NCBI GenBank assembly: GCA_963748625.1
Contig: CAVVJT010000007.1
Location: 160,001-224,000 of the forward strand
Reading direction: 5' to 3'
Source: an uncultured Chloroflexia bacterium
GTDB lineage: Bacteria > Chloroflexota > Limnocylindria > Limnocylindrales > CSP1-4
Length of the DNA stretch: 64,000 nucleotides
Of this stretch, positions 1 through 64,000 are shown one piece after another; the stretch's first letter is position 1, and the number at the start of each line of letters is the position of its first letter. Under the pieces are notes generated by a model. It saw only the letters and a list, made by a program, of their open reading frames with translations. It was not told the origin of the DNA and searched no databases. The translations under genes and the position numbers were made by a program.

Positions 1-951
1 GCGCAGTCGATCCTCCAAGCCCCGACCGGCCCCCTTCCGCTCGCGGGGGTCTTCGAGATCCACCTCCTGGCAGCGGCCACGATCCTCGCGCTGGTCGCGC
101 TGCCATGGGCGCTCAGGGGTGGGCGCAGCCGCGCATGGGCGACCCTCGTGGTGGTGGCCGTGGTGGGCGTGACGATCGCGAGGGCCGGCGGGGAGCTCTT
201 CTCGCTCCAGCCGGCTGCGGCGACAGATGGCGGCGCAACCACGCTCACCGTCCTCACCTGGAACCTGGAGATGGGGTCGAAGGCTGCGGGAGCAAGCGTC
301 GAGGGGATCGCCGGGATGGACGCCGACGTGGTCGCGCTCCAGGAGCTCACGCAGGACGTCGCCGCGGCGATCGAAGCCGACGGAACGCTGGCGTCGAGGT
401 ACCCGTACCGCATCCTCGAACCGCGGGAGGGCGTCGACGGGATGGGCATCCTCTCGCGCCTGCCACTGGCGGCCATCGACTCCCAGCAGGAGCCGCTCAT
501 CCTGCGGGCCGGGTTGCAGCTCCCCGACGGGCGCACGATCGAGGTGCTCAACGTGCATCCGTACCCGCCCGGAATCTCACTTGTGCGCCGGTTCCCTGTG
601 GGCCTCGACACGCGACGCCTGGACGAGGACCTGGCCATGGTCGCGTCCCGGGCCGACGGGGTCCCGGTTGGGGCGGTGCTCGTGGTGGGCGACCTCAACA
701 CCACGCCGACGGAACCCGGGTTCGCCGCCCTGACCCAAGGCCTGACCGATGCTCACGCGTCCGTGGGGACCGGTCCGGGGTTCACGTGGCGACCCAGCTC
801 GCTGGAGGGTCTAGGGGTCGGGTTCCTGCGCCTCGACCACGTCCTGGCCGGATCGATGCTGACGCCCGTGGCCGCGGTGACGGACTGCTCGATCCCCGGC
901 GACCACTGCCGGCTCCTCGTCACGCTGCGGGTGGCAGACGCCGCCGACTGA
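1..951 (+). CDS. Endonuclease/exonuclease/phosphatase (EEP) family protein, 5' end outside window
   Basis: Frame is open from base 1 to TGA at 951. Motifs LTWNL, DVVALQE, VVGDLNT, RLDHVL and GDH; hydrophobic N-terminal part. Confidence 0.85.
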   Translation, partial: AQSILQAPTGPLPLAGVFEIHLLAAATILALVALPWALRGGRSRAWATLVVVAVVGVTIARAGGELFSLQPAAATDGGATTLTVLTWNLEMGSKAAGASVEGIAGMDADVVALQELTQDVAAAIEADGTLASRYPYRILEPREGVDGMGILSRLPLAAIDSQQEPLILRAGLQLPDGRTIEVLNVHPYPPGISLVRRFPVGLDTRRLDEDLAMVASRADGVPVGAVLVVGDLNTTPTEPGFAALTQGLTDAHASVGTGPGFTWRPSSLEGLGVGFLRLDHVLAGSMLTPVAAVTDCSIPGDHCRLLVTLRVADAAD

Positions 952-989
952 TCCGTTCGCGCCGGGGCGTGCCAGGCCTGCGCCCGCCC

Positions 990-1150
990 GCGATTTCATC
1001 CCCACGCGCATGGATTCGGCCAACAACACCCGTGGGGATCAGATCCGCCCGGACCGTGCGGAGGTCACGCACCGCACCCCGGGTTCACCGTCCGAGCCCT
1101 GCACGGACTCCCCGGATTCCACTCCGCGGATTGTTGGCCAATTCGATCCA
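990..1150. repeat. Intergenic repeat family A, copy 1 (long imperfect terminal inverted repeats; right arm cut by IS110 end)
   Basis: GGATTCGGCCAACAA (~1012-1026) is inverted to TTGTTGGCCAATTCGATCC (1131-1149). The core TCCGAGCCCTGCACGG matches 26534-26549 in reverse complement. Confidence 0.75.
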
Positions 1151-1545
1151 AGCTCCTATAACGTCAAGGGGCAATCTGCGCGGGTTCCGCTCCAGCCAGC
1201 AGCGCCGCGAAGACGTGCCGGACGAGGTGCCGCTTGAGGCATCGCAGGGCCTCCCGGTACGACTTGCCCTCCTCGCGCTTGCGCGCCAGGTAGGCCCGCG
1301 CCCGCGGGTCGGACCTCGCCTGCCAGACCGCGATCGTCCAGAACGCCCGGTTGACCCGCCGGTTGCCGCGCCGGTTGTGCCGGACCCGGCTGGTCCGGCC
1401 CGAGCTGGCCGGCAGCGGGGCGATGCCCGCGAACATCGCGAAGGCGTCGTCGTCGCGGAACCGGGCCACGTCGCCCGCCTCGCCCCGGATGACCGCGGCG
1501 CTGATGATCCCGAGCCCCGGGATCGCGAGCAGCCTGAACGGAGCC
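1151..1545 (-). mobile_element. IS110 family insertion sequence remnant (C-terminal transposase domain plus right end)
   Basis: Minus strand reads LLAIPGLGIISAAVIRGEAGDVARF..FAMFAGIAPLPASSG..GNRRVNRAF..EALRCLKRHL to the stop at 1164, followed by TTGACGTTATAGGAGCT. The N-terminal DEDD domain is absent. Confidence 0.88.
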
Positions 1546-1573
1546 CGGCTGGGACGGCCCGCGAGCGCCTGCC

Positions 1574-2407
1574 TCAGTCGACGAGGTCGATCGACTCCCC
1601 CGGGCTGAGGATCTGCACCGGCACGTCGGGTGCGAGCCGTGCTGCGGCATCCGCGAAGAGACGGCCCGGCCGCTCGAACGGCTTGGGGACCACGGACCGC
1701 AGCAGGGCCGGGTAGAACGTCCCCCAGTGGATGGGCACCGCCAGCTTCGGCCGGAGCAGCGCCGCCGCCTGGGCCGCGCGCTCCGGGTCCATGTGGCCAG
1801 GGCCGATGTTGGGACCCCAGCCCCAGACCGGGAGGAGGGCCACATCGAGCGTCCCCGCCATGTCGGCCATCGCCGGGAAGATGTCGGTGTCACCCGGGAA
1901 GTAGATGGTCTTCGAGCCCTCGATGACGCAGCCGATGGGCGGCCCTTCCGGCCCGAACGGCTCCCGGCGCCGTGAGTGCAGCGCCTCGGTGACGGTGAAG
2001 TGCACGCGGTCGATCGTGAGCCGGTCGCCGGGCTCCACCTCCTCCACCGGGCCCAGGTCGAACTTGCGGACCATGTCGCCGAACCCCTTGGGCACGATGA
2101 CCGTGGGTCGCCCGGGGATCTGGCGCAGGGACGGGATGTCGAGGTGGTCGTGGTGCCCGTGGCTGATGAACACGGCGTCGAGGTCGGCGAACAGCTCGGG
2201 GAGCACGGCCTGCACCTGGCGCCGAACCGGTCCCAGGCCGTCCCGCAGCACGGGGTCGGTCAGGATGCGCAGGTCGTCCACCTCGATCAGGAGGGTCGCA
2301 TGCCCGAGGAAGGTGAGACGGGCGCGCTCCGGCCCGGACGCCCTGGCGGGCGCGGCGGCGCGGACGGATCGCCACGTGGCATCGACGGCGGCGGGGCGGG
2401 GCGGCAT
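1574..2407 (-). CDS. MBL-fold metallo-hydrolase (Lactamase_B_2-like)
   Basis: Motifs TFLGHATLLIE, LTDP, SHGHHDHLD, YFPGDT, PIHWGTF. Start estimated at ATG 2407. Confidence 0.88.
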   Translation of the reverse strand: MPPRPAAVDATWRSVRAAAPARASGPERARLTFLGHATLLIEVDDLRILTDPVLRDGLGPVRRQVQAVLPELFADLDAVFISHGHHDHLDIPSLRQIPGRPTVIVPKGFGDMVRKFDLGPVEEVEPGDRLTIDRVHFTVTEALHSRRREPFGPEGPPIGCVIEGSKTIYFPGDTDIFPAMADMAGTLDVALLPVWGWGPNIGPGHMDPERAAQAAALLRPKLAVPIHWGTFYPALLRSVVPKPFERPGRLFADAAARLAPDVPVQILSPGESIDLVD

Positions 2408-2591
2408 GACGTCATGGTGCCGTAAAAGGTGGACGGCCGCCCGAGCAGACCACAATCCGCCGCCGCAACGTGAAACCTTGGACCGCAAACATGTATCAAA
2501 GGGGTGGGCCACACATAGCACTAACGGCCTCTTGTGTCCTGCGTCCTGACCACTGACGCTGTCGCCCAACGTCTGCCCGAGGTGTCCCCCG

Positions 2592-2867
2592 TTGCTCTCC
2601 CAGATGCTCGGACGCGATCGCGCCAAACGCGAGGCCCTCGTGTCCGGGCGCGTGGTGGCCGAGGCCTCCCGGTGCGTGGAGTGCGGGATCTGCGCCTACA
2701 ACTGCCCGCTGGGCATCGACGTGCGCAGCCACGCCCGCCAGGGCATCCCGGTGGCGGACAACCGCTGCCTCACGTGCGGTGAGTGCGTCGCCCGGTGTCC
2801 ACGCGGCACGCTTCGCTTCGAGACATCGGCGGTGTTCACGGGAGACCTCGAGGTCGTGGGCCGATGA
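2592..2867 (+). CDS. 2x[4Fe-4S] ferredoxin
   Basis: CVECGICAYNCP and CLTCGECVARCP. Stop overlaps the next ATG (ATGA). Start may be ATG 2604. Confidence 0.9.
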   Translation: MLSQMLGRDRAKREALVSGRVVAEASRCVECGICAYNCPLGIDVRSHARQGIPVADNRCLTCGECVARCPRGTLRFETSAVFTGDLEVVGR

Positions 2868-4180
2868 GCGCCAGGTACGTGGTCGTGGGCAACGGCGCGG
2901 CCGGGGCATCAGCGGCATGGGCCCTCCGGGCCCGCGATCCCGAGGCCGACATCACCATCGTGGGCGACGAGAAGGTCCCGTTCTACTCGCGGCCCGGGCT
3001 CGCCTACATGCTGCTGGGCGTGATCCCGGACAAGCAGGTGTTCTCGCGTCCCGACAAGCGCTACCAGGAGGCCCGCATCAACCGGGTGACTGCCAGGGTG
3101 GCCGCGATCGAGCCCGCGCCCCACAGGCTGCTCACCGAGGACGGCAGGGTGCTCCGCTACGACCGTCTGCTGCTCGCACTGGGCGCCGGCGCCACCTTGC
3201 CCTCCATCCCCGGCATCGATCTCGAGGGCGTGGTCACGCTCGATGACTACGAGGGCACCAAGGAGATCATCAAGCTCGCCTCCAAGGCGAAGCGGGCCGT
3301 CGTCGTGGGTGGTGGCATCACCGCCCTCGAGCTCGCGGAGGGCCTGGTGGCCCGCGGTGTCGAGACGCACTACCTCATGCGCGGAGAGCGCTACTGGGCG
3401 AACGTGCTCGACCCGTCCGAGTCCGCCCTGGTCGAGGAGCACCTCGTCGCGGGCGGCATGCGGCTCCACAAGGGCGTGGAGCTCGCCGAGGTCATCGGGC
3501 GCAAGGGCAAGGTCAGCGGCGTCCTCACCAAGGACGGGCGCGAGATCGCCTGCGACATGGTCGGCGTGGCGATCGGCGTGCAGCCGCGCACGGGCCTCGC
3601 CTCCGCGATCGGCCTGCGGACCGGCCGCGGGATCTTCGTGTCGGAGTCGTTCGAGACCGACCTTCCGGACATCTACGCCGCGGGCGACTGTGCCGAGGTC
3701 TTCGACCCCGCGACCGGGAGGCGCTCCGTGGACGCGCTCTGGTCGATCGCCAACGAGCAGGGCCGCGTGGCCGCCGACAACATGGCGGGCCACCGCACCA
3801 CCTACCTGCGCCCTGCCCCGTTCAACGTGACCAAGATCGGGGGCATCACCACCACCGTCATCGGCGCGGTGGGCACCGGCGCCAAGGACGACGACCTCGT
3901 GTCGCTCTCGCGCGGCGACACCTTCGTCTGGCGCGAGCAGCTCGCCGACTTCACCACGGTCACCACGCACGGCACCAACCGCCTGCGCCTTGTCGTGGGC
4001 CATGACCGCATCGCCGGTGCGGTGGTCATGGGCGACCAGGCCCTCTCGCGCCGCCTCCAGCACATCGTGCGCGCACCAATCGACATCTCCCACGTCCGCG
4101 AGCACCTGCTCGACGGCTCCAACGACCTGCGCTCGGTCCTTGCGTCCCTGGCCGAGGGGAGCGCCATGGGTGTCACGTAA
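2864..4180 (+). CDS. NAD(P)/FAD-dependent oxidoreductase (pyridine nucleotide-disulphide family, NirB/rubredoxin reductase-like)
   Basis: VVVGNGAAG FAD site, VVVGGGITALE NAD site, IYAAGD motif. Confidence 0.9.
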   Translation: MSARYVVVGNGAAGASAAWALRARDPEADITIVGDEKVPFYSRPGLAYMLLGVIPDKQVFSRPDKRYQEARINRVTARVAAIEPAPHRLLTEDGRVLRYDRLLLALGAGATLPSIPGIDLEGVVTLDDYEGTKEIIKLASKAKRAVVVGGGITALELAEGLVARGVETHYLMRGERYWANVLDPSESALVEEHLVAGGMRLHKGVELAEVIGRKGKVSGVLTKDGREIACDMVGVAIGVQPRTGLASAIGLRTGRGIFVSESFETDLPDIYAAGDCAEVFDPATGRRSVDALWSIANEQGRVAADNMAGHRTTYLRPAPFNVTKIGGITTTVIGAVGTGAKDDDLVSLSRGDTFVWREQLADFTTVTTHGTNRLRLVVGHDRIAGAVVMGDQALSRRLQHIVRAPIDISHVREHLLDGSNDLRSVLASLAEGSAMGVT

Positions 4181-4844
4181 TCAGGAACTCGTCGCCGCGC
4201 TGATCACGGTCATCGTGGTCTCGGCGCTCTATATCGGCCTCTCGGCGTACTGGGGCGTGCCGCCCTCCTCTGGCCCCCTCGGCCACGGCATTGGCGTCAT
4301 CGGGTTCGGCCTGATGCTCCTGACCGAGGTCGGCTACTCGAGCCGCAAGCGCTCCACCGGCCGGCCCCGGGGCACGATGGCCTCGTGGCTGGGCTTCCAC
4401 ATCTACACGGGGATCGTGGGGCCGTATCTCGTGCTGCTGCACACCGCGTGGCACTTCAACGGCCTGGCCGGGCTGCTCACGCTGATGATGGCCATGGTCG
4501 TGATCTCCGGGTTCATCGGGCGCTACATCTACACCGCGGTGCCGCGGACTGCTGACGGCGCCATCCTCGAGGCGGCGGAGATCAGCCGGCTGCTCGACGA
4601 GGCCCGCGCCGAGGCCGAGGCCGCCCACGCCGCAGGAGCGACGCGCGACCAGGCCGCCCTCAAGCGCGAGAAGGCCGCCACGAAGCGCCTGCGCACGCTC
4701 GAGCGCCAGATGGCCTCGCTGCGCTGGGCACGGCGGGCGCTCGCGACCTGGCACACCCTCCACATCCCGCTCGGCATGGCCATGTTCGTGACCGCGTTCG
4801 CGCACATCGCCGGCGCCCTCTACTTCGCAACGCTCTCCTGGTGA
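4170..4844 (+). CDS. Integral membrane protein with intramembrane histidines (putative cytochrome b-like)
   Basis: GTG at 4170 after GAGGGGA. About 5-6 hydrophobic segments with LGH, WLGFH..LLH, WHTLH and FAH. Confidence 0.7.
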   Translation: MSRNQELVAALITVIVVSALYIGLSAYWGVPPSSGPLGHGIGVIGFGLMLLTEVGYSSRKRSTGRPRGTMASWLGFHIYTGIVGPYLVLLHTAWHFNGLAGLLTLMMAMVVISGFIGRYIYTAVPRTADGAILEAAEISRLLDEARAEAEAAHAAGATRDQAALKREKAATKRLRTLERQMASLRWARRALATWHTLHIPLGMAMFVTAFAHIAGALYFATLSW

Positions 4845-4848
4845 TGCC

Positions 4849-7065
4849 ATGACGATGCAGCGACGACCGTTCGGATGCCTCACCGGGATCGCCCTGGTGT
4901 TCGGCACGCTGACCGTGATCCTGCTCGTGGCGGCGGCCCTCGCGACCGCCAACGGCATCTTCGCGCCCGGTCCCCTCAACGCGGAGAAGGCGGAGACCGC
5001 CCTGCACGGGATCAGCTCCCACGCGGACCTCGCCGGCCGGTGCGACGCGTGCCACGCCCAGGCCTGGTCGGCTGAGCGGATGGCTGACAAGTGCCTCGCC
5101 TGCCATGAGAGCGTCGGTGACGAGCTTGCCGCCGGCACGGGCCTCCACGGCCGGTTCGCAACGTCAGGGCAGTGCCGCGGCTGCCACACGGAGCACGGCG
5201 GAACCACGGCCTCGCTCACGGTCGCGAACCCGGCCACCTTCCCGCACGCCAAGACCGGCTTCTGGCTGGATGCGCATCCCGTCGCCCAGCGGCTCGACGC
5301 GTTCACGTGCGCGGACTGCCACCAGGACTCGGTGAGCAAGTTCACGGCCTCCTCCTGCCAGACCTGCCACACCGAGGAGGACCCCGCCTACATGGCGGAG
5401 CACGTGGATGCGTTCGGCACCGGGTGTCGCAACTGCCACGATGGCATCGACACCTACGGCGCGGACTTCGCCCACGCGAGCTGGAAGCTCGAGGGCAAGC
5501 ACGCGGACACGTCGTGCGCGATGTGCCACGCGGGCGACACGACCATCCTCGAGCTCCAGGACACCTCGACCGCCTGCATCTCCTGCCATGCCAAGGAGGA
5601 CATCCACGAGCGGCGCCTGGGCTCGGACTGCGCCAGCTGCCACACGGCTGCCACGTGGGAGGAAGCGCCCGACGACTTCGACCATGACCAGACGACGTTC
5701 GCGCTCAAGGGCGGTCACACCGAGGTCGAGTGCCTCGGGTGCCACGTGGACCGGGCGTGGACCGGCATCGGGACGACCTGCGAGTCCTGCCACGCCGCGG
5801 ACGACCCGCACAACGGGCAGTTCGACCAGCCGTGCGCCTCGTGCCACACCGAGTCGGACTGGAAGGAGACGACGTTCGACCACGCGACGACGCGCTTTGC
5901 GCTGGTTGACGCGCATGCGAAGCCGGAGTGCTCCGCCTGCCATGCGGACGGGAAGTTCACGGGCACCCCGATGACCTGCTATGCCTGCCACAAGGCGGAT
6001 GACGAGCACAAGGGCAACGTCGGCAAGCAGTGCGAGGAGTGCCACGTCGCCACGACCTGGGCGGACACCACCTTCACCCACGCCCAGTCCGACTTCCACC
6101 TCACCGGCGCCCACACGGATGCGCTCTGCGTGAAGTGTCACGCGACGCTGACCGAGTACCGCGGCACACCCACCACGTGCTTCGCCTGCCACAAGGACGA
6201 CGATGAGCACAAGGGCGAGTTCGGGACGGACTGTGCCTCCTGCCACAACACCCGCGACTGGGACGACGTGACGTTCGACCATGCGAAGACCGACTTCCCG
6301 CTCACGGGTGCCCATCGCTCGGCGACGTGCTCCAAGTGCCACACGGACTCGACGTTCAAGAACACACCAACCTCGTGCGTGTCCTGCCACCGCGCCGACG
6401 ACGCCCACAACGGGTCGCTGGGCACGAACTGCGCGAAGTGCCACTCCACCCGGGCTTGGGAGCCGGCCACGTTCGACCACGCCACCACCGGTTTCAAGCT
6501 GACCGGCGCCCACGTGAGCACCACCTGCCGGAAGTGCCACACGAGCACGACCTACGCGAACGTCCCGAGCACCTGCTACGGCTGCCACAAGCAGGACGAC
6601 GAGCACAACGGCGGTTTCGGGACCAAGTGCAACGCCTGCCACACGACCCGCAGCTGGTCCGGGGCGACGGTTGATCACAGCAAGACGGACTTCCCGCTCA
6701 CGGGCGCCCACAAGTCCGTGAGCTGCGCGAAGTGCCACAAGAACAACGTGTACTCGGGCACGCCCACGGCCTGCAATGCCTGCCACAGCAAGCCGAGCAC
6801 GCACCAGCCGGATTCGTTCTCCGCCTGCAGGAGCTGCCACACAACCGGGGCGTGGAAGCCCGCCGACTTCAACCAGGCGCACTCGTTCCCGATGGGACAC
6901 CGCAACGCCGACGGCGTCTGCAGCAAATGCCACACGGGTTCGTGGGCGGTCTACACGTGCTCGCGGTGCCACTCGGACACGAAGATGAACGAGAAGCACA
7001 GGGAGGTCTCAGGCTTCTCGCTGAACACGTGTGCGAAGTGCCACCCCAAGGGCGAGGGAGACTGA
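4849..7065 (+). CDS. Membrane-anchored or exported multiheme cytochrome c, 30 CxxCH motifs
   Basis: 30 CxxCH motifs counted by eye. N-terminal RR plus hydrophobic helix; ~66 aa repeating tri-heme module. Confidence 0.95.
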   Translation: MTMQRRPFGCLTGIALVFGTLTVILLVAAALATANGIFAPGPLNAEKAETALHGISSHADLAGRCDACHAQAWSAERMADKCLACHESVGDELAAGTGLHGRFATSGQCRGCHTEHGGTTASLTVANPATFPHAKTGFWLDAHPVAQRLDAFTCADCHQDSVSKFTASSCQTCHTEEDPAYMAEHVDAFGTGCRNCHDGIDTYGADFAHASWKLEGKHADTSCAMCHAGDTTILELQDTSTACISCHAKEDIHERRLGSDCASCHTAATWEEAPDDFDHDQTTFALKGGHTEVECLGCHVDRAWTGIGTTCESCHAADDPHNGQFDQPCASCHTESDWKETTFDHATTRFALVDAHAKPECSACHADGKFTGTPMTCYACHKADDEHKGNVGKQCEECHVATTWADTTFTHAQSDFHLTGAHTDALCVKCHATLTEYRGTPTTCFACHKDDDEHKGEFGTDCASCHNTRDWDDVTFDHAKTDFPLTGAHRSATCSKCHTDSTFKNTPTSCVSCHRADDAHNGSLGTNCAKCHSTRAWEPATFDHATTGFKLTGAHVSTTCRKCHTSTTYANVPSTCYGCHKQDDEHNGGFGTKCNACHTTRSWSGATVDHSKTDFPLTGAHKSVSCAKCHKNNVYSGTPTACNACHSKPSTHQPDSFSACRSCHTTGAWKPADFNQAHSFPMGHRNADGVCSKCHTGSWAVYTCSRCHSDTKMNEKHREVSGFSLNTCAKCHPKGEGD

Positions 7066-7070
7066 CCTCG

Positions 7071-7139
7071 GGCGGTGGCGCGCCCGCACTCTCGGCGGCG
7101 CAGCGCCCGCACTCGCGGCGGTGGCGCGCCCGCACGACT
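7071..7139. repeat. Three tandem 23-bp repeats (GGCGGTGGCGCGCCCGCACTC..)
   Basis: Units start at 7071, 7094 and 7117. Confidence 0.8.
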
Positions 7140-7144
7140 TGATC

Positions 7145-7310
7145 AGGCTCGCGCCGGGTGGGAGCCATCCGGCGCGACGTGCGCATACCACACCTGGGGT
7201 GCGCCAACGGACCCGACGCGGCCTTCGGACCGCCATACGCCCACCAGGCAGGAGCAAACGCATCTCCCGGCCCGGTGACATCCGCTACGTCCCACCTGGC
7301 GGGAGATTGG
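7145..7310 (+). repeat. Intergenic repeat family B, copy 1 (four palindromic CCCACCnGGTGGG-like units)
   Basis: Units near 7146, 7185, 7235 and 7285; spacing 40/50/51 is the same as at 38001-38165. Confidence 0.75.
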
Positions 7311-7322
7311 CAACGCGGGGGG

Positions 7323-7370
7323 TTGACATTCAGCATTCATCATGCATCCTAACGTTCAGCAATTGCTGAA
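7323..7370 (+). promoter_or_regulatory. Sigma70-type promoter with palindromic operator for the ArsR-MFS operon
   Basis: TTGACA at 7323-7328, perfect palindrome TTCAGCAATTGCTGAA at 7355-7370, extra half-site TTCAGCA at 7329. Confidence 0.7.
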
Positions 7371-8056
7371 TGGTTAGTGGAGCACAAACGTTGACCCCCG
7401 ACGGAACACCCGCCCAGGAGCGCGATCTCGACCCCGGCTTCGAGCCGGAGGAGGTCCGGTACATCCGCGACGTCGAGACGCTCAAGGCGCTCTCCGACCC
7501 CACCCGGGTGCGGATCCTGGAGGTCATGGTCCAGCGCCGGTCCCCGGCCTGGTCGGTCAAGGAGATCGCGGCAGCCCTCGGCGTGCCGCCGACGCGCCTC
7601 TACCACCACGTGGACCTGCTGTTGGCTCAGGATCTCCTGCGGCCGGTGGAGCGCCGCGTGGTGTCCGGGATCATCGAGACCCGGTACGTCCCGGCCGCCC
7701 GGTCCTTCCAGCTCGACCGCTCGCTGTTCGCGGGCGATGGAGCCGAAGGCCTGGCGGTCCTCCACGAGACGATGGTCGCGGTGTTCGACACCGCGCGCTC
7801 GGAGGTCGAGCGAGCGATCCGAGCCGGTGCCGCCGATCCGGGTGACACCGGCGACGAGAGCCGGCGCCTCCTCGTCTCGCGCGGCCTCACCCACCTCACG
7901 CCCGCCCGTGCCGCTGAGCTTCGTGCCCGCCTGCAAGCCCTCGCCGATGAGTTCGGGGGCGAGCAGGACCCGGTGGATGCGCCCGGCGCCCTGACCTACG
8001 GACTGGTCGTGGCGGTCTATCCCCTCCTCGATCCCCAGGAGTCCCCCGATGACTGA
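7370..8056 (+). CDS. ArsR-like helix-turn-helix transcriptional regulator
   Basis: LKALSDPTRVRIL..SVKEIAAALGVPPTRLYHHV. True start may be TTG 7391 (GGAG upstream). Confidence 0.88.
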   Translation: MVSGAQTLTPDGTPAQERDLDPGFEPEEVRYIRDVETLKALSDPTRVRILEVMVQRRSPAWSVKEIAAALGVPPTRLYHHVDLLLAQDLLRPVERRVVSGIIETRYVPAARSFQLDRSLFAGDGAEGLAVLHETMVAVFDTARSEVERAIRAGAADPGDTGDESRRLLVSRGLTHLTPARAAELRARLQALADEFGGEQDPVDAPGALTYGLVVAVYPLLDPQESPDD

Positions 8057-9404
8057 CGTCCCCAGCGCGGCCGACACCGCTGCACGCGATCCCGGCGTGC
8101 GCGATCCCGGCGTGCGCGACCTTCTGCGCCTGCCCGACTTCCGGCGCCTGTACCTCGCCCAGGCGATCAGCGACCTCGGCGACGCGATGACCTACATCGC
8201 GCTGTTCCTGCTGGTGTTCGCCCTGACGGGCTCCGCCGGTGCGGTGGCGGTGATGTCGATCCTGGTGGCGCTGCCTCCAGTGGTCGTGGGCCTGTTCGCC
8301 GGCGCCTACGCGGACCGGCACGACCGGCGCCGCATCATGATCGCGTCCGACACGGCACGGGCGCTGGTCGTCGCGATCATGGCGCTCGCCGCCGCTGCCG
8401 GCTCCGTCCCCCTGCTCTTCGTCCTCGCGACCGTCCAGGCGGTGGTTGGCACGTTCTTCGGGCCGGCTCGCATCGCGCTGGTCCCGCGTGCGGTCCCCGA
8501 GGCCGGCCTGCTCGCCGCCAACTCCCTCGGCCAGGCGACGCGCATGGTGATGAGCGTGGTCGGGGCCGGGATCGCCGGCGTCGTCGCGGGCGTGCTCGGG
8601 TTCGCATGGCCCGTGCTGGTGCTCGATGCCGCCACGTTCATGGTCTCTGTGATCCTCGTCCTCCGCGTGACGCCGGCGCTTGGCCTTCCGCAGGCGGCGA
8701 GGGCCGGCGCATCTGCCGCCCGGGAGGGCATCGGCACCGCGGTGATGGAGGGCCTGCGCATCGTGGCCCGCTCACGCACGCTGGTCGCCGCCCTGGGCGG
8801 CGTGGCCGTCACCATGCTGGGCGTCGGTGCGATCAACGTCCTGTTCATCCCATTCCTGGTCCGCGACCTTGGTGCCAGCCCCGCCTGGGCCGGGCCCCTC
8901 GAGGCAGCCCAGACCGTGTCGATGATCCTCGCGGGCTCGATGGTGACGACGCTGGCGGCCCGCCTGCAGCTGCCCCGGCTGTTCACCGGCGGCATCGCGG
9001 GGATGGCCGTGTGCGTGGCGCTGCTGGCCTTCGCGCCCGGCCCATGGGCCCTGCTGCTGATCATGTTCGCGGTCGGCTGGTTCGTGATGCCGGTCCAGGC
9101 TGCAACCATGACGCTGGTCCAGCGGGCGACGACGGACGCCACGCGGGGACGCGTCGGCGGGGCGCTGAACGCGGCCATCCAGGCGGCCTCGATCGGGTCG
9201 ATGGCGCTGGCCGGGATCCTCGCGGACATGGTCGGGATCCGCGCCGTGTTCCTGGGTGGAGCGGCGATTGCGGGCCTGGCGGCCGTCCTTGCCTGGCTCC
9301 TGTTCCGCGGCGCCGACCCGGCAGAGCTCGGGCTGGTCAGACCAGCGGCAAGCGCGGAGGAGGCGAGCCCGGAGGCGGCGAGCCCGGAGGCGGCCGCCGC
9401 CTGA
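8049..9404 (+). CDS. MFS transporter (DHA3/MFS_3-like)
   Basis: FRRLYLAQAISDLGD, GAYADRHDRRRIMIASD; about 12 TM segments. Confidence 0.9.
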   Translation: MTDVPSAADTAARDPGVRDPGVRDLLRLPDFRRLYLAQAISDLGDAMTYIALFLLVFALTGSAGAVAVMSILVALPPVVVGLFAGAYADRHDRRRIMIASDTARALVVAIMALAAAAGSVPLLFVLATVQAVVGTFFGPARIALVPRAVPEAGLLAANSLGQATRMVMSVVGAGIAGVVAGVLGFAWPVLVLDAATFMVSVILVLRVTPALGLPQAARAGASAAREGIGTAVMEGLRIVARSRTLVAALGGVAVTMLGVGAINVLFIPFLVRDLGASPAWAGPLEAAQTVSMILAGSMVTTLAARLQLPRLFTGGIAGMAVCVALLAFAPGPWALLLIMFAVGWFVMPVQAATMTLVQRATTDATRGRVGGALNAAIQAASIGSMALAGILADMVGIRAVFLGGAAIAGLAAVLAWLLFRGADPAELGLVRPAASAEEASPEAASPEAAAA

Positions 9405-9426
9405 GCCCCGCATGGCCCGGATACAG

Positions 9427-9460
9427 CGAGCCCGCCAGGCAGGTGCCAGGCGGGCTCGTT
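9427..9460. terminator. Hairpin between convergent genes, putative terminator
   Basis: CGAGCCCGCC...GGCGGGCTCG 10-bp stem followed by TT. Confidence 0.5.
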
Positions 9461-9487
9461 CGTGTGCGGTGGCCGGGAGCGGCCGTG

Positions 9488-10333
9488 TCAGCCCCCGCGC
9501 CACTCCCCAACTGTGGAGTCGAGGAACCCGATCACCGAGCGGTAGTAGCGGCCGGGGGCGTACGGGTCCATGATCGCCGAGGCGTCCTTGGTCCGGGTCG
9601 AGGTGAACCCGAACTTGCGGTCGCCGGTCTTTGCGGGATCCGTCCAGAACACCCGGGACAGGGTCCAGTCCTTGTTGCCGGTGAACAGCGCCTTGAGCAC
9701 GTAGCCCACCCGCGTGATCCCGCTGGCGTAGACGGCCTTGGCGCCGCCCGCGAGGAACCCGTAGCCGTAGTTGTCCACGCGCTTGATCGCGGTGGACTTG
9801 GTCGGGTTGCCCAGGCCCCACTCGTTGTTGCCCGAGGCGTAGCACAGCCGGTTCAGCACCACGATCGCGCCCGAGGCGACCTGCAGGCGCGCCATGTAGA
9901 ACTCGCCGTAGTACTTGGTGTTGGAGTTGCCGTTGCCGGAGGTCGCGTTGAGCCCCATCCCGTCCTTGGACATCACGGAGTAGGGGGCATGGGAGCTGGG
10001 CCAGCCGTTGCCGTGCCCGAGGTAGACCAGCACGTTGGCACCCACGGCGGCGTCCTTCACGCGGGCCCACGTGGCGTAGGGCGAGTAGACGGTGACGACG
10101 TTCGCGCCGTAGCTTCGAGCCTGGTCGGCGAGCGTACGGGCGCTGTCCTTGTAGTTCTTCGTGGCTGAACCCACCGGGCCCACCACGATGACGACCTTCT
10201 TGCCGGCGGCCTGGGCATGCGGGGCCGAAGCCGTGAGGGCCGTCACGACGATCAGTGCGGCGAAGATGCCGGTCAACAGCGACCGGATCCTCCTGTAGGA
10301 CGCCCTCTGGGCGCCACTATGTGTCTCGGGCAA
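9488..10333 (-). CDS. Secreted hypothetical protein, possible caspase/gingipain-fold His-Cys hydrolase
   Basis: Signal peptide ending AQA; VLVYLGHG and LNRLCYASG motifs; GGGGAGG upstream of a TTG start. Confidence 0.65.
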   Translation of the reverse strand: MPETHSGAQRASYRRIRSLLTGIFAALIVVTALTASAPHAQAAGKKVVIVVGPVGSATKNYKDSARTLADQARSYGANVVTVYSPYATWARVKDAAVGANVLVYLGHGNGWPSSHAPYSVMSKDGMGLNATSGNGNSNTKYYGEFYMARLQVASGAIVVLNRLCYASGNNEWGLGNPTKSTAIKRVDNYGYGFLAGGAKAVYASGITRVGYVLKALFTGNKDWTLSRVFWTDPAKTGDRKFGFTSTRTKDASAIMDPYAPGRYYRSVIGFLDSTVGEWRGG

Positions 10334-10648
10334 CAGTCTTGCCTCCCCTCTGCCGGAACGTCACGCATGGGGCGTGGCGACGGTGGGATGTGGTGCCGTC
10401 GACGGCGCAGCGGGTGGGCGCACATGCCTCCGGGAGCTCGACAGGATGCCTGCCGGTGCGACGGCGTGGGTTCAGTTAGGCCTGTCTGCGGTGACGATTG
10501 TCCGACCCGGAGGGTCTGGGGCAGTATGCCAGAGCAGCGCAAGTGCGACGCTTGGGCCAAAGGTCCCGAACTACGTGGGCGCTATCGTGTGCACGAGGCT
10601 CGTCATCCGACGGGACCCGAGGCTAGCCGGGGTGGATGTGTGTCGGTG

Positions 10649-11656
10649 ATGGGAGCGGCGTCAGGCGGGGTCGCCCTCGCCACGGAAGGGCTGGCGAAGC
10701 GGTACGGGCGCCGGATCGCGCTCGACGGCCTGGACCTGCGCGTCCCCACCGGGGTGGTCTACGGGTTCCTGGGCCCCAACGGCGCCGGCAAGACCACCAC
10801 GATGCGGATCCTCACCGGCCTCGTGCGGGCGGACGCGGGACGCGTGGAGCTGCTGGGCCGTCCCTTCGGCCGCGGTGACCGGCGACGGCTCCACGAGGTT
10901 GGCGCGCTGATCGAGGCGCCCTCGTTCTACCCGTTCCTCTCCGGGCGCGAGAACCTGCGCGCGCTTGCCGCCTCGGGCGCCAAGGTGCCGGCCGGCCGGA
11001 TCGAGGAGCTGCTCGGGCTGGTCAACCTCGGCGACCGGGCATCCGACAAGGTGTCCGGCTACTCGCTTGGGATGAAGCAGCGGCTCGGCATCGCGGGTGC
11101 CCTGCTCTCTTCACCCCGCCTGCTGCTCCTCGACGAGCCGGCCAACGGACTCGATCCGGCGGGGATCGCCGGCATGCGCGACACGCTTCGGGCGCTCGCG
11201 GCAGGCGGCACCACGGTGTTCGTGTCCAGCCACATCCTCTCCGAGATCCAGCAGCTCGCCGACGTCGTGGGGATCGTGGCCCGCGGGCGCCTGGTCCGCG
11301 AGGGCGCGGTCGAGGCCCTCCTGCGTGAGGCGGGCACGGTCCGGGTGCGCGTGGGACCCGCGGAGATCCCGATCGCCGGGGCCGCGCTCGAGGCGTTCTC
11401 CGGACCCGGAACCGTGATGCTCGTCACCGGCCCGGAGGCGGGCTGGCTGGAGGTGCGGGTCGATCCGTCGCGATCGGGGGACCTCAACCGGGCGCTCGTG
11501 GCGAGCGGGGTGTTCGCCACGCGGATCGAGGTGGGCACGACGCTCGAGGCGCTGTTCCTGGAGGTCACGGGATCCAGTCCCGACGTCGGGGCGGCGGTGG
11601 GCGCAGGGCCTGCGCCGGGCAGTGGGCCGGGCGGCGTCCCCGGGTGGCCGGCATGA
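10649..11656 (+). CDS. ABC-2 type transporter ATP-binding protein (BcrA-like)
   Basis: GPNGAGKT, YSLGMKQR, LLLLDEP, SSH. Confidence 0.92.
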   Translation: MGAASGGVALATEGLAKRYGRRIALDGLDLRVPTGVVYGFLGPNGAGKTTTMRILTGLVRADAGRVELLGRPFGRGDRRRLHEVGALIEAPSFYPFLSGRENLRALAASGAKVPAGRIEELLGLVNLGDRASDKVSGYSLGMKQRLGIAGALLSSPRLLLLDEPANGLDPAGIAGMRDTLRALAAGGTTVFVSSHILSEIQQLADVVGIVARGRLVREGAVEALLREAGTVRVRVGPAEIPIAGAALEAFSGPGTVMLVTGPEAGWLEVRVDPSRSGDLNRALVASGVFATRIEVGTTLEALFLEVTGSSPDVGAAVGAGPAPGSGPGGVPGWPA

Positions 11657-12465
11657 GGCAGTTCCGGTCCAGCCTGCGCAAGCTGCGCCGGCGGCCCGCG
11701 TCGTGGGTGACGTTCCTGCTGCTGGTCGGCATGCTCCTGCTGCTCATCTTCTTCATCGTGGTGGCGACGCAGCAGGTCGTCGATCCAACAAGCTCGCTGG
11801 GCGCGCGCCAGTTCCTCACGTTCCCAGCGGCATACGAGCTCACGCTGCAGCTGGTGCTCGGCCTGGGCGGGCTGCTCGCGGTCACATATGGGGCGGCCAT
11901 CGCCGGCTCCGAGTGGACATGGGGGACGCTGAAGGCCGCCGTCGCGCGGGGCGAGAGCCGGACCCGCTATACGCTGGCCGGATACGCGGGCGTGGCGGTC
12001 TACACCTGGATCGGCACGGTCGGGGCGTTTGTCGCCGGTGTCGCCGCGATCGCCCTCGGCGCGCTCGTGGTCAATGCCCCGCTGAGCGGGATGGGCGATC
12101 TCGAGGCGCTGGCGCGCATGCCCGAGCTGTTCGCCCGCGCGTTCCTGGGCCTGGCGATGAACGCGGCCATCGGCTTCGCGATCGCCACCGTGGCCCGCAG
12201 CCAGCTCGCGGGCATCGGCGTGGGCATCGGCCTGTTCTTCCTGGAGGGTGTCGCGAGCGTGTTCCTGCCCGAGGTCCTTCGCTGGTTCCCGTTCTCGGCA
12301 TCGGGGGCGGTCGCCGGTGGCACGTTCGGCCAGGGGGCGGCGATCGAGAGCGGCCTGGGCGCGCAGCTCAGCCCGGACGTCGCGATCCCGGTGGTCATCG
12401 CCTGGCTCGCGGGCTCGCTCGCGGTGGCGTGCGTGTTCACGGAGCGGGCGGAGATCTCCGGGTAG
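11653..12465 (+). CDS. ABC-2 type transporter permease
   Basis: About 6 TM segments, GSEWTWGTLK motif; ATGA overlap with the ATPase. Confidence 0.85.
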   Translation: MRQFRSSLRKLRRRPASWVTFLLLVGMLLLLIFFIVVATQQVVDPTSSLGARQFLTFPAAYELTLQLVLGLGGLLAVTYGAAIAGSEWTWGTLKAAVARGESRTRYTLAGYAGVAVYTWIGTVGAFVAGVAAIALGALVVNAPLSGMGDLEALARMPELFARAFLGLAMNAAIGFAIATVARSQLAGIGVGIGLFFLEGVASVFLPEVLRWFPFSASGAVAGGTFGQGAAIESGLGAQLSPDVAIPVVIAWLAGSLAVACVFTERAEISG

Positions 12466-12692
12466 GCGCTCGCGGGAGCGTCGCCGTGGCCCGCGCACAG
12501 CTCGACGAGTGCGTCAGGGTCAACGAAACGGCGCACCCGTCGCTCGAGGACGGCCGCAACTGGTCGGTTTGCGGGCGTCCGTTGCCTGGCAGTCCTCGGA
12601 TGCCCGCCTTCGGTGGCGTTCCGTACGCTGCTGCGGGGATTCGTCGCCTGCCACGCGCCAGCGGGCCGAGGCTTGACTGGCCCCGCAGACGC

Positions 12693-13193
12693 TCAGCCCC
12701 GGCGGGCGACCGGCGCGAACGATCCCCTCGCGACCGCGACCATGTCTGCGGCTGCCAGCTCGATCTCCAGGCCGCGCCGGCCCGCTGACACGTGGATCGT
12801 CGGATAGCCGAGCGCGGAGGTATCCACGACAACCGGCAGCGGGCGTCTCGTCCCCAGGGGTGAGATCCCGCCCAGCACGTAACCCGTGGCCTTCTCGGCC
12901 TCGGCGGCCTGGGCGATCACCGCCCTGCGAGCCCCCAGCGCACCGGCAGCGGCCTTGAGGTCCACCTCCGCATCGGCCGGGACCACGCACAGGCCCAGGC
13001 GCCCGTCGGCGCTCACTACGATCGTCTTGAAGACCCGCCCGGCCTCGATCCCGAGGGCGTCGACCGCCTCGAGCGCATAGCCGCGGCCACCCTTGTCGAG
13101 CGATGCCCGGGCGTCGTGTGCATATTCATGCACCGTATACGCAATGCCGGCATGCCGCGCCGCATCGACCGCGCGCGTCCCCTGTGCGCTCAT
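12693..13193 (-). CDS. ybaK: Cys-tRNA(Pro) deacylase, YbaK/EbsC family
   Basis: VFKTIVV, EKATGYVLGGISPLG, VSAGRRGLEIEL. Confidence 0.92.
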   Translation of the reverse strand: MSAQGTRAVDAARHAGIAYTVHEYAHDARASLDKGGRGYALEAVDALGIEAGRVFKTIVVSADGRLGLCVVPADAEVDLKAAAGALGARRAVIAQAAEAEKATGYVLGGISPLGTRRPLPVVVDTSALGYPTIHVSAGRRGLEIELAAADMVAVARGSFAPVARRG

Positions 13194-13322
13194 GGTCCCA
13201 TTGTCGGGTATGCTCCGGCGGTCCGGCGTCGCCGCGGCCCTCGGGTTGACCGAGGGCGCCACATCGGACGATCACATCAGCGGCCGCCGCCCAGCGGCCA
13301 GGACCGGAGACCACGACCCACC

Positions 13323-14579
13323 TTGCGATTCGAAGAGCTAGGGCTCTCTGCCGACCTCCTGAGCACCGTCGTCGAAGAAGGCTACGAAGAGCCAACGCCC
13401 GTCCAGGAACGGGCAATCCCACTGGTGCTCCAGGGCAAGGATGTCCTTGCCGCCGCCCAGACGGGTACCGGCAAGACCGCCGCGTTCACCCTCCCCATCC
13501 TCGACCGTCTTCGGCCGTACGCGAACACCTCGTTCTCACCTGCACGGCACCCCGTGCGCTGCCTCGTGCTGACGCCAACCCGGGAGCTGGCGGTCCAGGT
13601 CTCCGAGGCCATCCAGGTCTACGGCCGGAAGGTTCCGCTCCGCGCCTCCGTGGTGTACGGCGGGGTGCCCCTCGATCCGCAGATCAAGGAGCTGCGCGAC
13701 GGCGTCGAGATCCTGGTCGCCACGCCGGGGCGGCTCCTTGATCTCGTGGGCCAGCGCGCCGCGAACCTGACCCAGGTGGAGATCCTCGTCCTGGACGAGG
13801 CGGACCGGATGCTGGACATGGGGTTCATGCCCGACATCCGCCGGATCCTGGACCTGCTGCCCAACCGCAAGCAGACGCTGCTGTTCTCGGCCACGTTCTC
13901 CGACGACATCAAGCGACTTGCGGGCTCCATCCTCAAGGACCCTGAGACCATCGAGGTCTCGCGGCATGGGACCGCCGCTGAAACCGTCCGCCAGCTCGTC
14001 TACCCGGTGGACCGGGACCGCAAGGAGGAGCTGCTGGCTCACCTCATCCTCGAGGGCGACTGGCACCAGGTCCTGGTCTTCACGCGCACCAAGATCGCGG
14101 CGTCCCGCCTGGCGTCCTGGCTGGACCGTCATGGCGTGGCCGCCACGGCCATCCATTCCGACCGCGCCCAGTCCGACCGCACCAAGGCCCTCGACGGGTT
14201 CAAGGCAGGCGAGATCCGGGTGCTGGTCGCGACGGACGTCGCGGCTCGCGGCCTGGACATCGACGCCCTGCCGCACGTCGTCAACTTCGAGCTCCCGTGG
14301 AACCCCGAGGACTACGTGCACCGGATCGGGCGCACCGGTCGCGCCGGCGCGACGGGCGATGCCATCAGTCTCGTCTGCATCGACGAGGCCGATCTGCTCC
14401 GCGGCGTGCAGCGTCTCCTCCAGCGGGCGATCCCGTGGGAGGTCGCGGACGGGTTCACCCCACGTCGGGAGGATGCCCAGCCGCTAAGGGCGCCGCGTGG
14501 CGCAGGCGGCTCAGGAGGCGGATCACGCGGCGGCTCACGCGGCGGATCCAGCGGTGGGCGGGGTCGCAGCCGGGGCTGA
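13323..14579 (+). CDS. rhlE: DEAD-box RNA helicase (RhlE-like)
   Basis: AQTGTGKT, PTRELA, DEAD, SAT, HRIGRTGRAG; RG-rich tail. Start estimated at TTG 13323. Confidence 0.93.
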   Translation: MRFEELGLSADLLSTVVEEGYEEPTPVQERAIPLVLQGKDVLAAAQTGTGKTAAFTLPILDRLRPYANTSFSPARHPVRCLVLTPTRELAVQVSEAIQVYGRKVPLRASVVYGGVPLDPQIKELRDGVEILVATPGRLLDLVGQRAANLTQVEILVLDEADRMLDMGFMPDIRRILDLLPNRKQTLLFSATFSDDIKRLAGSILKDPETIEVSRHGTAAETVRQLVYPVDRDRKEELLAHLILEGDWHQVLVFTRTKIAASRLASWLDRHGVAATAIHSDRAQSDRTKALDGFKAGEIRVLVATDVAARGLDIDALPHVVNFELPWNPEDYVHRIGRTGRAGATGDAISLVCIDEADLLRGVQRLLQRAIPWEVADGFTPRREDAQPLRAPRGAGGSGGGSRGGSRGGSSGGRGRSRG

Positions 14580-14649
14580 TCCCCGGGCAGCGGATGCGAC
14601 GGGCTCGCGGACGCGACGGGCTCGCAGACGCTGACGAGTTCTGGGAAGC

Positions 14650-16104
14650 CTACGGGTTCGCGGACGCGGACGGATCCGCCGACGGCTCCGCCTTGGGCAG
14701 CACGATCTTGAGCAGCGCCCGCTCGAACCGCCCCGGATCCCACACGCCCTGGTTGGTGAGGACCGCGATCGCGATCCCGTCGTCGGGCAGGTAGCGGACC
14801 TCGTTGCGGAACCCCAGGAACCGGCCGGAATGCCCGAGCGCCCTGTGGCCGAGAACCGGGACCGCCTGGATGCCGAGGCCGTACGGGATGCGGGCGCCCA
14901 GCTTGCGGGTGACCGCGACATCGGCCAGCTGCGCCCGGCGGGTGGCCGCCGAGAGGACATCGCCGCCCGCGTACGCCTGCATCCACCGGGCCGCGTCCAG
15001 GGCCGTCGCGGCGATCGACCCCGCTCCGTCGGCTGCGGTCACCACCGAGCGGAAGGGCATGACGTCCGATGGCGGGGCCACGGCCACGAACCGCACGCCG
15101 CCGCCCGCCCTGGGCACGATGCGATACCCGACGGCACCCTCCACGCGAGGCTCCTCGGCCGCCTGGTACCACGAGGTCTCGAGACCGAGCGGGTCGAGCA
15201 GGCGCTTGCGGACCTCCTTGGCCAGGGGCCTTCCGGTGACCTTCTCCACCAGCTCGCCGAGCAGGAGGTAGTTGGCGTTGGAGTACATCCACAGGTTGCC
15301 CGGATCGGGGTGCCGCTTCCTGACGTACTTCCAGGTCTGCTCCGCGGTCCAGGTCGCATCGGGCGTCGCCTGGAGGGGCCTGTCGATCCTCGCGTTGAGG
15401 AAGTAGTCCGGCAGGCCACTCGTGTGATCGAGCAGCTGGCCGACGGTCATGCGCGGGTGCAGGTTGTAGGCGGGCAGCAGCGAGGCGACATTGGTGTCGA
15501 GCGAGAGCTTCCCCTCCTCCACCAGCTGCAGGACGACGGCCGCTGTGAACGTCTTCGACACCGACGCGAGCGCGAACGCGGTGCCCGTGGTCATCGGCTC
15601 CTTCGCCTGGACGTCGGCCCAGCCCGAGGCGCCCAGCCACTGGCGCCCGTCGTCCCACACGATCGCGACCGAGACACCCGGAATGCCCATCTGCTTGCGC
15701 AGCGCGTCGAGCTTGCGCTGGAGCCGCGCGGCCGGGATGCCGTCGGGGTCCTCGGGGGCCTCGGGCGTGGCAGTTGCCCCCGGCGTGGGGCTGGCTGCCG
15801 GCGCGGTGGCCGGAGCGGAGGGCGAGGGCGTCACCGGCTCGACCGGCTCGCCGGTGCCCGCGGGCTCCACCGACGCGACCGGACCAGCCAACGCCGTCGG
15901 GCTCGGGCCGCCGAGCTGGGTGGAGGCGACCGGACTCGCGGCTGCGGCGATGTCGGCCGGGGCGGCGGGACGACCGAGGATGCTGCCCAGGAGGACGGCG
16001 ACCACGGCCAGCACCACCGCGCCCCCCAGGAGCCACGGCGTCAGGCCACGGGACGAGCCCGCCTGTTGGGAGCCGGGCACGCGCCCGGCCGGATTGTTCG
16101 GCAT
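14650..16104 (-). CDS. Membrane-anchored serine hydrolase (beta-lactamase/D-Ala-D-Ala peptidase family)
   Basis: ASVSKTF (SxxK), LLDHTSG, YSN, GHSG; N-terminal TM and Pro/Ala linker. Confidence 0.9.
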   Translation of the reverse strand: MPNNPAGRVPGSQQAGSSRGLTPWLLGGAVVLAVVAVLLGSILGRPAAPADIAAAASPVASTQLGGPSPTALAGPVASVEPAGTGEPVEPVTPSPSAPATAPAASPTPGATATPEAPEDPDGIPAARLQRKLDALRKQMGIPGVSVAIVWDDGRQWLGASGWADVQAKEPMTTGTAFALASVSKTFTAAVVLQLVEEGKLSLDTNVASLLPAYNLHPRMTVGQLLDHTSGLPDYFLNARIDRPLQATPDATWTAEQTWKYVRKRHPDPGNLWMYSNANYLLLGELVEKVTGRPLAKEVRKRLLDPLGLETSWYQAAEEPRVEGAVGYRIVPRAGGGVRFVAVAPPSDVMPFRSVVTAADGAGSIAATALDAARWMQAYAGGDVLSAATRRAQLADVAVTRKLGARIPYGLGIQAVPVLGHRALGHSGRFLGFRNEVRYLPDDGIAIAVLTNQGVWDPGRFERALLKIVLPKAEPSADPSASANP

Positions 16105-16200
16105 GATGGTGAGACGATACGATGGGTTCGCCGAACCGTCCCCCAGCAGCCGATCCCGGGGCTCCACCGGCCACCGTCCACCACCGGAGACCGTTGCCCC

Positions 16201-17430
16201 ATGGCCATCGATCGAAGCGCTTCCGCCCTCCTGCGAGAGGTCGGTCTCATGGCCGACGGCCCGGCCGAGTGGGGCCGGCCCATCCGGTACGACGGGCCGG
16301 GCGTGTTCATCGTGGAGCTCGCGGCTCCCGTGGCCTCCCCGGCGATGGATCTTGCGCCCGTCGGCAAGTGGCTCGAGCGGGTCCCCGAGCTGCGCCTCGA
16401 CGGCATCCGCCCGACCTCGCGCGATCTCGCCGAGCGCCTGCGCTCGTTCTGGCTGCCGTCCCAGCCGGTCCTCCTGATCAGCTCGACCGAGCGCAGCGTC
16501 GGCGGCCGCCTGGCCGCGATCTCCAAGACCGTGCCGGGCGACCGAAGGCCCGCGTGGACCGGGTTCTGGCTGCACTTCCTGCGCAACGCGGCCGAGCTGC
16601 GGATCTGGTGGGCCACGACCCCCGATGCAGATTCCACCATGCTTGCCGAGCTGGAGCTGCTGGAGGCGTTCGCGAAGGGCGTGCCGGCCGAGGAGGCCGC
16701 CGGGCTCCGCGCAGGCTCCGCGGTGCTGCCGTGGGGCGTGCTGCAGACCAAGGATGCGGGGCGCAAGCTGACCGGGATCTCGAACCCGCTCCTGCCAGAG
16801 GTCGAGGCGCCGAAGGCCAAGCCCGTGTCGCGGATCGTGGAGCTGCCTACCGGCGAGGCGGACGGCGCGCAGGACGAGGCGAAGCGCGGACGACGTCCGG
16901 CCCCGGGCCGTGGGACCGGCAGGATCGCGTCGGCCGCGGCCTACGCCGCCCAGGGATCGCCGCGCAAGGCGCGCCCGGCCCCGGTGCTGCTCTCGCCCGA
17001 AGGCCACGAACGCTTGCTCGCCGAGATGGCTGAGCTGGTCGCGCAGCGCCCCGATGTCATCAAGCGGATTGCGACGGCGCGCGAGCACGGCGATCTCAAG
17101 GAGAACGCGGAGTACCACGCGGCGCGCGAGGAACAGGGGTTCCTGGAGGGCCGCATCAAGACGCTCGATGCCAAGCTCAAGGTGGCCCAGGTGGTCGCGC
17201 CGACGGTGCGCGGCCAGCACGTGGAGCTGGGATCCAAGGTCCGCGTTGAGGTGGATGGGGACGAGAGCACGCTCCAGGTGGTCAACGGCGCCGAGGCGAA
17301 CTCCCGCGACGGCCGGATCTCGAACGTGTCGCCGGTGGGCGCCGCCCTCATGGGGCGCCAGGTTGGCGACGTGGTGATCATCGTCACGCCGGGCGGCGAG
17401 ATCCGCTACGAGATCCTCGAGATCAGCTAG
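16201..17430 (+). CDS. greA: GreA elongation factor with ~250 aa N-terminal extension (degenerate GIY-YIG-like domain plus linker)
   Basis: C-terminal AREHGDLKENAEYHAAREEQ and ISNVSPVGAALMG; continuous ORF from ATG 16201. Confidence 0.88.
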   Translation: MAIDRSASALLREVGLMADGPAEWGRPIRYDGPGVFIVELAAPVASPAMDLAPVGKWLERVPELRLDGIRPTSRDLAERLRSFWLPSQPVLLISSTERSVGGRLAAISKTVPGDRRPAWTGFWLHFLRNAAELRIWWATTPDADSTMLAELELLEAFAKGVPAEEAAGLRAGSAVLPWGVLQTKDAGRKLTGISNPLLPEVEAPKAKPVSRIVELPTGEADGAQDEAKRGRRPAPGRGTGRIASAAAYAAQGSPRKARPAPVLLSPEGHERLLAEMAELVAQRPDVIKRIATAREHGDLKENAEYHAAREEQGFLEGRIKTLDAKLKVAQVVAPTVRGQHVELGSKVRVEVDGDESTLQVVNGAEANSRDGRISNVSPVGAALMGRQVGDVVIIVTPGGEIRYEILEIS

Positions 17431-17520
17431 TCACCCGGCGCCCGGCGGATGCCGGGGGCCGGCGGGTGCCGGCACGCCTGGTGGCACGCCCGGTGGCGCC
17501 ACGGCGCCCCAGCCCCTCGC

Positions 17521-17657
17521 CGGCGCCCCAGGCAGGGGGGATCGGGGGCCTCCACCCTGGGCTCAACCCCCCGTTTGCCGATCCGGGGGTTGATCCACGA
17601 GGGCCGCAGCGCGTTTCGCCCCATGTGCGGTTGGGGGGGTTCACCCCGACGGGGCAG
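17521..17657 (+). repeat. Intergenic repeat family C, copy 1
   Basis: Colinear similarity to 49066-49199 (CGGCGCCCCAG, CGATCCG.GGGTTGATCC, CGTTTCGCCCCATG, CGACGGGGC). Confidence 0.8.
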
Positions 17658-17721
17658 CCGCGGACAGCGCAGGGACGTCTGGCGCGCCGTCCTCGTCCAG
17701 CAGCCCGCGAGCGAAGTGCGC

Positions 17722-18462
17722 TCAGGCCTTGGCGTCGCCGCCCTTTCCCCGGCGCCCGCCGATAAACGAGGCCACGACCAGGAACACTCCGAAGCCCAGC
17801 ACGAGGTACGGCAGCGCCTGGTCGAGGTTGGCGATGGCGTAGCCGTTGAGGCCGATGACGCCCTCGAAGAACAGGGCGAAGCTGCCGAACAGGATGAGAC
17901 CCACCGCCGTCGTCCGAAGTCCGTCGGCCGCAAGGTCACCGTCGCGCCGTGCCAGGCCGTAGACGAGCATGGCGACGCCCACGGACGTCGGCGCCACAAG
18001 GGCCCACGCGTACGCCCACGTCGAGTACAGCCCGAAGGCCTCCTGGACGCCCAGGATGGCGCCGACGGTGGCGAGGATGGCCCCGGGGATCGCCAGGCCG
18101 AGGCCGCCTCGGGGCGGGATGAACAGGGAGCCCGCAACCATCGCGAGACCCGGCACGATCAGCCACACGGGCCAGGCAGTCGAGAGGTCCGTGACCTGTC
18201 CGACGAGCAGGGCGCCTCCGACCACGATCAGGATCACGCCGAGCACGAGGCCGGGCTGCACGTGCCGGACGGGAGCGGGAGGGGCGGTCCACGACGGCGT
18301 CTGCGAGGCGGGCTGGGGCCCGATCTGCGGGGCGGGCTGAGGTCCGGGACCCGTCCAGCCGCCGGACACGGCGGGCCACGTGCCACCGGGCGGGCTGGCG
18401 GGCGCGGGTGGGGGCGGGAGACCGGGGCCGGGCGCGTTCGGGTCCCCTGTGGGGCTGGTCAT
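17722..18462 (-). CDS. Membrane protein with Pro-rich N-terminus (LiaF/DUF5668-like TM repeats)
   Basis: GGGAGG RBS, AWPVWLIVPG motif, multiple TM segments. Confidence 0.75.
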   Translation of the reverse strand: MTSPTGDPNAPGPGLPPPPAPASPPGGTWPAVSGGWTGPGPQPAPQIGPQPASQTPSWTAPPAPVRHVQPGLVLGVILIVVGGALLVGQVTDLSTAWPVWLIVPGLAMVAGSLFIPPRGGLGLAIPGAILATVGAILGVQEAFGLYSTWAYAWALVAPTSVGVAMLVYGLARRDGDLAADGLRTTAVGLILFGSFALFFEGVIGLNGYAIANLDQALPYLVLGFGVFLVVASFIGGRRGKGGDAKA

Positions 18463-18546
18463 GCGGGCAACCTCCCTGTACTGCCCGGAATCTACGCGGT
18501 CAGGCACTTCGCCGGATGTGCCGATCGGTCCCCGCAAGGACGAGGG

Positions 18547-19035
18547 TCAGGCTGATCCTCGATCGGGCTCGTCCGGGTCGGCCGGGCTGGTCGGAGCACC
18601 ATGGGCGACCACGTCGGCCAGCTCCGCGACGGCCGGCGCCAGGCAGCGGGTGATGGCTCCCGACAGGTCGCTCGGCCGGAACGACTTGCGCACGAAACAG
18701 TCGGCCCCTGCGGCGAGCGCGTCGCGCTCCATCTCGGGCGACCAGCCGACGGCCAGGATCCGCGCCTCAGGGTGGATGGCCCGCAGTCGCCGGATCAGCG
18801 CGATGCCGTCGCGGGCGTCAGGGAGGCGCGGATCCACGATCACGACGTCCGGATGGTGGCGGTCGGCCAGGGTCAACGCGGCACCCGGCTGCCCGGCGCT
18901 GCCGACCACGTCATAGCGGTGGCTGATGCCCAGGATGCCCACGATGCTCTCGCGCGTGCGCTCGTCCGCGTCGACGACGAGGAGGCGGGGGGAGGGCGCG
19001 GCGGCCGCGTCGCCAGCGCCGGTGGCATCCGGCAT
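18547..19035 (-). CDS. Single-domain response regulator receiver
   Basis: LLVVDAD, PDVVIVDPRLP, ALAAGADCFVRK. Confidence 0.85.
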   Translation of the reverse strand: MPDATGAGDAAAAPSPRLLVVDADERTRESIVGILGISHRYDVVGSAGQPGAALTLADRHHPDVVIVDPRLPDARDGIALIRRLRAIHPEARILAVGWSPEMERDALAAGADCFVRKSFRPSDLSGAITRCLAPAVAELADVVAHGAPTSPADPDEPDRGSA

Positions 19036-19144
19036 GGCGTCATCGTGCGCCCGTCGCGAAGGCCTGCACAGGGACCCCTGCCGGGTGCACCCCGCGGCAA
19101 ACGACGTAGACCAGGAACCGGGCGTCCTGCGGGTCGCCGGACGC

Positions 19145-22100
19145 TCAGCCTGTCGCCGCGGTGCCGGACTCGTCCGGGGTCCCGGACTCGTCCAGGGCGC
19201 TGGCGACCTCCGTCGCCGTGGGGGCGCCGGTGGTCTCGGGCAGCACCACTTCGATCGTCGTGCCCTGGCCGGGCCCCGTGCGGACGTCCATCGTCCCGGC
19301 GAGGCGCTCGGTGCGCGCACGCATCCCGGCGATGCCCAGGTGGCCGTCGGGCACCGCTGCCGGATCGAACCCACGCCCATCGTCCGTGACGACCATGCGG
19401 ACGCCGTCGGGCACCCGGCCGATCCCGATCCGGACCTCCCGAGCGCCTGCATGCTTGACGACGTTGTGGAGTGCCTCCTGGGCGATCCGGTAGAGCGCCT
19501 CCTCGAGCTCGATCGGCGGACGGTCGACCGCGAGGTCGGCATCGGCCTCCACGACCACCGGCAGCCCGATCCGCCCGGAGAGTGACGCGCCGTGGGTGCG
19601 CAGCGCCTGGATCAGCCCGTACTCCTCGATGTTGCCGGGCCGGAGCTCGAAGATCAGCGCCCGCATCTCGGCGAGCGCGTCGCGCTGGAGCTCACGCAGG
19701 GACGCGAGCCGTTGGGGCACCTGGGCCGGATCCCGATCGAGCAGGATCTCGATGCTCCTCGAGACCAGGGTCATCGAGAACAGCGCCTGGGTCACCGAAT
19801 CGTGCAGCTCGCGGGCCAGGTGCGCCCGCTCCTCGGATGCCGCGATCTCGGCCGCCTGGCGGCGCAGGTCCATCTCGAGGCGCTCGAGATCGCTGACGTC
19901 GCGGGCGACGCCGTGCGCGCCGATGAACCGGCCCCCAGCGACCATCCCGATCGCCGTCACCTCCATCGAGCGCTCCCGGCCGTCCCGCCTGAGCACGCGG
20001 AACCGGGTCCGGTGGGTCTCGGCGGGCCGGCGCTGGAGCATCCGGAAGCGGGCGATCGTGCCCCGCAAGGCCAACGGTGGTGCAAGGTCCTCGAAGCGCC
20101 GGCCAACCAGCTCGGTGGCTGGCCACCCCAGGATCCGCGTCGCCTGGTCGGAGACGAAGGTGAAGCGGCCGTCGGCGTCGGTCATCCAGATCAGGTCGGG
20201 CGAGGACTGCACCAGGAAGCGGTAGCGCTCCTCGGATTCACGGAGCTCCCGTTCCAGGCGCTCCCGGTCGCGAATGTCGCGCGCGGCGCCGTGGACGCCG
20301 GCGAACACGCCGTCCATGCGCATGGCGGATGCGGTCACCTCGAACGGGATGTACTCCCCGCTCGCGCCGAGCAGGTCCATCCGTGAGGTGAGCGAGTTGC
20401 GGCCGACCACCATCTCGGCGAACCGCCGGCCGGCCGGGACGCCATCGGGCGTGCGCACGATCTCGCGGAAGTGCAGGCCCACCAACTCCGAGGCCGACCG
20501 ACCGAGCGCCTGCTCGACCGACTCGGAGAAGTAGGTGACCCGGCCATCGGCGTCGGTCGCGTAGATGATGTCGGGCGAGTTCTCGACCAGGAAGCGGTAG
20601 CGCTGCTCTGACGCCTCGAGCCGGGCGAGGAGATCCGAGTTGGAGATGGCGATCGCTGCGTGATCGGCCAGCGCCTGGAGGGTGGCGAGGCGGTCCTCGG
20701 CGATGGGCTGGGGACGCTGGTAGCTCACCGCGAGCGTGCCGATGACCTCGCCACCGGGCTCCCGGAGGGGGGCGGCGGCCATCGCGCCGAGGCCCATGAT
20801 CCGGGCTACCTCCACGTCGTCCGCGCCATGGGGGATCCGCGGATCGGCGGCGTAGTCGGGCGTCCAGGTCACATGGCCAGTGGACGCCGCGAGGCCGTTG
20901 AGCCCCCCGTCGAGCGCGAACGACTGGCTCCCGAGCCAGCGCCGGGTCGCGTCGTCCAGGCGGCCCGCGATGACCGCCGGGCGCAGGGCGGCACGGTCCT
21001 CGCTCATGCGCGTCAGGTGCGCCCCGTCGGACCCGAGCACCCGGCGAGCCTCCTCCACGACGTCCTGGAGCAGCGTCGCGGGATCCTGGAGGGTCATCAT
21101 GCGGCGCGCGATCTCGCGCAGGGCGCGTTCGGCGTCGGCCGTGCGCTCCAGCGCCGTCTGCGAGGCTGTCAGGCGGTCCGCGAGGCGGGCGTTGGCCACG
21201 GCGATCGACACCTGGCCCGCGAGCGCGTCGATCAGCCGGAGAGCATCCGCCCCGAAGGCATCCACGTCGCGATGGCCCGCCTGGAGCACGCCCAGCAGGC
21301 CGTCCTCACCCACGACCGGGGCCGCCACCACCGCGCGCAGGCCGACGTCCCGGACCCCCGCGTCGCCCTCCTCGTAGTGCGTGAAGCGGGTGTCGGCAAG
21401 ATAGTCACGAGCCACCACGGCCCGGCCCTCGCGGATGGCGAGCCCGGCGAGACCCACCGGTGGCTGCCCGTCCGGCATGTCCAGTCGAAGGGCGTCGGGG
21501 AACGGGGTGTCGGCCGGAAAGCCCAGCAGGTGTGACCCGGACACCGGCTCCACGAGGTCCAACCGCGCCCGCTCGGCGCCGAGGAGACGCGCCGCCTCGT
21601 GGACGATGCGGTCGAGCGTGGCCGCTGGATCCTCACCCAGGCGGCCCAGTCGGCCGGCGATCTCGCGCAGCGCCTGCTCCTCGTCCGCGCGCCGGGCGAG
21701 CGTCTCGCGTGACCGCCCCAGCTCCTCGATGAGACGTGCGCGACCCAGGGCGACGGCCGCCTGGCCGGCGATCGTCTCCAGCAGCGCGGCATCGGCCGCA
21801 TCGAATGCGTCGGGCTCCGTGGACCAGACCGTGATGGCCCCGAATGGTCCCGTCTCGCCGAGCAGGGGCGAGGCGATCACTCCACGGATCCCCTTGCTGC
21901 TGGCATAGGTGTCCGGGCCGAACCCATGGACGAGTTGAGGATCGCTGAGGTAGTCGGGGCTGATGTACGTCAGGCCGGTGGTGACGGCGCGACCCGACGC
22001 TCCCACCTCCAGGGTGTCGTTGGGGTCCCGCGGCCACTCGGTCTCGAGGATCTCCTCCTCGCCCGACGAGTAGGCTCCACGCAGCAGGTTGACCTCCGGG

Positions 22101-22861
22101 TCGACCAGGTCGATGCGGGCGCCCTCACCGTGGAGCAGGCGGCGTGCCTCGTCGATGGTGTGCTGGACGACCGCCTCCGGGTCACGCGCGCCCGAGATCC
22201 GCGTGCCGAGCTCCCGCAGCGACCGCTCCACGAGCGCCGTGCGGGCCAGCGCTTCGCGCGACCGGTCGAGCTCCTCGATCAGGCGGGCGTTGGCCATGGC
22301 GAGTGCCGCGTGGTCGGCGAGGGCCCGCACCAAACCGATCTGGGGAGCGTTGAAGAAGTCCTCGTCGGCCGAGAAGGTGCCCAGCGCCCCGAACACCTCG
22401 TCGCCCGCGATCATCGGCGCCGCCACGAGCGAGCGGAGGCCGACCTCCTTCGCGAACCGGTCCGACTCCGCATTGTGGATGAACGTGCCGTCGCGAAGGT
22501 AGTCCCCGGTGACGACCACCCGCCGCGTGGCGACGGCGCGCCCGAACAGCCCGACGCCCGCCGGCAGCTCGAGACTGCGCATGAAGTGATCCGCGGGCAG
22601 CTCGGCGATCCCTGCGTGGTACCGGAAGCGGAGGCGGTCTACGGCAGGGTCGTAGAGGTAGGCGAAGGCGCCGTCGGCGCCGAGCAGGCGGCGGACCTCG
22701 TCGCACGCGCTGCGCAGGAGCGCGTCCACGCCGGGCGCGAGGTGGCCGTCACCGGGCGCGGGCTGGCGGCCGGGCTGGAGGCCGACGGCGGGCACGGGCT
22801 GGAGGCCGGGCTGGCCGGCGGCGGGAACGGTCACGGGACGGGCATCTGCCTCACGGTGCAC
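19145..22861 (-). CDS. Cytoplasmic sensor histidine kinase: 4 GAF + 2 PAS + HisKA_3 + HATPase
   Basis: ERAHLARELHDSVTQ, EALHNVVKHA, DDGRGF, HLGIAGMR; four GAF-like repeats ending in LA..AA.A; two ENSPD/QSSPD PAS starts. Confidence 0.92.
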   Translation of the reverse strand: MHREADARPVTVPAAGQPGLQPVPAVGLQPGRQPAPGDGHLAPGVDALLRSACDEVRRLLGADGAFAYLYDPAVDRLRFRYHAGIAELPADHFMRSLELPAGVGLFGRAVATRRVVVTGDYLRDGTFIHNAESDRFAKEVGLRSLVAAPMIAGDEVFGALGTFSADEDFFNAPQIGLVRALADHAALAMANARLIEELDRSREALARTALVERSLRELGTRISGARDPEAVVQHTIDEARRLLHGEGARIDLVDPEVNLLRGAYSSGEEEILETEWPRDPNDTLEVGASGRAVTTGLTYISPDYLSDPQLVHGFGPDTYASSKGIRGVIASPLLGETGPFGAITVWSTEPDAFDAADAALLETIAGQAAVALGRARLIEELGRSRETLARRADEEQALREIAGRLGRLGEDPAATLDRIVHEAARLLGAERARLDLVEPVSGSHLLGFPADTPFPDALRLDMPDGQPPVGLAGLAIREGRAVVARDYLADTRFTHYEEGDAGVRDVGLRAVVAAPVVGEDGLLGVLQAGHRDVDAFGADALRLIDALAGQVSIAVANARLADRLTASQTALERTADAERALREIARRMMTLQDPATLLQDVVEEARRVLGSDGAHLTRMSEDRAALRPAVIAGRLDDATRRWLGSQSFALDGGLNGLAASTGHVTWTPDYAADPRIPHGADDVEVARIMGLGAMAAAPLREPGGEVIGTLAVSYQRPQPIAEDRLATLQALADHAAIAISNSDLLARLEASEQRYRFLVENSPDIIYATDADGRVTYFSESVEQALGRSASELVGLHFREIVRTPDGVPAGRRFAEMVVGRNSLTSRMDLLGASGEYIPFEVTASAMRMDGVFAGVHGAARDIRDRERLERELRESEERYRFLVQSSPDLIWMTDADGRFTFVSDQATRILGWPATELVGRRFEDLAPPLALRGTIARFRMLQRRPAETHRTRFRVLRRDGRERSMEVTAIGMVAGGRFIGAHGVARDVSDLERLEMDLRRQAAEIAASEERAHLARELHDSVTQALFSMTLVSRSIEILLDRDPAQVPQRLASLRELQRDALAEMRALIFELRPGNIEEYGLIQALRTHGASLSGRIGLPVVVEADADLAVDRPPIELEEALYRIAQEALHNVVKHAGAREVRIGIGRVPDGVRMVVTDDGRGFDPAAVPDGHLGIAGMRARTERLAGTMDVRTGPGQGTTIEVVLPETTGAPTATEVASALDESGTPDESGTAATG

Positions 22862-22965
22862 GGAGTCTAGCCGTGGCGCCGGTCTGCGGCGCTACGTCAT
22901 GCGTCCCGTGGGTCGCGCGACGGCGGTGCGACGGCAACGGCGGACACTCGCGGGATACTGCAGCC

Positions 22966-23604
22966 ATGACCAATGCCGCCAGCCGGACCTGTGCCTGGGC
23001 CGCGGGCTCGGACCCGCTCTACCTCGCCTACCACGACACCGAGTGGGGTGTCCCTGTCGACGATGAGCGGCACATGTTCGAGATGCTCACGCTCGAGGGG
23101 GCGCAGGCGGGCCTGTCATGGTCCACGATCCTGCGCAAGCGGGAGGGCTATCGGCGGGCGTTCGCAGGCTTCGATCCCGAGGTGGTGGCAGGGTTCGGCG
23201 AGGTGGACCGGGAGCGGCTTCTCGCCGATGCGGCGATCGTGCGCAACCGGGCGAAGATCGCCTCCGCCATCGGGAACGCCCAGGCGGTGCTCGCGCTGCG
23301 GGAGAACGGTACGACCCTCGTGGACCACCTGTGGTCGTTCGTGGACGGCGCGCCCATCGTCAACCGCTTCGCGTCCCTCGCGGAGATCCCGGCCGAGACC
23401 CCGGCCTCCCGGGCCATGAGCAAGGACCTGCTCCGGCGCGGGTTCCGGTTCGTCGGCCCAACGATCTGCTATGCGCTGATGCAGGCCACGGGCCTCGTGA
23501 ACGACCACGAGACGACATGTCCGCGGTGGGTCGAGGTCCAGGGCGTCGGCGGGCGGCGCAGGTCCATGCAGGCACCATCCGACCGCGTGCCAGCGACCCG
23601 GTAG
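22966..23604 (+). CDS. tag: DNA-3-methyladenine glycosylase I
   Basis: CAWA, YHDTEWG, LEGAQAGLSW, IVRNRAKI, FRFVGPTICYALMQATGLVNDH..C. Confidence 0.95.
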   Translation: MTNAASRTCAWAAGSDPLYLAYHDTEWGVPVDDERHMFEMLTLEGAQAGLSWSTILRKREGYRRAFAGFDPEVVAGFGEVDRERLLADAAIVRNRAKIASAIGNAQAVLALRENGTTLVDHLWSFVDGAPIVNRFASLAEIPAETPASRAMSKDLLRRGFRFVGPTICYALMQATGLVNDHETTCPRWVEVQGVGGRRRSMQAPSDRVPATR

Positions 23605-23719
23605 TCCCCTCACGGGGGGGGCGCCAAATGGCGTTGTTGCGCGTATGATCCGGCGCACGACGCCGCCGGAGGGCGCCGGCCCACAGCCTGCTTGGCGTCG
23701 ATGCAGGGGGTAGGCTCGC

Positions 23720-24217
23720 GTGGCTGATCGCGATCCGTACGCCATTCTCGGCGTGGCGCCTGTGGCCGACGGCGAGGAGATCGTCCTCGCATGCCGCTCG
23801 CTCGCGCGCCGCTACCACCCCGACGTCTCCTCCGACCCCGGCGCGCAGGACCACATGGCCGCCATCAACGGTGCCTGCGCGATCCTGCGCGACCCGGTCA
23901 AGCGCGCGGAGTGGGACCGCGAGCACCGTCGCGAAGGGCACGGCGCCGGTCACACGGTCTGGCGCCGCGGGCCTGACGGCGAAGGCGCCGCCGGACCCCC
24001 GCCGGGCCCGCGCATGGGCACGGTGCTGCCATTCGGGCGGCACATCGGCTGGTCGATTGGTGAGATCGCCCGGGCCGATCCCGGCTACCTCGTCTGGCTC
24101 ATGGACCGGCGAGAGGCCGCGCCGTACAGGGCCGAGATCGAGCGCGTCCTGGGCGCGATGCCCAATTCGCCGCTTCGGCCGCCGCAGGCGCCTCCCCGGC
24201 AGTCGAGGTGGGGCTAG
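23720..24217 (+). CDS. J-domain (DnaJ-type) protein with C-terminal PFG..YLxW small domain
   Basis: DPYAILGV..LARRYHPD..IN..ILRDPVKRAEWD; C-terminal LPFGRHIG..DPGYLVWL. Confidence 0.85.
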   Translation: MADRDPYAILGVAPVADGEEIVLACRSLARRYHPDVSSDPGAQDHMAAINGACAILRDPVKRAEWDREHRREGHGAGHTVWRRGPDGEGAAGPPPGPRMGTVLPFGRHIGWSIGEIARADPGYLVWLMDRREAAPYRAEIERVLGAMPNSPLRPPQAPPRQSRWG

Positions 24218-24235
24218 AACAGGTCCGGGGATCCG

Positions 24236-24793
24236 CTAGCCGCTCGCCCGTTCGACCTCCAGGAGGAACGCTGCGATGCGGTCGAGGACATCGGCGCGGA
24301 CGGTCAGCAGGCCGTGCCCCAGCCTCTCGTACGTCACCAGGCGTCCGTCCGGCAGCGCCTGGATCGCCGCCTCCAGCAGGTCGAGTGAGGCAAACGGATC
24401 GCGCGTTCCCGACAGCAGGAGCGCCGGGCAGCCGATCCGCGGCCAGTGCGCGGTCCGCGATGCCGTCGTCTCCGGCCCGCCCGGCCGGTGGAGCGGGTAG
24501 CTCAGGCAGACGAGCGCGGCGTAGCGTCGAGCGGGCCCGCCGAGCCAGCCGCCTTCCTCGTGGCCGATCCCCGCGGCCGACAGGGAGGCAACCCGCCCGC
24601 CGAAGGAGTGGCCGCCCACCACGACGTCCCGCGCATCGGGGACCTGCTCCTCGAACGCGGCAAGGGCGAGCTCCGCCTTGCGCCGCGGAAGGGTGAGGGC
24701 GTGTGCCTCGAACCCGTGCTCGCGGAGGCCGTCGACCCAGGGTGCCATGCTCGCCGCGCTGCCGGCCGCTCCATGGCCCAAGTAGATGCGCAT
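24236..24793 (-). CDS. Alpha/beta hydrolase (Abhydrolase_11-like)
   Basis: GHGA, GGHSFGGR, SYPLHRPG, GTRDPF, GHGL. Confidence 0.88.
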   Translation of the reverse strand: MRIYLGHGAAGSAASMAPWVDGLREHGFEAHALTLPRRKAELALAAFEEQVPDARDVVVGGHSFGGRVASLSAAGIGHEEGGWLGGPARRYAALVCLSYPLHRPGGPETTASRTAHWPRIGCPALLLSGTRDPFASLDLLEAAIQALPDGRLVTYERLGHGLLTVRADVLDRIAAFLLEVERASG

Positions 24794-24899
24794 CGTGGAA
24801 CGGTAGCGCCCGGCGTGGCATGCTGGTACTCCAGTCCCAGGCGCTGATCCCCCGGAAGCGCCATGGCCGGTGCGTCGCCGCACCTCCAGACTCCGGAGC

Positions 24900-26462
24900 A
24901 TGACCATCGATACCCGCGCCCGTCGGACGCCAGGAGCGGACACGTCCGCCCGCTGGCTGACCGCCGTCCTGCTGGCGGCGGGCGTCCTCGTGATCCTCGT
25001 GGTGCCGGCATTCGCCGCCGGTCCGCGAGTGGAGGCGGACGCCGCCGTGGCGGCCAGTGGCTCCACAGGCGCATCGGGGTCGCCCGCGCCGGACCCCTCC
25101 GCATCCACCACACCAGACCCTTCGGCATCGGTGTCGCCTGATCCGTCGGCATCGGTGTCGCCTGATCCGTCGGCGTCGGCGAGCGCATCGCCCACCGTTC
25201 CGCCCTCGCCCACGCCGACGCCTTGGCCAACTCCCTCCTACCCGGTGAGCGCCACGACGCTGGGCGACAGCGTGAGGTTCTACGGCAAGGGCTACGGGCA
25301 CGGCGTCGGCCTCAACCAGTACGGGGCAAAGGGACGTGCGCAGGCAGGCGAGTCCGCGGAGCAGATCCTCGCCGCGTACTTCAAGGGCGCCGTCCCCGAC
25401 ACCATCAGCCCCAGCCGCCAGGTGCGCGTCCTGCTCATGGCCGGCTACCCGGCCTCATCGTCCGCCCCGCTCGTCATCAAGGGCAAGGGCGGCGCGTGGG
25501 GCATCTCCACCACCTCGACCATCTTCCCGGCAGGCGCCTCCCTGCGGGCCTGGCGGACCACGACGAAGGTTGACGGCACGTCGACCACGGTCTGGAAGAT
25601 CAAGGTGCTCCATGCTGACGGCACCACCGTGCTCCACACCGGCACGGTCTCGGGCAAGCCCGTGGTCCGACCGCTCGAGGCCGGCACCACGCTGCGGCTG
25701 GACTCCAAGCCATCCACGTACGACACCTTCCGCGGGACGCTCACCCTGGTGCTCAAGGCAAGCACCGTCTCAGTGGTCAACACGCTGGGCATGGACGCCT
25801 ACCTGCGGGGTGCGATCCCCGTGGAGATGCCCGCGACCTGGCCGAGGCAGGCGCTGCGCGCACAGGCCATCGCCAGCCGGAGCTACGCCGCCAGGCGCCT
25901 CCATCCGGACAAGGGCACGTTCGACGTCTACGACGACACGCGGTCGCAGCTCTACCGCGGCCTCGAGGCGGAGAAGGCGTCCACAGATGCCGTGATCGCC
26001 GCCGACCCCGGCGCCGTCATCCGCGTCGACGGCAGCATCGTCAACGCCTTCTACTTCTCCACCGGCGGCGGCAGCACCGAGAGCAACGAGTACGTGTTCG
26101 TGGGCTCGAAGGGGACACTCGGCTCACCCGTGGCGTACCTGCGCGCGGTCACCGACCGTTCCGTCTACGGGATCCCGTACGACGCGGATGCGCCGTACTA
26201 CTCGTGGGCGACGAGCTCGCTCACCCGTGCGCAGCTGACCGCGATCTTCAAGGGCGACAGCCGCACGAACGTGGGCGCCCTGCAGAAGCTGGACCTGCGC
26301 AAGCGGGGTCCCGGTGGCCGCCTGCGGGCCGTGGTGCTGATCGGGTCAGCGGGCTCGAAGACCGTGTCGGCGGATGTGTTCCGATCCGTCTACAACGCTC
26401 GCAAGCCCGCGGGCGCGCTGCCCCTGCGGAGCAACCTGTTCGCCACGTGGCGCCTTCCCTGA
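24900..26462 (+). CDS. SpoIID/LytB domain protein (peptidoglycan lytic enzyme family), secreted
   Basis: GYGHGVGLNQYGA, YLRGAIPVEMPATW..ALRAQAIASRSYA, DDTRSQLY; signal peptide and PDPSASVS linker repeats. Confidence 0.9.
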   Translation: MTIDTRARRTPGADTSARWLTAVLLAAGVLVILVVPAFAAGPRVEADAAVAASGSTGASGSPAPDPSASTTPDPSASVSPDPSASVSPDPSASASASPTVPPSPTPTPWPTPSYPVSATTLGDSVRFYGKGYGHGVGLNQYGAKGRAQAGESAEQILAAYFKGAVPDTISPSRQVRVLLMAGYPASSSAPLVIKGKGGAWGISTTSTIFPAGASLRAWRTTTKVDGTSTTVWKIKVLHADGTTVLHTGTVSGKPVVRPLEAGTTLRLDSKPSTYDTFRGTLTLVLKASTVSVVNTLGMDAYLRGAIPVEMPATWPRQALRAQAIASRSYAARRLHPDKGTFDVYDDTRSQLYRGLEAEKASTDAVIAADPGAVIRVDGSIVNAFYFSTGGGSTESNEYVFVGSKGTLGSPVAYLRAVTDRSVYGIPYDADAPYYSWATSSLTRAQLTAIFKGDSRTNVGALQKLDLRKRGPGGRLRAVVLIGSAGSKTVSADVFRSVYNARKPAGALPLRSNLFATWRLP

Positions 26463-26471
26463 CCGGGGCCG

Positions 26472-26645
26472 GATTCCATCCCCAGGGGGATCAAACGGAA
26501 GAACTATCCGTGTGGGGATGGACCCGGCGGTGACCGTGCAGGGCTCGGAGCCTGAACCCAGAGTCCGGTGCATGACCGCTGCACGCCGTGGGCGATTCTC
26601 AGCACGGGGATTGTTGGCCGATTCGATCCGCGTAGGAATGGATCG
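26472..26645. repeat. Intergenic repeat family A, copy 2 (inverted relative to copy 1)
   Basis: GGATTGTTGGCCGATTCGATCC (26608-26629) and CCGTGCAGGGCTCGGA match the 990-1150 element; lies between convergent genes. Confidence 0.75.
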
Positions 26646-26805
26646 GGGAATCTATCCACGCGCAGGGATGAGACGGCGTTCCTAGCCCTGCAGGGAGTAG
26701 GGCAGGGCCAGGGACCGGGCGGGTCGTGCGCCCACGGGACCGGGCGGGTCAGGGCGGAGCAGGGGCGGATCGTGCGGCCAGGGGCCGTGGCTTGGCTCAG
26801 CCCGC

Positions 26806-27672
26806 CTACAGCTCCCGCCGGCGGAAGGCCAGGGCGCCCACGACCAGCACAAGCACCACCCAGACGATCGCCCACGCCGTGAACGCCAGCGGCGGGGGCG
26901 CATCGGCGAAGAACGGGTTCGCCGACATCATCCCCCCGCCGGCCGCGGCGGCCGCGAGGATCACCATCGGTGGCTCCAGGCCGTACACGACGCCCCGCCA
27001 CAGGCCGTCGGTGGGGATCAGGAGCCGGGTGACGTCGCTGATCGCGGCCAGCGGCGCCGCCTCGAGCGCGACGGCGATCGCACCGAGCACGCCCGCGAAC
27101 CAGCCCAGACCGAACAGGACGACGGTGATCGCCCCTGCGGCCATGGTCGGCAGGCGGGTGCCCAGCGCCAGCGCGAGGGTCAGCACGGTGACGGACTGGA
27201 AGGCGAGGAAGCCGACCGCCACCAGCGGCGTCGGGGGCTGGTGGCCGGAGACGAACCCCACGACGGCGATCGCGAGCAGGCCCGACAGCCCCGCGTAGCC
27301 GGCCACCACGATCGCCAGGCCGAGCCAGCGGCCGACGAGCAGCTCCGCGCGCTGGAGCGGTCGGGCGAGCATCGCGTGCACCGTGCCACCCTCCACGTCC
27401 GACGCGATCGCCGGTGCGCCGAGGAACGCGGCCGACATCGCCAGCACGAAGCTGAACATGAACGCGATCATGATCAGGATCTGCGAGACGGCGATCCGGA
27501 TCTCGAGCTCTTCAACACCTTCGGCGCGGGCCATGCCCACGATCCCGCTCACGCCCCAGCCGACGAGCGCGACACTCGCGACCGAGAGCACGAGCAGCAC
27601 CCACAGGACACGGCGGCGGGCGATCTCGCGCAAGGTCAGGCCCGCGATGATGAGGACCAGTCGCGGGCTCAT
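26806..27672 (-). CDS. ABC-2 transporter permease
   Basis: IASDVEGGT..LARPL motif; TM segments; ends FRRREL. Confidence 0.87.
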   Translation of the reverse strand: MSPRLVLIIAGLTLREIARRRVLWVLLVLSVASVALVGWGVSGIVGMARAEGVEELEIRIAVSQILIMIAFMFSFVLAMSAAFLGAPAIASDVEGGTVHAMLARPLQRAELLVGRWLGLAIVVAGYAGLSGLLAIAVVGFVSGHQPPTPLVAVGFLAFQSVTVLTLALALGTRLPTMAAGAITVVLFGLGWFAGVLGAIAVALEAAPLAAISDVTRLLIPTDGLWRGVVYGLEPPMVILAAAAAGGGMMSANPFFADAPPPLAFTAWAIVWVVLVLVVGALAFRRREL

Positions 27673-28592
27673 CGGGCGCCCTCCAGCTCGGGCTGGGGAG
27701 CCCTGACGAGGTCGAGGAAGAGCTCCTCCAAGGTCTGCCGGCCAGGATCCACCGCGTGGATGCGCCCGCCGGCGGCCACGACGGCCGCGACAAGGTCTGG
27801 GACGCGCTCGGGATCGATCGGGCGGATCACCGTCCAGCCTTCCTCCTCGTACGCCCGGCCGAAGGCGGCGAACGGGTCGGCGCCGGGCGGGAGGTCGCTC
27901 ACCCGGATCCGGACGGCCTGCTCGCCCAGGAGGCTGGTGAGCGAGCCCGCGGCCACCACGCGGCCCTTGTTGACGATCGCCACCCGGTCGCACAGGCGCT
28001 CGACCTCGCCAAGGAGGTGGGAGTTGAGGAGCACGGCCGACCCGCGTTCGCGGGCGTGGCGGATGATGGCGCGCACGTCGTCACGGCCCACCGGGTCCAG
28101 CGCAGACGTGGGCTCGTCGAGGATGACCAGCGCCGGGTCGCCCAGGAGCGCCGCGGCCAGGCCCAGGCGTTGCTGCATGCCCTTGGAGAAGCCGCCCGTC
28201 CGGTCGCCTGCCCTTGCCGCAAGGCCCACCAGGTCCAGCACCCGGTCGATCTCAGCCTGGCGCGCCGCACCGGGGATGCCCGCGAGCGACACGTGGAGCT
28301 TGAGCACCTCGCGTGCGGTGAGCCAGGCCTGGTAGCGGAAGAGCTCGGGCAGATAGCCGATCCGCCGGCGCGCGTCCCGGTCGCCGAGGGGGCGGCCGAG
28401 CACGGTGCCTGCACCCCCGCTGGCGCGGGTCAGGCCGAGCAGGAGCTTGACCGAGGTGGTCTTGCCGGCCCCGTTCGGGCCGAGGAAGCCGAAGACCTCG
28501 CCCGGCTCGACGTGGAGGTCGAGTGACTCGAGGGCGACGGTGGAGCCGTAGACCTTGCGCAGGCCGGTGGTCTCGATGGCGGGGGTGCTCAC
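27669..28592 (-). CDS. ABC transporter ATP-binding protein
   Basis: GPNGAGKT, FSKGMQQR, ILDEPT, NSH. Confidence 0.92.
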   Translation of the reverse strand: MSTPAIETTGLRKVYGSTVALESLDLHVEPGEVFGFLGPNGAGKTTSVKLLLGLTRASGGAGTVLGRPLGDRDARRRIGYLPELFRYQAWLTAREVLKLHVSLAGIPGAARQAEIDRVLDLVGLAARAGDRTGGFSKGMQQRLGLAAALLGDPALVILDEPTSALDPVGRDDVRAIIRHARERGSAVLLNSHLLGEVERLCDRVAIVNKGRVVAAGSLTSLLGEQAVRIRVSDLPPGADPFAAFGRAYEEEGWTVIRPIDPERVPDLVAAVVAAGGRIHAVDPGRQTLEELFLDLVRAPQPELEGAR

Positions 28593-28717
28593 GACACCAT
28601 TCTGCGGTGGACGGCGGAATCCGGCCGCGCACGGTCGACGGCGTACCTCAGGGGCGTCGCCGCGAACGAGCCCTCCGACCCTTGTCACGCGCTCGTTGTG
28701 GGACTGGAATACCGGTC

Positions 28718-29728
28718 GTGCACGAACTCGCGCCGGAGACCCTGGCCTGGCTGCTGGAACCGGACGCACCCGCTGTGCGCCACGTCACCCTCCGCCGCCT
28801 GCTCGACCGGCCTGCTGACGACCCGGAGGTGGTGGCCGCGAGGCACGCTGCGATGGCGGCCGAGCCGATTGCCGCGATCCTCGCCGCGCAGCAGCCCGCG
28901 GGCTTCTGGGAGAAGGAGGGTCCCGGGTACGCGACGAAGTACCGCGGGACCGTGTGGCAGCTGGTGTTCCTCGACCAGCTCGGGGCGGACCCGGCCGACG
29001 GACGGATCGCACGGGCATGTGACTACGTGCTCGGGCACTCCCTCGGGTCGAATGGCGGCTTCGGGGCGTCGGGCGCGCTGGCAGGTCCCCCGCCCTCGTC
29101 GTCCGTGATCCACTGCCTCAACGGCAACCTCGTGCGGGCGCTCATCGGCTTCGGGCGGCTGGCCGACGAGCGGGTCCAGATGGCGATCGAGTGGCAGGCG
29201 CGGGCGATCACCGGCGAGGGCGTCGCCCACTGGTTCGCATCGGGCACATCGGGTCCAGGCTTCGCCTGCGGGCCGAACCAGGGGTTGCCCTGCGGTTGGG
29301 GGGCCGCCAAGGCGATGCTGGCGCTGGCCCGGGTCCCGCCCGCCGCACGGTCACCCCTGGTCGACCGGGCGATCAAGGTCGGCATCGGGTTCCTCCTCGC
29401 CTGCGATCCATCCACCGCGGCCTACCCGATGGGCTGGGGAAACGCCCGGCCGAGTGGCTCGTGGTTCAGGCTCGGTTTCCCGTCGGGCTACGTGGCCGAC
29501 GTCCTGCAGGTGGTCGAGGCACTGAGCGAGCTGGGATGTGCCGGGGACGAGCGCCTTGGGAACGCATTCACGTGGCTGGCCGCCAAGCGCGACGCACGTG
29601 GCCGCTGGCGCAACGAGCACGCGTACAACGGCAAGACCTGGGTCGACATCGAGCGCCAGGGCCAGCCGAGCAAATGGGTGACCCTCCGGGCGGCAGTGGT
29701 CCTCCGGGCCGCGGCGAAGACGGGGTAG
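28718..29728 (+). CDS. Hypothetical protein, prenyltransferase/squalene-cyclase-like alpha/alpha barrel
   Basis: ILAAQQPAGFW and KRDARGRW QW-like motifs; ends GQPSKWVTLRA. Confidence 0.7.
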   Translation: MHELAPETLAWLLEPDAPAVRHVTLRRLLDRPADDPEVVAARHAAMAAEPIAAILAAQQPAGFWEKEGPGYATKYRGTVWQLVFLDQLGADPADGRIARACDYVLGHSLGSNGGFGASGALAGPPPSSSVIHCLNGNLVRALIGFGRLADERVQMAIEWQARAITGEGVAHWFASGTSGPGFACGPNQGLPCGWGAAKAMLALARVPPAARSPLVDRAIKVGIGFLLACDPSTAAYPMGWGNARPSGSWFRLGFPSGYVADVLQVVEALSELGCAGDERLGNAFTWLAAKRDARGRWRNEHAYNGKTWVDIERQGQPSKWVTLRAAVVLRAAAKTG

Positions 29729-29783
29729 GTCCAGTTCGGGCTGTGACAGCAGAGGTGGCACAGGCGGGAGGCACGCTCCGGGC

Positions 29784-29957
29784 ATGACGAACGCGACCGC
29801 ACCGGAGGCCGGCCCCATGCTCTTCGCGGACTGCCCGTTCTGCGACGCCCCGGCAATCGTGGACGAGGCCACGGGCGCGCTCGCCTGCGAGCCGTGCGCG
29901 CTCACGCTCCCGATCGAGGACGTACCGGCGTCCAGGGAGCTCCCGGCAGCCGCCTGA
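29784..29957 (+). CDS. Small zinc-ribbon protein (57 aa), not in ORF track
   Basis: MTNATAPEAGPMLFADCPFCDAPAIVDEATGALACEPCALTLPIEDVPASRELPAAA; GGGAGG upstream. Confidence 0.7.
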   Translation: MTNATAPEAGPMLFADCPFCDAPAIVDEATGALACEPCALTLPIEDVPASRELPAAA

Positions 29958-29981
29958 TCACCGGAACCCGCAGGGGCTCCC

Positions 29982-31031
29982 TCAGCCGGCGGGTGTGACC
30001 GGCCTGCCGGGCAGCTCCTCGCGCAGGAGCCAGCAGGCGGCCTCGTGCCCCTCGCCCACCATGAGGAGCGGCGGCTCCTCCTCGCGACACCGGTCGAAGG
30101 CGGCGGGGCACCGTGGGTGGAACCGGCAGCCCTTCGGGATGTGGGCGGCGTCAGGGGTCTCGCCAACCAGGATCGTCCGCTCCTGGTGCGTGCCCTCTCC
30201 GGGCGGATCGGGCGACGGTGAGACCGAGACCAGCGCCTGGGTGTACGGGTTGCGGGGCGACCGGATCACGGCTTCCGCAGGACCGATCTCCATGATCCGG
30301 CCCAGGTACATCACCGCGATCCTGTCCGCGATGACCCAGGCGATGGAGAGATCGTGCGTGATGAAGAGGTAGGTCAGGCCGCGCTCGCGTCGCAGCTCCA
30401 GCATCAGGCGGAGCAGCTCGGTGCGGATGGAGACGTCCAGCATCGAGACCGGCTCGTCGGCGACGACGAGGTCAGGATCCATGACCAGGGCGCCAGCGAT
30501 CACCGCTCGCTGGCGCTGGCCCCCGGACAGCTCGTGGGGATAGCGCGCCGCATAGTCCGCGGCGGGGCGCAGGCCCGCGGCTTCGAGCGCGTCGTAGACC
30601 CGCCGATCGCGCTCGTCGCGGGACATCCGCTTGCCCGACACCACGAGGGGCTCCGCCACGAAGTCGCCGATGGTGTGCTTGGGATTGAGCGTCTCGTACG
30701 GATCCTGGAAGATCAGCTGGACGCGACGGCGGTACGCACGCAGCCTGCGCGTGCCCCAGAGGGTGCTGACGTCGGTTCCGTCGAACACAATCCGTCCGGC
30801 GGTCTGCTTGGTGAGCTTGACGACCACGCGCCCGGTGGTGGTCTTGCCGGAGCCGGACTCCCCCACCAGCGCCAGGATCTCGCCCCGGCGGATCGTGAGG
30901 TCGATCCCATCCACGGCCCGCACATAGTTGGCGGCCTTGCCCGTGAGCGTCGCGCCGAGGCTGCGGCGCACCGGGAAATGGACCTTCAGGCCCTCGAGGC
31001 GGAGGAGCTCCTTGCCGTCCGACGCGCTCAT
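29982..31031 (-). CDS. Oligo/dipeptide ABC transporter ATP-binding subunit (OppF/DppF-like)
   Basis: [32 protein letters not shown]. Confidence 0.93.
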   Translation of the reverse strand: MSASDGKELLRLEGLKVHFPVRRSLGATLTGKAANYVRAVDGIDLTIRRGEILALVGESGSGKTTTGRVVVKLTKQTAGRIVFDGTDVSTLWGTRRLRAYRRRVQLIFQDPYETLNPKHTIGDFVAEPLVVSGKRMSRDERDRRVYDALEAAGLRPAADYAARYPHELSGGQRQRAVIAGALVMDPDLVVADEPVSMLDVSIRTELLRLMLELRRERGLTYLFITHDLSIAWVIADRIAVMYLGRIMEIGPAEAVIRSPRNPYTQALVSVSPSPDPPGEGTHQERTILVGETPDAAHIPKGCRFHPRCPAAFDRCREEEPPLLMVGEGHEAACWLLREELPGRPVTPAG

Positions 31032-32119
31032 GCGGTCCCCTCCTTCGGCACCCTGGCTGACGGAGGCACCCAGACCGGTGGCGTGGGCAGGGCGATGGCG
31101 TCACCGCCAGCCGGGTAGAGGTGGCAGGCAACCCGCACGCCGTCGGGGTAGCGGACCTCGGTGGGCACCTCGGCCCGGCAGACATCCATCGCCTCCTCGC
31201 AGCGGGGCGCGAAGCGGCAGCCCGGCGGCGGGGTGCGCAGGTCGGGCGGGGACCCGGGGATCACATCCAGGGTCCGGCGGTCGGCGTGGATGTTCGGGAA
31301 GGCCGCCAGCAGCTTGCGCGTGTAGGGATGGCGCGGCTGGCTGAAGACGCGCCGGACCGGGCCCTCCTCCGCGACCCGCCCGGCGTACATGACCAGGACC
31401 TTGTCGCAGGTCTCCGCGATCACGGACAGGTCGTGGGTGATGAGCATCAGCGAGAGCCCCAGGTCCCGCCGGAGCTGCTCCAGAAGCTGGAGGATCTGGG
31501 CCTGGACCATCACGTCGAGCGCGGTGGTGGGCTCGTCGCCGATGACCACGGCCGGGTCGCAGGCGAGGGCCATCGCGATCATCGCCCGCTGGCGCATGCC
31601 GCCCGACAGCTCGTGCGGGTAGGCCGCCGCCCGCTTCTTCGGGATGCCCACGAGCTCGAGCAGCTCGCCTGCACGCTTCTGGGACGCTTCGCGGGTCTGG
31701 CCCAGGCGCACCTCCACCGGCTCGGCGATCTGGTCGCCGATCCGCTGCACCGGGTTGAGCGCATTCATCGCGCCCTGGAACACGATGGCGATCTCGCGCC
31801 ACCGGTAGCGGGCGAGCTGGGTCTCGGTCTTCGGCACCAGGTCGATGCCGAAGAGCTCCACCGACCCTGCCTTGATCGCGCCGTTGGCCGGAAGGAGGCC
31901 CACGAGCGAGAGGGCGGTCGTGGTCTTGCCGCAGCCCGACTCTCCGGCGATCCCGAGCGCCTCCCCATCGTCCAGGCGGAAGTTGACGCCGTCCACGGCC
32001 TTGACGCTGCCCACCGGCATCTTGAACCGGACGGCGAGGTCCTCCACCACGAGCAGCGGTGCACCGGGGACGGCCTGCTTGGGCAGGGGCCACTGGCGCC
32101 GGCCGCGCACCGGCGTCAC
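31028..32119 (-). CDS. Oligo/dipeptide ABC transporter ATP-binding subunit (OppD/DppD-like)
   Basis: [24 protein letters not shown]. True start could be GTG 32189 if there is an indel near 32145. Confidence 0.92.
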
Positions 32120-32185
32120 GGGCGTCGTGCGCGTCTCAGGCGTCTGGCGGGGGCGTCTGGGGCGTCTGGGGCGCCTCCTGCGCGG

Positions 32186-33120
32186 TCACCGGCGCTCCCT
32201 CCCCTTGGGGTTGAGCATGTCGTCGAGCGCGTTGCCCACGAGGGTGAACGCGAGCACAACGAGCACCACGCATACGGCGGGCGGCACGATGTACCACCAC
32301 GCACCAAGACCTGGAGCGCCGGCCTCCTGGGCCGCGTTGAGGGTCTGTCCCCACGACGGGGCGGCCGGGTCGCCCAGGCCGATGAACGCGAGCGTCGTCT
32401 CGGTGAAGACGGCGGCGGCGAACGTGAGGACGGCCTGCGCGACGATGAGGTTCACGACGTTGGGCAGGATGTGGTGGCCCATGATGTGTCCCGTCCCGGC
32501 CCCAACCACGCGCGCCCGGTCCACGAACATGCGCTCCTTGACCGAGAGCACCTGGGAACGGATCACCCGGGCGGTGGCCGCCCAGCTGGTGAGGCCGATC
32601 ACCACGACCACCACCACGAGCGTCGCCCGGATGCCCGCGAACTCCGCGTCCGCGCCGATCACGTCGAGCAGCACGGGGGCCAGGATCAGGGCGAGCACGA
32701 CCGTGGGCAGGACCAGGAAGAAGTCCGAGATGCGCATCAGGATCGCGTCGGCTTGCCGCCCACGTACCCCGCGACGATGCCCATCGTGGCCCCCAGGAAC
32801 ACGGTGATCAGCGTGGCGAGCAGGCCGATCATCAGGGAGATCCGCGCGCCGTGGACGGTGAGGTTGAGCATGTCCCGGCCCAGCTCATCGGTGCCCAGGA
32901 TGTACTCCAGGGACGGCGGGGCGAGGGGTGGGCCGGTGGCGCTCACGACATTCTGGAGCTCGCCCACGAACAAAGCGGGGGCCAGCGCCACCACCGCGAA
33001 CACCGCGAGGATTCCCGCGCCCAGGGCCCCATCGCCCCGCCCGAGGAAGCTGCGCACGGCATCGAACCGGCGCCGCCGCGGCACGCTCGCCGGGCCCACC
33101 GTGGTCCCTGCGGCGGTCAT
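32186..33120 (-). pseudogene. Oligopeptide ABC permease (OppC-like), frameshifted near 32750 (real or sequencing error)
   Basis: LGTDELGRD..GYVGGK in one frame continues as DAILMRISD..HILPN..SWG in another; one base is missing. Confidence 0.85.
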
Positions 33121-34085
33121 GCCCGCACCCGCGGATCGAGCAGGCCGTAGACGATGTCGGCCGCGAAGTTCGCCATGACCACAGAGACCGCGACCATCAG
33201 GAAGATCCCCTGCAGCAGGGGGTAGTCACGCGAGTCGAGCGCAAGCACCGTCAGCGTACCGATGCCCGGCCAGTTGAAGACGATCTCGGCGGTGATGGCG
33301 CCCGCCACCACGTAGCCCACGTTGATCGCAATCAGCGTCACCATCGGCAGGAGGGCGTTGGGGAAGGCATGTTCCTTGAGGATGCGGGCGTCAGTCAGGC
33401 CCTTGGCGCGGGCCGTGGTGACGTAGTCCTCCGTCCGGGTCTCGATGATCGCGGAGCGCATCAGGATGGAGTACCCGCCGATCAGGCCCAGGGACACCGC
33501 GGCCAGCGGCAGCGCAAGGTGCCGCAGCAGGTCCAGGACGGCGGCGAAGCCCTCCTGGGGGCCCCCGGGTGTCGTCATGCCCGACGTCGGGAACCAGCCC
33601 AGGCCGGCCGCGAAGACGATGATCAACGGCATGCCGATGACGAAGTACGGCATCGAGTAGAGGACCAGGGCCAGGCCGCCGCCCACGCGGTCGAGCTTGC
33701 TGCCGCGCTTCCAGCCGGATCTCGCCCCGAGGGCCAGGCCCACCGTGATCGCGATGATCTCCGCGAGGCCGATGAGCAGGATTGTCGGGCCGGCGGCATC
33801 AGCGATGACCTCCGTGACCGGCTGGCCCCGGTACTTGATCGAGTAGCCGAGATCACCTGATGCCGTCGAGCGCACGTAGGCGATGAGCTGGTCGGGGATG
33901 ATCGGCTTGTCCAGGCCCCAGCGGACCCGGGCTGCCGCCACCTGCTCCGCGGTGAGGTTCGGGTTCTTGATGGCGCGGTCCGGCGAGCCCGGCATCAGCC
34001 GGAACAGGACGAACATGAGCAGCACGATGGCGATGATCGTGAACACCGCCTGTGCGAACTTGCGCAGGACGTAGCGCGCGCTCAC
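33117..34085 (-). CDS. Oligopeptide ABC permease (OppB-like)
   Basis: WGLDKP, GDLGYS, EDYVTTARAKGL, HAFPNAL, FNWPGIG. Confidence 0.93.
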   Translation of the reverse strand: MSARYVLRKFAQAVFTIIAIVLLMFVLFRLMPGSPDRAIKNPNLTAEQVAAARVRWGLDKPIIPDQLIAYVRSTASGDLGYSIKYRGQPVTEVIADAAGPTILLIGLAEIIAITVGLALGARSGWKRGSKLDRVGGGLALVLYSMPYFVIGMPLIIVFAAGLGWFPTSGMTTPGGPQEGFAAVLDLLRHLALPLAAVSLGLIGGYSILMRSAIIETRTEDYVTTARAKGLTDARILKEHAFPNALLPMVTLIAINVGYVVAGAITAEIVFNWPGIGTLTVLALDSRDYPLLQGIFLMVAVSVVMANFAADIVYGLLDPRVRA

Positions 34086-34101
34086 GGTCGGCCACGATCA
34101 G

Positions 34102-34129
34102 CCCGGGGGCGCCGGCTGGCGCCCCCGGG
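34102..34129 (-). terminator. Perfect 12-bp GC stem-loop between the oppA-like and oppB-like genes (attenuator or mRNA stabiliser)
   Basis: CCCGGGGGCGCC-GGCT-GGCGCCCCCGGG. Confidence 0.6.
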
Positions 34130-34161
34130 TGCATGGCCGGGAGTGGAGCGGCCCGCGGGGC

Positions 34162-36084
34162 TCACTCGTCGTCGTCGGGCTCGCCCTTGCGCCGCCGGGA
34201 GTTGATCAGCCAGATGAACACGATGCCGATGATCACGGCCGCCACGATCGCGATCACCAGCAGGGTCGTGCTCGGGCTGTCGGTGTCCGCGGCGGTTCCG
34301 CCGTCACCGCTCGGCGCCGGGGTCGCCGGCGCCTCGCTGGCCGGAGCCGCCGTCGCAGGCGCCTCGGTCGCTGCGGCCGGCGTGGGGCTCGGCTGGGCGG
34401 TGGCGTCCGAGAGGAGCGTGTACTGCAGGGTGCCGTAGGTGAACAGCGGGGTGCCCTCGGCCGGCATGTTCTGCCAGCCTGCGAACCGGTCGGTCCGGTA
34501 GGCGTCCAGGTTCGCGTCGTAGTAGAGGATGTCGTACGGCGCCTCGTCGTAGATCAGGTTCTGCATCTCGGCCAGGGTGGCCGCCCGCTCCGCGCCCGCC
34601 TGGGTGAGCTGGAGCTCGTACATGGCGTCGAAGTCGGGATTGCAGTACTGGCTGTCGGACGTGTTGCCGATCTGCTCGCACTGGAAGATGTCCATGAGCG
34701 CGGAAGGGTCGGGATTGCCTGCCCAGCCCCAGAGCTCGATGTCGTAGTCGGCCTTGTAGTCGTCGCCGGCCTCCGGTGGGAGGACGCGGTTGCCGACCGT
34801 CGCGGAGTCCAGGACCTCGGTGGTGACGCCGATGCCCAGCTCGCCGTACCAGCTCTCCACGAACTGGGCGGCCTTCGTGTAGTTGGCCTCCGTGTTCGGT
34901 GTCACCAGGCGCAGGGAGATCGGCTTGCCCTCCTTGTCGAGGCGCTTGCCGTCTGCATCGAGGGTGTAGCCGGCGGCCTCGAGCTTCTGCTTGGCAAGCT
35001 CGATATCGAAGGTGCGCGGGGTGTTCGGGGTGACGTGCCAGTCTGACAGGATCGGCGGGATGATCGTGTCACCCGGGTCGCCGAACCCGCCCAGGACGCG
35101 CTCCACGAGCAGGTCCTTGTCGATCGCATAGCCGAGCGCGTCGCGGAACTTGGGGTCCAGCAGCGCCTGCGTCGACGGGCCTCCGCCCTTGATGGTCTTG
35201 CCGGTGCCGGTGCCGTAGGTGTTGAAGGCGAGCTGCGACCAGCCGTTCGCCTTGCCCACGACAGTGCCGAAGGCCGGGTCTGCCTGGAGCTGCTTGAGCT
35301 GGTCCGCGTTCACGCCGCGGGCATAGTCGAGCTCGCCCGACTTGAGGGCCTGGACCATGGTGTCCGCGTTCTGGAAGAACTGGATCACCACCTCGTCCGC
35401 GAACCCCTGGGGACCCCAGTACTCCGGGTTGCGGGTGAAGCGGGCGTACTGCCCGGTCTTCCACTCCTGGAGGATGTACGGGCCCGTGCCCACGAGCGGC
35501 GGGTCGAAGGTGTCCTCGGCGATGGCGGTGTAGTCCTTGGCGCCGTAGATGTGCGCCGGCAGGATCGGGACGTAGACCTGGAAGATCCGATCGGACTGGT
35601 CGGTCGTGTAGGCGATGAAGGTCTGGTCGTCAGGACACTCCACCTTCGTGACGCCGGCGTCCTTGACGCCCGGGTCCAGGTAGCCGGCTCCGACGTAGGA
35701 CTCAGCGGCGATGGCGTCCACCGCGAGCCCCCACGAGTAGCACACGTCCTTGGACGTGGCGGGCGTCCCGTCGGACCACTTCATGCCATCGCGGATGGTG
35801 AAGACGACCTTGTCGGCCTCGCGGGTCCAGCTCTCGGCGAAGCCGGGCGCGGGCTTGGCGTCCTTGTCGAAGTCCACCAGCAGGTTGTAGGTCAGCTGGA
35901 AGACCTCGTACCCCGAGACGAGGTAGGTGTTGAACGGGTTGGTCGCATCCAGGTCCTGGGTGGTCCCGACGCGCAGCACCACCGGATCGGCGGCGGCTGC
36001 CGGCGCTGCGACGGGCAGCAGCAGGGAGAGCGCGAGCAGCGGTGCGGCAAGGCGCCGCGCGCTGCGGTAACGCGCCGTGGTCAT
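34162..36084 (-). CDS. Peptide ABC substrate-binding protein (family 5) with C-terminal TM anchor
   Basis: AGGAGG RBS, signal peptide, KWSDGTP, GTGPY, LEAAGY; C-terminal Pro/Ala linker, TM and RRRK. Confidence 0.92.
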   Translation of the reverse strand: MTTARYRSARRLAAPLLALSLLLPVAAPAAAADPVVLRVGTTQDLDATNPFNTYLVSGYEVFQLTYNLLVDFDKDAKPAPGFAESWTREADKVVFTIRDGMKWSDGTPATSKDVCYSWGLAVDAIAAESYVGAGYLDPGVKDAGVTKVECPDDQTFIAYTTDQSDRIFQVYVPILPAHIYGAKDYTAIAEDTFDPPLVGTGPYILQEWKTGQYARFTRNPEYWGPQGFADEVVIQFFQNADTMVQALKSGELDYARGVNADQLKQLQADPAFGTVVGKANGWSQLAFNTYGTGTGKTIKGGGPSTQALLDPKFRDALGYAIDKDLLVERVLGGFGDPGDTIIPPILSDWHVTPNTPRTFDIELAKQKLEAAGYTLDADGKRLDKEGKPISLRLVTPNTEANYTKAAQFVESWYGELGIGVTTEVLDSATVGNRVLPPEAGDDYKADYDIELWGWAGNPDPSALMDIFQCEQIGNTSDSQYCNPDFDAMYELQLTQAGAERAATLAEMQNLIYDEAPYDILYYDANLDAYRTDRFAGWQNMPAEGTPLFTYGTLQYTLLSDATAQPSPTPAAATEAPATAAPASEAPATPAPSGDGGTAADTDSPSTTLLVIAIVAAVIIGIVFIWLINSRRRKGEPDDDE

Positions 36085-36251
36085 GAGATCTCCTCCTCCT
36101 CGTGACCTCGTCAGCCGTACGTCCCCATTCGCGCGGCTGACCGCCCGGGATGCCCCGGGTCCGTGCGCGGAGCGTTGCACAGGCCCCGGATCCTCGCAAC
36201 TGCCGTTGCGTCCAGCGTCGCGAGCAAGCGTCGCGCCGCGCGTGTGCGACA

Positions 36252-36830
36252 TCAGTCGATTGGCATCCCGCGCTGGCCCGCGGCGTACAGTCCGATCGCC
36301 GCGATCGTGAGCACATCATGGATGGACCCCGTCGCGATCTCCGCGAGGATCTCCTCGAGGGTCGCCCACCGGACCGTGAGGTCCTCCGACGGCTCGGGGT
36401 CCGACTCGCCCGGGTGCAGGCCCGTGGCCAGGAAGAGGGCGCCCCGCTCGTCGGTGACGGAGTTCGACAGGGACAGCCGGCACAGCTGGCGCCAACCGTC
36501 CGCTGCGTAGCCGGTCTCCTCGCGCAGCTCGCGGCGCGCCCCCTCGACCGGCGGCAGCTCCGGCGAGGCGCCGCCCTCGGGGATCTCCCAGCTGTACTCG
36601 TCGAGCGGATAGCGGTGCTGGCCGACCAGCAGGATGCGGCCGTCCTCGTCCACTGCCACCACCCCCACGGCCACGTACTCGAAGTGGACGACCCCGTAGA
36701 TGCCGGGGCTGCCGTCCGGCCGGTCAACTTCGTCGTGGAGGACCTCGATCCAGGGGTTGGCATAGGCGGTCGCGCGCGTCCTGCGGCGCCACGGGCCGAT
36801 GGGGACCGGGAGGGGCGAGGGGTCCGTCAT
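36252..36830 (-). CDS. NUDIX hydrolase (ADP-ribose pyrophosphatase-like)
   Basis: WEIPEGG..GARRELREETGY Nudix box. Confidence 0.92.
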   Translation of the reverse strand: MTDPSPLPVPIGPWRRRTRATAYANPWIEVLHDEVDRPDGSPGIYGVVHFEYVAVGVVAVDEDGRILLVGQHRYPLDEYSWEIPEGGASPELPPVEGARRELREETGYAADGWRQLCRLSLSNSVTDERGALFLATGLHPGESDPEPSEDLTVRWATLEEILAEIATGSIHDVLTIAAIGLYAAGQRGMPID

Positions 36831-36935
36831 GTCACACACGGTACGGCAATGCGTCGGTACCAGCGGCACTGGCGGATGACGAACCCGCAGCGCAACGTGG
36901 CGGGCATCCGTCAGCGGGCAAAGGGGAGTGGGACG

Positions 36936-37958
36936 ATGGCAAGAGGGGCGGAGCGCTCGTCGCGGCGCAGGTGGCTGATCGGCGGCCTCATCGGTGTGGT
37001 CGTGATCTTCGTGTTCCTGTACGGGGTGGCGTCGTTCGTGGTGTACGACGGGGTGGGCAAGGCACCCCAAGCTTGCTGGCCGAAGGACCAGGCCAACACA
37101 CCGGCGTCCTTCAAGGTTCCCGGCGATGTCGATGGGGCGATCGCGGCGGCCCACGCCATGCCCGCCTTCGAGGAGATCCAGTTCGCGTCGCGCGACCCGC
37201 AGATCCCGGACGCGAAGCTGGCGGCGTGGTGGGTCCCGGCAGCCGAAGCCGATGCCCCGGCAGTGGTGCTGGTCCACGGCGTGCAGTCGTGCCGCCGCGA
37301 GGCGTCGGTGCTGCTCGCGGCCGGCATGCTCCACAAGGCCGGGTACTCGGTGTTCCTGATGGACCTGCGGGACCACGGCGATTCCGAAGGTGACGACGCC
37401 CGGTTCGCAGGCGGCAGCGAGGAGTACCTCGACGTGCTCGGCGGCTGGGACTGGGTGCAGGCACAGGGCGTGCCGGCGGACCGGATCGGCGTGGCGGGCT
37501 TCTCGTTCGGCTCGATCTCGTCGATCGTTGCCGGCAGCCAGGAGCCGCAGGTCGCGGCGGTCTGGGCCGACTCGGCGACGACCACCATGAACGAGGGCAT
37601 CGGCAACTTCCTCGCCGACCAGGTGCATGACGGCTCCGGGCTGTCGAAGATCCTCGTCCCGGGGGCGATCATCTGGGCGAAGGTGATCGCCGGGGATGAC
37701 CTGACCCGTTTTGACCCCATCAAGGAGGTCGCCGCGTACGGCGGACGGCACATCGCGTTCGTCCACGGAGCCGCCGATTCCATCCTGCCGGCCCAGATGT
37801 CCCGGGACCTCCAGGCGGCCGCCGTGGCAGCGGGCGCGACCTCGCCCGAGGCATGGATCGTCCCGGAGGCGAAGCACACGGAGGAGATCTACGTCGCGCC
37901 TGACGTCTACGCGGATCGCCTCGTGACCTTCTTCGACGAAGCCCTCGGGCAGCCGTAG
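36936..37958 (+). CDS. Membrane-anchored alpha/beta hydrolase
   Basis: N-terminal TM, VLVHG, DLRDHGDS, GFSFG, VHGAAD, AKH. Confidence 0.88.
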   Translation: MARGAERSSRRRWLIGGLIGVVVIFVFLYGVASFVVYDGVGKAPQACWPKDQANTPASFKVPGDVDGAIAAAHAMPAFEEIQFASRDPQIPDAKLAAWWVPAAEADAPAVVLVHGVQSCRREASVLLAAGMLHKAGYSVFLMDLRDHGDSEGDDARFAGGSEEYLDVLGGWDWVQAQGVPADRIGVAGFSFGSISSIVAGSQEPQVAAVWADSATTTMNEGIGNFLADQVHDGSGLSKILVPGAIIWAKVIAGDDLTRFDPIKEVAAYGGRHIAFVHGAADSILPAQMSRDLQAAAVAAGATSPEAWIVPEAKHTEEIYVAPDVYADRLVTFFDEALGQP

Positions 37959-38000
37959 CTCGGGCAGCCAGAGGCCGTTCGACGGGCGCCAGCGATTCCC

Positions 38001-38165
38001 ATACTCGCACCAGGTGGGACCTATTCCGGCATCAACCGCCATACGCCCACCCGGTGGGAGCTATCGGCCCGAACGGGGCCGGACAGCCCGTAGCGCCCAC
38101 CAGGTGGGAGCAAGAGCAGGTCCAGGGGTCGGGACATCGGATAGCGCCCACCTGGCGGGCATCTG
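38001..38165 (+). repeat. Intergenic repeat family B, copy 2
   Basis: ATACTCGCACCAGGTGGGA (38001), ATACGCCCACCCGGTGGGAG (38041), TAGCGCCCACCAGGTGGGAG (38091), ATAGCGCCCACCTGGCGGG (38141). Confidence 0.8.
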
Positions 38166-38307
38166 ACAAGGATGGCGGATAGAGCCGCGCGCACCAGTAC
38201 ATCCCGAAGGGCGGACCCCGGGCTGGACCCCGCCTGCGCTGGGATGTCCGCGCCCCGGTGCGAGACGACCCGGGCGGGACGCCGCCTGCCGCCTAGACTG
38301 GGTCGCC

Positions 38308-40410
38308 ATGGAGGAACAGCAGCCGTACATGCGCGCCGCGAGCATGCCAACCCACGGCACCGAGGTGCGCTGGGACGTCCGCGTCCCCGTGCGCGACGGC
38401 CTGGAGCTGTCGGCCAACCTGTGGCTGCCGGTGGCCGAGGCCCAGGCGCACGCCCACGCGCTCGCCCAAGGTCACTCATCGTCCACCGACGCGCGCTACC
38501 CCGTGATCCTGGAGATGATCCCCTACGGCAAGGACAACTGGCGGCGCAACAGCGACACCGCCCGCGGCGAATGGCTGGCGGCCCGTGGCTTCGCCCTGTG
38601 CCGGCTCGACGTGCGCGGCACCGGCTCCTCGCCCGGCATCGCAGAGGACGAGTACACCGCGGCGGAGACGCTCGACGGCTACGACGCGGTCGAGTGGCTG
38701 GCGGCGCAGCCATGGTGCAACGGCAACGTGGGCATGTGGGGCATCTCGTACGGAGGCTTCACCTCGATCCAGGTCGCGAAGCTGCGGCCGCCGCACCTCC
38801 GCGCGATCCTGCCGATGTACGCCACCGACGACCGCTACCGCGATGACGTCCACATCCGCGGCGGCTGCGTCACCGCGAGCGAGAAGAGCCAGTACGCCGT
38901 CAGCCAGCTGGGCATGAACGCGATGCCGCCCTATCCCCGGTTCGGCGGCGAGGCCTGGCGGGACGAATGGCGGGCGCGGCTCGAGGCCACGCCGCCCTGG
39001 CTCATGGCCTGGATCCGCAACCAGGCCGACGGCCCCTACTGGCGCCGGGGCTCGCTCGCACCCGACTACGACGCGCTCGCGTGTGCCGTCTTCCAGGTGG
39101 CCGGCTGGTCGGATGCGTACGTGGACCCCGTCTTTCGCGTGCAGCAGCACTGTCGGAACGCCACCGTACGAACCCTCGTGGGCAACTGGGTGCACTCGTT
39201 CCCCGATGACGCCTACCCGGGCCCGAACCTGGACTGGCTCCACGAGATGGTCCGCTTCTTCGACCGGTACCTCAAGGACGTCCCGAACGGCTGGGAGGAC
39301 GAGGCCGCCCTTGTCTGGTTCGAGCGGGAGTACGCCGAACCCGCGCCATTCCCCACCACCTGGCCCGGCCGCTGGCGGGCGGCAGGTGCCTTCCCGGTCG
39401 CGGGGACGGTGCAGCGCGAGCTGCTGCTGGGAGCCGGTGTCCTGACCGACGAGCCGGAGCCGGCGACCGGCATGGCCGCGCTCCCCCATCGCGCCACCGT
39501 TGGCACGTCAGGCCCACTCTCGTGGGGCGCAGGCTGGCACCCCAACGGCCTGGCGCGCGATCTGCGCCCCGACGAGGCCCGCTCGCTTGTCTGGACGTCC
39601 GAGCCCCTTGACGTGCCCCTGTCAGTGATCGGCGTGCCCCAGGCCGTGCTCCACCTGACCGCCACGATGCCCGTCGCAACCTGTGCCGTCCGCCTGTCCG
39701 AGGTCGCACCCGACGGGACCTCATCGCTCGTCGCCCAAGGGGTGCTGAACCTCACGCACCGCCTGTCCGACACGGACCCCTCTCCGATGCCCACCCGGGG
39801 CTTCGCGACCGAGGAGGTCCGGATCCCGCTGCGGACCTCCGGCTACCGCTTCGCGCCCGGCCACCGCATCCGCCTGACCGTGGCGACCAGCCTGTGGCCG
39901 GCCCTGTGGCCATCGCCGCTGCCCGGCGAGCTGCGCGTCCACCACGGCCCGCTCGCGCCGTCGAGGCTCGTGCTCCCGGTGCTACCCGATGACGCCCCGA
40001 CCGTGACGCCACCCGCGTTCCGCACCGACCCGGTCGAGGACCAGCGCCAGGTGGGTTCGTCACGCGAGGATCCGCCCGAGTGGCGCATCGAGCGGGATGT
40101 CCTGCACGAGGCGACGACGGTCACGATCTTCGACGGCGGCGAGAGCACCCAGGAGGACGGCTCGGTGCTCTACAGCTCGGAGCGGCTGGTCCTGACCGCG
40201 TCGGACGCCGATCCGGCGCGCGCGACGCTGGCAAGCGATGTCGTCTACCGGTACGCGGTGGACGGCCACGCCATCGCCATCCGGGCCGCCGGGACGATCG
40301 AGAGCGACGTCTCGACCTTCGACGTGCGGGTCCGCCTCGACGTCACCCTCGACGGCGAGCCCTTCTTCGAGCGCGAGTGGCAGGAGCCGATCCCGCGGAA
40401 CCTGGTCTAG
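38308..40410 (+). CDS. CocE/NonD family hydrolase (peptidase S15)
   Basis: RDGLELSA, PYGK, DVRGTGSS, WGISYGGF, GWSD, GNWVH. Start uncertain (38308-38344). Confidence 0.92.
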   Translation: MEEQQPYMRAASMPTHGTEVRWDVRVPVRDGLELSANLWLPVAEAQAHAHALAQGHSSSTDARYPVILEMIPYGKDNWRRNSDTARGEWLAARGFALCRLDVRGTGSSPGIAEDEYTAAETLDGYDAVEWLAAQPWCNGNVGMWGISYGGFTSIQVAKLRPPHLRAILPMYATDDRYRDDVHIRGGCVTASEKSQYAVSQLGMNAMPPYPRFGGEAWRDEWRARLEATPPWLMAWIRNQADGPYWRRGSLAPDYDALACAVFQVAGWSDAYVDPVFRVQQHCRNATVRTLVGNWVHSFPDDAYPGPNLDWLHEMVRFFDRYLKDVPNGWEDEAALVWFEREYAEPAPFPTTWPGRWRAAGAFPVAGTVQRELLLGAGVLTDEPEPATGMAALPHRATVGTSGPLSWGAGWHPNGLARDLRPDEARSLVWTSEPLDVPLSVIGVPQAVLHLTATMPVATCAVRLSEVAPDGTSSLVAQGVLNLTHRLSDTDPSPMPTRGFATEEVRIPLRTSGYRFAPGHRIRLTVATSLWPALWPSPLPGELRVHHGPLAPSRLVLPVLPDDAPTVTPPAFRTDPVEDQRQVGSSREDPPEWRIERDVLHEATTVTIFDGGESTQEDGSVLYSSERLVLTASDADPARATLASDVVYRYAVDGHAIAIRAAGTIESDVSTFDVRVRLDVTLDGEPFFEREWQEPIPRNLV

Positions 40411-40452
40411 GTCGCGGCAGCACCGGGACGCGAGGCACCGGGACGAACGACG

Positions 40453-41367
40453 TCAGGGCGCCAGTGACGAGAGCGCCGCGGCGGCCAAGAGCCCGCTCGT
40501 GATCGCCACCCCGATGCTCCCCGTCGTCGCGAGCAGCCACCAGTCCGCGTAGCCGCGATCGCCGAGCTGGCGGTAGCGCGCCACGATCTCCGCAGCGACG
40601 ATGATCCCCGCGGCCAGGATCGACCCTGCAAGGACCGCGAGCACGATGAGCATGCGCTCGATCGCCGAGGTCGCCGCGAACACCTGCGCCGCCACGCCGG
40701 CGGGAGCCGCGGGCTCCGGACCCGACGTCGATGCCGGAGCGGGCTGGGACGGGTCGGCCGCCCTGAGCATCCGGGGCGAGGCCAACGCGAGCAGGAAGTA
40801 GTAGGCGCCGCGCGTGTTCACCAGGAACAGCGAGGCCACCACGAGCGTGGTCACGGTGACGGCATGGACCGTCTCGCGGTCGGCGTCACGCAGGAGCGCG
40901 TTCACGACGTCCACGAAACCGGGCAGCAACGTCGCAGACTGCAGGAGCACCACCCAGCCGACGATCGCGAACGTCAGGTGGAGCAGCTGGTCCGCCAGGA
41001 ACAGCATGCCCGGCCACGGGCTCCACGCGTTGCCGACCCCAGTGGACACGAGCTCGCCCGTCGCCTCGAACCGGGCCCGGGTCGCCGCCTGGGCCGCGAC
41101 ATCGGCCGCCCTGGTCGCCCTGACCTTCCAGCGGTCCACGAGCATGTGCGAGCCCGCGACGACGACCACGTAGGCGACGCCGGGCCAGCCGAAGGCGAAC
41201 ACGGCAGGCAGCAGGCACAGGGCCACATGGAAGCCGTGGGTCGCGAGCGCAAGCCATCCCGTCCGCCCGGCCTTGCCCTTGTTCAGCGCAATCCAGTCGT
41301 TCTGGAGGACGAAGTCCGCCAGCAGGTGCGCGAAGATGAGCCAGACCAGGACCAGCACCGTGTCCAT
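40453..41367 (-). CDS. DUF3307-like membrane protein
   Basis: AHLLADFVLQ, SHMLVD.WK, DQLLH. Confidence 0.8.
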   Translation of the reverse strand: MDTVLVLVWLIFAHLLADFVLQNDWIALNKGKAGRTGWLALATHGFHVALCLLPAVFAFGWPGVAYVVVVAGSHMLVDRWKVRATRAADVAAQAATRARFEATGELVSTGVGNAWSPWPGMLFLADQLLHLTFAIVGWVVLLQSATLLPGFVDVVNALLRDADRETVHAVTVTTLVVASLFLVNTRGAYYFLLALASPRMLRAADPSQPAPASTSGPEPAAPAGVAAQVFAATSAIERMLIVLAVLAGSILAAGIIVAAEIVARYRQLGDRGYADWWLLATTGSIGVAITSGLLAAAALSSLAP

Positions 41368-41452
41368 GTGCGTCCGAGCCTACCTTCGTCCTGGTCCCAT
41401 CCTGGTGTCATCCCGCCGACACGTCCGACAGCGGCCCCCGCCGCGGTCGGGA

Positions 41453-42976
41453 TCAGCCGGCGGCGACCCCCGGCACGAGGTCGACCAGGGCCTCGCGCAG
41501 CAGGCGCTCGTGCTCCGGCGTGGTGTAGTCGAGCAGCGGGTGCCCCGGGAGCTGGTGCTCGTGCAGGAAACCGTGCTCACGGATGAAGACCATGGGGTAG
41601 ATGCTCCCCTGCCCGTCAGCCTCGACCGTCATCGCGATCAGGTCCTCGGCGTGGCCGTCGAGGGCGTGGACAAGCGGCACGACGCCCTGGTCGCGGACGC
41701 CCTCGTCCGGCGTGACCGTCACCACGCGTGCGAGATAGCCCTTCTGGTGCCACAGCTCCGAGCGGTTCGTCGCCTCTCCAAGCAGGAGGCCGACGAGATC
41801 CTCGGGCGCGACGGACGGGCGCTCCTCCCGGAGACCGAAGTGGGTCCCGGCAATGTGCCTGGCGAGCAGCATCGAGTTGTAGCGGTGCCCGTGGACGGCG
41901 CCCGAGTAGGACGGGATACCGTGCCGGCGCATGCCGGGCGAGGCCTGGCTGATCGTGCCCGCGAAGTAGATGCCGGGCACGGTGGCACTCTCCCACATCG
42001 TGGTGACGGCAGGAAGCTTCGCCTGGCCGAACGTCGCCACGCCGAGATCCGGCAGGTCCTGCAGCGGGCACGTGAAGCCGGTGGCCGCGATGACCTCATC
42101 CGCTTCCACCACCATCTCCTCGCCCGTGTCGCTCCGGCTGACGCGGACCGCGTAGGCATCGCCCACGTGGTCGATCGCCAGGATCGACGCGGCCAGGATC
42201 TTCACGCCCAGGCCGAGGTAGGCGTCCTCGAACGGCTGCACGTAGCGGGCGCGGACGCCCACGAGCGACTTCGTCTCGAGCGCGGTCTTCGCGGGACTGG
42301 GCGAGCAGACGGTGATGGACGACGCCCAGGCCGCCAGGCCGGACGCAAGCTCGAACCCGGAGTTCTGCTTGCCGATGATGAACAGCCGCTTGCCCGCGTA
42401 GTAGGAGGGCTCCTGCGTGTCCGCGTAGTGGCGCGCATGCTCGATGCCGGGCTTCGCGGGGCTCCACGGCTGGGCCACGCCGACGGCGAGGACCAGGATC
42501 CGGCAGCGGTACTCGCCCGCGGTCGTATCGAGCACGAACGTGGTCCCGTCGGGACCCTCCTCCTTGCGCGTGCGCTCCCAGCGGGTGGCGTAGCGGACCG
42601 TGATGCCCGCGCGCTCGGCGAACGCCTCGAGGTTCGCCTGCATCTCCGGGCGGGACGGGTAGTAGGTGGTGCCGTCCATGAACTCCGCCTGGAGCGAGCG
42701 GAGCTCGGGCTCGTCGGCGAGGAGGCTGTTCCAGTCGTAGCGCTGGTACTCGGGCGCCGTCCGGTCCACCGGTGCGTACGGCTTGGTCCACGAGAGGAGG
42801 CGCTGGAAGAAGGGCCACTTGCGGAACATGCCGCCAGCGCCATCGTCCGCGGAGAGGACCGCGTGGGGCACGCCGTACTTGCGCAGGCCGTAGGAGACCT
42901 GAAGACCACCCGGGCCGGAGCCGATGACGATGACCGGGTATTCGCCCGGCGGGAACGGCCGGGTATCCGTCTCCAC
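41453..42976 (-). CDS. FAD/NAD(P)-dependent oxidoreductase (flavin monooxygenase/Pyr_redox_3-like)
   Basis: IGSGPGG, GGMF, YPSR, IIGKQNSGFE, IAATGF, GIYFAG. Confidence 0.85.
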   Translation of the reverse strand: METDTRPFPPGEYPVIVIGSGPGGLQVSYGLRKYGVPHAVLSADDGAGGMFRKWPFFQRLLSWTKPYAPVDRTAPEYQRYDWNSLLADEPELRSLQAEFMDGTTYYPSRPEMQANLEAFAERAGITVRYATRWERTRKEEGPDGTTFVLDTTAGEYRCRILVLAVGVAQPWSPAKPGIEHARHYADTQEPSYYAGKRLFIIGKQNSGFELASGLAAWASSITVCSPSPAKTALETKSLVGVRARYVQPFEDAYLGLGVKILAASILAIDHVGDAYAVRVSRSDTGEEMVVEADEVIAATGFTCPLQDLPDLGVATFGQAKLPAVTTMWESATVPGIYFAGTISQASPGMRRHGIPSYSGAVHGHRYNSMLLARHIAGTHFGLREERPSVAPEDLVGLLLGEATNRSELWHQKGYLARVVTVTPDEGVRDQGVVPLVHALDGHAEDLIAMTVEADGQGSIYPMVFIREHGFLHEHQLPGHPLLDYTTPEHERLLREALVDLVPGVAAG

Positions 42977-42978
42977 GT

Positions 42979-43401
42979 TCAGCTCCGCCAGCGGTTGGCG
43001 TTCCGAAGGCGGCGCGCCTGGGCCTGGAGCATCCGGAACATGACGTGCGGGTAGGCGAGCAGGAACGGCTGGACGGAGGGACCGGGCGCAACGATGCAGG
43101 TGAGGGTCGTCTGGGCGACCACGTCGGCGGTGGGCGGCTCACCCAGCAGGATGCTGACCTCGCCGAAGAACTCGCCCCGATGCAGGACGTTCCGGCTGAC
43201 CCCGTCGATGACGACCTCCGCCGAGCCCTCGAGGATGATGTAGAAGCCCGAGCCGGTCAGGCCCTGGCGCAGGATCCGCTCACCCTGCGGGAACACCGTC
43301 TCCTCGAACAGCCCCGCGACGCCCAGCAGCTGCGGCGTCTGGAGATCTCCGAAGAGCGCGAACCCGGCGAGGATGTCGGCCAGCTCCTCTCGCGTGGCCA
43401 C
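42979..43401 (-). CDS. Stand-alone cyclic nucleotide-binding domain protein
   Basis: ILRQG..FYIILEG..GEFFGEVSIL..TADV; GGAGGAGG RBS before GTG. Confidence 0.88.
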   Translation of the reverse strand: MATREELADILAGFALFGDLQTPQLLGVAGLFEETVFPQGERILRQGLTGSGFYIILEGSAEVVIDGVSRNVLHRGEFFGEVSILLGEPPTADVVAQTTLTCIVAPGPSVQPFLLAYPHVMFRMLQAQARRLRNANRWRS

Positions 43402-43606
43402 GGTGTCGTCCTCCTCCACTCCCCGGTCGACACGGCCACGCACCCGGGGCCGCTGCGGGATACTCGCACAGAACGAGGTCCCGGTGCTTGGCGGTTGGCC
43501 GACGCCCCGCGGCCGGCTCGGGAGCGCCCTGTCGCGGGCGTACGATGCACTCCATGCAGGCGACCAGCGAGACCCCGAGGACGGATCGCACCGTCCCCGT
43601 GGCAAC

Positions 43607-44935
43607 GTGACCGGGCGGGGCCGGCTCGGGTCCCTCGGCTACCGGGCGTACGGCCGCTTCCACCGTGATGCCCGGCTGATCCTCGTCACCAGCCTGGTCA
43701 CGGGTGCCGCGATCAGCCTCTGGTGGATCGACTTCAACCTGTACCTGGTCGCGCTCGGGTTCACGCCATCCACGATCGGGGTCGTCGCGACGATCTCGTC
43801 CATCGCCGGTGCCATCGTGGCGTTCCCGGCCAGCGCGGCCTCGGACCGGATCGGCCGGCGGGCCGTCTTCCTCGGCGGCCTCGGCGCGAGCCTCGTTGCG
43901 CTGCTCGCCCTGCTGGGCGGTGGCGAGGCGCTGCCCGTGGTGATCCTCGCGGCCGCCTGCTGGTCCGCCGGCAACCAGGCGTTCCAGGTGGTCGTGTCGC
44001 CGTACATGACCGAGCACAGCGACGCCTCGCACCGCAACGAGCTGTTCGCGATCCAGTTCGCGATCCAGAACATCACCAATATCGCTGCCGCCGTGCTGGG
44101 TGGGGTGGTGGCGACGTGGCTGGCGGCCTCGCTGGGCATGCCCGACGGTGGGCCGGGGACCTACCGGATCATCCTGGTGATCATGACCGTGCTGCTCGCG
44201 GCCGGGCTGCTGTCGGTGCTGCGGCTCGCTGATGACCGGCCGAGCAAGACGATCGCGCCGCGGCTGCGCAAGCTTGGCGAACCCGCGGCCTTCCCGGCTG
44301 ACCCGCGCCGCTCGCGCACGGTCATGGGCATCACGGTCCGCGACCGCGCGCGCTTCGCGAAGCTGCTCCTGCCGGGCCTGCTGATCTCGATCGGCGCGGG
44401 CCAGGTCATCCCGTTCCTGAACATGTTCATCCAGCGCAAGTTCGGGCTCGATCTCGCGGAGCTCAACGCGGTCTTCGCGCTCACCGCGCTGGGCACCACG
44501 GCGGCGATCCTCTACCAGCCGCGGCTCGCCCGCCGGTTCGGCCAGATCACCTCCGTGGTGATCGTCCAGGCACTGAGCATCCCGTTCCTGGTGATCCTCG
44601 GCTTCTCGCCGGTGCTGTGGACCGTGATCGCCGCGATGACCGTGCGCAACTCACTGATGAACGCCGGCAACCCGATCTTCAACGCGTTCTCGATGGAGGA
44701 GGTGGACCCGTCCGAGCGCGCCACCCTGTCGGCTGCGATGAGCGTCCTGTGGCAGGTGGGCTGGATCATCGGTGGCATCTGGTACGCCGTCCTCCAGGCG
44801 ACGGTGGGATTCAACGCCGGGTACACCGTCAACTTCGTCACGATCATCACGCTCTACACGACCGCCACGATCCTGTACTGGATCTGGTTCCGCCCCGTCG
44901 ACCGGCGCAAGCTGGCGGCACGGCGGGCAGCCTGA
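43607..44935 (+). CDS. MFS transporter
   Basis: FNLYL..G, SDRIGRR, LARRFG; about 12 TM segments. Confidence 0.88.
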   Translation: MTGRGRLGSLGYRAYGRFHRDARLILVTSLVTGAAISLWWIDFNLYLVALGFTPSTIGVVATISSIAGAIVAFPASAASDRIGRRAVFLGGLGASLVALLALLGGGEALPVVILAAACWSAGNQAFQVVVSPYMTEHSDASHRNELFAIQFAIQNITNIAAAVLGGVVATWLAASLGMPDGGPGTYRIILVIMTVLLAAGLLSVLRLADDRPSKTIAPRLRKLGEPAAFPADPRRSRTVMGITVRDRARFAKLLLPGLLISIGAGQVIPFLNMFIQRKFGLDLAELNAVFALTALGTTAAILYQPRLARRFGQITSVVIVQALSIPFLVILGFSPVLWTVIAAMTVRNSLMNAGNPIFNAFSMEEVDPSERATLSAAMSVLWQVGWIIGGIWYAVLQATVGFNAGYTVNFVTIITLYTTATILYWIWFRPVDRRKLAARRAA

Positions 44936-44996
44936 CAGGGCATGGACAGGCTCCGTGACCGTACCTGGGGACCCTCGTGATGTACCGTCCGCGGGG

Positions 44997-45024
44997 TTGA
45001 CTCTCTGTCAGATTGTCCTACAGT
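44997..45024 (+). promoter_or_regulatory. Promoter with putative GntR/FadR operator 1
   Basis: TTGACT-16 bp-TACAGT with GATTGTCCTACAGT at 45011-45024. Confidence 0.8.
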
Positions 45025-45117
45025 ACGTTGGACGATGGCGCTGGAGCTAGAACGACTCCGCGCACCCGTTGGCGGGTCCCCGCAACCCAGCGGGCGGCCC
45101 TGATGGTAGGAGGAGTC

Positions 45118-46257
45118 ATGCGCAGATTGTCCGGCCGGGGATTGGCCATCGCCGCGATCGCCGCCCTCATCGTCTCGGCATGCGGGAGTGCAGCGTCGCC
45201 TGCGCCCTCTGCTGAAGCGACGGCAGCACCCCAGGCATCCGGGAGTCCGGCCGCGATGACAGGCTGGCCGTACACAGGCAGCCTGAAGGACGGGTCCACG
45301 TTCACCCTGAATCCCCGTGTCGTGGAGAAGCTGCAGAAGGGTGAGCCGATCAACTACGTGTTCAACTACGGCTCCACGGCGATCCCGCTCTTCTCGCCGC
45401 AGTACCTCCAGGGCTACGAGAAGACGCTTCCGGAGGCCCAGAAGATCCTGCCGATGAACGGCACGGCAAGCGCGCCGTCGTCCGCGGTCCAGGACATGAA
45501 CGAGCAGATCGCGATGATCGACGCGCTCTGGAAGGCAGACCAGGTTGACTGCCTGTCGATCCAGTCGACGGGCACCGACGTCTTCACGAAGATCGTGAAC
45601 GACATCGAGGCCTCGGGCATCCCGGTGTTCACCGTCGGTGTCGAGTCCAACGGCAACGAGCTGACGAACTTCACCCAGATCTCCATGAAGGAAGGTCGCC
45701 AGGCGGCGCAGATCGTCGTGGACTGGATGAAGGAGACCGGCCAGGATCTCAAGGTGTTCGCCGTCTCCGGTGGCGATCCCACGCAGAACTGGGCGCAGGG
45801 CCGGATGCAGGGGTTCATCGACGGCATCACGGAAGCCATCCCGGATGCGACATTCCTCAATGACGCCAGCAGCGCGCTGACGACCTCCTACGACCCGGCC
45901 GCGACGTACGACGCCTACAAGGCCTTCATCCAGGGCAACCCGACCGTCCAGGTCATCGAGAACGTGGACATCGGGGCAGAGCACGCGGCCCGCGCGATCG
46001 AGGATTCGGGCAACGCCGGCAAGACCTTCGCCCTCGGCTGGAACGTCAGCATCGGCCAGCTCGATGCGATCGATGCCGGGACCCAGATCGTGGCGCTCGA
46101 CCAGCAGTGGGGCGAGCAGGCAGGCTTCGGGGCACTCGCCTGTGCCGAGTTCCTGAAGAACGGCAAGATCCTGCCCAACAGCCAGGAGCTCAAGCCGGTC
46201 ACGAAGGCGAATTCGGCCGAAGCCCGCACGGAGTTCATGAAGTTCGTCTCGGAGTAG
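45118..46257 (+). CDS. Sugar ABC (CUT2/RbsB-like) substrate-binding lipoprotein
   Basis: AGGAGG RBS, lipobox VSAC, GIPVFTV, RMQGF. Confidence 0.88.
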   Translation: MRRLSGRGLAIAAIAALIVSACGSAASPAPSAEATAAPQASGSPAAMTGWPYTGSLKDGSTFTLNPRVVEKLQKGEPINYVFNYGSTAIPLFSPQYLQGYEKTLPEAQKILPMNGTASAPSSAVQDMNEQIAMIDALWKADQVDCLSIQSTGTDVFTKIVNDIEASGIPVFTVGVESNGNELTNFTQISMKEGRQAAQIVVDWMKETGQDLKVFAVSGGDPTQNWAQGRMQGFIDGITEAIPDATFLNDASSALTTSYDPAATYDAYKAFIQGNPTVQVIENVDIGAEHAARAIEDSGNAGKTFALGWNVSIGQLDAIDAGTQIVALDQQWGEQAGFGALACAEFLKNGKILPNSQELKPVTKANSAEARTEFMKFVSE

Positions 46258-46355
46258 ACCTCCCATCTGGTACGGCGGTCCGGCGGGCGACGCACGCGTC
46301 GCGCTCCGGACCGCCACGCACTCATCCCTGACCGCGCACGAGGAGCTTCCCCAGG

Positions 46356-47423
46356 ATGGCCGCAGACCCGCCCGCGCAGGTGCCCGATCCGCTCACCACA
46401 GGTGCAGCAGTCCCGTGGTCTGCCCGCGCACGGGAGGTCGGCCTGCGTGTCGGGGGCCTCGTGTTCGCGATCATCATCGTCATCGCGGTCTTCGCGATCC
46501 TGAGCAAGCCGAACACCTTCCTGACGATCACGAACGGGCTCGGGATCATGCGCTCGATGAGCACGCTCGCAATCGTCGGGCTGGGGCTCACCCTTGTCGT
46601 CGTCGTCGGTGAGATCGACCTCTCGATCGGCTACATGTACGGGCTCGCCGCCACCCTGTGCGCCGTTGCGTGGATCAACTGGGGCTGGCCCGTCTACCTG
46701 GCGATCGCATTCGCGCTTGGCTGCGCGGCCGTGGTCGGCATGATCAATGGGCTGCTCGTCACGATCGTCAAGATCCCATCCTTCATCGTCACGCTCGGCA
46801 TGGGCCAGCTCATCTTCGGAATGACGCTGCTCACGTCGAACACGGCCAACCTCAACCCCTCGTATCCGACAGGCGGCAAGCCGGTCCCCCAGGGCGAGAT
46901 CGACTGGTTCTTCGGGCTCGCGAACCAGGACCTCCCCTTCGACATCCCGATGCAGGGCCTCTGGATGATCGGCATTGCCATCGTCGTCGGCTTCGTGCTC
47001 GCCCGGTCGCTCTTCGGCTTCCGGCTGAAAGCCATAGGCGGCAACGCCCTCGCGGCCGAGCTCGCCCGGCTCCCGATCCGCAAGTACAAGTTCGTCGCAT
47101 TCATGACCTGCTCGATGCTTGCGGCCGCGGCCGCGATCCTCGACTTCTCGTTCATCGGATCGACGCAGCCGAATGCCGGGGTCTCCCTCACCTTCCCGGT
47201 CTTCGCCGCCGTGATCATCGGCGGTGCGAGCCTGTCGGGCGGGCGCGGCTCCGCTCTCGGGACGCTGAGCGGCGCACTGCTCCTCGCGGTCATCGGCAAT
47301 GGCCTCGCGCTGCTCTCGGTCGGCTCGTACCTGAGCCAGTTCGCGTACGGCGGCGTGACGATCGCCGCGGTCGTCCTCGACCGCTTCACGCAGAGCCTCC
47401 GCAAGGAGGGCCAGCGTGGCTGA
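46356..47423 (+). CDS. Sugar ABC permease (RbsC-like)
   Basis: GEIDLSIG, KIPSFIVTLG, AIGGN..AA, AAVIIGGASLSGGRG. Confidence 0.93.
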   Translation: MAADPPAQVPDPLTTGAAVPWSARAREVGLRVGGLVFAIIIVIAVFAILSKPNTFLTITNGLGIMRSMSTLAIVGLGLTLVVVVGEIDLSIGYMYGLAATLCAVAWINWGWPVYLAIAFALGCAAVVGMINGLLVTIVKIPSFIVTLGMGQLIFGMTLLTSNTANLNPSYPTGGKPVPQGEIDWFFGLANQDLPFDIPMQGLWMIGIAIVVGFVLARSLFGFRLKAIGGNALAAELARLPIRKYKFVAFMTCSMLAAAAAILDFSFIGSTQPNAGVSLTFPVFAAVIIGGASLSGGRGSALGTLSGALLLAVIGNGLALLSVGSYLSQFAYGGVTIAAVVLDRFTQSLRKEGQRG

Positions 47424-48990
47424 CGAGGTCGGGCCGCCCCGCACGGACCCGGCGACAGGCGCGTCGCCAGGTGGCCTCGTCCTCCGGGGTGTGAAGAAGT
47501 GGTACGGCGACACGCACGCGCTCGATGGTCTCGACCTCCACGCGCAGGGCGGAGAAATCCTCGGGGTGGCCGGACCGAATGGCGCCGGCAAGAGCACGAT
47601 GATCAAGGTCCTTGCCGGCGAGGTCAGAGAGGACAGCGGCACGTTCCTGCTCGACGGTGCGGAGTGGCGGCCGATGGAGCACCGCGACCGCGTCGCCGTC
47701 GTGCACCAGGAGCCGCAGCTGTTCCCGAACCTCACGGTCGCCGAGAACATGATGATCGGCCGCGAGGGAACCCGAGCGCTCGTCCGAGGCCTCGACGCCA
47801 GGGAGCGGGCGCTGATGGAGGACCTCGCGATCCTTGACTACGCGGACCGCCCGCTGGGGTCCGTGCCGCTCGCGATGCGCCAGCGCGTCGAGATCGGGCG
47901 TGCGCTCGCCCGGGATGCGCGGGTCTTCCTGTTCGACGAGCCGAACTCCGCCCTCACGCAGGAGGAGTCGAGCGACCTCTTCCGGCGCATGCACTTGCTT
48001 GCTGACGCGGGTGCCGTGGTCATCCTGGTCTCGCACCGGATCGCCGAGCTCGCCGAGCACGCGGCGCGCGTGGCCCTCATCCTCGACGGCCGGTGCACGG
48101 ACGTCCTCGAGGGCGATGCGATGTCCCAGGAAGGGATCGCGGCCGGCCTGGTGACGGGCCAGACCGCCCACGAGCCTGCCGCCGAGCTCGCCCGCCAGAT
48201 GAACGACGTCGCCGGCATGGCCCTGCGTCTCACGGGCTGGACGAGCGCCGAACGCGCCTTCACCGGGATCGACCTGGCCGTCCACGCAGGCGAGATCGTC
48301 GCCATCGTGGGCGTCGAAGGCTCGGGCGGACGCGAGCTCGTGCGCTCGATCGCCGGCTTTGAGCGCAGCACGGGCTCGATCGACGTCGCTGGTCGCGATG
48401 ACGCCGCATCGCTGGCGGCCGGGACTGGCCTCGTGTCCGCGGACCGCGCGGCGAGCCTCTTCGGGAACCTGAGCATCGCGGACAACATGGTCTCGCGGCT
48501 CGACCGCGAGATCGCGACCCGGGGCGGCGCCCTCCGCCGGGGCCGCATGGCACAGGTCGCGGGCGATCTCCGCGCGCGGTTCGGGGTGAAGGCGGGCTCG
48601 CTCGACAGGCCGATCAACTCGCTCTCGGGCGGCAACCAGCAGAAGGTCGCGATCTCGGCGGCCGTCGTGAAGGGCCCCAAGGTCCTTGTGCTCGAGGAGC
48701 CGACCCGGGGCGTGGACATCGCATCGAAACGGGAGATCTACCGGATCCTCCGCGCGCTCGCGAACGAGGACCATGCCGTGGTCATGTTCTGCACGGAGGT
48801 GCCGGAGGTCTTCGAGGCAGCCGATCTCGCCTACGTCATGTCAGACGGGCACATCTCCGCGCCCCTCGTCGTCACCGACTTCGAGGACGTCGAGGCCCTC
48901 GCGCGGGCGATCACGCGCCTGGAGCGCCACGGTCGCGTCGGGCCAGCCGCGGCGGTGCCGCCGACACCCCAGGCGGCGCCGGCCGTCTAA
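47416..48990 (+). CDS. Sugar ABC ATP-binding protein (RbsA-like, two NBDs)
   Basis: GPNGAGKS, FDEP, LSGGNQQKV, EEPTRGVD. Confidence 0.93.
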   Translation: MADEVGPPRTDPATGASPGGLVLRGVKKWYGDTHALDGLDLHAQGGEILGVAGPNGAGKSTMIKVLAGEVREDSGTFLLDGAEWRPMEHRDRVAVVHQEPQLFPNLTVAENMMIGREGTRALVRGLDARERALMEDLAILDYADRPLGSVPLAMRQRVEIGRALARDARVFLFDEPNSALTQEESSDLFRRMHLLADAGAVVILVSHRIAELAEHAARVALILDGRCTDVLEGDAMSQEGIAAGLVTGQTAHEPAAELARQMNDVAGMALRLTGWTSAERAFTGIDLAVHAGEIVAIVGVEGSGGRELVRSIAGFERSTGSIDVAGRDDAASLAAGTGLVSADRAASLFGNLSIADNMVSRLDREIATRGGALRRGRMAQVAGDLRARFGVKAGSLDRPINSLSGGNQQKVAISAAVVKGPKVLVLEEPTRGVDIASKREIYRILRALANEDHAVVMFCTEVPEVFEAADLAYVMSDGHISAPLVVTDFEDVEALARAITRLERHGRVGPAAAVPPTPQAAPAV

Positions 48991-49065
48991 GTGCTTGCAG
49001 CCCACGTCGAGGGCGGGACACCCAGGTCATGGAGATGGAGCCACTGGATACCCTGCCGCGCCCGG

Positions 49066-49199
49066 CGGCGCCCCAGATATGGGGGGATTCGAGGGGTTCC
49101 ACGATGGGCTGGATGCCCAGACTGTCGATCCGCGGGTTGATCCCCGTGGGCTGCGGCCCGTTTCGCCCCATGCTTGGGGGATGGACCTCGACGGGGCGG
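49066..49199 (+). repeat. Intergenic repeat family C, copy 2
   Basis: Colinear match to 17521-17657; lies between convergent genes. Confidence 0.8.
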
Positions 49200-49384
49200 C
49201 GAGAACGTCCCGGCAGGCCGTCCGTCAACCCGCGACCGAACAGTGAATCGGGACTCCAGGCGGCGTCGGCCGTCTAGGCGGCACGGGGGCCCCTGTGGCG
49301 GCACGGGGCCCCTGTGGCCATTCGAGGAGCCGCCCGGCCCGTGGCGCGAGCCGACGGGCGCGGACGGCGGTCGGAGGCTGACTC

Positions 49385-50275
49385 CTAGATCCGGTAGAAC
49401 TTCTCCGCGTTCCGGAAGAGCATCTTCTCCTGCTCGTCGCGGCTGAAGCTCTCGGCCAGGATCGTGCGGTACGCGTCCGTCTGCTCCAGGTACGTGGCGT
49501 ACAGGATGTCCACGGGCCAGTTGGTGCCGATCATCACCCGGTCCGGGCCGAAGGCCTCGATGCAGTGCATCACCCACGGCCGGATGGAGTCGATCGTCCA
49601 GCGGTTGTCGGCCATCCCGAACCCGGACACCTTGCAGGCGACGTTCGGCGCCTCGGCGAGCGCCGACATCTCGCTCTTCCACTGGGCGAAGTAGTCGGCG
49701 TCGCGCTGGACCGGGAAGCCGGCATGGCCGAGGATGACCTGGATGTCCGGGAACGCAAGCGCGACATCACGCCCGCTGATGAGCTTGCCCGGCGAGGCGT
49801 TGAGCTCGTAGGAGAGGCCGTGCTGGCGGAGCGCCGCGTAGCCCTTGCGGAACGTGGGGTTCTCGGCATCATCGGGATGGGACCGGATCCGGACGCCCCG
49901 CGTCAGGCTCGAGGCCTCGAGGTGGCGGACCAGCTGGGCCTCGCCGTCCTCGGCCTCGATGTCGCAGAAGACGACCAGCGCGTTGGGGAACCCGAACTCC
50001 TTCGCCACGGCGTCCAGCCACAGCGTCTCCTCGACCGGGTCCGGTCCGGCGTAGGCGGCCTCCACGTGGACGGACTTGATGACGTTGGCGCCGTAGAACT
50101 CCTTGAAGAAGCGCCACGGGTTGCCGATGGTCGAGCGGATCATCTTGTAGTCGCCCAGGAGTCCCGTGTGGCCCGCCCACCCCGGCTCCGTGAGCCAGTC
50201 GTAGTGGAACCGATCGAGCTCCCACAGGTGGTGGTGAGTATCGACCATCGGGATGCTGCGATCGACGTCGGTCAC
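49385..50275 (-). CDS. Amidohydrolase_2 family, sugar lactonase-like (L-fuconolactonase family)
   Basis: VDTHHHLW, SVHVEA, RGVR, GHAGFP, NVACKVSG, FGPDRVMIGTNWPV. Confidence 0.88.
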   Translation of the reverse strand: MTDVDRSIPMVDTHHHLWELDRFHYDWLTEPGWAGHTGLLGDYKMIRSTIGNPWRFFKEFYGANVIKSVHVEAAYAGPDPVEETLWLDAVAKEFGFPNALVVFCDIEAEDGEAQLVRHLEASSLTRGVRIRSHPDDAENPTFRKGYAALRQHGLSYELNASPGKLISGRDVALAFPDIQVILGHAGFPVQRDADYFAQWKSEMSALAEAPNVACKVSGFGMADNRWTIDSIRPWVMHCIEAFGPDRVMIGTNWPVDILYATYLEQTDAYRTILAESFSRDEQEKMLFRNAEKFYRI

Positions 50276-50356
50276 GTGGCTTCCTCCTTGGCTACCCTGT
50301 TCCCGCTGATGCTAGGCTGCCGCGCCGGCCCGCCGGCGCGCGTCGCTGCCGGCACG

Positions 50357-51677
50357 CTACCGCGTGGCCAGCCGCATGGCGATGTCCGCCCACTCCCACA
50401 GGCGCTGCGGCTGGCCGCGGACGGTGCTGATGCCCTTGAAGATGAGCTCCACCGCGCAGCTGTGGCTCGCACACCGGTCGAGCGTGTCCTTCAGGTCACG
50501 CTCGACCAGGCCCGGATCCCACGAGTTCCCGGCCACGTACGACGGGTTGGGCTTGCGCGAGAAGACGTAGTCCGTCCCGATCTCGGCCGCCCCACGCTCC
50601 ACGTCTGCGAGCTGGGTGATCGAGACCTTCCGCACGTTGGGGACCATGCGGACGTACTCCATCTTCGTGTCGAGCGCTTCACAGCAGCCGAAGTACACGA
50701 GCCCGAAGCGCTCGCACCAGCGCTTCGCGTAGTCAACCTCGAACTCCTTGAACATCGCCGGCGAGACCGCGGTCAGGATCTGCGCCATGGCGGATGTCCA
50801 CACATCCTTCGGACGGACATGGTCGGGATCGAAGCCCGGGGCGGGAAGATCGTCGGTGTAGGCCCCGGTCGAGCGGATCTTGGACTGGCTGTGCCCGATC
50901 AGGCCCCGTGCCTCGAGATCGTCGAGCCACTCAAGGTGCGTCTCGGTCAGCCGGGCAAGGAGCCGGTGGACGAACTCGGGCCGCGCGCCCAGGTCGTAGA
51001 GGACGTTCTCGGCACCTCGCCAGTAGACGATCTGATCCCACAGCGCCCACGCGACGTTGCCCGCGGTGTCCGGGTACATCCCGGTGACGAGGTCGCGGGT
51101 GCCCGGCTCCGCCGCCAGGCCGGGCCACTGCTGGGCCTCCGGAAGCCAGCCCTGCATCCGGATCGGCATGATGCCGTCGAAGATCTCGTGGGAGCGTGCC
51201 TCCACCATCGCGGTGGCCTCGGCATCGAAGACGACCACCGGCGTGTGGATCTTGTCGATGTCCTCGTCGGTCTGGACCTGGTCGTGGAACTCGTGCGCGA
51301 CGACGTCGTTGCCGGGATCGACAGCTGCCGTGCGTCTCGTGGATCCGGATGCCGAAGCCTTCCATGCGCATGACCTTCGGCATGACCCACACCGGATCGA
51401 CGACCATGTCCACCCGGAAGTGGTTCCACTGGTAGAGGATCCGGCGCAGCATCGTCTCGACGCCACGCCCGAACGGGTCCTCCGCCTGGAGCGTCAGCTC
51501 GTCGTCGACGTTGAGCTCGTGCCACGGGATCCCGTCGATCTGCACCATCGGCCTGACGGGGTGGAGGTCATTGACGGCCTTCCACAGCGAGATCTTCTCC
51601 TGCTGGACCGGCAGGGCCGCGATGTCGGCGACCTGACTCGCAAGCCCGCGGAGGATCATCAGGTCCTTCTGGTTCAT
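50357..51677 (-). pseudogene. UroD/methyltransferase-like TIM-barrel protein, frameshifted near 51333
   Basis: N-terminal part (MNQKD..PWHEL) and C-terminal part (WRGAENVLYDL, VSPAMFKEF, YFGCCE, RKPNP) are in different frames. Confidence 0.75.
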
Positions 51678-51754
51678 CGGCCTACCGTTCCTTCTCACTG
51701 CAGGATCTCAACGGTGGATGTGGGTCCACCCACGCTGCGTCCCGGCTCTCACGA

Positions 51755-51782
51755 ACTGTAGGACAATCCAGCAACTCGTCAA
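51755..51782 (-). promoter_or_regulatory. Promoter with putative GntR/FadR operator 2
   Basis: Minus strand TTGACG-16 bp-TACAGT containing GATTGTCCTACAGT. Confidence 0.8.
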
Positions 51783-51853
51783 GTCCCTTCGGACGCCCCC
51801 GACCAGGGCCGGTCGGGCTGCCGGCAGCGGGTGTGGCCTGCCGCGAGCCGGTC

Positions 51854-52583
51854 CTAGCGGCGCGAGGCCGACGCGTCGAGCTGCACCGGCGGCGCGCCCT
51901 GCGCCGCGGCGATCCTCGCGACCCGCTTGTGCCCGCCCTCGGTGATGTGATCGCTGACGGCCCGAGCGATGTCGTCGGGGTCTCCGGCCCTCACGATCTC
52001 GAGCAGGCGCGCATGGCGCTCCACGACCGCGATGAAGTCCGGCCCATAGTCGCGTCCGTAGAGGTCGCTGAAGATGAGCAGGCGACGGGCGTGCGTGTGG
52101 ATCACCGCGAGATGCTCGAGGAGCAGCTCGTGGCCGCTCAGCGCCGAGAGCGACTCGTGGAACCGGATATCGGCCTCGACCATCTCGTGGACGTCGCCTG
52201 CGTGGGCCGCGTCGGACAGCGCCTGCAGCCGCTCCTCGAGCATCGCCAGCTCCTGGGTCTCGATCCGGCCCTCCTGGGCCGCCGTGCGGGCGGCGATACG
52301 ACTCGAGGAGGTCGCGCATCGTGTAGATCTCGCGCGCGCGTTCCGCCGTGACCATCGTGACCACGGGGCCACGATGGGCGGCCCGCGACACGAGGCCCAA
52401 GTTCGCCAGCACCCGCATCGCCTCGCGGACGGTGCCCCGCGACGTCCCGAGCGTGTGGGCCAGGCTCGCCTCGGACAACTGCTGGCCTGGCGCCAGGCGC
52501 CCTGCGATGACAGCGTCGCGGACATACATGACGACGGCATCCGTGAGGCTCTGGGGTCTGTCGAGCGGGGACAGTTCCTGCAT
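51854..52583 (-). pseudogene. GntR family (FadR/FCD) transcriptional regulator, frameshifted near 52295
   Basis: HTH GRLAPGQQLSEASLAHTLGTSRGTVREAM; FCD part DIRFH..H..H in the next frame; one extra base. Confidence 0.88.
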
Positions 52584-52665
52584 GGCCGGCCTCACCTGTC
52601 GAACTGCGGGAGATGGAGTGCCGCGAGTTGGATGATATCGGGACCCGATCGAGCGACGTAGCCTC

Positions 52666-52693
52666 TTGACGGCATGTCGGATTGTCCTACAAT
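52666..52693 (+). promoter_or_regulatory. Promoter with putative GntR/FadR operator 3
   Basis: TTGACG-16 bp-TACAAT containing GATTGTCCTACAAT; divergent from the gntR gene. Confidence 0.82.
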
Positions 52694-52761
52694 GAAACCC
52701 GGTTGGCAAGACCTGCCGGCTGGCGCCCCTGCGCGTCGTCGTGAGCGAGAGGATCCGCGTG

Positions 52762-53518
52762 ATGGTGAGGCTGCAGTTCTTCGGCACCGCGGGCTACCGG
52801 ATCGTGACCGACTCAGGCGCGACGGTCCTGATCGACCCCTACCTCGACCAGAACGCGGTCTGCCCGATCAAGGCCGCGGACCTCGACTCCGCCGACGTGC
52901 TCCTGATCACCCACAACGCGTATGACCACTTCGGCGATGCGCCGGCCATCATCAAGCGGCTCCGCCCGCTCGTCGTCTGCGCGAAGGACGTCGCCCACAC
53001 GCTGACCAGCGTCCACGATGTGGACCCGGAGCTGATCCGGGTCACGATCTGGGGCCTCCAGATGGAGGTTGCCGGCGTCCGGATCCTGCCGCTCCCGAGC
53101 GCGCACTGGTCCTTCGGCGTCACCCCCACCGGGGAGCTGCTCTCGGGCCCGGCGGTCGGATACCTCGTCGATGCCGGGCCGGGCGTCCGCATCTACCACC
53201 CCGGCGATTCGGCCATCACGACGGACATGCGGCTGTGGGGTGAGCTCTACCGGCCCACCGTGGGCCTGATGGTCATGGCCCTGCCTGAGCTGTCGCTCCC
53301 GCACATGGAGTGCTACCGCTCAGGGCGAGACCACGCCGTACGAGGCCCTCCTGGCCAGCCAGTGGCTGGGCCTCGAGCACGTCGTCACCAGCCACTATCA
53401 AAGCCCGGATCACCCCGATGTCCAGGCCTTCCTGCGACTCGCGGAGGCGACGGCTGAGGCCAAGGGCTATGCGCCCAGGATCAGCGTCCTGCGGGCCGGT
53501 GATGAGATCGATCTCTAG
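52762..53518 (+). pseudogene. MBL-fold metallo-hydrolase (UPF0173-like), frameshifted near 53324
   Basis: LIDPY, THNAYDH, IYHPGDS. Removing one G restores ETTPYEALLASQWLG..SHY..DEIDL* ending at TAG 53518. Confidence 0.8.
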
Positions 53519-53563
53519 GCACGCTGCAATCCCCATTCGCACGCAGTAGAAAGGGCGTCCTGC

Positions 53564-54640
53564 ATGTCGCGAAGAGTCACGCTGGAGGAGTCCTGCGTCG
53601 CTGTCGAGCAGTTCGAGGGCGAGACCGCCGAGCCGCTCCAGGCTCCCGACGGGATGGCGGTCGAGGAGCAGCTCGAGATCTACCGGAAGATGCGCCTCAT
53701 CCGGGAGTTCGACGGCAGCGTCAAGGGGCTCTGGAAGCAGGACTTCATCTACGGGCTCGCGCACTCCTACGTGAGCGCGGAGGCCATCGGCGTCGGCGCC
53801 TGTGCGGCTCTCAGGCCGGATGACCTGATCACGTCGACCCACCGGGGGCACGGCCACACGATCGCCAAGGGTGGCGATCCGCGGCGGATGATGGCCGAGC
53901 TCATGGGCAAGGCGGCCGGCTACTGCGGTGGCAAGGGCGGCTCGATGCACATCGCGGCCGTGGACCTGGGCATGCTGGGCGCGACCGGGATCGTCGGCAG
54001 CGCGATGCCCATCGCGGTCGGGGCCGCGCTCACGGCCAAGACGCTCCAGCGCGACAACGTGACCGTCTGCTTCCACGGCGATGGGTCCACCAACCAGGGC
54101 GTCTGGCACGAGTCCATCAACCTCGCCGCAGTGTGGAACCTGCCGGTGATCTTCGTGTGCGAGAACAACCAGTGGGCGATCAGCCTGCCCTATGACCAGG
54201 CGTCCAAGAACCCGAGGGTGTCCGATCGGGCGGCGGGCTACGGCATCCCCGGCGTGACCGTCGACGGGTTCAACCCGTTCGCGGTCTACAACGCCGTGCG
54301 GATCGCGGCCGAGCGAGCCCGGGCGGGCGAGGGACCCACCCTCATCGAGGCCCGGTTCTACCGCTACATCGGCCACTTCGTCGCCGACGACGAGCGCTAC
54401 CGCGATACCAACTGCAACGTCCTGTGGGAGCGGTTCGACCCGCTCACCCGCATGGAGCGGTACCTCGTCGACTCCGGGACGGCGACCGAGGCGTGGATCG
54501 CGGAGGCGACCGCCGAGGCCCAGGCGATCGTTGCGGACGCGATCGAGTTCGCGAAGGCGGCGCCGGCGCCGGAGCCGGACACCCTGTACACGGGGATGTA
54601 CTCGCCGGAGTTCATGGAAGCCCAGGGGATCAAGCTGTGA
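53564..54640 (+). CDS. TPP-dependent 2-oxoacid/acetoin dehydrogenase E1 alpha
   Basis: STHRGHGH, GKGGSMH, GDG..NN TPP motif, YRYIGH. Confidence 0.93.
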   Translation: MSRRVTLEESCVAVEQFEGETAEPLQAPDGMAVEEQLEIYRKMRLIREFDGSVKGLWKQDFIYGLAHSYVSAEAIGVGACAALRPDDLITSTHRGHGHTIAKGGDPRRMMAELMGKAAGYCGGKGGSMHIAAVDLGMLGATGIVGSAMPIAVGAALTAKTLQRDNVTVCFHGDGSTNQGVWHESINLAAVWNLPVIFVCENNQWAISLPYDQASKNPRVSDRAAGYGIPGVTVDGFNPFAVYNAVRIAAERARAGEGPTLIEARFYRYIGHFVADDERYRDTNCNVLWERFDPLTRMERYLVDSGTATEAWIAEATAEAQAIVADAIEFAKAAPAPEPDTLYTGMYSPEFMEAQGIKL

Positions 54641-55659
54641 CGGACATCCAGACGAGCGGCGCGGCCGCCGCCCCCGCCCTGGCGAAGACGCTGACCATCA
54701 AGCAGGCGATCAACGAGACGCTGTTCGAGGAGATGCGCCGCGATCCCACGGTCGTGATCCTCGGCTGCGATGTCGGCATCCGCGGCAACCCGTTCGGCGT
54801 GACCAAGGGACTCTACGAGGAGTTTGGAGCGGGCCGCGTGCTCGACACGCCGATCTCGGAGGCGGCCATCATCGGCAGCAGCCTCGGCGCCGCCGCCACC
54901 GGGCTGCGGCCGATCGCCGAGATCCTGTTCTCCGACTGGATCACCATCGGCATGGATCAGCTGGTCAACCAGGTGGCCAAGATCCGGTACATGTTCGGGG
55001 GTGCGATCAGCGTCCCGCTCGTGATCCGGGCCCCGGTAGGCGCCGGCGGCGGCCAGGCAGCCCAGCACTCGCAGTCGTTCGAGTCGTGGTTCAGCCACGT
55101 GCCGGGTCTCCAGGTCGTGATGCCGATCACGCCGTACGACGTCAAGGGCCTCCTCAAGACCTCGCTCCGGTCGAACGACCCGGTCCTCTTCTTCGAGCAC
55201 AAGCGCGGCTACGAGATCAAGGGCGAGGTGCCGCTGGAGGACTACACGATCCCGTTCGGCCAGGCGGCCATCGCCCGCACCGGCGCCGACGTGACGGTCG
55301 TCGCCATCTCGATCATGCGTCACAAGGCCATGGCGGCCGCGGCGGAACTGGCCGAGCAGGGCATCGAGTGCGAGGTCATCGACCCGCGGACGATCTACCC
55401 GTTCGACTACGACACGGTGCTTGCCTCGCTCGAGAAGACACATCGCCTCGTGGTCGTCCACGAATCCAATCGCCGGAGCGGCATCGGCGGCGAGATCGTG
55501 TCCCAGGTGGCGGAACGGGCGTTCCGGACGCTCCATGCCCCGCCGGTCATCGTCGCCGGGCTTGATGTTCCCATGCCCTACAACCGCACCCTCGAGTCCC
55601 TGGTCATCCCCAACGAGGAGCGGATCAAGCAGGCCGTTCTCACGGTGATGGCCGGGTAG
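54637..55659 (+). CDS. 2-oxoacid/acetoin dehydrogenase E1 beta
   Basis: DTPISEAAI, DQLVNQVAK, AQHSQS, EVIDPRT. Confidence 0.93.
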   Translation: MTDIQTSGAAAAPALAKTLTIKQAINETLFEEMRRDPTVVILGCDVGIRGNPFGVTKGLYEEFGAGRVLDTPISEAAIIGSSLGAAATGLRPIAEILFSDWITIGMDQLVNQVAKIRYMFGGAISVPLVIRAPVGAGGGQAAQHSQSFESWFSHVPGLQVVMPITPYDVKGLLKTSLRSNDPVLFFEHKRGYEIKGEVPLEDYTIPFGQAAIARTGADVTVVAISIMRHKAMAAAAELAEQGIECEVIDPRTIYPFDYDTVLASLEKTHRLVVVHESNRRSGIGGEIVSQVAERAFRTLHAPPVIVAGLDVPMPYNRTLESLVIPNEERIKQAVLTVMAG

Positions 55660-55682
55660 CCGGCAGCGGCAAGGAGGAAGCG

Positions 55683-55961
55683 GTGGCAACCCTGTTCGCG
55701 ATGCCGAAGCTCGGCATGAACATGGAGGAGGGCGTCCTCGTCGGGTGGCTCGTGGCCGAGGGGTCCGAGGTCCGGACGGGCCAGCCCATCCTCGAGATCG
55801 AGACCGACAAGACGACGGTCGAGCTCGAGGCGACGGCAGACGGCGTGCTCGCCCGGATCGTCCGGGCCGCGGGCGACACCGTCCCGATCAACGGCGTCCT
55901 CGCGGTGATCCTCGCCCCCGGCGAGGCGCTGCCTGACGACATCCCGGACTCGGCCGTATGA
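55683..55961 (+). CDS. Stand-alone lipoyl domain protein
   Basis: MPKLG..MEEG, EIETDKT; own AGGAGG RBS and stop. Confidence 0.9.
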   Translation: MATLFAMPKLGMNMEEGVLVGWLVAEGSEVRTGQPILEIETDKTTVELEATADGVLARIVRAAGDTVPINGVLAVILAPGEALPDDIPDSAV

Positions 55962-56006
55962 CGGTTGTGCGTCGTGTCTCACCCCAGCCAGTGAACTGAG
56001 GCGAAG

Positions 56007-58227
56007 ATGACCTTGGACTCCGCGCCGGCGGTGGAGATCGCGGAAGGCCGCCGATCCGCCCTCGACTACCCCAACATCCGCGCCTGCGAGGTGCCGTCCA
56101 GCGAGCTTGCCGCCACGCCCAAGCGCACGCTGGCCCTCGGCCTGTTCATGATCCACACGATCCGCCTGTTCGAGCGATGGCTCCTTGACCATGCCGAGCT
56201 TGTCCACGGCCCACTGCACTCGAGCATCGGGCAGGAAGCGGTCGCGGTGGGCACGGCGCTGGCGCTGGAGCCGACGGATCGGATCACCTCGACGCATCGG
56301 GCCCATCACGACGTGCTGGCGAAGCTGATCGCCCACGCCGCACCCGCGGACTTCGACCCGGCGACGGCGACCGAGGTTCCGGCTGCGGTCCATGAGGCCG
56401 TCCTGCGGACGTTCGCCGAGATCCTCGGGCTCGAGCAGGGCCTCTGCGGCGGGCGGGGCGGATCGATGCACCTCGCCGACGTGGACGGCGGCGTCATGAC
56501 AAGCGCGATCGTGGGCGGCGGGATTCCCGTCTCCGCGGGTCAGGCCCTGGCGGCGAAGCTGCGCGGAAATGGGGGCGTCGCCCTCGCCTCATTCGGCGAC
56601 GGTGCGACCTCGATCGGGGCCTTCCACGAGGCGGCCGTGCTCGCCCGGGCCTGGAAGCTGCCAATGATCTTCCTGCTCGAGAACAACCAGTACTCGGTGG
56701 CGACGACCCTGCGCGAGACCGCCGGCTTCGAGGAGCTCGCGATCCGCTCCAGCGGCTACGACATGCCGGCGCTCATCGTGGACGGCATGGATCCGATCGC
56801 GGTACTGACAGCGATGACCGCGGCGCGCGCACGGGCCGTCCGCGAGGGCCCCGTGTTCGTCGAGGCGGTGACCTACCGCTACTACCACCAGAACGGGCCG
56901 CTGCCCGGCAGTGCGTTCAAGTACCGGACGAAGGACGAGGAGCGGCACTGGGCCACGCTCGACCCTGTCCAGGTCTTTCCCGCGGAAGCTGCTCGATGCC
57001 GGTCTGCTCGGCGCGGCCGAGGCCGACCGTGTCGAGGAGCTCGCCAGGTCGCTCGTCGCCGGCTGTGCGTCCGCGGTCACCGAGGAGACCGCCGACGGCC
57101 TGCGCATCCCGCCGTCGCTCTACCCATCGACAGCCGACGCGGGCCGGGGCCTGCTGGGTCCCGGCGTCACCGACGTGCCGCCCGACCTCCTCGACACGAC
57201 CCCCGTCGCCGGGGGCGCGGAGATCACCTACGGCGCGGCGGTCTCGGGCGTGATCGCTCGCTGGCTGGAGCGGGACCCCGAGGCGTTCGTCCTCGGGGAG
57301 GAGGTCGGCCACCTGGGCGGCGGCGTCATGGGGTTCACCAAGGGCGCCCTCGCAACGGCCCCGGAGCGGGTCCTCAGCACGCCCATCTGCGAGAACGGGT
57401 TCACGGGTGCCGCCTTCGGGGCGGCCCTCTCCGGGATGCACCCGATCGTGGAGTTCATGTACCCCGACTTCACGCTCGAAGCGGCCGACCAGCTGTTCAA
57501 CCACATCCCGAAGGCCCGCTACATGTTCGGCGGGATCCACCAGATCCCGCTCGTCGTGCGGACGCAGATCAGCCGTGGACGCGGCTACGGGCCCCAGCAC
57601 GGGTGCGACCCGGCGGCGCTGTTCGCGGTCTACCCCGGGTGGAGGGTCGCATCGCCGTCGACTGCGGCCGAGTATGTCGGGCTGTTCAACGCGGCCATGC
57701 TCAGCCGCGACCCTGTCCTGGTCATCGACGACCACCGCCTGACCAAGACCACGGCGGCGCTCCCGGCCGGGGGCATGGACCACGTCATCCCGCCGGGCAC
57801 GGCCCGCCTCGTGCGCGCTGGCCGCGATGCGACCGTCGTCGCCTGGGGCTACGGGCTCCAGCGGGTCCTGGCCGTGGCAGAGCGCCTGGACGCTGAGGGG
57901 ATCTCGGTCGAGGTCATCGACCCCCGCTGGCTGGACCGGGCCAGCTTCGACCGGGCGACGGTGCTGGCATCCGTTGCACGCACCGGGGGGCTGGTGATCG
58001 TCGAGGATGCCCAGCGCAGCCTCTCGATGGGCAGCCAGATCCTGGACTACCTGCTGCCGGACCTGTTCGAGCACCTGCGGACGGCGCCCATCCGGGTGAC
58101 CGGCGAGGACGTGTATTCACCGGTCTCGAAGCCGCTCGAGACGTTCGTCCACCTGCGCGACGAGAACGTCGAGGCGGGCATCCGGACGGTGACAACGGCG
58201 GCGACCGCCGGGAGGGCACGACGATGA
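56007..58227 (+). pseudogene. Fused E1 alpha-beta TPP-dependent dehydrogenase, frameshifted near 56978
   Basis: Alpha part (IGQEA, GRGGSMH, GDG..ENNQY) joins the beta part (STPICENG, DQLFNH, GPQH) after removing one base in TTTCCC. Confidence 0.87.
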
Positions 58228-58469
58228 GCGATCCGACGCGGCTCCGGATGCCCAACCTCGGGGCCGAGGCGACTGGCGGCACGATCGTCGCCTGGCTCCG
58301 GGCCGTCGGCGACGAGGTCGTCGCGGGCGAGGTGGTCGCCGAGATCGAGACCGAGAAGGCGACCGTCGAGCTCGAGGCGCCGGTCGCCGGGCGCATCTCC
58401 GAGATCACGCAGCCTGTCGGAGCGGAGGTCGCGGTAGGCGAAACGCTCGCGCTCATCGAGCCAGGGTGA
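58224..58469 (+). CDS. Second stand-alone lipoyl domain protein
   Basis: MPNLG, EIETEKA, EAPVAG; ATGA overlap. Confidence 0.9.
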   Translation: MSDPTRLRMPNLGAEATGGTIVAWLRAVGDEVVAGEVVAEIETEKATVELEAPVAGRISEITQPVGAEVAVGETLALIEPG

Positions 58470-58569
58470 CCAAGGCGGTCGAGCCGCTGCCACGCATCGC
58501 ATCCATCGCCGGGCCGAGGCCCGCGCGCAACTCCAGCAGCAGCACCAGACAGAAGAGGAGTACACGACG

Positions 58570-59193
58570 ATGGCTGATCTGACGGCACTGGGCAAGGCAA
58601 TCGAGGCCGGCGACCGAGCGACCGCTGTGGCGCTCACGAACGAGGCGCTCGAGACTGGCGTGCCGGCCCAGGAGATCCTCGACGCGATGACCGACGCGAT
58701 GGCGGTGACCGGCGTTCGGTTCCAGGCCAATGAGATCTTCGTGCCCGAGATGCTGATCGCCGCGCGCGCCATGAAGGAGGCGATGGCGGTCCTCGAGCCC
58801 GTGCTGGCAGGCGCCGGCATCAAGCCCGAGGTCACGGCCGTGCTCGGCACCGTGAAGGGCGACCTCCACGACATCGGCAAGAACCTCGTGGGCATGATGT
58901 GGAAGGGCGCGAACATCGCGGTGATCGACCTGGGCACGAACGTCCCCCCGGAGCGCTTCGGCGAGGCCGCCAAGGAGCACGGCGCCAAGCTGGTCGGGAT
59001 CTCCGCCCTGCTGACCACGACGATGGTCGGCATGAAGGACGCGGTGGACGCCATCCGGGCCCAGCAGCCCGACGCGAAGATCATCGTCGGCGGCGCGCCC
59101 GTCACCCCGGAGTTCGCCATGGAGATCGGGGCGGACGGATACGCGCCCGATGCCGGGGCTGCCGTGGATGTCGCGCACCAGGTACTGGCGTAG
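58570..59193 (+). CDS. Corrinoid (cobalamin-binding) methyl-carrier protein, MtbC/MtqC-like
   Basis: Four-helix cap FVPEMLIAARAM; GDLHDIGKNLV (DxHxxG); SALLTTTM; VGGAP. Confidence 0.95.
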   Translation: MADLTALGKAIEAGDRATAVALTNEALETGVPAQEILDAMTDAMAVTGVRFQANEIFVPEMLIAARAMKEAMAVLEPVLAGAGIKPEVTAVLGTVKGDLHDIGKNLVGMMWKGANIAVIDLGTNVPPERFGEAAKEHGAKLVGISALLTTTMVGMKDAVDAIRAQQPDAKIIVGGAPVTPEFAMEIGADGYAPDAGAAVDVAHQVLA

Positions 59194-59255
59194 TCGAAGC
59201 AGCCCGACCCAGCTGGCGCCCGAGGGTCACGCACCCTCGGGCTGGAAGGACGTCC

Positions 59256-60389
59256 ATGAATTCCAAGCAACGCGTCATCGCCGCGCTCGAGCACCGCGAG
59301 CCGGACCGGGTTCCGGTCGGCGAGATGGCCATCGACTTCGAGCTCACCCAGTTCGCGCTCGGTCGGCCGACCCTGTACCGCTCCAAGTGGAACGAGTACA
59401 TGGCCCTGTGGAACGGCCGACGCGACGAGATCGTTGCGAGCTACGGTCGCGACATCGTCGATCTCGTGCGCCATTACGACCTGGACTACCTCTCGATCCC
59501 CCTTGCGCCCGCGAGGCAGGCCACCTATGAGCCGCCGGAGTTCACCGGCGAGTACCAGTGGAAGGACAAGAACGGCCGCACCTGGCAGTACTCGCCGGAG
59601 TCCGAGGGTCACGCCATGTGCATCGATCCGATCGACCTCACGGTCGACGACATCGTGATGCCTCCGGACCCTGCACCGGTCGACTGGTCGCGGCTGGAGC
59701 ACTTCGAGTACATCGTCAAGGAGCTCGGGCAGACGCACTTCATCATGGGCCGGGTGCCCGCGGGCCTGTTCCCGTGGCAGGAGACGCTCGGCAGCATCGA
59801 CGGCTTCCTGATCAAGATGTACGACGATCCCGAGTTCGTCGATCGGGCGGTCGAGGCCCAGACGCGCGAGGCGATCGCGTACGCGAAGGCGATGATCGAG
59901 ATCGGCTGCGACGCCGTCTCGCCCGACGGTGACGTGTGCGACAACCGCGGACCCACGATGGGTCCCGATCTCTTCCGCCGGTTCTGCCTTCCCTCGGTCG
60001 GGCGCCTGGCGGATGCCATCCACGCCGCGGGCGGCTGGGATGTCATGCACAGCGACGGGTACCTCTGGCCGATCCTCGACGACCTCGTGACGGCCGGCAT
60101 CGATGGCTGGCAGGGCATCCAGCCGCGCATCGGCATGGACATGAAGCTCCTCAAGGAGCAGTTCGGCGACCGGTTGTGCCTGTTCGGCGGCGTCGACATC
60201 GACACACTCGTGCTCGGCAGCCCGGATGACGTCGCGGAGCAGGTCGACTACGCGATCACCCACGCGGCCGCGGGCGGCGGGCTCGTCATCGGATCAGGCA
60301 ACACCATCATGCCCGGCGTCCGACCCGAGAACTTCCAGGCCATGCTGGACCGGACGCGCCGGAGCGGCGCCTACCCGGCTCACGGCTGA
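59256..60389 (+). CDS. UroD/MtaA-CmuA methyltransferase family protein
   Basis: MNSKQRV..EPDRVP, MHSDG, LFGGVD, GGGLVIGSGN. Confidence 0.88.
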   Translation: MNSKQRVIAALEHREPDRVPVGEMAIDFELTQFALGRPTLYRSKWNEYMALWNGRRDEIVASYGRDIVDLVRHYDLDYLSIPLAPARQATYEPPEFTGEYQWKDKNGRTWQYSPESEGHAMCIDPIDLTVDDIVMPPDPAPVDWSRLEHFEYIVKELGQTHFIMGRVPAGLFPWQETLGSIDGFLIKMYDDPEFVDRAVEAQTREAIAYAKAMIEIGCDAVSPDGDVCDNRGPTMGPDLFRRFCLPSVGRLADAIHAAGGWDVMHSDGYLWPILDDLVTAGIDGWQGIQPRIGMDMKLLKEQFGDRLCLFGGVDIDTLVLGSPDDVAEQVDYAITHAAAGGGLVIGSGNTIMPGVRPENFQAMLDRTRRSGAYPAHG

Positions 60390-60436
60390 CCGACCGCCAC
60401 CCACCTCCGACGGGACCTGTAGAGGGAGCGAGACTG

Positions 60437-61672
60437 ATGAACGAACGCGAGAGGATGCTCGCCTGTCTGCGCGGCGAGCCGACGGACCAGCTGCCCTGGG
60501 CGCCTCGCATGGACCTGTGGTCCATCGCCCAGCAGGCTCGCGGGACCATGCCCGAGCGATTCAAGGGCCTGAACACGGCGCAGGTCGCGGACGAGCTCGG
60601 TGTGGGGTGCCACGCCGTCCGGGCGGACTGGACGATCGTCCCGCAGTTGGAGCGCGACCCCCGCGACTTCATGTGGCGCGCGTTCGGGTTCGAGACGTGC
60701 TGGGACTTCCCGTTCAAGCTGGAGATCAACGACCTCAAGGTCGACTTCAAGTACGAGGCCGGCGACGGATCCGGCAAGTACTGGACGACGATCCACACCG
60801 CCGCCGGGCCGCTCGAGACGTACATGGAGTACGAGAACTCCATGGCCAAGAACGGGATCACGGCGCCGGAGGTGAAGCTGTACCCGCTTCCCGACCCGAC
60901 GAACTGGGAGAAGGTCGCGCAGGTGTACGACGCCTTCGAGGTCGTGCCCACCCCGGACGCGTACCGCGCCTTCAAGGCCAGGATCGGTGACCGCGGCCTC
61001 GCGCTCGCGCAGGGCCCCAACTCCGCCTCGCCGATGCACTCGATCCTGCACATGCTCACGCCGATGGAGACGTTCTTCTACGCCTACATGGACGTGCCGG
61101 ACGAGCTCCACAAGCTCGCCGAGCGGATCACGCCCTTCTTCGAGCGGATCCTGGACGTCATGTGCGAGTGCGACGCGGAGGTCGTCTGGTGGGGTGCCAA
61201 CTACGACCAGGCCACCACGTGGCCGCACTTCTTCGCCACTGAGATCGTCGACTACGTCCGCATGGTCGGCGACCGCCTCCGCGCCTCCGGCAAGTACATG
61301 GCCAGCCACTGCGACGGCGAGAACGACAAGCTCCTGGAGTACATGCCGACCGCCCGGTTCGACATCGCCGAATCGGTGCCCACCGTGCCGATGGTGAAGC
61401 GCTCGCTCAAGGAGCTCCGCGAAGGGTTCGGCGAGCCCACCACCATCTGGGGCGGCCTGCCGGCGACCGCCTTCATGCCCGGCCCGATGTCCGACGAGTC
61501 GTTCGAGGCCCACCTCGACACCGTGTTCGGAGAGCTGGGATCCGGCAAGCGGACCATCCTGGGCGTCTCGGACAACGTGCCCGTGGACTGCACCATCGAG
61601 CGGCTGGACCGGGTGACCGAGCGGGTCAAGGCGTTCGGCCCCGTGAACCCGGCTCCGGCCGGGCAGCTCTAG
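60437..61672 (+). CDS. UroD/MtaA-CmuA methyltransferase family protein
   Basis: MNERERML..D.LPW, SHCDG, IWGG, ILGVSDNVP. Confidence 0.85.
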   Translation: MNERERMLACLRGEPTDQLPWAPRMDLWSIAQQARGTMPERFKGLNTAQVADELGVGCHAVRADWTIVPQLERDPRDFMWRAFGFETCWDFPFKLEINDLKVDFKYEAGDGSGKYWTTIHTAAGPLETYMEYENSMAKNGITAPEVKLYPLPDPTNWEKVAQVYDAFEVVPTPDAYRAFKARIGDRGLALAQGPNSASPMHSILHMLTPMETFFYAYMDVPDELHKLAERITPFFERILDVMCECDAEVVWWGANYDQATTWPHFFATEIVDYVRMVGDRLRASGKYMASHCDGENDKLLEYMPTARFDIAESVPTVPMVKRSLKELREGFGEPTTIWGGLPATAFMPGPMSDESFEAHLDTVFGELGSGKRTILGVSDNVPVDCTIERLDRVTERVKAFGPVNPAPAGQL

Positions 61673-61737
61673 GACGAGACTCGCACGGGTGGCTTTGGCG
61701 GACTCCGCCCGAGCCACCCGCGACCCCGAGAGGAGCA

Positions 61738-62139
61738 ATGACCATGGAGACAGCACAGCGGTCCGCCGTTCCGGTTGTCAGGCTGCCGGGCCGTGACATC
61801 CAGCGGATCATCGGCAAGGACGCCTTCCTTGCCAGCGGCCGCATGACCGTGGGGACCGCGCACTACTCGGACGGCGCGGGCCCGATGGAACCCCACCAGC
61901 ACGCCGAGGAGTGCATCGTGGTCCTGGAGGCGCGGGGGGCGCGGGTCCGGTATGGGCCCACTCCCGACGACCTGCCCACGGTGATCAACCTCGAGGCCGG
62001 CCTGGTGCTCCACATCCCGGAGCTCGAGTGGCACGTCTTCGAGTGGGATGCGGGTGGCCATGCCGACTGCCTCGTCATCTACGGCCAGGTCGACAACATC
62101 CGGCCGGAGGACATCCAGCAGGCGCAGGCTGCCGGCTGA
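61738..62139 (+). CDS. Cupin domain protein
   Basis: PHQHAEE and IPELEWHVF metal-binding motifs. Confidence 0.85.
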   Translation: MTMETAQRSAVPVVRLPGRDIQRIIGKDAFLASGRMTVGTAHYSDGAGPMEPHQHAEECIVVLEARGARVRYGPTPDDLPTVINLEAGLVLHIPELEWHVFEWDAGGHADCLVIYGQVDNIRPEDIQQAQAAG

Positions 62140-62189
62140 CGGGAAGCCGCGAGCCCCGGCAGGGCACCACGAGGAAGAAGGCATTCAAC

Positions 62190-63110
62190 ATGGCATCCGA
62201 GCAGCTGCCCACGGTCGGGTTCATCGGTCTCGGGATCATGGGCAAGCCGATGGTCCGCAACCTGTTGCGGGCGGGCTACGCCGTCACCGTTCACGATGTC
62301 GTCGCCGCGCCCGTTGACGAGCTTGTCGCCGATGGAGCCAGCAGCGCGGGAACGGCGCGCGAGGTGGCTGCGTCAACCGACCTGCTGATCACCATGCTGC
62401 CCGATTCGCCGGACGTCGAGGCCGTCTACCTCGGTGTCGACGGTGCGCTCGCGGCGGCCCGGCCCGGCTGGCTGGCCATCGACATGAGCTCCATCTCACC
62501 GCGGGTCGCCCGAGAGATGGCGGATCGCGCCGCTGCAGCTGGCGCCGAGATGCTTGACGCACCGGTCAGCGGCGGCGACAAGGGCGCGATCGCGGGCACC
62601 CTCTCGATCATGGTCGGCGGCTCGGACGCCGCCTTCGAGCGAGCCCAACCGGTCCTCGGGGCCATGGGCAAGACGATCGTCCATGTCGGGCCGTCGGGTG
62701 CCGGCCAGGTGGCCAAGGTGTGCAACCAGGTCGTCGTCGCGGTCGTCATCGAGGCGGTCTCGGAGGCGCTGGTCCTCGGCGCGAAGGCGGGGGTCGATCC
62801 AAACCGGATCGCGGACGTGCTCCAGGGCGGACTCGCGGCCACCAAGGTCCTCGAGATGCGGCGGTCCAACATCATGGATGGCAACTTCGCCCCGGGATTC
62901 CGTGTTCGCCTCCACCTCAAGGACCTCAAGAACGCGCTCGACCTGGCCCGGGAGGCGGGCGTCGTCCTGCCGGCCGCGGCGGGGGTTGAGCAGCTCATGC
63001 AGCGGATGCCGATCGCCGGCCGCGGCGACTACGACCACTCAGGCCTCATCACGGTCCTCGAGGACCTGGCCGGAGTCCGCGTCTGCGACGTCGCTGCCTC
63101 GCCTGAATGA
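62190..63110 (+). CDS. garR: Beta-hydroxyacid dehydrogenase (2-hydroxy-3-oxopropionate reductase-like)
   Basis: GFIGLGIMGKPM, DAPVSGG, GQVAKVCNQ, F.PGF..LHLKDL. Confidence 0.88.
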   Translation: MASEQLPTVGFIGLGIMGKPMVRNLLRAGYAVTVHDVVAAPVDELVADGASSAGTAREVAASTDLLITMLPDSPDVEAVYLGVDGALAAARPGWLAIDMSSISPRVAREMADRAAAAGAEMLDAPVSGGDKGAIAGTLSIMVGGSDAAFERAQPVLGAMGKTIVHVGPSGAGQVAKVCNQVVVAVVIEAVSEALVLGAKAGVDPNRIADVLQGGLAATKVLEMRRSNIMDGNFAPGFRVRLHLKDLKNALDLAREAGVVLPAAAGVEQLMQRMPIAGRGDYDHSGLITVLEDLAGVRVCDVAASPE

Positions 63111-63150
63111 CCGGGTGGACCAGAGAGCCAGGACACCCAGAGGGACCCAC

Positions 63151-64000
63151 ATGACCGACTACTTCAGCCGCCTCGTCTCGGAAACCCCATCCAGGGTCTG
63201 GGTCAACAACCCGACCGAAGAGGAGATGGGACTCGCGCTTGCCGCCGGAGCCGTCGGTGCGACGACGAACCCGGCGTATGGCGGAGGTCTCCTCCGGCGC
63301 TCGCCGGGCGAGGTCATCCCCGTCGTGGACGCATGCCTGTCCGCCTCCGATGACGACCGGGTGGTCGCCGATCTCGTCCAGCAGCGCCTCGTCGCCCGGA
63401 TCACCGCCCGCTTCCGGCCGCTCTTCGAGTCATCGGGCGGCACGGCCGGCTTCGTCTCGATCCAGGGGTCGCCGGAGACCGACGTGGACGGGGAGATCAT
63501 CTGGGAGGAGGCCGAGGCCGGCCACGCGATCGCTCCGAACGCGACGCCCAAGATCCCCGCCACCCTGCCCGGGTTCGTCGCCATGGAGCGGGTTGTCGAG
63601 CACGGCTGGCCGATCATCGTCACCGAGGTGTTCTCGCTCGACCAGGTTGAGGCCGCGTGCGAGCTCTATCTCCGCGTGACGGCCCGGACGGGCGTGCGCA
63701 GCCCGTTCTTCATGAGCCCCATCACCGGCATCCTGGGCGACCACCTCAAGAAGCTGGCGAAGGCCCAAGGCCTTGACGTGCCGGTCCGGGCCATGGATCT
63801 CGCCGGCATCGGCCTGTCGCGGCGCTGCGCCGCCCTGGTCGCCGAGCGCAACTACCCGGTGACGCTCCTGTTCGGTGGTGCCCGCATTCCGGAGGATCTC
63901 ACCGGGCTCATCGGCGCCGCGCACCATGCCACCATCAACTGGTCGACGTTCGCCGAGATCCGGGCGGCGAATCCGCCGATCGAGCGCACGATCACCGAGC
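63151..64000 (+). CDS. Transaldolase family protein, runs off window
   Basis: MTDYFSRL..WVNNP, GATTNP, VSIQG, PKIPAT (Schiff-base Lys); absent from the ORF track because it has no stop in the window. Confidence 0.85.
   Translation, partial: MTDYFSRLVSETPSRVWVNNPTEEEMGLALAAGAVGATTNPAYGGGLLRRSPGEVIPVVDACLSASDDDRVVADLVQQRLVARITARFRPLFESSGGTAGFVSIQGSPETDVDGEIIWEEAEAGHAIAPNATPKIPATLPGFVAMERVVEHGWPIIVTEVFSLDQVEAACELYLRVTARTGVRSPFFMSPITGILGDHLKKLAKAQGLDVPVRAMDLAGIGLSRRCAALVAERNYPVTLLFGGARIPEDLTGLIGAAHHATINWSTFAEIRAANPPIERTITE

Follow-up and report, generated by a model that had tools for sequence, protein, structure and literature searches.

Multihaem c-type cytochromes conduct electrons between the cytoplasmic membrane and the cell surface in MtrCAB and PcbA-type Pcc systems as well as in Thermincola and Carboxydothermus, whose Gram-positive cytochrome chains reportedly achieve surface electron transfer without a porin. 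These porin-cytochrome and Gram-positive systems draw on the quinone pool, and electrons are known to enter extracellular electron transfer routes through quinol oxidases. In the GSU1996-like c7-type polymer cytochromes of Geobacter, tandem triheme units line up into a long chain of haems; GSU1996 itself is said to use His-Met ligation at one haem per unit. NOX, the ferric reductases and MsrQ-Fre couple a cytoplasmic NAD(P)H flavoprotein with an FNR-type domain to an acceptor outside the membrane (O2, Fe3+ chelates or MsrP). NOX holds two stacked bis-His b haems with a pair of His on each of two helices, spaced 14 and 13 residues apart, and both NOX and MsrQ have six helices. MsrQ, paired with the soluble Fre reductase, is described as splitting this design over two polypeptides that serve a periplasmic protein (PMC5676040). 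Small membrane proteins of the DUF4405, PepSY-like and FezC kinds, with six helices, four central conserved His and either ApbE flavinylation or ferrosome clusters, are proposed in PMC11334425 to move electrons across the cytoplasmic membrane, and that source also reports a DUF4405 protein purified with haem b. Finally, AorC-AorA of tungsten aldehyde oxidoreductase and PadH-PadI of phenylglyoxylate dehydrogenase each pair a Pyr_redox_2 flavoprotein with a 4Fe-4S subunit, connect NAD(H) to a cluster chain, and feed soluble catalytic subunits.

The locus described here lies in a window of 64,000 nt (the whole stretch of DNA analysed, from which all coordinates are counted) of an uncultured Chloroflexia bacterium (GCA_963748625.1, CAVVJT010000007.1:160001-224000). 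ORF calling and translation gave four translationally coupled genes on the + strand at 2640-7065: a cytoplasmic 2x[4Fe-4S] ferredoxin (75 aa, 2640..2867), an FAD/NAD(P)H flavoprotein of the ferredoxin/rubredoxin-reductase type (438 aa, 2864..4180), a five-helix membrane protein (224 aa, 4170..4844) and a membrane-anchored 30-haem c-type cytochrome (738 aa, 4849..7065). The first two share a 4-nt ATGA overlap (ATG 2864 on the stop codon at 2865-2867), the flavoprotein and membrane-protein genes overlap by 11 nt (GTG 4170 versus the flavoprotein stop at 4180), and a 4-nt gap (4845-4848) precedes the cytochrome's ATG 4849. These coordinates match the two overlaps and 4-bp gap given in a preliminary description of this DNA, and the ferredoxin, flavoprotein, His-bearing membrane protein and 30-haem cytochrome that it named are all seen as + strand ORFs. 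Its span of 2592..7065 stands at the 3' end but probably not at the start: ATG 2604 and TTG 2592 (+ strand) are alternative ferredoxin starts upstream of GTG 2640, and GTG 2640 is more likely than TTG 2592, since the orthologue alignment begins there and 2592-2626 overlaps a divergent metallo-beta-lactamase-fold gene (1574-2626, - strand, from ORF calling and a Pfam scan). Third-position G+C is 0.88-0.93 in the four frames, like that of other window genes. Cytochrome c maturation families (Ccs, Ccm), which the preliminary description had not seen in the window, were not found by Pfam among its 52 scanned ORFs, several of which had no match at all.

To follow the operon across genomes, the membrane protein served as bait in a species-representative genome collection searched by sequence pattern, where 499 of 514 pattern-matching stretches encode a relative of it. 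All 80 loci fetched come from Chloroflexota. When the count is restricted to the 64 loci with at least 1700 nt upstream and at least 1300 nt downstream, 62 carry the ferredoxin, the flavoprotein and a same-strand multihaem cytochrome beside the membrane gene, 49 of the 64 in identical contiguous order. Tight coupling is conserved as well, with median junction spacings of +1, -14 and +13 nt (52 related loci). Clustering of 3723 flank ORFs showed that only the four families occur in more than 13 of the 80 loci; there is no fifth. Among the exceptions, one locus of the 80 (L057) has the membrane gene alone, one (L020) lacks the ferredoxin and half of the flavoprotein, and one (L073) has no cytochrome within 5.6 kb downstream. 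Lineages named after aerobes, fermenters and phototrophs (Oscillochloris and Viridilinea among the last) bear the operon, and one common respiratory role is therefore not obvious.

The ferredoxin has two CxxCxxCxxxCP motifs and matches Pfam Fer4_9 (E 8e-10), with Fer4_7, Fer4_10 and Fer4 also exceeding their cut-offs; no NCBIfam model reached its own. All eight Cys are retained in 31 of 32 aligned orthologues, the single exception having a start placed too late. In the orthologue alignment (A2), C15, C18, C22, C43, C46, C49 and C53 are invariant and C12 is kept in at least 90% of the sequences. The flavoprotein matches Pyr_redox_2 (E 2e-53) and Pyr_redox (E 4e-12) in Pfam, and among solved proteins it is closest to the FAD subunit of a tungsten aldehyde oxidoreductase (8c0z_E, E 4e-45), then to rubredoxin reductases, ferredoxin reductases and NADH oxidases. 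Rossmann folds for FAD and NAD(P), the lack of a redox-active Cys and a translationally coupled ferredoxin partner give it the attributes of a ferredoxin/rubredoxin-NAD(P)+ reductase. Its YSRPGLAY motif, which contains no Cys, is invariant among orthologues and occupies what we take to be the position of the redox Cys in CoA-disulfide reductases and NADH oxidases. At the dinucleotide site R173 and R176 are invariant: the 'VVE' of 8c0z_E and 3fg2_P aligns over a 'YLM' that R173 follows, so that the acidic residue of NADH-type sites is a Met here, with an invariant Arg next to it. The enzyme may possibly prefer NADPH over NADH. No NCBIfam equivalog reached its cut-off, which places the flavoprotein outside every named enzyme family; the best NCBIfam neighbours, none of which reaches its cut-off, include PadH (E 4e-50) and PadI (E 3e-6). 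Like AorC-AorA and PadH-PadI, the pair at this locus joins a Pyr_redox_2 flavoprotein to a 4Fe-4S partner that would connect NAD(P)H to a cluster chain; its predicted docking partner, however, is a membrane cytochrome in place of a soluble catalytic subunit. Since the potential of 2x[4Fe-4S] ferredoxins often lies below that of NAD(P)H, the flavin-to-cluster step may run uphill.

The membrane protein has five hydrophobic segments, eight His and K/R-rich loops at 59-71 and 117-198. Its AF2 model (pLDDT 76.6) has helices at 5-28, 36-63, 70-92, 98-154 and 161-223, and model and topology together indicate a long cytoplasmic helical hairpin of roughly 70 residues. The model matched no solved fold at E <= 0.001 and the sequence matched none in the PDB; no Pfam family exceeded its cut-off and NCBIfam gave no match. 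Four His stand out: H77 and H91 on helix 3 and H198 and H212 on helix 5, both pairs at i/i+14. They are invariant in close relatives (A1) and in a branch at 21-40% identity (A5), and in 98 diverse sequences, a set that includes representatives at no more than 50% mutual identity, they are retained in 95, 94, 81 and 79 members respectively, most misses being gaps in fragments. By the positive-inside rule, H77 and H198 lie towards the cytoplasmic side of the membrane, with H91 and H212 towards its exterior. This is the layout of two stacked b haems, and we predict that the protein is a di-haem b cytochrome. The arrangement, two pairs on two helices with a spacing of about 13-14 at an inner and an outer level, is that of the ferric reductase superfamily (NOX, FRE, STEAP, MsrQ), which has six helices where this protein has a predicted five. 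The Ferric_reduct model itself did not match the window protein at E <= 0.01 and found relatives only at E 0.0068-0.039, under its 28-bit cut-off, so that, unlike enzymes with the NOX/ferric-reductase domain, the family shows no significant match. DUF4405 (PF14358) was the sole Pfam family touched, at E 0.009 and 16.9 bits against a cut-off of 26.7, and the best score among relatives is 23.8 bits (P0263); the protein is not assigned to that family. Relatives also gave sub-threshold matches to Ni_hydr_CYTB. One relative with a precomputed PF14358 label is from Bacteroidota, into which this unnamed family extends. In distant relatives, natural fusions join a 2Fe-2S domain to the membrane domain (P0262) and a 4Fe-4S dicluster domain to a related one (P0282, two member sequences). 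Two flavoprotein-membrane fusions (P0275 and P0278, one sequence each) could be indel artefacts, because the two genes overlap.

Modelling of the complex points to where the soluble pair may bind. When the flavoprotein, the ferredoxin and two haems were modelled against the membrane protein the docking score was 0.63, compared with 0.01 for the best of three controls; 116 of 157 solved complexes and 2 of 215 mismatched pairs pass the mark in the tool's calibration, counts that hold only roughly here because we used our own alignments and a riding ligand, both outside that calibration. The runs share at least 40% of contacts, with a partner pLDDT of at least 73. In the model, ferredoxin residues 20-25, 44, 46 and 48, which flank C22, C43, C46 and C49, touch membrane residues 64-74 and 121, the former just before H77, supporting a predicted docking site on the cytoplasmic loop beside that His.

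The cytochrome contains exactly 30 CXXCH motifs, 61 Cys and 62 His. Pfam Cytochrome_C7 (PF14522) matches it in eight stretches (E 7e-37, 125.5 bits versus a cut-off of 24.8) and Cytochrom_c3_2 matches too, while NCBIfam TIGR04257 (nanowire_3heme) scores 30.5 bits, under its cut-off of 40. Residues 271-666 form about six tandem 66-aa units, each contributing three CXXCH motifs plus three other His, and with repeated Cytochrome_C7 domains of three CXXCH each the protein is, for the most part, a c7-type triheme polymer. Beyond the CXXCH motifs there are 32 His and 8 Met; the free His would allow bis-His ligation at all haems, leaving no obvious catalytic haem, unlike GSU1996 with its one His-Met haem per unit. 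Haem Cys and His and the distal His are invariant in aligned columns; for the haem Cys and His this lends indirect support to a functional c-type cytochrome. Relatives carry 15 to 42 haems in steps of three. A further difference from GSU1996-like proteins is the conserved N-terminal membrane anchor: an RRxLGC-like motif, a hydrophobic helix and an FSPG-type motif recur among the 49 neighbouring cytochromes listed. The co-encoded cytoplasmic electron-input module is another.

On balance we favour, with some confidence, the reading that the four genes form a single NAD(P)H-to-surface electron-export module that bypasses quinones, a split NOX-like conduit with a modular triheme wire. This reading is based on domain content, conservation of cofactor ligands, co-conservation of the four genes, the modelled docking site and the Fe-S fusions in relatives; the cofactors themselves are read from sequence. 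Hydride would pass from NAD(P)H, possibly NADPH by preference, to the flavoprotein FAD, which would deliver single electrons to the small ferredoxin acting as a bound Fe-S subunit. With its cluster II set against the loop between helices 2 and 3, the ferredoxin would reduce the inner b haem (ligands H77 and H198), and from there electrons would move to the outer b haem (H91 and H212) and on to the 30-haem cytochrome, tethered alongside by its N-terminal helix. The bis-His triheme chain could then carry them through the wall to Fe(III), humics or partner cells, or store charge. We infer the outward direction, the extracellular acceptor or charge storage, and the physiological role, which is probably NAD(P)+ regeneration without energy conservation at this step, because outward electron movement dissipates the membrane potential. 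The host's envelope is taken to be monoderm from literature cited in PMC7399161, not from this sequence. The preliminary description had proposed that electrons could pass between NAD(P)H and the exterior without a porin, in contrast to Mtr/Pcc systems. Its reading is supported by the synteny, the near-invariant His pairs with their spacing and the lack of a porin: of the results that it said would refute it, failure of co-conservation is countered by the 62 loci, and membrane His that are neither conserved nor paired are countered by the H77/H91 and H198/H212 pairs. The complex modelling that it had suggested supports docking of the pair by H77.

Compared with NOX and MsrQ-Fre, the predicted module has the same overall logic, with stacked haems on helices 3 and 5 as in NOX. 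It differs in its five predicted helices for their six, in its His spacing of 14 on both helices, in its two-dinucleotide-fold flavoprotein, in the 2x[4Fe-4S] ferredoxin inserted between flavin and haem, and in having a 30-haem cytochrome as acceptor. Relative to DUF4405, PepSY-like and FezC proteins as described in PMC11334425, the small protein with four central His has five helices, the long cytoplasmic hairpin, no ApbE, and a fixed association with the ferredoxin, the flavoprotein and the multihaem cytochrome. Neither an ApbE flavin transferase nor an FMN-binding lipoprotein occurs in the window operon or as a conserved neighbour in the 80 loci, which sets the cluster apart from flavin-based extracellular electron transfer (Ndh2, EetA/B, PplA, ApbE/FmnB). 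Nor does it belong with Mtr/Pcc: a Pfam scan found no porin-like gene beside the window operon, and no beta-barrel porin or second cytochrome partner is conserved across the 80 loci. Where those systems and the Gram-positive chains are quinone-fed, the conserved partners here are a cytoplasmic ferredoxin and an NAD(P)H flavoprotein. We found no published description of this four-gene module in the literature. It may tentatively represent an undescribed class of conduit for wall-bounded, porin-less bacteria, though we would not put this at even chances: a split NOX-like NAD(P)H:extracellular-acceptor oxidoreductase in which the ferredoxin-flavoprotein pair connects straight to a new family of five-helix di-haem b cytochromes, the N-terminal helix of the multihaem cytochrome supplies a sixth helix in trans, and the wire's length, 5 to 14 triheme units with 15-42 haems, is adjusted to envelope thickness. 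If this is true, many Chloroflexota could vent reducing power without quinones.

The same outward conduit might instead be an NADPH-driven housekeeping reductase, one that reduces ferric iron for assimilation, provides repair or protection against external oxidants, or poises the redox state of the wall. Such a role would parallel the yeast ferric reductases and MsrQ-MsrP. The Met and R173 of the dinucleotide site hint at NADPH, the cofactor of anabolism and defence, and the module is found across lineages of very different energy metabolism; the third result of a protein-language search, a lead only, was a cluster automatically named 'Iron reductase' (score 0.89). A precedent is offered by MsrQ and a cytosolic flavin reductase feeding a periplasmic enzyme (PMC5676040). 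We nevertheless consider this unlikely: a wire of 15-42 haems is a high iron cost for iron acquisition, no molybdoenzyme, peroxidase or transporter is conserved next to the module (flank clustering, 80 loci), and the haems all appear to be bis-His, leaving no obvious substrate site. A different entry point is also conceivable, in which the membrane protein would work like CymA, CbcL or ImcH as a quinol:cytochrome c oxidoreductase, passing electrons from menaquinol to the multihaem cytochrome. The ferredoxin-flavoprotein pair would then have an indirect part in feeding or regulating it, perhaps that of an NAD(P)H:quinone reductase acting through the same b haems. A quinol oxidase has no need of a cytoplasmic Fe-S flavoprotein, yet both partners are kept in 62 of 64 loci, relatives of the membrane protein occur fused to Fe-S domains, and the docking model would set cluster II on the inner-haem side. 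H39 and E53, invariant in close relatives, could line an outer-side site, but H39 is retained in only 62 of 98 diverse members and H195 in 51. Even with the quinol-oxidase precedent of known systems, the frequent quinone sites of di-haem b cytochromes and the weak matches of relatives to Ni_hydr_CYTB, a quinone-reactive family, this seems to us quite improbable.

Export by the proposed NAD(P)H-fed module could, lastly, be reversed, with Fe(II), reduced humics, a cathode or a partner cell feeding the cytochrome and electrons passing through the b haems, ferredoxin and flavoprotein to NAD(P)+. We give this very little credence, since it would oppose both the inside-negative membrane potential and the potential gap to NAD(P)+, while nothing in the 224-aa five-helix protein resembles ion-translocating machinery that could cover the cost and no energy-coupling subunit is conserved nearby (flank clustering, 80 loci). 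In principle, electrons can run either way through multihaem wires and Fe-S/flavin modules, and the operon is present in the phototrophic lineages noted above. A cultured Chloroflexota filament is reported to give both anodic and cathodic current (PMC5808234); the largest cytochrome described for it in that source has 7 haems, and it is therefore not this module.

The ferredoxin, flavoprotein, membrane protein and cytochrome are encoded by four plus-strand ORFs within 2592–7065 of the window. Their third-position G+C of 0.88–0.93, in a window of ~70% G+C, is the codon bias of real genes. The preliminary description had them as four tightly coupled genes, and this layout is correct, because the junctions are tight as measured: the flavoprotein start (ATG 2864) shares 4 nt (ATGA) with the end of the ferredoxin gene, the membrane protein gene, from its GTG at 4170, shares 11 nt with the end of the flavoprotein gene, and a 4-nt gap precedes the cytochrome ATG (4849). 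One start was adjusted: the ferredoxin probably begins at GTG 2640, since the alignment of orthologues begins there and 2592–2626 is part of a divergent, opposite-strand gene of metallo-beta-lactamase fold. Long antisense ORFs (e.g. 5164–6999, minus strand, 611 aa) were dismissed as by-products of high G+C, because at other loci antisense frames of the same length turn up only opposite the four genes, as their shadows. A scan of 2300–7500 returned no promoter-like site and one minus-strand terminator-like site, not above shuffled sequence, and is uninformative at 70% G+C in a non-model phylum. Directly downstream of the cytochrome (7370–9404) lie an ArsR-type HTH regulator and an MFS transporter, which are probably unrelated to the module since they are not conserved beside it in related loci.

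To survey synteny we used the membrane protein as bait. Its relatives numbered 2840 at E ≤ 0.001 among near-length candidates in a 90%-identity collection, and a profile search of 1.84 billion representatives gave 3393 at E ≤ 0.001 and 1701 at E ≤ 1e-10. When its alignment was run on one genome per species, 499 of 514 pattern-matching stretches encoded a relative. The best 80 of these 499 loci are all from Chloroflexota (Limnocylindria, Anaerolineae, Caldilineales and Chloroflexales, including Oscillochloris and Viridilinea), and the closest relatives of the window locus are Limnocylindria-like. Counts were based on the 64 loci whose flanks reached 1700 nt or more upstream and 1300 nt or more downstream. 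A ferredoxin, a flavoprotein and a same-strand multihaem cytochrome stand beside the membrane gene in 62 of them, so that the genes proposed to form one conduit are indeed co-conserved, and 49 of the 64 have the window's gene order, contiguously. The other 13 four-gene loci have the cytochrome(s) upstream, the membrane gene before the ferredoxin, or frameshifted genes. Median gene spacings were +1, -14 and +13 nt (52 loci). Exceptions include L020, a locus without the ferredoxin and half of the flavoprotein; L073, a short-flank locus with no cytochrome in 5.6 kb downstream; and an orphan membrane gene (L057:7950–8825) without ferredoxin, flavoprotein or cytochrome, whose neighbours are TadE/TadG-like Tad pilus genes, an HD-domain gene and unknowns, with no alternative redox partner among them.

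All-against-all clustering of 3723 flank ORFs recovered the four module families in 48–80 loci (the ferredoxin's count of 48 is low owing to a 90-aa filter), together with their antisense shadows, while any other gene family occurred in at most 13 of the 80 loci. Since only these families recur, the module consists of exactly four genes, set in varying neighbourhoods. No porin, maturation gene or further partner is part of it in the flanks of the 80 loci, which agrees with the porin-free arrangement claimed at the outset. In many loci of Anaerolineae and Chloroflexales, one or two extra multihaem cytochromes accompany the module on its strand (L037, L038, L043, L050, L053, L058, L065, L067, L068, L069, L070 and L076), typically one with 18 haems and a second, larger one, mostly with 26–42 (smaller in some). 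This suggests a relay longer than the window's at these loci.

The 224-aa membrane protein falls outside named families: its only Pfam match, to DUF4405, is below the cut-off (16.9 vs 26.7 bits), NCBIfam gave none, and the best E value of its profile against PDB sequences was 0.23. It has five hydrophobic segments, and the positive-inside rule places the N-terminus, loop 59–71 (5 K/R) and segment 117–198 (15 K/R) in the cytoplasm. In an AF2 model (pLDDT 76.6) helices 4 and 5 extend into a long cytoplasmic helical hairpin. A fold search with this model found no PDB match at E ≤ 0.001; its top matches, BAR domains and ABC-transporter helices, are driven by the long hairpin and were discarded as meaningless. 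Four His residues (H77, H91, H198 and H212) are invariant both in close relatives and in a branch of 21–40% identity, and are kept in 95, 94, 81 and 79 of 98 sequences that include 50%-identity representatives, the losses at H198 and H212 including 13 and 15 gaps from fragments. H39 and H195 are invariant among close relatives and kept in only 62 and 51 of the 98. Of the several intramembrane His residues noted earlier, four are thus both conserved and paired, H77/H91 on helix 3 and H198/H212 on helix 5, each pair spaced i/i+14 with one His predicted near either membrane face.

In NOX-type ferric-reductase domains, described in PMC5676040 as having six helices and four conserved His, two stacked b haems are held by this layout. 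The four-His haem arrangement is likewise reported for DUF4405, PepSY-like and MsrQ-like proteins, and haem b co-purified with a DUF4405 protein (PMC11334425). Within the membrane protein family, DUF4405, Ni_hydr_CYTB and Ferric_reduct give sub-threshold matches only. Since the His layout is shared and the family matches all lie below threshold, we treat the protein as one that would work, by analogy, like the DUF4405, PepSY-like, MsrQ-like and NOX-type wires while being a member of none. The nearest clusters in a protein-language atlas are unnamed or called 'Iron reductase' (0.89–0.91) and serve as leads only.

On the cytoplasmic side, the ferredoxin (75 aa) is of the clostridial type, with two canonical CxxCxxCxxxCP motifs whose eight Cys are all kept in orthologues. 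The flavoprotein (438 aa) is a Pyr_redox_2 enzyme (Pfam, E 2e-53). Among solved relatives 8c0z_E, which is the FAD subunit of a tungsten aldehyde oxidoreductase, ranks first, ahead of reductases of rubredoxin and ferredoxin, NADH oxidases and CoA-disulfide reductases. Where the last two groups have their redox Cys, the flavoprotein has an invariant YSRPGLAY motif free of Cys, which suggests a reductase for electron transfer and not one acting on disulfides or oxygen. Where two solved relatives have 'VVE' in the site for the pyridine nucleotide, the flavoprotein has 'YLM', and an invariant R173 comes next; this is a hint, no more, of a preference for NADPH. No NCBIfam model matched the flavoprotein at its cut-off, the nearest being the N-terminal part of NirB, PadH and CoA-disulfide reductase. 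A second Pyr_redox_3/Pyr_redox_2 flavoprotein (507 aa) is found at 41453–43605 on the minus strand, adjoining a cyclic-nucleotide-binding-domain protein; by position it is unrelated to the operon.

Three lines would link the membrane protein to this cytoplasmic pair: the coupled ferredoxin and flavoprotein genes, fusions in relatives and a complex prediction. Among database relatives, a 2Fe-2S domain is fused to the membrane domain in P0262, and a 4Fe-4S dicluster domain to a related membrane domain in P0282 (two member sequences). Flavoprotein-membrane fusions occur in P0275 and P0278, each a single sequence, and may be indel artefacts of overlapping genes. Bearing instead on the cytochrome side, P0227 (a single sequence) has the N-terminal half of the membrane protein fused to c7/c3 domains. 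Other relatives carry N-terminal GYF_2 domains (P0137, P0140, P0276 and P0277), with weak zinc-ribbon matches in P0137. A branch of ~290-aa proteins (P0283–P0401) is common among the database proteins, with mutual identities of 21–40% in an alignment that includes the window protein. Two names in this branch, Draconibacterium and Sunxiuqinia, are from Bacteroidota, so the unnamed family reaches that phylum.

In the complex prediction, the flavoprotein, the ferredoxin and two haems were modelled with the membrane protein as the scored partner. The score was 0.63, against 0.01 for the best of three controls. Of 157 solved complexes in the tool's calibration, 116 attained its mark, as did 2 of 215 mismatched pairs; these counts apply only roughly to this complex, for which custom alignments and a riding ligand were used. 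Contact agreement between runs was at least 40%, and partner pLDDT at least 73. The model supports, and does not show, binding of the ferredoxin-flavoprotein pair to the membrane protein. Its confident contacts join ferredoxin residues 20–25, 44, 46 and 48 to membrane residues 64–74 and 121. The former surround C22, C43, C46 and C49, presumably the ligands of one cluster by the standard pattern, and the latter lie in the cytoplasmic loop running into H77. Flavoprotein residues 52–55 and 163 touch membrane residues 64–68. Electrons travelling from FAD by way of two clusters to the inner haem would require this modelled geometry.

In the cytochrome (738 aa) CXXCH occurs exactly 30 times, beside 32 further His and just 8 Met, and Pfam finds eight Cytochrome_C7 stretches (E 7e-37). 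About six units of 66 aa make up residues 271–666, and every unit holds three CXXCH motifs and another three His. Given the 32 further His beside the 30 motifs, all haems can be bis-His, and the protein would therefore fit a wire rather than an enzyme. In an alignment of 24 orthologues neither the haem Cys/His nor the distal His varies. Among neighbouring cytochromes most haem counts divide by three (15, 18, 21, 24, 27, 30, 33, 36 and 42; a few do not, e.g. 17, 20 and 23), so that whole triheme units are gained and lost in evolution. Large Anaerolineales cytochromes had already been described as varying in haem number (PMC7399161). The cytochrome matched no PDB sequence at E ≤ 0.001. Its haem-free AF2 model was poor (pLDDT 62.1, pTM 0.31), and no length estimate was drawn from it; a fold search with it gave five matches only, all at E ≥ 1.9, from which nothing was drawn.

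The cytochrome N-terminus (residues 1–64, window 4849–5040) is conserved to an unusual degree, with the same region present in 48 related loci. Across 49 neighbouring cytochromes a basic RRxLGC-like motif is followed by a hydrophobic helix of ~20 residues, this by an FSPG-type motif, and this by SHA(D/E)L, the last ~60 residues ahead of the first CXXCH. The RRxLGC-like motif, with its Cys ahead of the anchor helix, is cytoplasmic; the other two motifs lie outside the membrane. G9, C10, F38 and G41 are invariant in the 24 aligned orthologues, and S39 and P40 occur in at least 90%. An N-terminus conserved in this way suggests an anchor that is kept and touches a partner, not a signal peptide that is cut off and lost, and the anchor helix may add a sixth helix to the five of the membrane protein. 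A lipoprotein reading of the conserved LGC was rejected, the Cys standing before the hydrophobic helix and not after it. Tat export was also rejected despite the RR, because c-type cytochromes are, as a rule, exported unfolded.

The best reading, and in our judgement a fairly probable one, is outward, quinone-independent transfer in which electrons would pass from NAD(P)H to FAD, two Fe-S clusters, two b haems and the c-haem wire. Electrons leaving across an inside-negative membrane would dissipate its potential, so the step would dispose of reducing equivalents and conserve no energy. The same conduit could have a housekeeping role, for instance reducing iron for assimilation or defending against oxidants, a use that we consider unlikely. 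Somewhat less likely again is a quinol oxidase, with the soluble pair acting indirectly. Inward electron uptake, energetically disfavoured and without any coupling machinery, is very improbable. The four-protein hypothesis is concrete, and its protein set is small enough for heterologous expression.

Sediments, soils, aquifers, sludge and anode communities all contain abundant Chloroflexota. In the accessible parts of PMC7399161 and bioRxiv 10.1101/2021.08.23.457424, their genomes are noted to encode large multihaem cytochromes of variable haem number, and the operon goes unmentioned there. In Ardenticatena a 7-haem surface cytochrome is described (PMC5808234). We found no worked-out account in the literature of the electron route to the large Chloroflexota cytochromes, and none of the four-gene set, with most subscription journals and supplements outside coverage and absence unproven. 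Taken singly, the parts are familiar in kind: the flavoprotein is of the ferredoxin-reductase type, the ferredoxin of the clostridial type, the membrane protein a putative four-His haem wire and the cytochrome a c7-type polymer. What is new, as far as we found, is the assembly of the four, of which we found no description. Three questions become testable: whether NAD(P)H is wired to a bacterial surface without quinones, whether the unnamed membrane family (3393 representative clusters) is a new transmembrane haem wire, and whether cytochrome length tracks envelope architecture. A compact NAD(P)H-to-electrode module would be of interest to bioelectrochemical engineering.

Elsewhere in the window, a sensor histidine kinase of 1238 aa (19145–22861, minus strand) has four GAF and at least two PAS domains and a HisKA_3/HATPase core. 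At 53564–58227 lie 2-oxoacid dehydrogenase E1 alpha and E1 beta (transketolase-type) genes, a small lipoyl/biotinyl-domain gene and then a second E1 beta-like gene. Finally, a B12-binding-domain protein followed by two URO-D-like proteins (58570–61672) looks like a corrinoid-dependent methyltransferase set.

Follow-up and report, generated by a model that had tools for sequence, protein, structure and literature searches.

URO-D-type methyltransferases are known that act on methoxylated aromatics, as Kurth et al. reportedly found. DUF1638 proteins and RamA-like proteins have been linked with corrinoid reactivation in PMC5764234 and PMC12478193. The sulfo-TAL pathway uses, according to PMC7491151, an isomerase, a transaldolase and a reductase. 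The locus described here has elements of these systems together with a sugar-type importer and an E1/lipoyl/E2 apparatus; literature searches found no description of a characterised pathway with this gene combination, in agreement with what the preliminary description of this DNA had claimed.

The island lies in the window, that is, the whole stretch of 64,000 nucleotides that was analysed, and belongs to a soil-type Chloroflexota genome; it is large and apparently jointly regulated, and Pfam and NCBIfam scans confirmed its gene content at the positions listed below. The CUT2 ABC importer, lactonase-like amidohydrolase, MBL hydrolase, two E1 systems with free lipoyl proteins, corrinoid protein, GarR and transaldolase named beforehand all agree with these searches. 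The reading preferred here, tentatively and at a little under an even chance, is that of one catabolic regulon for an imported carbohydrate-like compound, whose genes would encode a single pathway under common control, acting on an O-methylated sugar or sugar acid. The importer and the genes that follow it are:

45118..46257, + strand: periplasmic sugar-type binding protein (CUT2; Pfam Peripla_BP_4; RBS and ATG read)
46356..47423, + strand: ABC permease (Pfam BPD_transp_2)
47416..48990, + strand: ABC ATPase (two ABC_tran domains, Pfam)
49385..50275, - strand: Amidohydro_2 hydrolase, lactonase-like (Pfam, 123 bits)
50357..51677, - strand: protein of about 440 aa, with a frame change near 51270-51320 (GC3 frame switch)
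51854..52583, - strand: GntR-family regulator (Pfam, HTH in one frame and FCD in another)
52741..53518, + strand: MBL-fold hydrolase, UPF0173-like (Pfam)

By family assignment, the CUT2 ABC system would bring the substrate in. Its binding protein had weak NCBIfam matches only (rhizopine SBP, 38 bits), the closest solved relative was 2ioy, a distantly similar sugar-binding protein (E 2e-9), and neither NCBIfam nor the solved structures provided an informative relative as a clue to the ligand. As for the hydrolases, the top NCBIfam model of the Amidohydro_2 protein was L-fucono-1,5-lactonase (83 bits, cut-off 400) and its nearest solved chain 4dlf; the MBL protein reached 91.6 bits with PRK00685 (cut-off 144), and the canonical HxHxDH motif was not seen in the motif check. 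These lactonase-like hydrolases, with an SDR in relatives, may process an oxidised lactone or acid form of the substrate.

Three UroD/MtaA-like proteins had been proposed; two URO-D proteins were confirmed in the range (below), and the likely third, the protein at 50357-51677, had no Pfam or NCBIfam match. A language model (Atlas) gave a lead to URO-D with a score of 0.90, hhalign against URO-D2 was negative, and the AF2 model was too poor for use; a homologue in locus L035 is intact (402 aa), covers both halves, and adjoins a URO-D2 homologue. The protein is possibly a very distant URO-D-like barrel.

Regarding regulation, a scan for promoter-like sites found four against 1.0 expected, and all four coincide with sites of a shared motif; those preceding the genes above and the long operon are:

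44997..45024, + strand: promoter-like site, core GATTGTCCTACA at 45011-45022, 107 bases 5' of the binding-protein start
51755..51782, - strand: promoter-like site, exact core at 51757-51768, before the unit of the 440-aa protein and Amidohydro_2
52666..52693, + strand: promoter-like site, 10/12 matches, palindrome ATTGT-CCT-ACAAT, core at 52680-52691, between GntR and the long operon

The 12-mer GATTGTCCTACA has three exact copies in the window (0.08 expected), one before each promoter-like site: it precedes the importer operon, the 12-gene operon running from the MBL hydrolase to the transaldolase (where it also stands at the divergent GntR promoter), and the Amidohydro_2 unit. The 4.63 Mb genome holds seven exact copies and one with a single mismatch, all inside C7:205011-252330 (47 kb), against about 0.07 exact copies expected genome-wide from base composition. 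A TTGAC-N12/13-...TACA[GA]T context surrounds 7 of the 8 copies, the copy at 69521 having a degenerate upstream hexamer, and variant sites occur at equivalent positions in L010, L011/L091 and L012. Most likely, an ATTGT-CCT-ACAAT-type operator (ATTGTCCTACA sites) overlaps the -10 box of each promoter, and its regulator is the island's own GntR/FCD protein. The apparent co-regulation noted earlier is supported by this operator-like motif, and the sequence supports an island that would behave as one regulatory unit. The operon had also been said to continue past the window: the plus-strand operon in fact ends 191 bases beyond it, at a hairpin that follows the transaldolase gene, and it is the regulon that extends for about 28 kb more.

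The candidate genes for methyl transfer are:

58570..59193, + strand: corrinoid protein (Pfam B12-binding_2 cap and B12-binding Rossmann domains; DLHDIG as the DxHxxG His-on motif)
59256..60389, + strand: URO-D1, MtaA/CmuA-like methyltransferase candidate (URO-D, 88 bits)
60437..61672, + strand: URO-D2, from an uncharacterised family of about 400 aa conserved across phyla (URO-D, 38.6 bits)

The corrinoid protein is MtgC/MtbC-like in NCBIfam (161 bits, cut-off 370), and its alignment contains invariant columns. URO-D1 reached 77 bits with TIGR01463 (cut-off 235) and aligned with 4ay7 (E 6e-13), HICG being matched to HSDG and GCG to GNT; both MtaA cysteines are missing, and the identity of an MtaA-type thiol methyltransferase was therefore ruled out. 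URO-D2 had no NCBIfam match and none of its 335 homologues bears a functional name; its AF2 model (pLDDT 91.9) has a fold resembling UroD, MtaA and MetE. The predicted complex of the corrinoid protein and URO-D2 scored 0.75 (0.74-0.76 across runs), the best of three controls 0.00, and it passed a mark that 58 of 80 solved complexes attain, as do 2 of 110 mismatched pairs; at least 90% of the contacts agree between runs, and the partner pLDDT is 86. On the corrinoid protein, the modelled interface uses the cobalamin face (residues 97-105, 148-151 and 176-177), and on URO-D2 it uses invariant residues. The prediction supports binding between the two; because solved structures exist for corrinoid protein-methyltransferase complexes from other families, the pass may partly reflect likeness.

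Family, gene neighbourhood and this predicted complex suggest that the corrinoid protein, URO-D2 and URO-D1 would form a methyl-transfer relay stripping an O-methyl group, which may borrow its reductive activase from elsewhere in the genome, and its pterin methyltransferase perhaps as well. The island contains neither a RACE-type activase nor a pterin-binding methyltransferase; both are encoded elsewhere in the genome, whose corrinoid inventory comprises nine MttB-superfamily genes above cut-off, at least six corrinoid-protein paralogues, three RACo activases and five MeTr-like genes. A further URO-D gene is found 5.6 kb past the window. Of 44 well-flanked URO-D2-family loci beyond the close relatives, 15 include a corrinoid protein (this and the other neighbour tallies rest on crude longest-ORF calls), and DUF1638 and RACo genes occur as neighbours too.

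Such richness in corrinoid systems would also suit the scavenging of methyl groups from a non-carbohydrate donor such as methanol or a methoxylated aromatic, with the other island genes serving C1-C3 units, for example by hydroxypyruvate or tartronate semialdehyde reduction, or by malyl-/citramalyl-CoA-type lyase chemistry. The reported use of methoxylated aromatics by known URO-D-type methyltransferases agrees with it, as do the RipB/Ich-like hydratase and CitE/malyl-CoA-lyase-like genes of the downstream operon, and the 2-hydroxyacid dehydrogenases common beside URO-D2 homologues (9/274 neighbours scanned). However, the corrinoid gene lies directly 3' of the sugar-type CUT2 importer in relatives, the neighbourhoods are dominated by lactonases, SDRs, TRAP transporters and enolase-superfamily genes, and no aromatic ring-cleavage gene was seen among the island genes scanned, so that this explanation is distinctly improbable.

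In the preferred reading of a single sugar pathway, later steps would fall to the last genes of the operon:

61738..62139, + strand: small cupin, 133 aa (Cupin_2 E = 0.005, under cut-off; HxH...E motif; Atlas cupin clusters)
62190..63110, + strand: GarR-type 2-hydroxy-3-oxopropionate (tartronate semialdehyde) reductase (TIGR01505, 364.4 bits, cut-off 340.75)
63151..64000, ending at window-equivalent 64191, + strand: divergent transaldolase-family protein, 346 aa (TAL_FSA, 48.5 bits, cut-off 27)

The Pfam match of the cupin named in the preliminary description falls short of the cut-off, and the protein has no solved relative; the transaldolase is far under the cut-offs of the NCBIfam transaldolase models and has an invariant lysine in the motif NATPKIPAT. 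The cupin may isomerise a keto sugar or sugar acid, the transaldolase-like enzyme would split the product, and GarR would reduce the C3 aldehyde acid (tartronate semialdehyde) to glycerate. In favour of the preferred reading, an independent Treponemataceae operon (L065) combines URO-D2, a TRAP transporter, URO-D, an SDR, and TAL-like, keto-gluconate epimerase-like and GarR genes. The proposed scheme is a formal parallel of the isomerase, transaldolase and reductase of the sulfo-TAL pathway, and the resemblance of the two trios would fit a pathway of that type, with a sulfolactaldehyde reductase, for sulfoquinovose or a relative. So would the GH31 glycosidase heading L065. The chance of a sulfosugar pathway is nevertheless very remote: the window reductase passes as tartronate semialdehyde reductase (364 bits) and stays under the cut-off as sulfolactaldehyde reductase (191 bits, cut-off 348), the L065 reductase has 495 versus 215 bits with the same two models, the L065 GH31 reaches 118 bits (cut-off 553) with PRK10426, presumably the YihQ-type model, and no GH31 or sulfite-related gene was present among the island genes scanned.

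The remaining module of the 12-gene operon comprises:

53564..54640, + strand: E1 alpha 1 (E1_dh, 293 bits; TPP-binding GDG...NN motif)
54637..55659, + strand: E1 beta 1 (Transket_pyr and Transketolase_C; PRK09212, 351 bits, cut-off 321; start codon checked)
55683..55961, + strand: free lipoyl protein 1, 92 aa (Biotin_lipoyl, 67.6 bits, sole domain; motif ETDKT)
56007..58227, + strand: fused E1 alpha-beta 2, about 740 aa (Pfam matches across both frames)
58224..58469, + strand: free lipoyl protein 2, 81 aa (Biotin_lipoyl; motif ETEKA)

Each of the two E1 sets in the window is followed by a free lipoyl protein, and just downstream of the window come a lipoyl-less E2 core (243 aa) and a third free lipoyl protein. 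E1 alpha 1 had 331 bits with TIGR03182 (cut-off 394); orthologues of the fused E1 are intact in G062, G063 and G408 (737-762 aa), which also maintain the Lip-then-E2cat order, and the TPP motifs, lipoyl lysines and DHRAVDG motif were all present in the motif check. With this architecture, the two TPP-dependent E1 enzymes would load acyl groups onto their dedicated lipoyl proteins, and the E2 core would hand them to CoA; the substrate may be a ketose C2 unit, taken transketolase-fashion, or a 2-oxo acid. Among the downstream functions that the preliminary description had in mind, the E2 core was found, and the E3, RACE-type activase and methyl-THF (pterin) methyltransferase were not; an E3 gene, absent from the island, is encoded elsewhere in the genome.

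Co-conservation of the sub-modules was found as well: in each of the four genomes whose URO-D2 orthologue is 68% identical or more, the corrinoid/transaldolase module adjoins the E1/lipoyl module, with three gene orders among them, and in L011 and L012 the importer leads straight into the corrinoid protein (SBP-permease-ATPase-CP-UroD1-...-UroD2-cupin-GarR-TAL). Adjacency that survives rearrangement argues against a mosaic under one regulator, namely co-regulated branches for a number of related compounds from plants or soil, in which the corrinoid/URO-D relay, the E1/lipoyl/E2 complex and the cupin-GarR-transaldolase set would not act sequentially on one molecule. The apparent 12-gene unit, whose genes lie no more than 100 bases apart and have no terminator-like site among them, argues likewise, and so does the linkage of the TAL-like gene with either module in unrelated contigs: E1 genes occur in 10 of 74 metagenome loci with a TAL-like gene (9 among the 39 loci whose flank reaches 3 kb or more), in direct adjacency as E1a-E1b-Lip-TAL (L119) and E1a-E1b-Lip-E2cat-TAL (L171), and corrinoid or URO-D genes adjoin TAL in L148, L113, L115 and L116. 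Separate branches are instead favoured by the duplications in the 47-kb regulon (two CUT2 importers, two GFO/IDH/MocA oxidoreductases, two Amidohydro_2 and four URO-D genes), by an inter-module gene order that varies among relatives, and by the URO-D2 family, found beside E1 or lipoyl genes in 0 of 77 loci outside the four close genomes. Moreover, G408, from the same genus, has the E1ab2-Lip-E2cat set with GarR and an ABC importer, and the 40 kb retrieved contain neither corrinoid nor TAL genes; the modules can thus work apart. GarR and the cupin are rare beside the TAL-like gene elsewhere (3/74 and 1/74 loci), so that the TAL-GarR logic rests on a narrow clade and L065. On balance, separate branches are somewhat unlikely, with a substantial minority chance; the pathway interpretation first put forward is supported in part, through the apparent single regulatory unit, the co-located sub-modules and the predicted corrinoid protein-URO-D2 complex.

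Four genes, encoding the 440-aa protein, GntR, the MBL hydrolase and the second E1, each have a one-base insertion that breaks the frame. The extra base near 52296 (GntR) is missing from L010, L012 and soil contigs of runs X1 and X4, that near 53322 (MBL) is seen against L010, L012, L091, X1 and X4, and that near 56977 (fused E1 alpha-beta 2) against L010 and L091. These insertions are probably assembly errors: the frame-switch scan flags 371 candidates over all contigs, which fits an error-prone long-read assembly, and codon-position GC keeps a fully gene-like pattern to either side of every break. An island decaying in this strain, with the four genes as pseudogenes, is unlikely and has a small chance of being right; in its favour, the four insertions share a 6-kb stretch (about 51.3-57.0 kb), where the genome averages some 8 candidates per 100 kb by the frame-switch scan, the three aligned against relatives lie outside homopolymer runs, and the base at 52296 and 53322 is missing both from relatives and from the soil contigs, the latter about 90-93% alike. 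No same-strain reads cover the break sites, and three short identical X5 pieces map elsewhere. If the breaks are real, the regulator and one E1 would be inactive in this strain.

In conclusion, a search of 36 further species genomes from the genus of the window found a URO-D2 homologue in only one (53% identity), which makes this an accessory island. As a weak guess, its substrate class would be an O-methylated sugar acid or deoxy sugar; in the best reading, the pathway is assembled from known kinds of enzymes, and it is their combination that is new.

The island, from 45118 to the window end, is tentatively read as encoding an undescribed degradation of a modified carbohydrate under one GntR-type regulon. 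As a whole this reading is rather unlikely; it would combine corrinoid O-demethylation of a sugar or sugar acid, catalysed by a new methyltransferase family that resembles URO-D and occurs in many phyla, "oxidative transketolase" E1s delivering acyl units from the sugar to free lipoyl proteins and a lipoyl-less E2 core, and a divergent transaldolase splitting a keto sugar acid to give tartronate semialdehyde.

Direct sequence evidence argues for a single putative regulon of ~47 kb with a shared operator-like motif. A promoter scan gave four sigma-70-like sites against 1.0 expected, and these exactly head four units: the CUT2 importer (SBP-permease-ATPase, 45118-48990); a gene of no assigned family (50357-51677, minus strand) together with Amidohydro_2; the GntR regulator (51854-52583, minus strand); and the plus-strand unit from the MBL hydrolase (52741-53518) to the transaldolase-like protein TAL (from 63151). 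An exact 12-mer, GATTGTCCTACA, is common to three intergenic regions at the heads of these units; it has three copies in the window against 0.08 expected, and none of 100 shuffles reached three. In the whole genome there are eight copies with at most one mismatch, seven of them exact (~0.07 exact expected from base composition), and all eight lie within C7:205011-252330, C7 being the contig of the window. The apparent co-regulation reported in the preliminary description is thus supported, with the exact 12-mer standing before the units and every genomic copy confined to ~47 kb. Seven of the eight copies have the context TTGAC-N12/13-GGATTGTCCTACA[GA]T, the upstream hexamer being degenerate at 69521, and the core of the operator-like ATTGTCCTACAAT sites, ATTGT-CCT-ACAAT, is an inverted repeat; operators of GntR/FadR type are inverted repeats with a GT-N-AC type consensus, a kind that this core resembles. 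The palindrome is repeated at eight sites, the regulator has both its HTH and FCD domains, on two frames, and variant operator-like sites occur at equivalent places in relatives. On its left side the regulon starts at ~44997; upstream of this point, the stretch 36141-44935 is motif-free and contains two S15-family peptidase genes, a DUF3307 protein, an MFS transporter, and a Pyr_redox_3 gene of flavin-monooxygenase-like type, next to which a cNMP-binding protein is encoded.

The MBL-to-TAL unit comprises 12 genes with intergenic gaps of -4 to 100 bases. As anticipated, it continues beyond the window, but by 191 bases only, and ends there at a perfect hairpin, facing a convergent operon; within the window the terminator scan was uninformative (three sites against 4.3 expected, every one inside genes). 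The features past the window are:

L009:2227-7379 (window-equivalent 64227-69379), minus strand: convergent downstream operon, in the order Lip3 (a free lipoyl protein), E2 core, a 490-aa protein without assigned family, a CitE/malyl-CoA-lyase-like protein, a RipB/Ich-like enoyl-CoA hydratase and an FAH-family hydrolase

C7:229521-252330 (window-equivalent 69521, 72069, 81158, 84146 and 92330): the operator-like motif, in another five copies

These five copies precede a unit with a fourth URO-D gene and a glyoxalase, another CUT2 importer accompanied by a GFO/IDH/MocA gene, a second gene of Amidohydro_2-like type, a further GFO-like gene and an ORF that has no annotation.

The host genome measures 4.63 Mb in 10 contigs, and at its ~71% G+C spurious open frames abound, so genes were called by third-position G+C and each was then checked with Pfam and NCBIfam. 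All the families previously named were recovered in place, with three qualifications that concern the URO-D count, a weak cupin and frame breaks. Among public entries that carry a name, the island genes have their closest relatives in metagenome-assembled genomes designated uncultured Chloroflexia or Chloroflexi.

As for the frame breaks, single-base insertions interrupt four genes: the family-less gene at 50357-51677, GntR (~52296), MBL (~53322) and the second E1 (~56977). In the last three, the extra base is missing from the related loci L010, L012 and/or L091, and those at 52296 and 53322 are also missing from soil-metagenome contigs ~90-93% alike; in the first gene the break was seen as a frame switch, and an intact 402-aa homologue in locus L035 spans both halves. 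A crude, uncalibrated third-position-GC frame-switch scan, which in the checkable 80 kb recovered three of four true breaks and gave one false hit, returned 371 candidates genome-wide (~8 per 100 kb, with 15 per 100 kb on contig C2), which suggests many indel errors in this assembly. Real decay, with all four breaks genuine in this strain, would agree with their density, since four inside 6 kb far exceed the mean of the genome, and is judged quite unlikely; given the relatives without the extra bases and the candidates throughout the genome, the breaks are taken as probable assembly errors. None of the sequencing runs compared with 50300-58300 contained half of its words, the best share being 0.12. 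Two studies of soil metagenomes (runs X1/X2 and run X4) gave contigs ~90-93% alike that cover nearly all of this stretch; these are relatives, and show the intact frame in relatives and not in this strain. A sediment run (X5) gave a few 151-base pieces identical to parts of it, and close relatives of the island are thus present in several samples.

Regarding the corrinoid module, the corrinoid protein (CP, 58570-59193) has a PF02607 cap (68.7 bits) and a PF02310 Rossmann domain (94.5 bits), and its motif DLHDIG at residue 98 is of the His-on DxHxxG type, with D98, H100 and G103 invariant in 19 sequences. It falls below every named NCBIfam equivalog (MtgC, MtbC, MtaC), the best being MtgC_2 with 161 bits against a cut-off of 370, and is accordingly classed by sequence in the superfamily and not in a named type. 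The adjacent URO-D1 (59256-60389) matches PF01208 with 88 bits and is nearest to the MtaA structure 4ay7 (E 6e-13); in the alignment, HICG becomes HSDG and GCG becomes GNT. The zinc site of MtaA has the pattern His-x-Cys ... Cys, and with the cysteines of both motifs replaced URO-D1 is, by sequence, not an MtaA-type zinc-thiolate enzyme.

URO-D2 (60437-61672) is one of a family of proteins, ~400 aa long and spread over many phyla, that share roughly 50% identity (335 matches and 94 genome loci, 80 kept), and none of the 120 listed of these 335 matches has a functional name. The family has the consensus THxDGEN and conserves no Cys, and URO-D2 matched no NCBIfam model and no solved sequence; its structural model (pLDDT 91.9) has a fold matching UroD, MtaA and MetE, with a TM of 0.69 to 4ay7. 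Like MtaA, both URO-D1 and URO-D2 thus have a TIM barrel of URO-D type. The preliminary description had counted three UroD/MtaA-like proteins, of which URO-D1 and URO-D2 stand, while the candidate third, at 50357-51677, has no family match: hhalign against the URO-D2 profile gave a probability of 0.2, Pfam and NCBIfam returned nothing, and the only lead to URO-D came from a language-model atlas (0.90). The AlphaFold2 model of its L035 homologue (pLDDT 46.5, from a 4-row alignment) was too poor for a fold search.

Outside the three close relatives, a corrinoid protein occurs in 23 of 77 URO-D2 loci; where each flank measures 5 kb or more, it does so in 15 of 44. Neighbours were tallied from longest-ORF calls of 130-650 aa, some of them spurious, after dropping ORFs at locus edges or overlapping URO-D2. 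The 136 nearest neighbours, from 71 loci, include URO-D (12), DUF1638 (6), DctP, 2-Hacid_dh and B12-binding (4 each), SGL and glucuronyl-esterase-like (3 each) and RACo (2); the first 138 of 195 next-nearest candidates, from 49 loci, include URO-D (9), MFS (6), 2-Hacid_dh (5), DctM and HpcH_HpaI (4 each) and DUF1638 (3). DUF1638 and RamA-like proteins are tied to corrinoid reactivation in two reports (PMC5764234, PMC12478193). The predicted complex of URO-D2 with CP passed, scoring 0.75 (runs 0.74-0.76; best of three controls 0.00); since corrinoid proteins have been solved together with methyltransferases of other families, likeness may account for part of this value. The mark for this score is one that 58 of 80 solved complexes attain, against two of 110 mismatched pairs. 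The runs agree in at least 90% of contacts, with a partner pLDDT of 86, and the predicted interface sets the cobalamin face of CP against invariant residues at the barrel mouth of URO-D2.

Neither the RACE activator nor the methyl-THF methyltransferase for which the preliminary description proposed to inspect the downstream genes was found in the island, and both are encoded elsewhere: the genome has six PF00809 (pterin-binding) matches, none on C7, and three PF14574 (RACo/RamA) matches, on contigs C8 and C10 only. RACo, DUF1638, MeTr-like and MttB-superfamily genes are all absent from the island. Genome-wide, corrinoid methyl-transfer genes are unusually many, with nine MttB-superfamily members above cut-off, three RACo, three DUF1638, five MeTr-like, at least six corrinoid-protein paralogues and ~nine non-HemE URO-D genes; several full clusters lie on C8 and C10.

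As for the lipoyl system, both E1 sets have the E1_dh, Transket_pyr and Transketolase_C domains of Pfam, and each alpha part has the TPP motif GDG...NN. In the second E1, alpha and beta are fused, and its intact orthologues have 737-762 aa. The lipoyl lysine is kept in Lip1 (ETDKT, 92 aa) and Lip2 (ETEKA, 81 aa), each with a Pfam lipoyl match and no other domain, while Lip3, the first ORF of the convergent operon (81 aa), was identified by its lipoyl motif only; it is in the same frame as the E2 core, with one stop and two codons between them. This core has 243 aa, matches PF00198 only and has the motif DHRAVDG, with no lipoyl or subunit-binding domain detected. Lipoyl domain, subunit-binding domain and core are therefore not united in one chain as in a multidomain E2, and the relative G062 shows the same split; since G062 and G063 run MBL-E1a-E1b-Lip-E1ab-Lip-E2core, the division into lipoyl mini-proteins and a bare core is conserved and not an artefact. 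Of the E2 and E3 for which the downstream genes were to be inspected, the E2 core is there and E3 is not in the island; the best PF02852 match of the genome, on contig C4 near another E2, is likely the E3. Among 401 genomes of the phylum (a tally that takes in G289 and G101, flagged unpublished), 140 match the fused E1 at E ≤1e-60, and identity above 42% is limited to the host genome, G307, G408 (68%) and G373 (43%); around the G373 gene, the other island genes are absent except for weak ATPase and glyoxalase matches.

TAL matches PF00923 with 48.5 bits (gathering score 27), and its K134, in the motif NATPKIPAT, is invariant in 16 sequences; we take this residue to be the Schiff-base lysine of the transaldolase strand motif. 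It scores below all NCBIfam transaldolase/FSA models (best 54 bits against a cut-off of 367), and by these comparisons represents a distinct subfamily of the transaldolase/FSA family. The relatives of TAL itself extend beyond those of the island, with at least 577 proteins at E ≤1e-10 among 8000 candidates scored. By tblastn with the island proteins, 74 metagenome TAL loci hold E1 (10), lipoyl (5), E2 core (2), MBL (6), corrinoid protein (4), URO-D (5), CUT2 ABC parts (14), FAH (6), GarR (3) and cupin (1); for the 39 whose flanks measure 3 kb or more, these numbers become E1 9, ABC 13, MBL 5, FAH 5, corrinoid protein 3 and URO-D 3. Two of these loci, L133 and L169, both with a weak E1 match, look like one sequence filed twice. 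TAL directly adjoins the lipoyl system in L119 (E1a-E1b-Lip-TAL) and L171 (E1a-E1b-Lip-E2core-TAL), an E1 in L123, L172, L132 and L150, and the corrinoid side in L148 (CP-TAL) and in L113, L115 and L116 (URO-D-TAL). These adjacencies give independent support to a probable functional coupling of TAL to both modules, and are the main reason why one pathway is favoured over a mosaic.

E1 alpha and beta are homologues of transketolase, and the repeated pairing with a transaldolase suggests that the E1s may abstract a C2 unit onto lipoate in a transketolase-like way; an equally good alternative has them decarboxylate a 2-oxo sugar acid oxidatively. The neighbouring GarR (62190-63110) passes TIGR01505 (364.4 bits against 340.75), falls below PRK11559 (351 against 397) and is far from the sulfolactaldehyde reductase model NF012005 (191 against 348). 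The cupin (61738-62139) retains its HxH...E motif, but its match is below the Pfam cut-off; no solved relative was found, and the atlas gives unnamed clusters only.

G061, G062 and G063 each have a URO-D2 orthologue of 68% identity or more, and in every one of these genomes both modules are present. G061 has the gene order of the window; in G062, which is the same genome as G307 and belongs to the same family but another genus, the two modules are divergent neighbours; and G063 has Amidohydro_2, then SBP-permease-ATPase-CP-UroD1-(SGL lactonase)-UroD2-cupin-GarR-TAL-UroD, SDR and GntR, and then MBL-E1-Lip-E1ab-Lip-E2core. The corrinoid genes are directly 3' of the importer in two relatives. The modules therefore remain neighbours despite rearrangement, in agreement with the co-conservation on which the preliminary description depended. 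The island is accessory: a URO-D2 homologue, at 53% identity, was found in one of 36 other species genomes of the genus, and the transposase genes flanking island homologues (L012:693-2087 and L065:20248-21195; DDE_Tnp_1 and IS110-type) fit this patchy distribution. G408, of the same genus, has E1ab2-Lip-E2core and a second E1a/E1b/Lip/partial E2 set (L107:1298-17533, on its contig C1), together with a GarR homologue (64%) and ABC importer genes; the 40 kb examined there have no corrinoid, URO-D, cupin or TAL gene. In a Treponemataceae MAG, the operon L065:6483-19056 starts with a GH31 glycosidase, an AraC regulator, a URO-D2 homologue and TRAP DctPQM, and continues with URO-D, SDR, a TAL-like protein, a 5-keto-L-gluconate-epimerase-like protein (223 bits against a cut-off of 300) and GarR (495 against 397); no corrinoid protein occurs in the 21 kb examined.

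In the proposed chemistry, a 2-keto-hexonic or hexuronic acid would be cleaved between C3 and C4, as by a transaldolase, into a dihydroxyacetone unit and tartronate semialdehyde, as the carboxylate counterpart of the sulfo-TAL pathway (PMC7491151). GarR would then reduce the tartronate semialdehyde. Such cleavage would be blocked by an O-methyl group on the hydroxyl destined to become the aldehyde, and removing this group would be the task of the demethylase. An acid sugar fits the L065 operon and also the neighbours in other phyla, which include TRAP, 2-hydroxyacid dehydrogenase, HpcH/HpaI and enolase-superfamily genes. The FAH hydrolase has its best match in 2,4-didehydro-3-deoxy-L-rhamnonate hydrolase (352 bits, cut-off 500) and points, with the lactonase and SDR matches, equally to 6-deoxy sugars; for this reason, and because GarR is rarely beside TAL elsewhere, the substrate class is a guess. 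4-O-Methylglucuronate as the substrate is likewise no more than a guess: glucuronyl-esterase-like proteins are three of the 136 nearest neighbours (best E 6.5e-9), alpha-glucuronidase families are not among the 25 commonest of either URO-D2 neighbour scan, and for this sugar PMC13425298 covers ester hydrolysis only, not demethylation. The binding protein of the importer has only distant matches, namely a rhizopine SBP model (38 bits), a rhamnose SBP (25 bits) and 2ioy.

Each part of the island belongs, by sequence, to a known kind of enzyme, while the defining features of the named systems fail. The three-component corrinoid methyltransferases and O-demethylases include the MtvABC, OdmABD, MtoABCD and MtaABC types; like them, the island has a cap-plus-Rossmann, DxHxxG corrinoid protein adjoining URO-D-superfamily methyltransferase candidates, and DUF1638 and RACo helpers accompany the URO-D2 family in other phyla. 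Unlike them, it lacks a pterin-binding methyltransferase and an activase, its URO-D1 is devoid of the MtaA cysteines, and the relay sits in an import and catabolic operon of sugar type, not of C1 or aromatic type. The TPP motifs of E1 alpha/beta, the lipoyl-lysine domains and the DHRxxDG motif of E2 are shared with 2-oxo acid and acetoin dehydrogenase complexes, from which the island differs in its three separate lipoyl proteins of 81-92 aa, its 243-aa E2 free of lipoyl and subunit-binding domains, one fused E1 and no E3.

The acyltransferase core of OdhA must use lipoyl domains supplied in trans. This actinobacterial protein is E1o fused to a succinyltransferase domain, according to PMC10415282 and PMC7568260. 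The island core also has no lipoyl domain of its own, but it stands alone, not fused to E1, and its lipoyl donors are dedicated mini-proteins. QncN/QncL, from quinocarcin and naphthyridinomycin biosynthesis, provide a precedent for an E1-like enzyme that moves a ketose C2 (glycolyl) unit onto a lipoyl group; unlike the island they are biosynthetic and end on ACP.

In the sulfo-TAL pathway for sulfoquinovose (PMC7491151), an isomerase works with a transaldolase whose substrate is an unusual ketose, modified at C6, and the C3 aldehyde is handled by a reductase of the GarR family. The island would share this isomerase/transaldolase/reductase logic, but its reductase fits a tartronate semialdehyde reductase, its TAL is far from canonical, and there is no sulfoquinovosidase, with no GH31 among the island genes scanned. 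Finally, GarR is used in the glucarate/galactarate pathway, and non-phosphorylative deoxy-sugar pathways offer a further comparison; shared with these are the GarR equivalog, the Amidohydro_2 lactonase-like gene, the FAH hydrolase and, in relatives, SDRs, whereas the island core has no dehydratase and no GarL-type aldolase, and its corrinoid and lipoyl modules have no counterpart there. In line with the earlier statement that no characterised pathway has this combination of genes, no description of it was found in the literature searched, supplementary files aside.

In conclusion, polymers of plants, algae and microbes are rich in methylated sugars and sugar acids, and the only enzymatic demethylation of carbohydrates met in the literature searched is that by cytochrome P450 (PMC6292453). 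If the reading is true, B12-dependent demethylation would be a new entry in carbohydrate catabolism, and the URO-D-like family, hundreds of proteins without functional name in many phyla, would gain a role. The split E2, with free lipoyl proteins and a bare catalytic core, and the fused E1 depart from the textbook architecture of lipoate-dependent complexes, and the repeated adjacency of this system to a divergent transaldolase points to hitherto undescribed chemistry. The exact operator motif is a ready handle, and an intermediate of the pathway is the expected effector of the GntR regulator.
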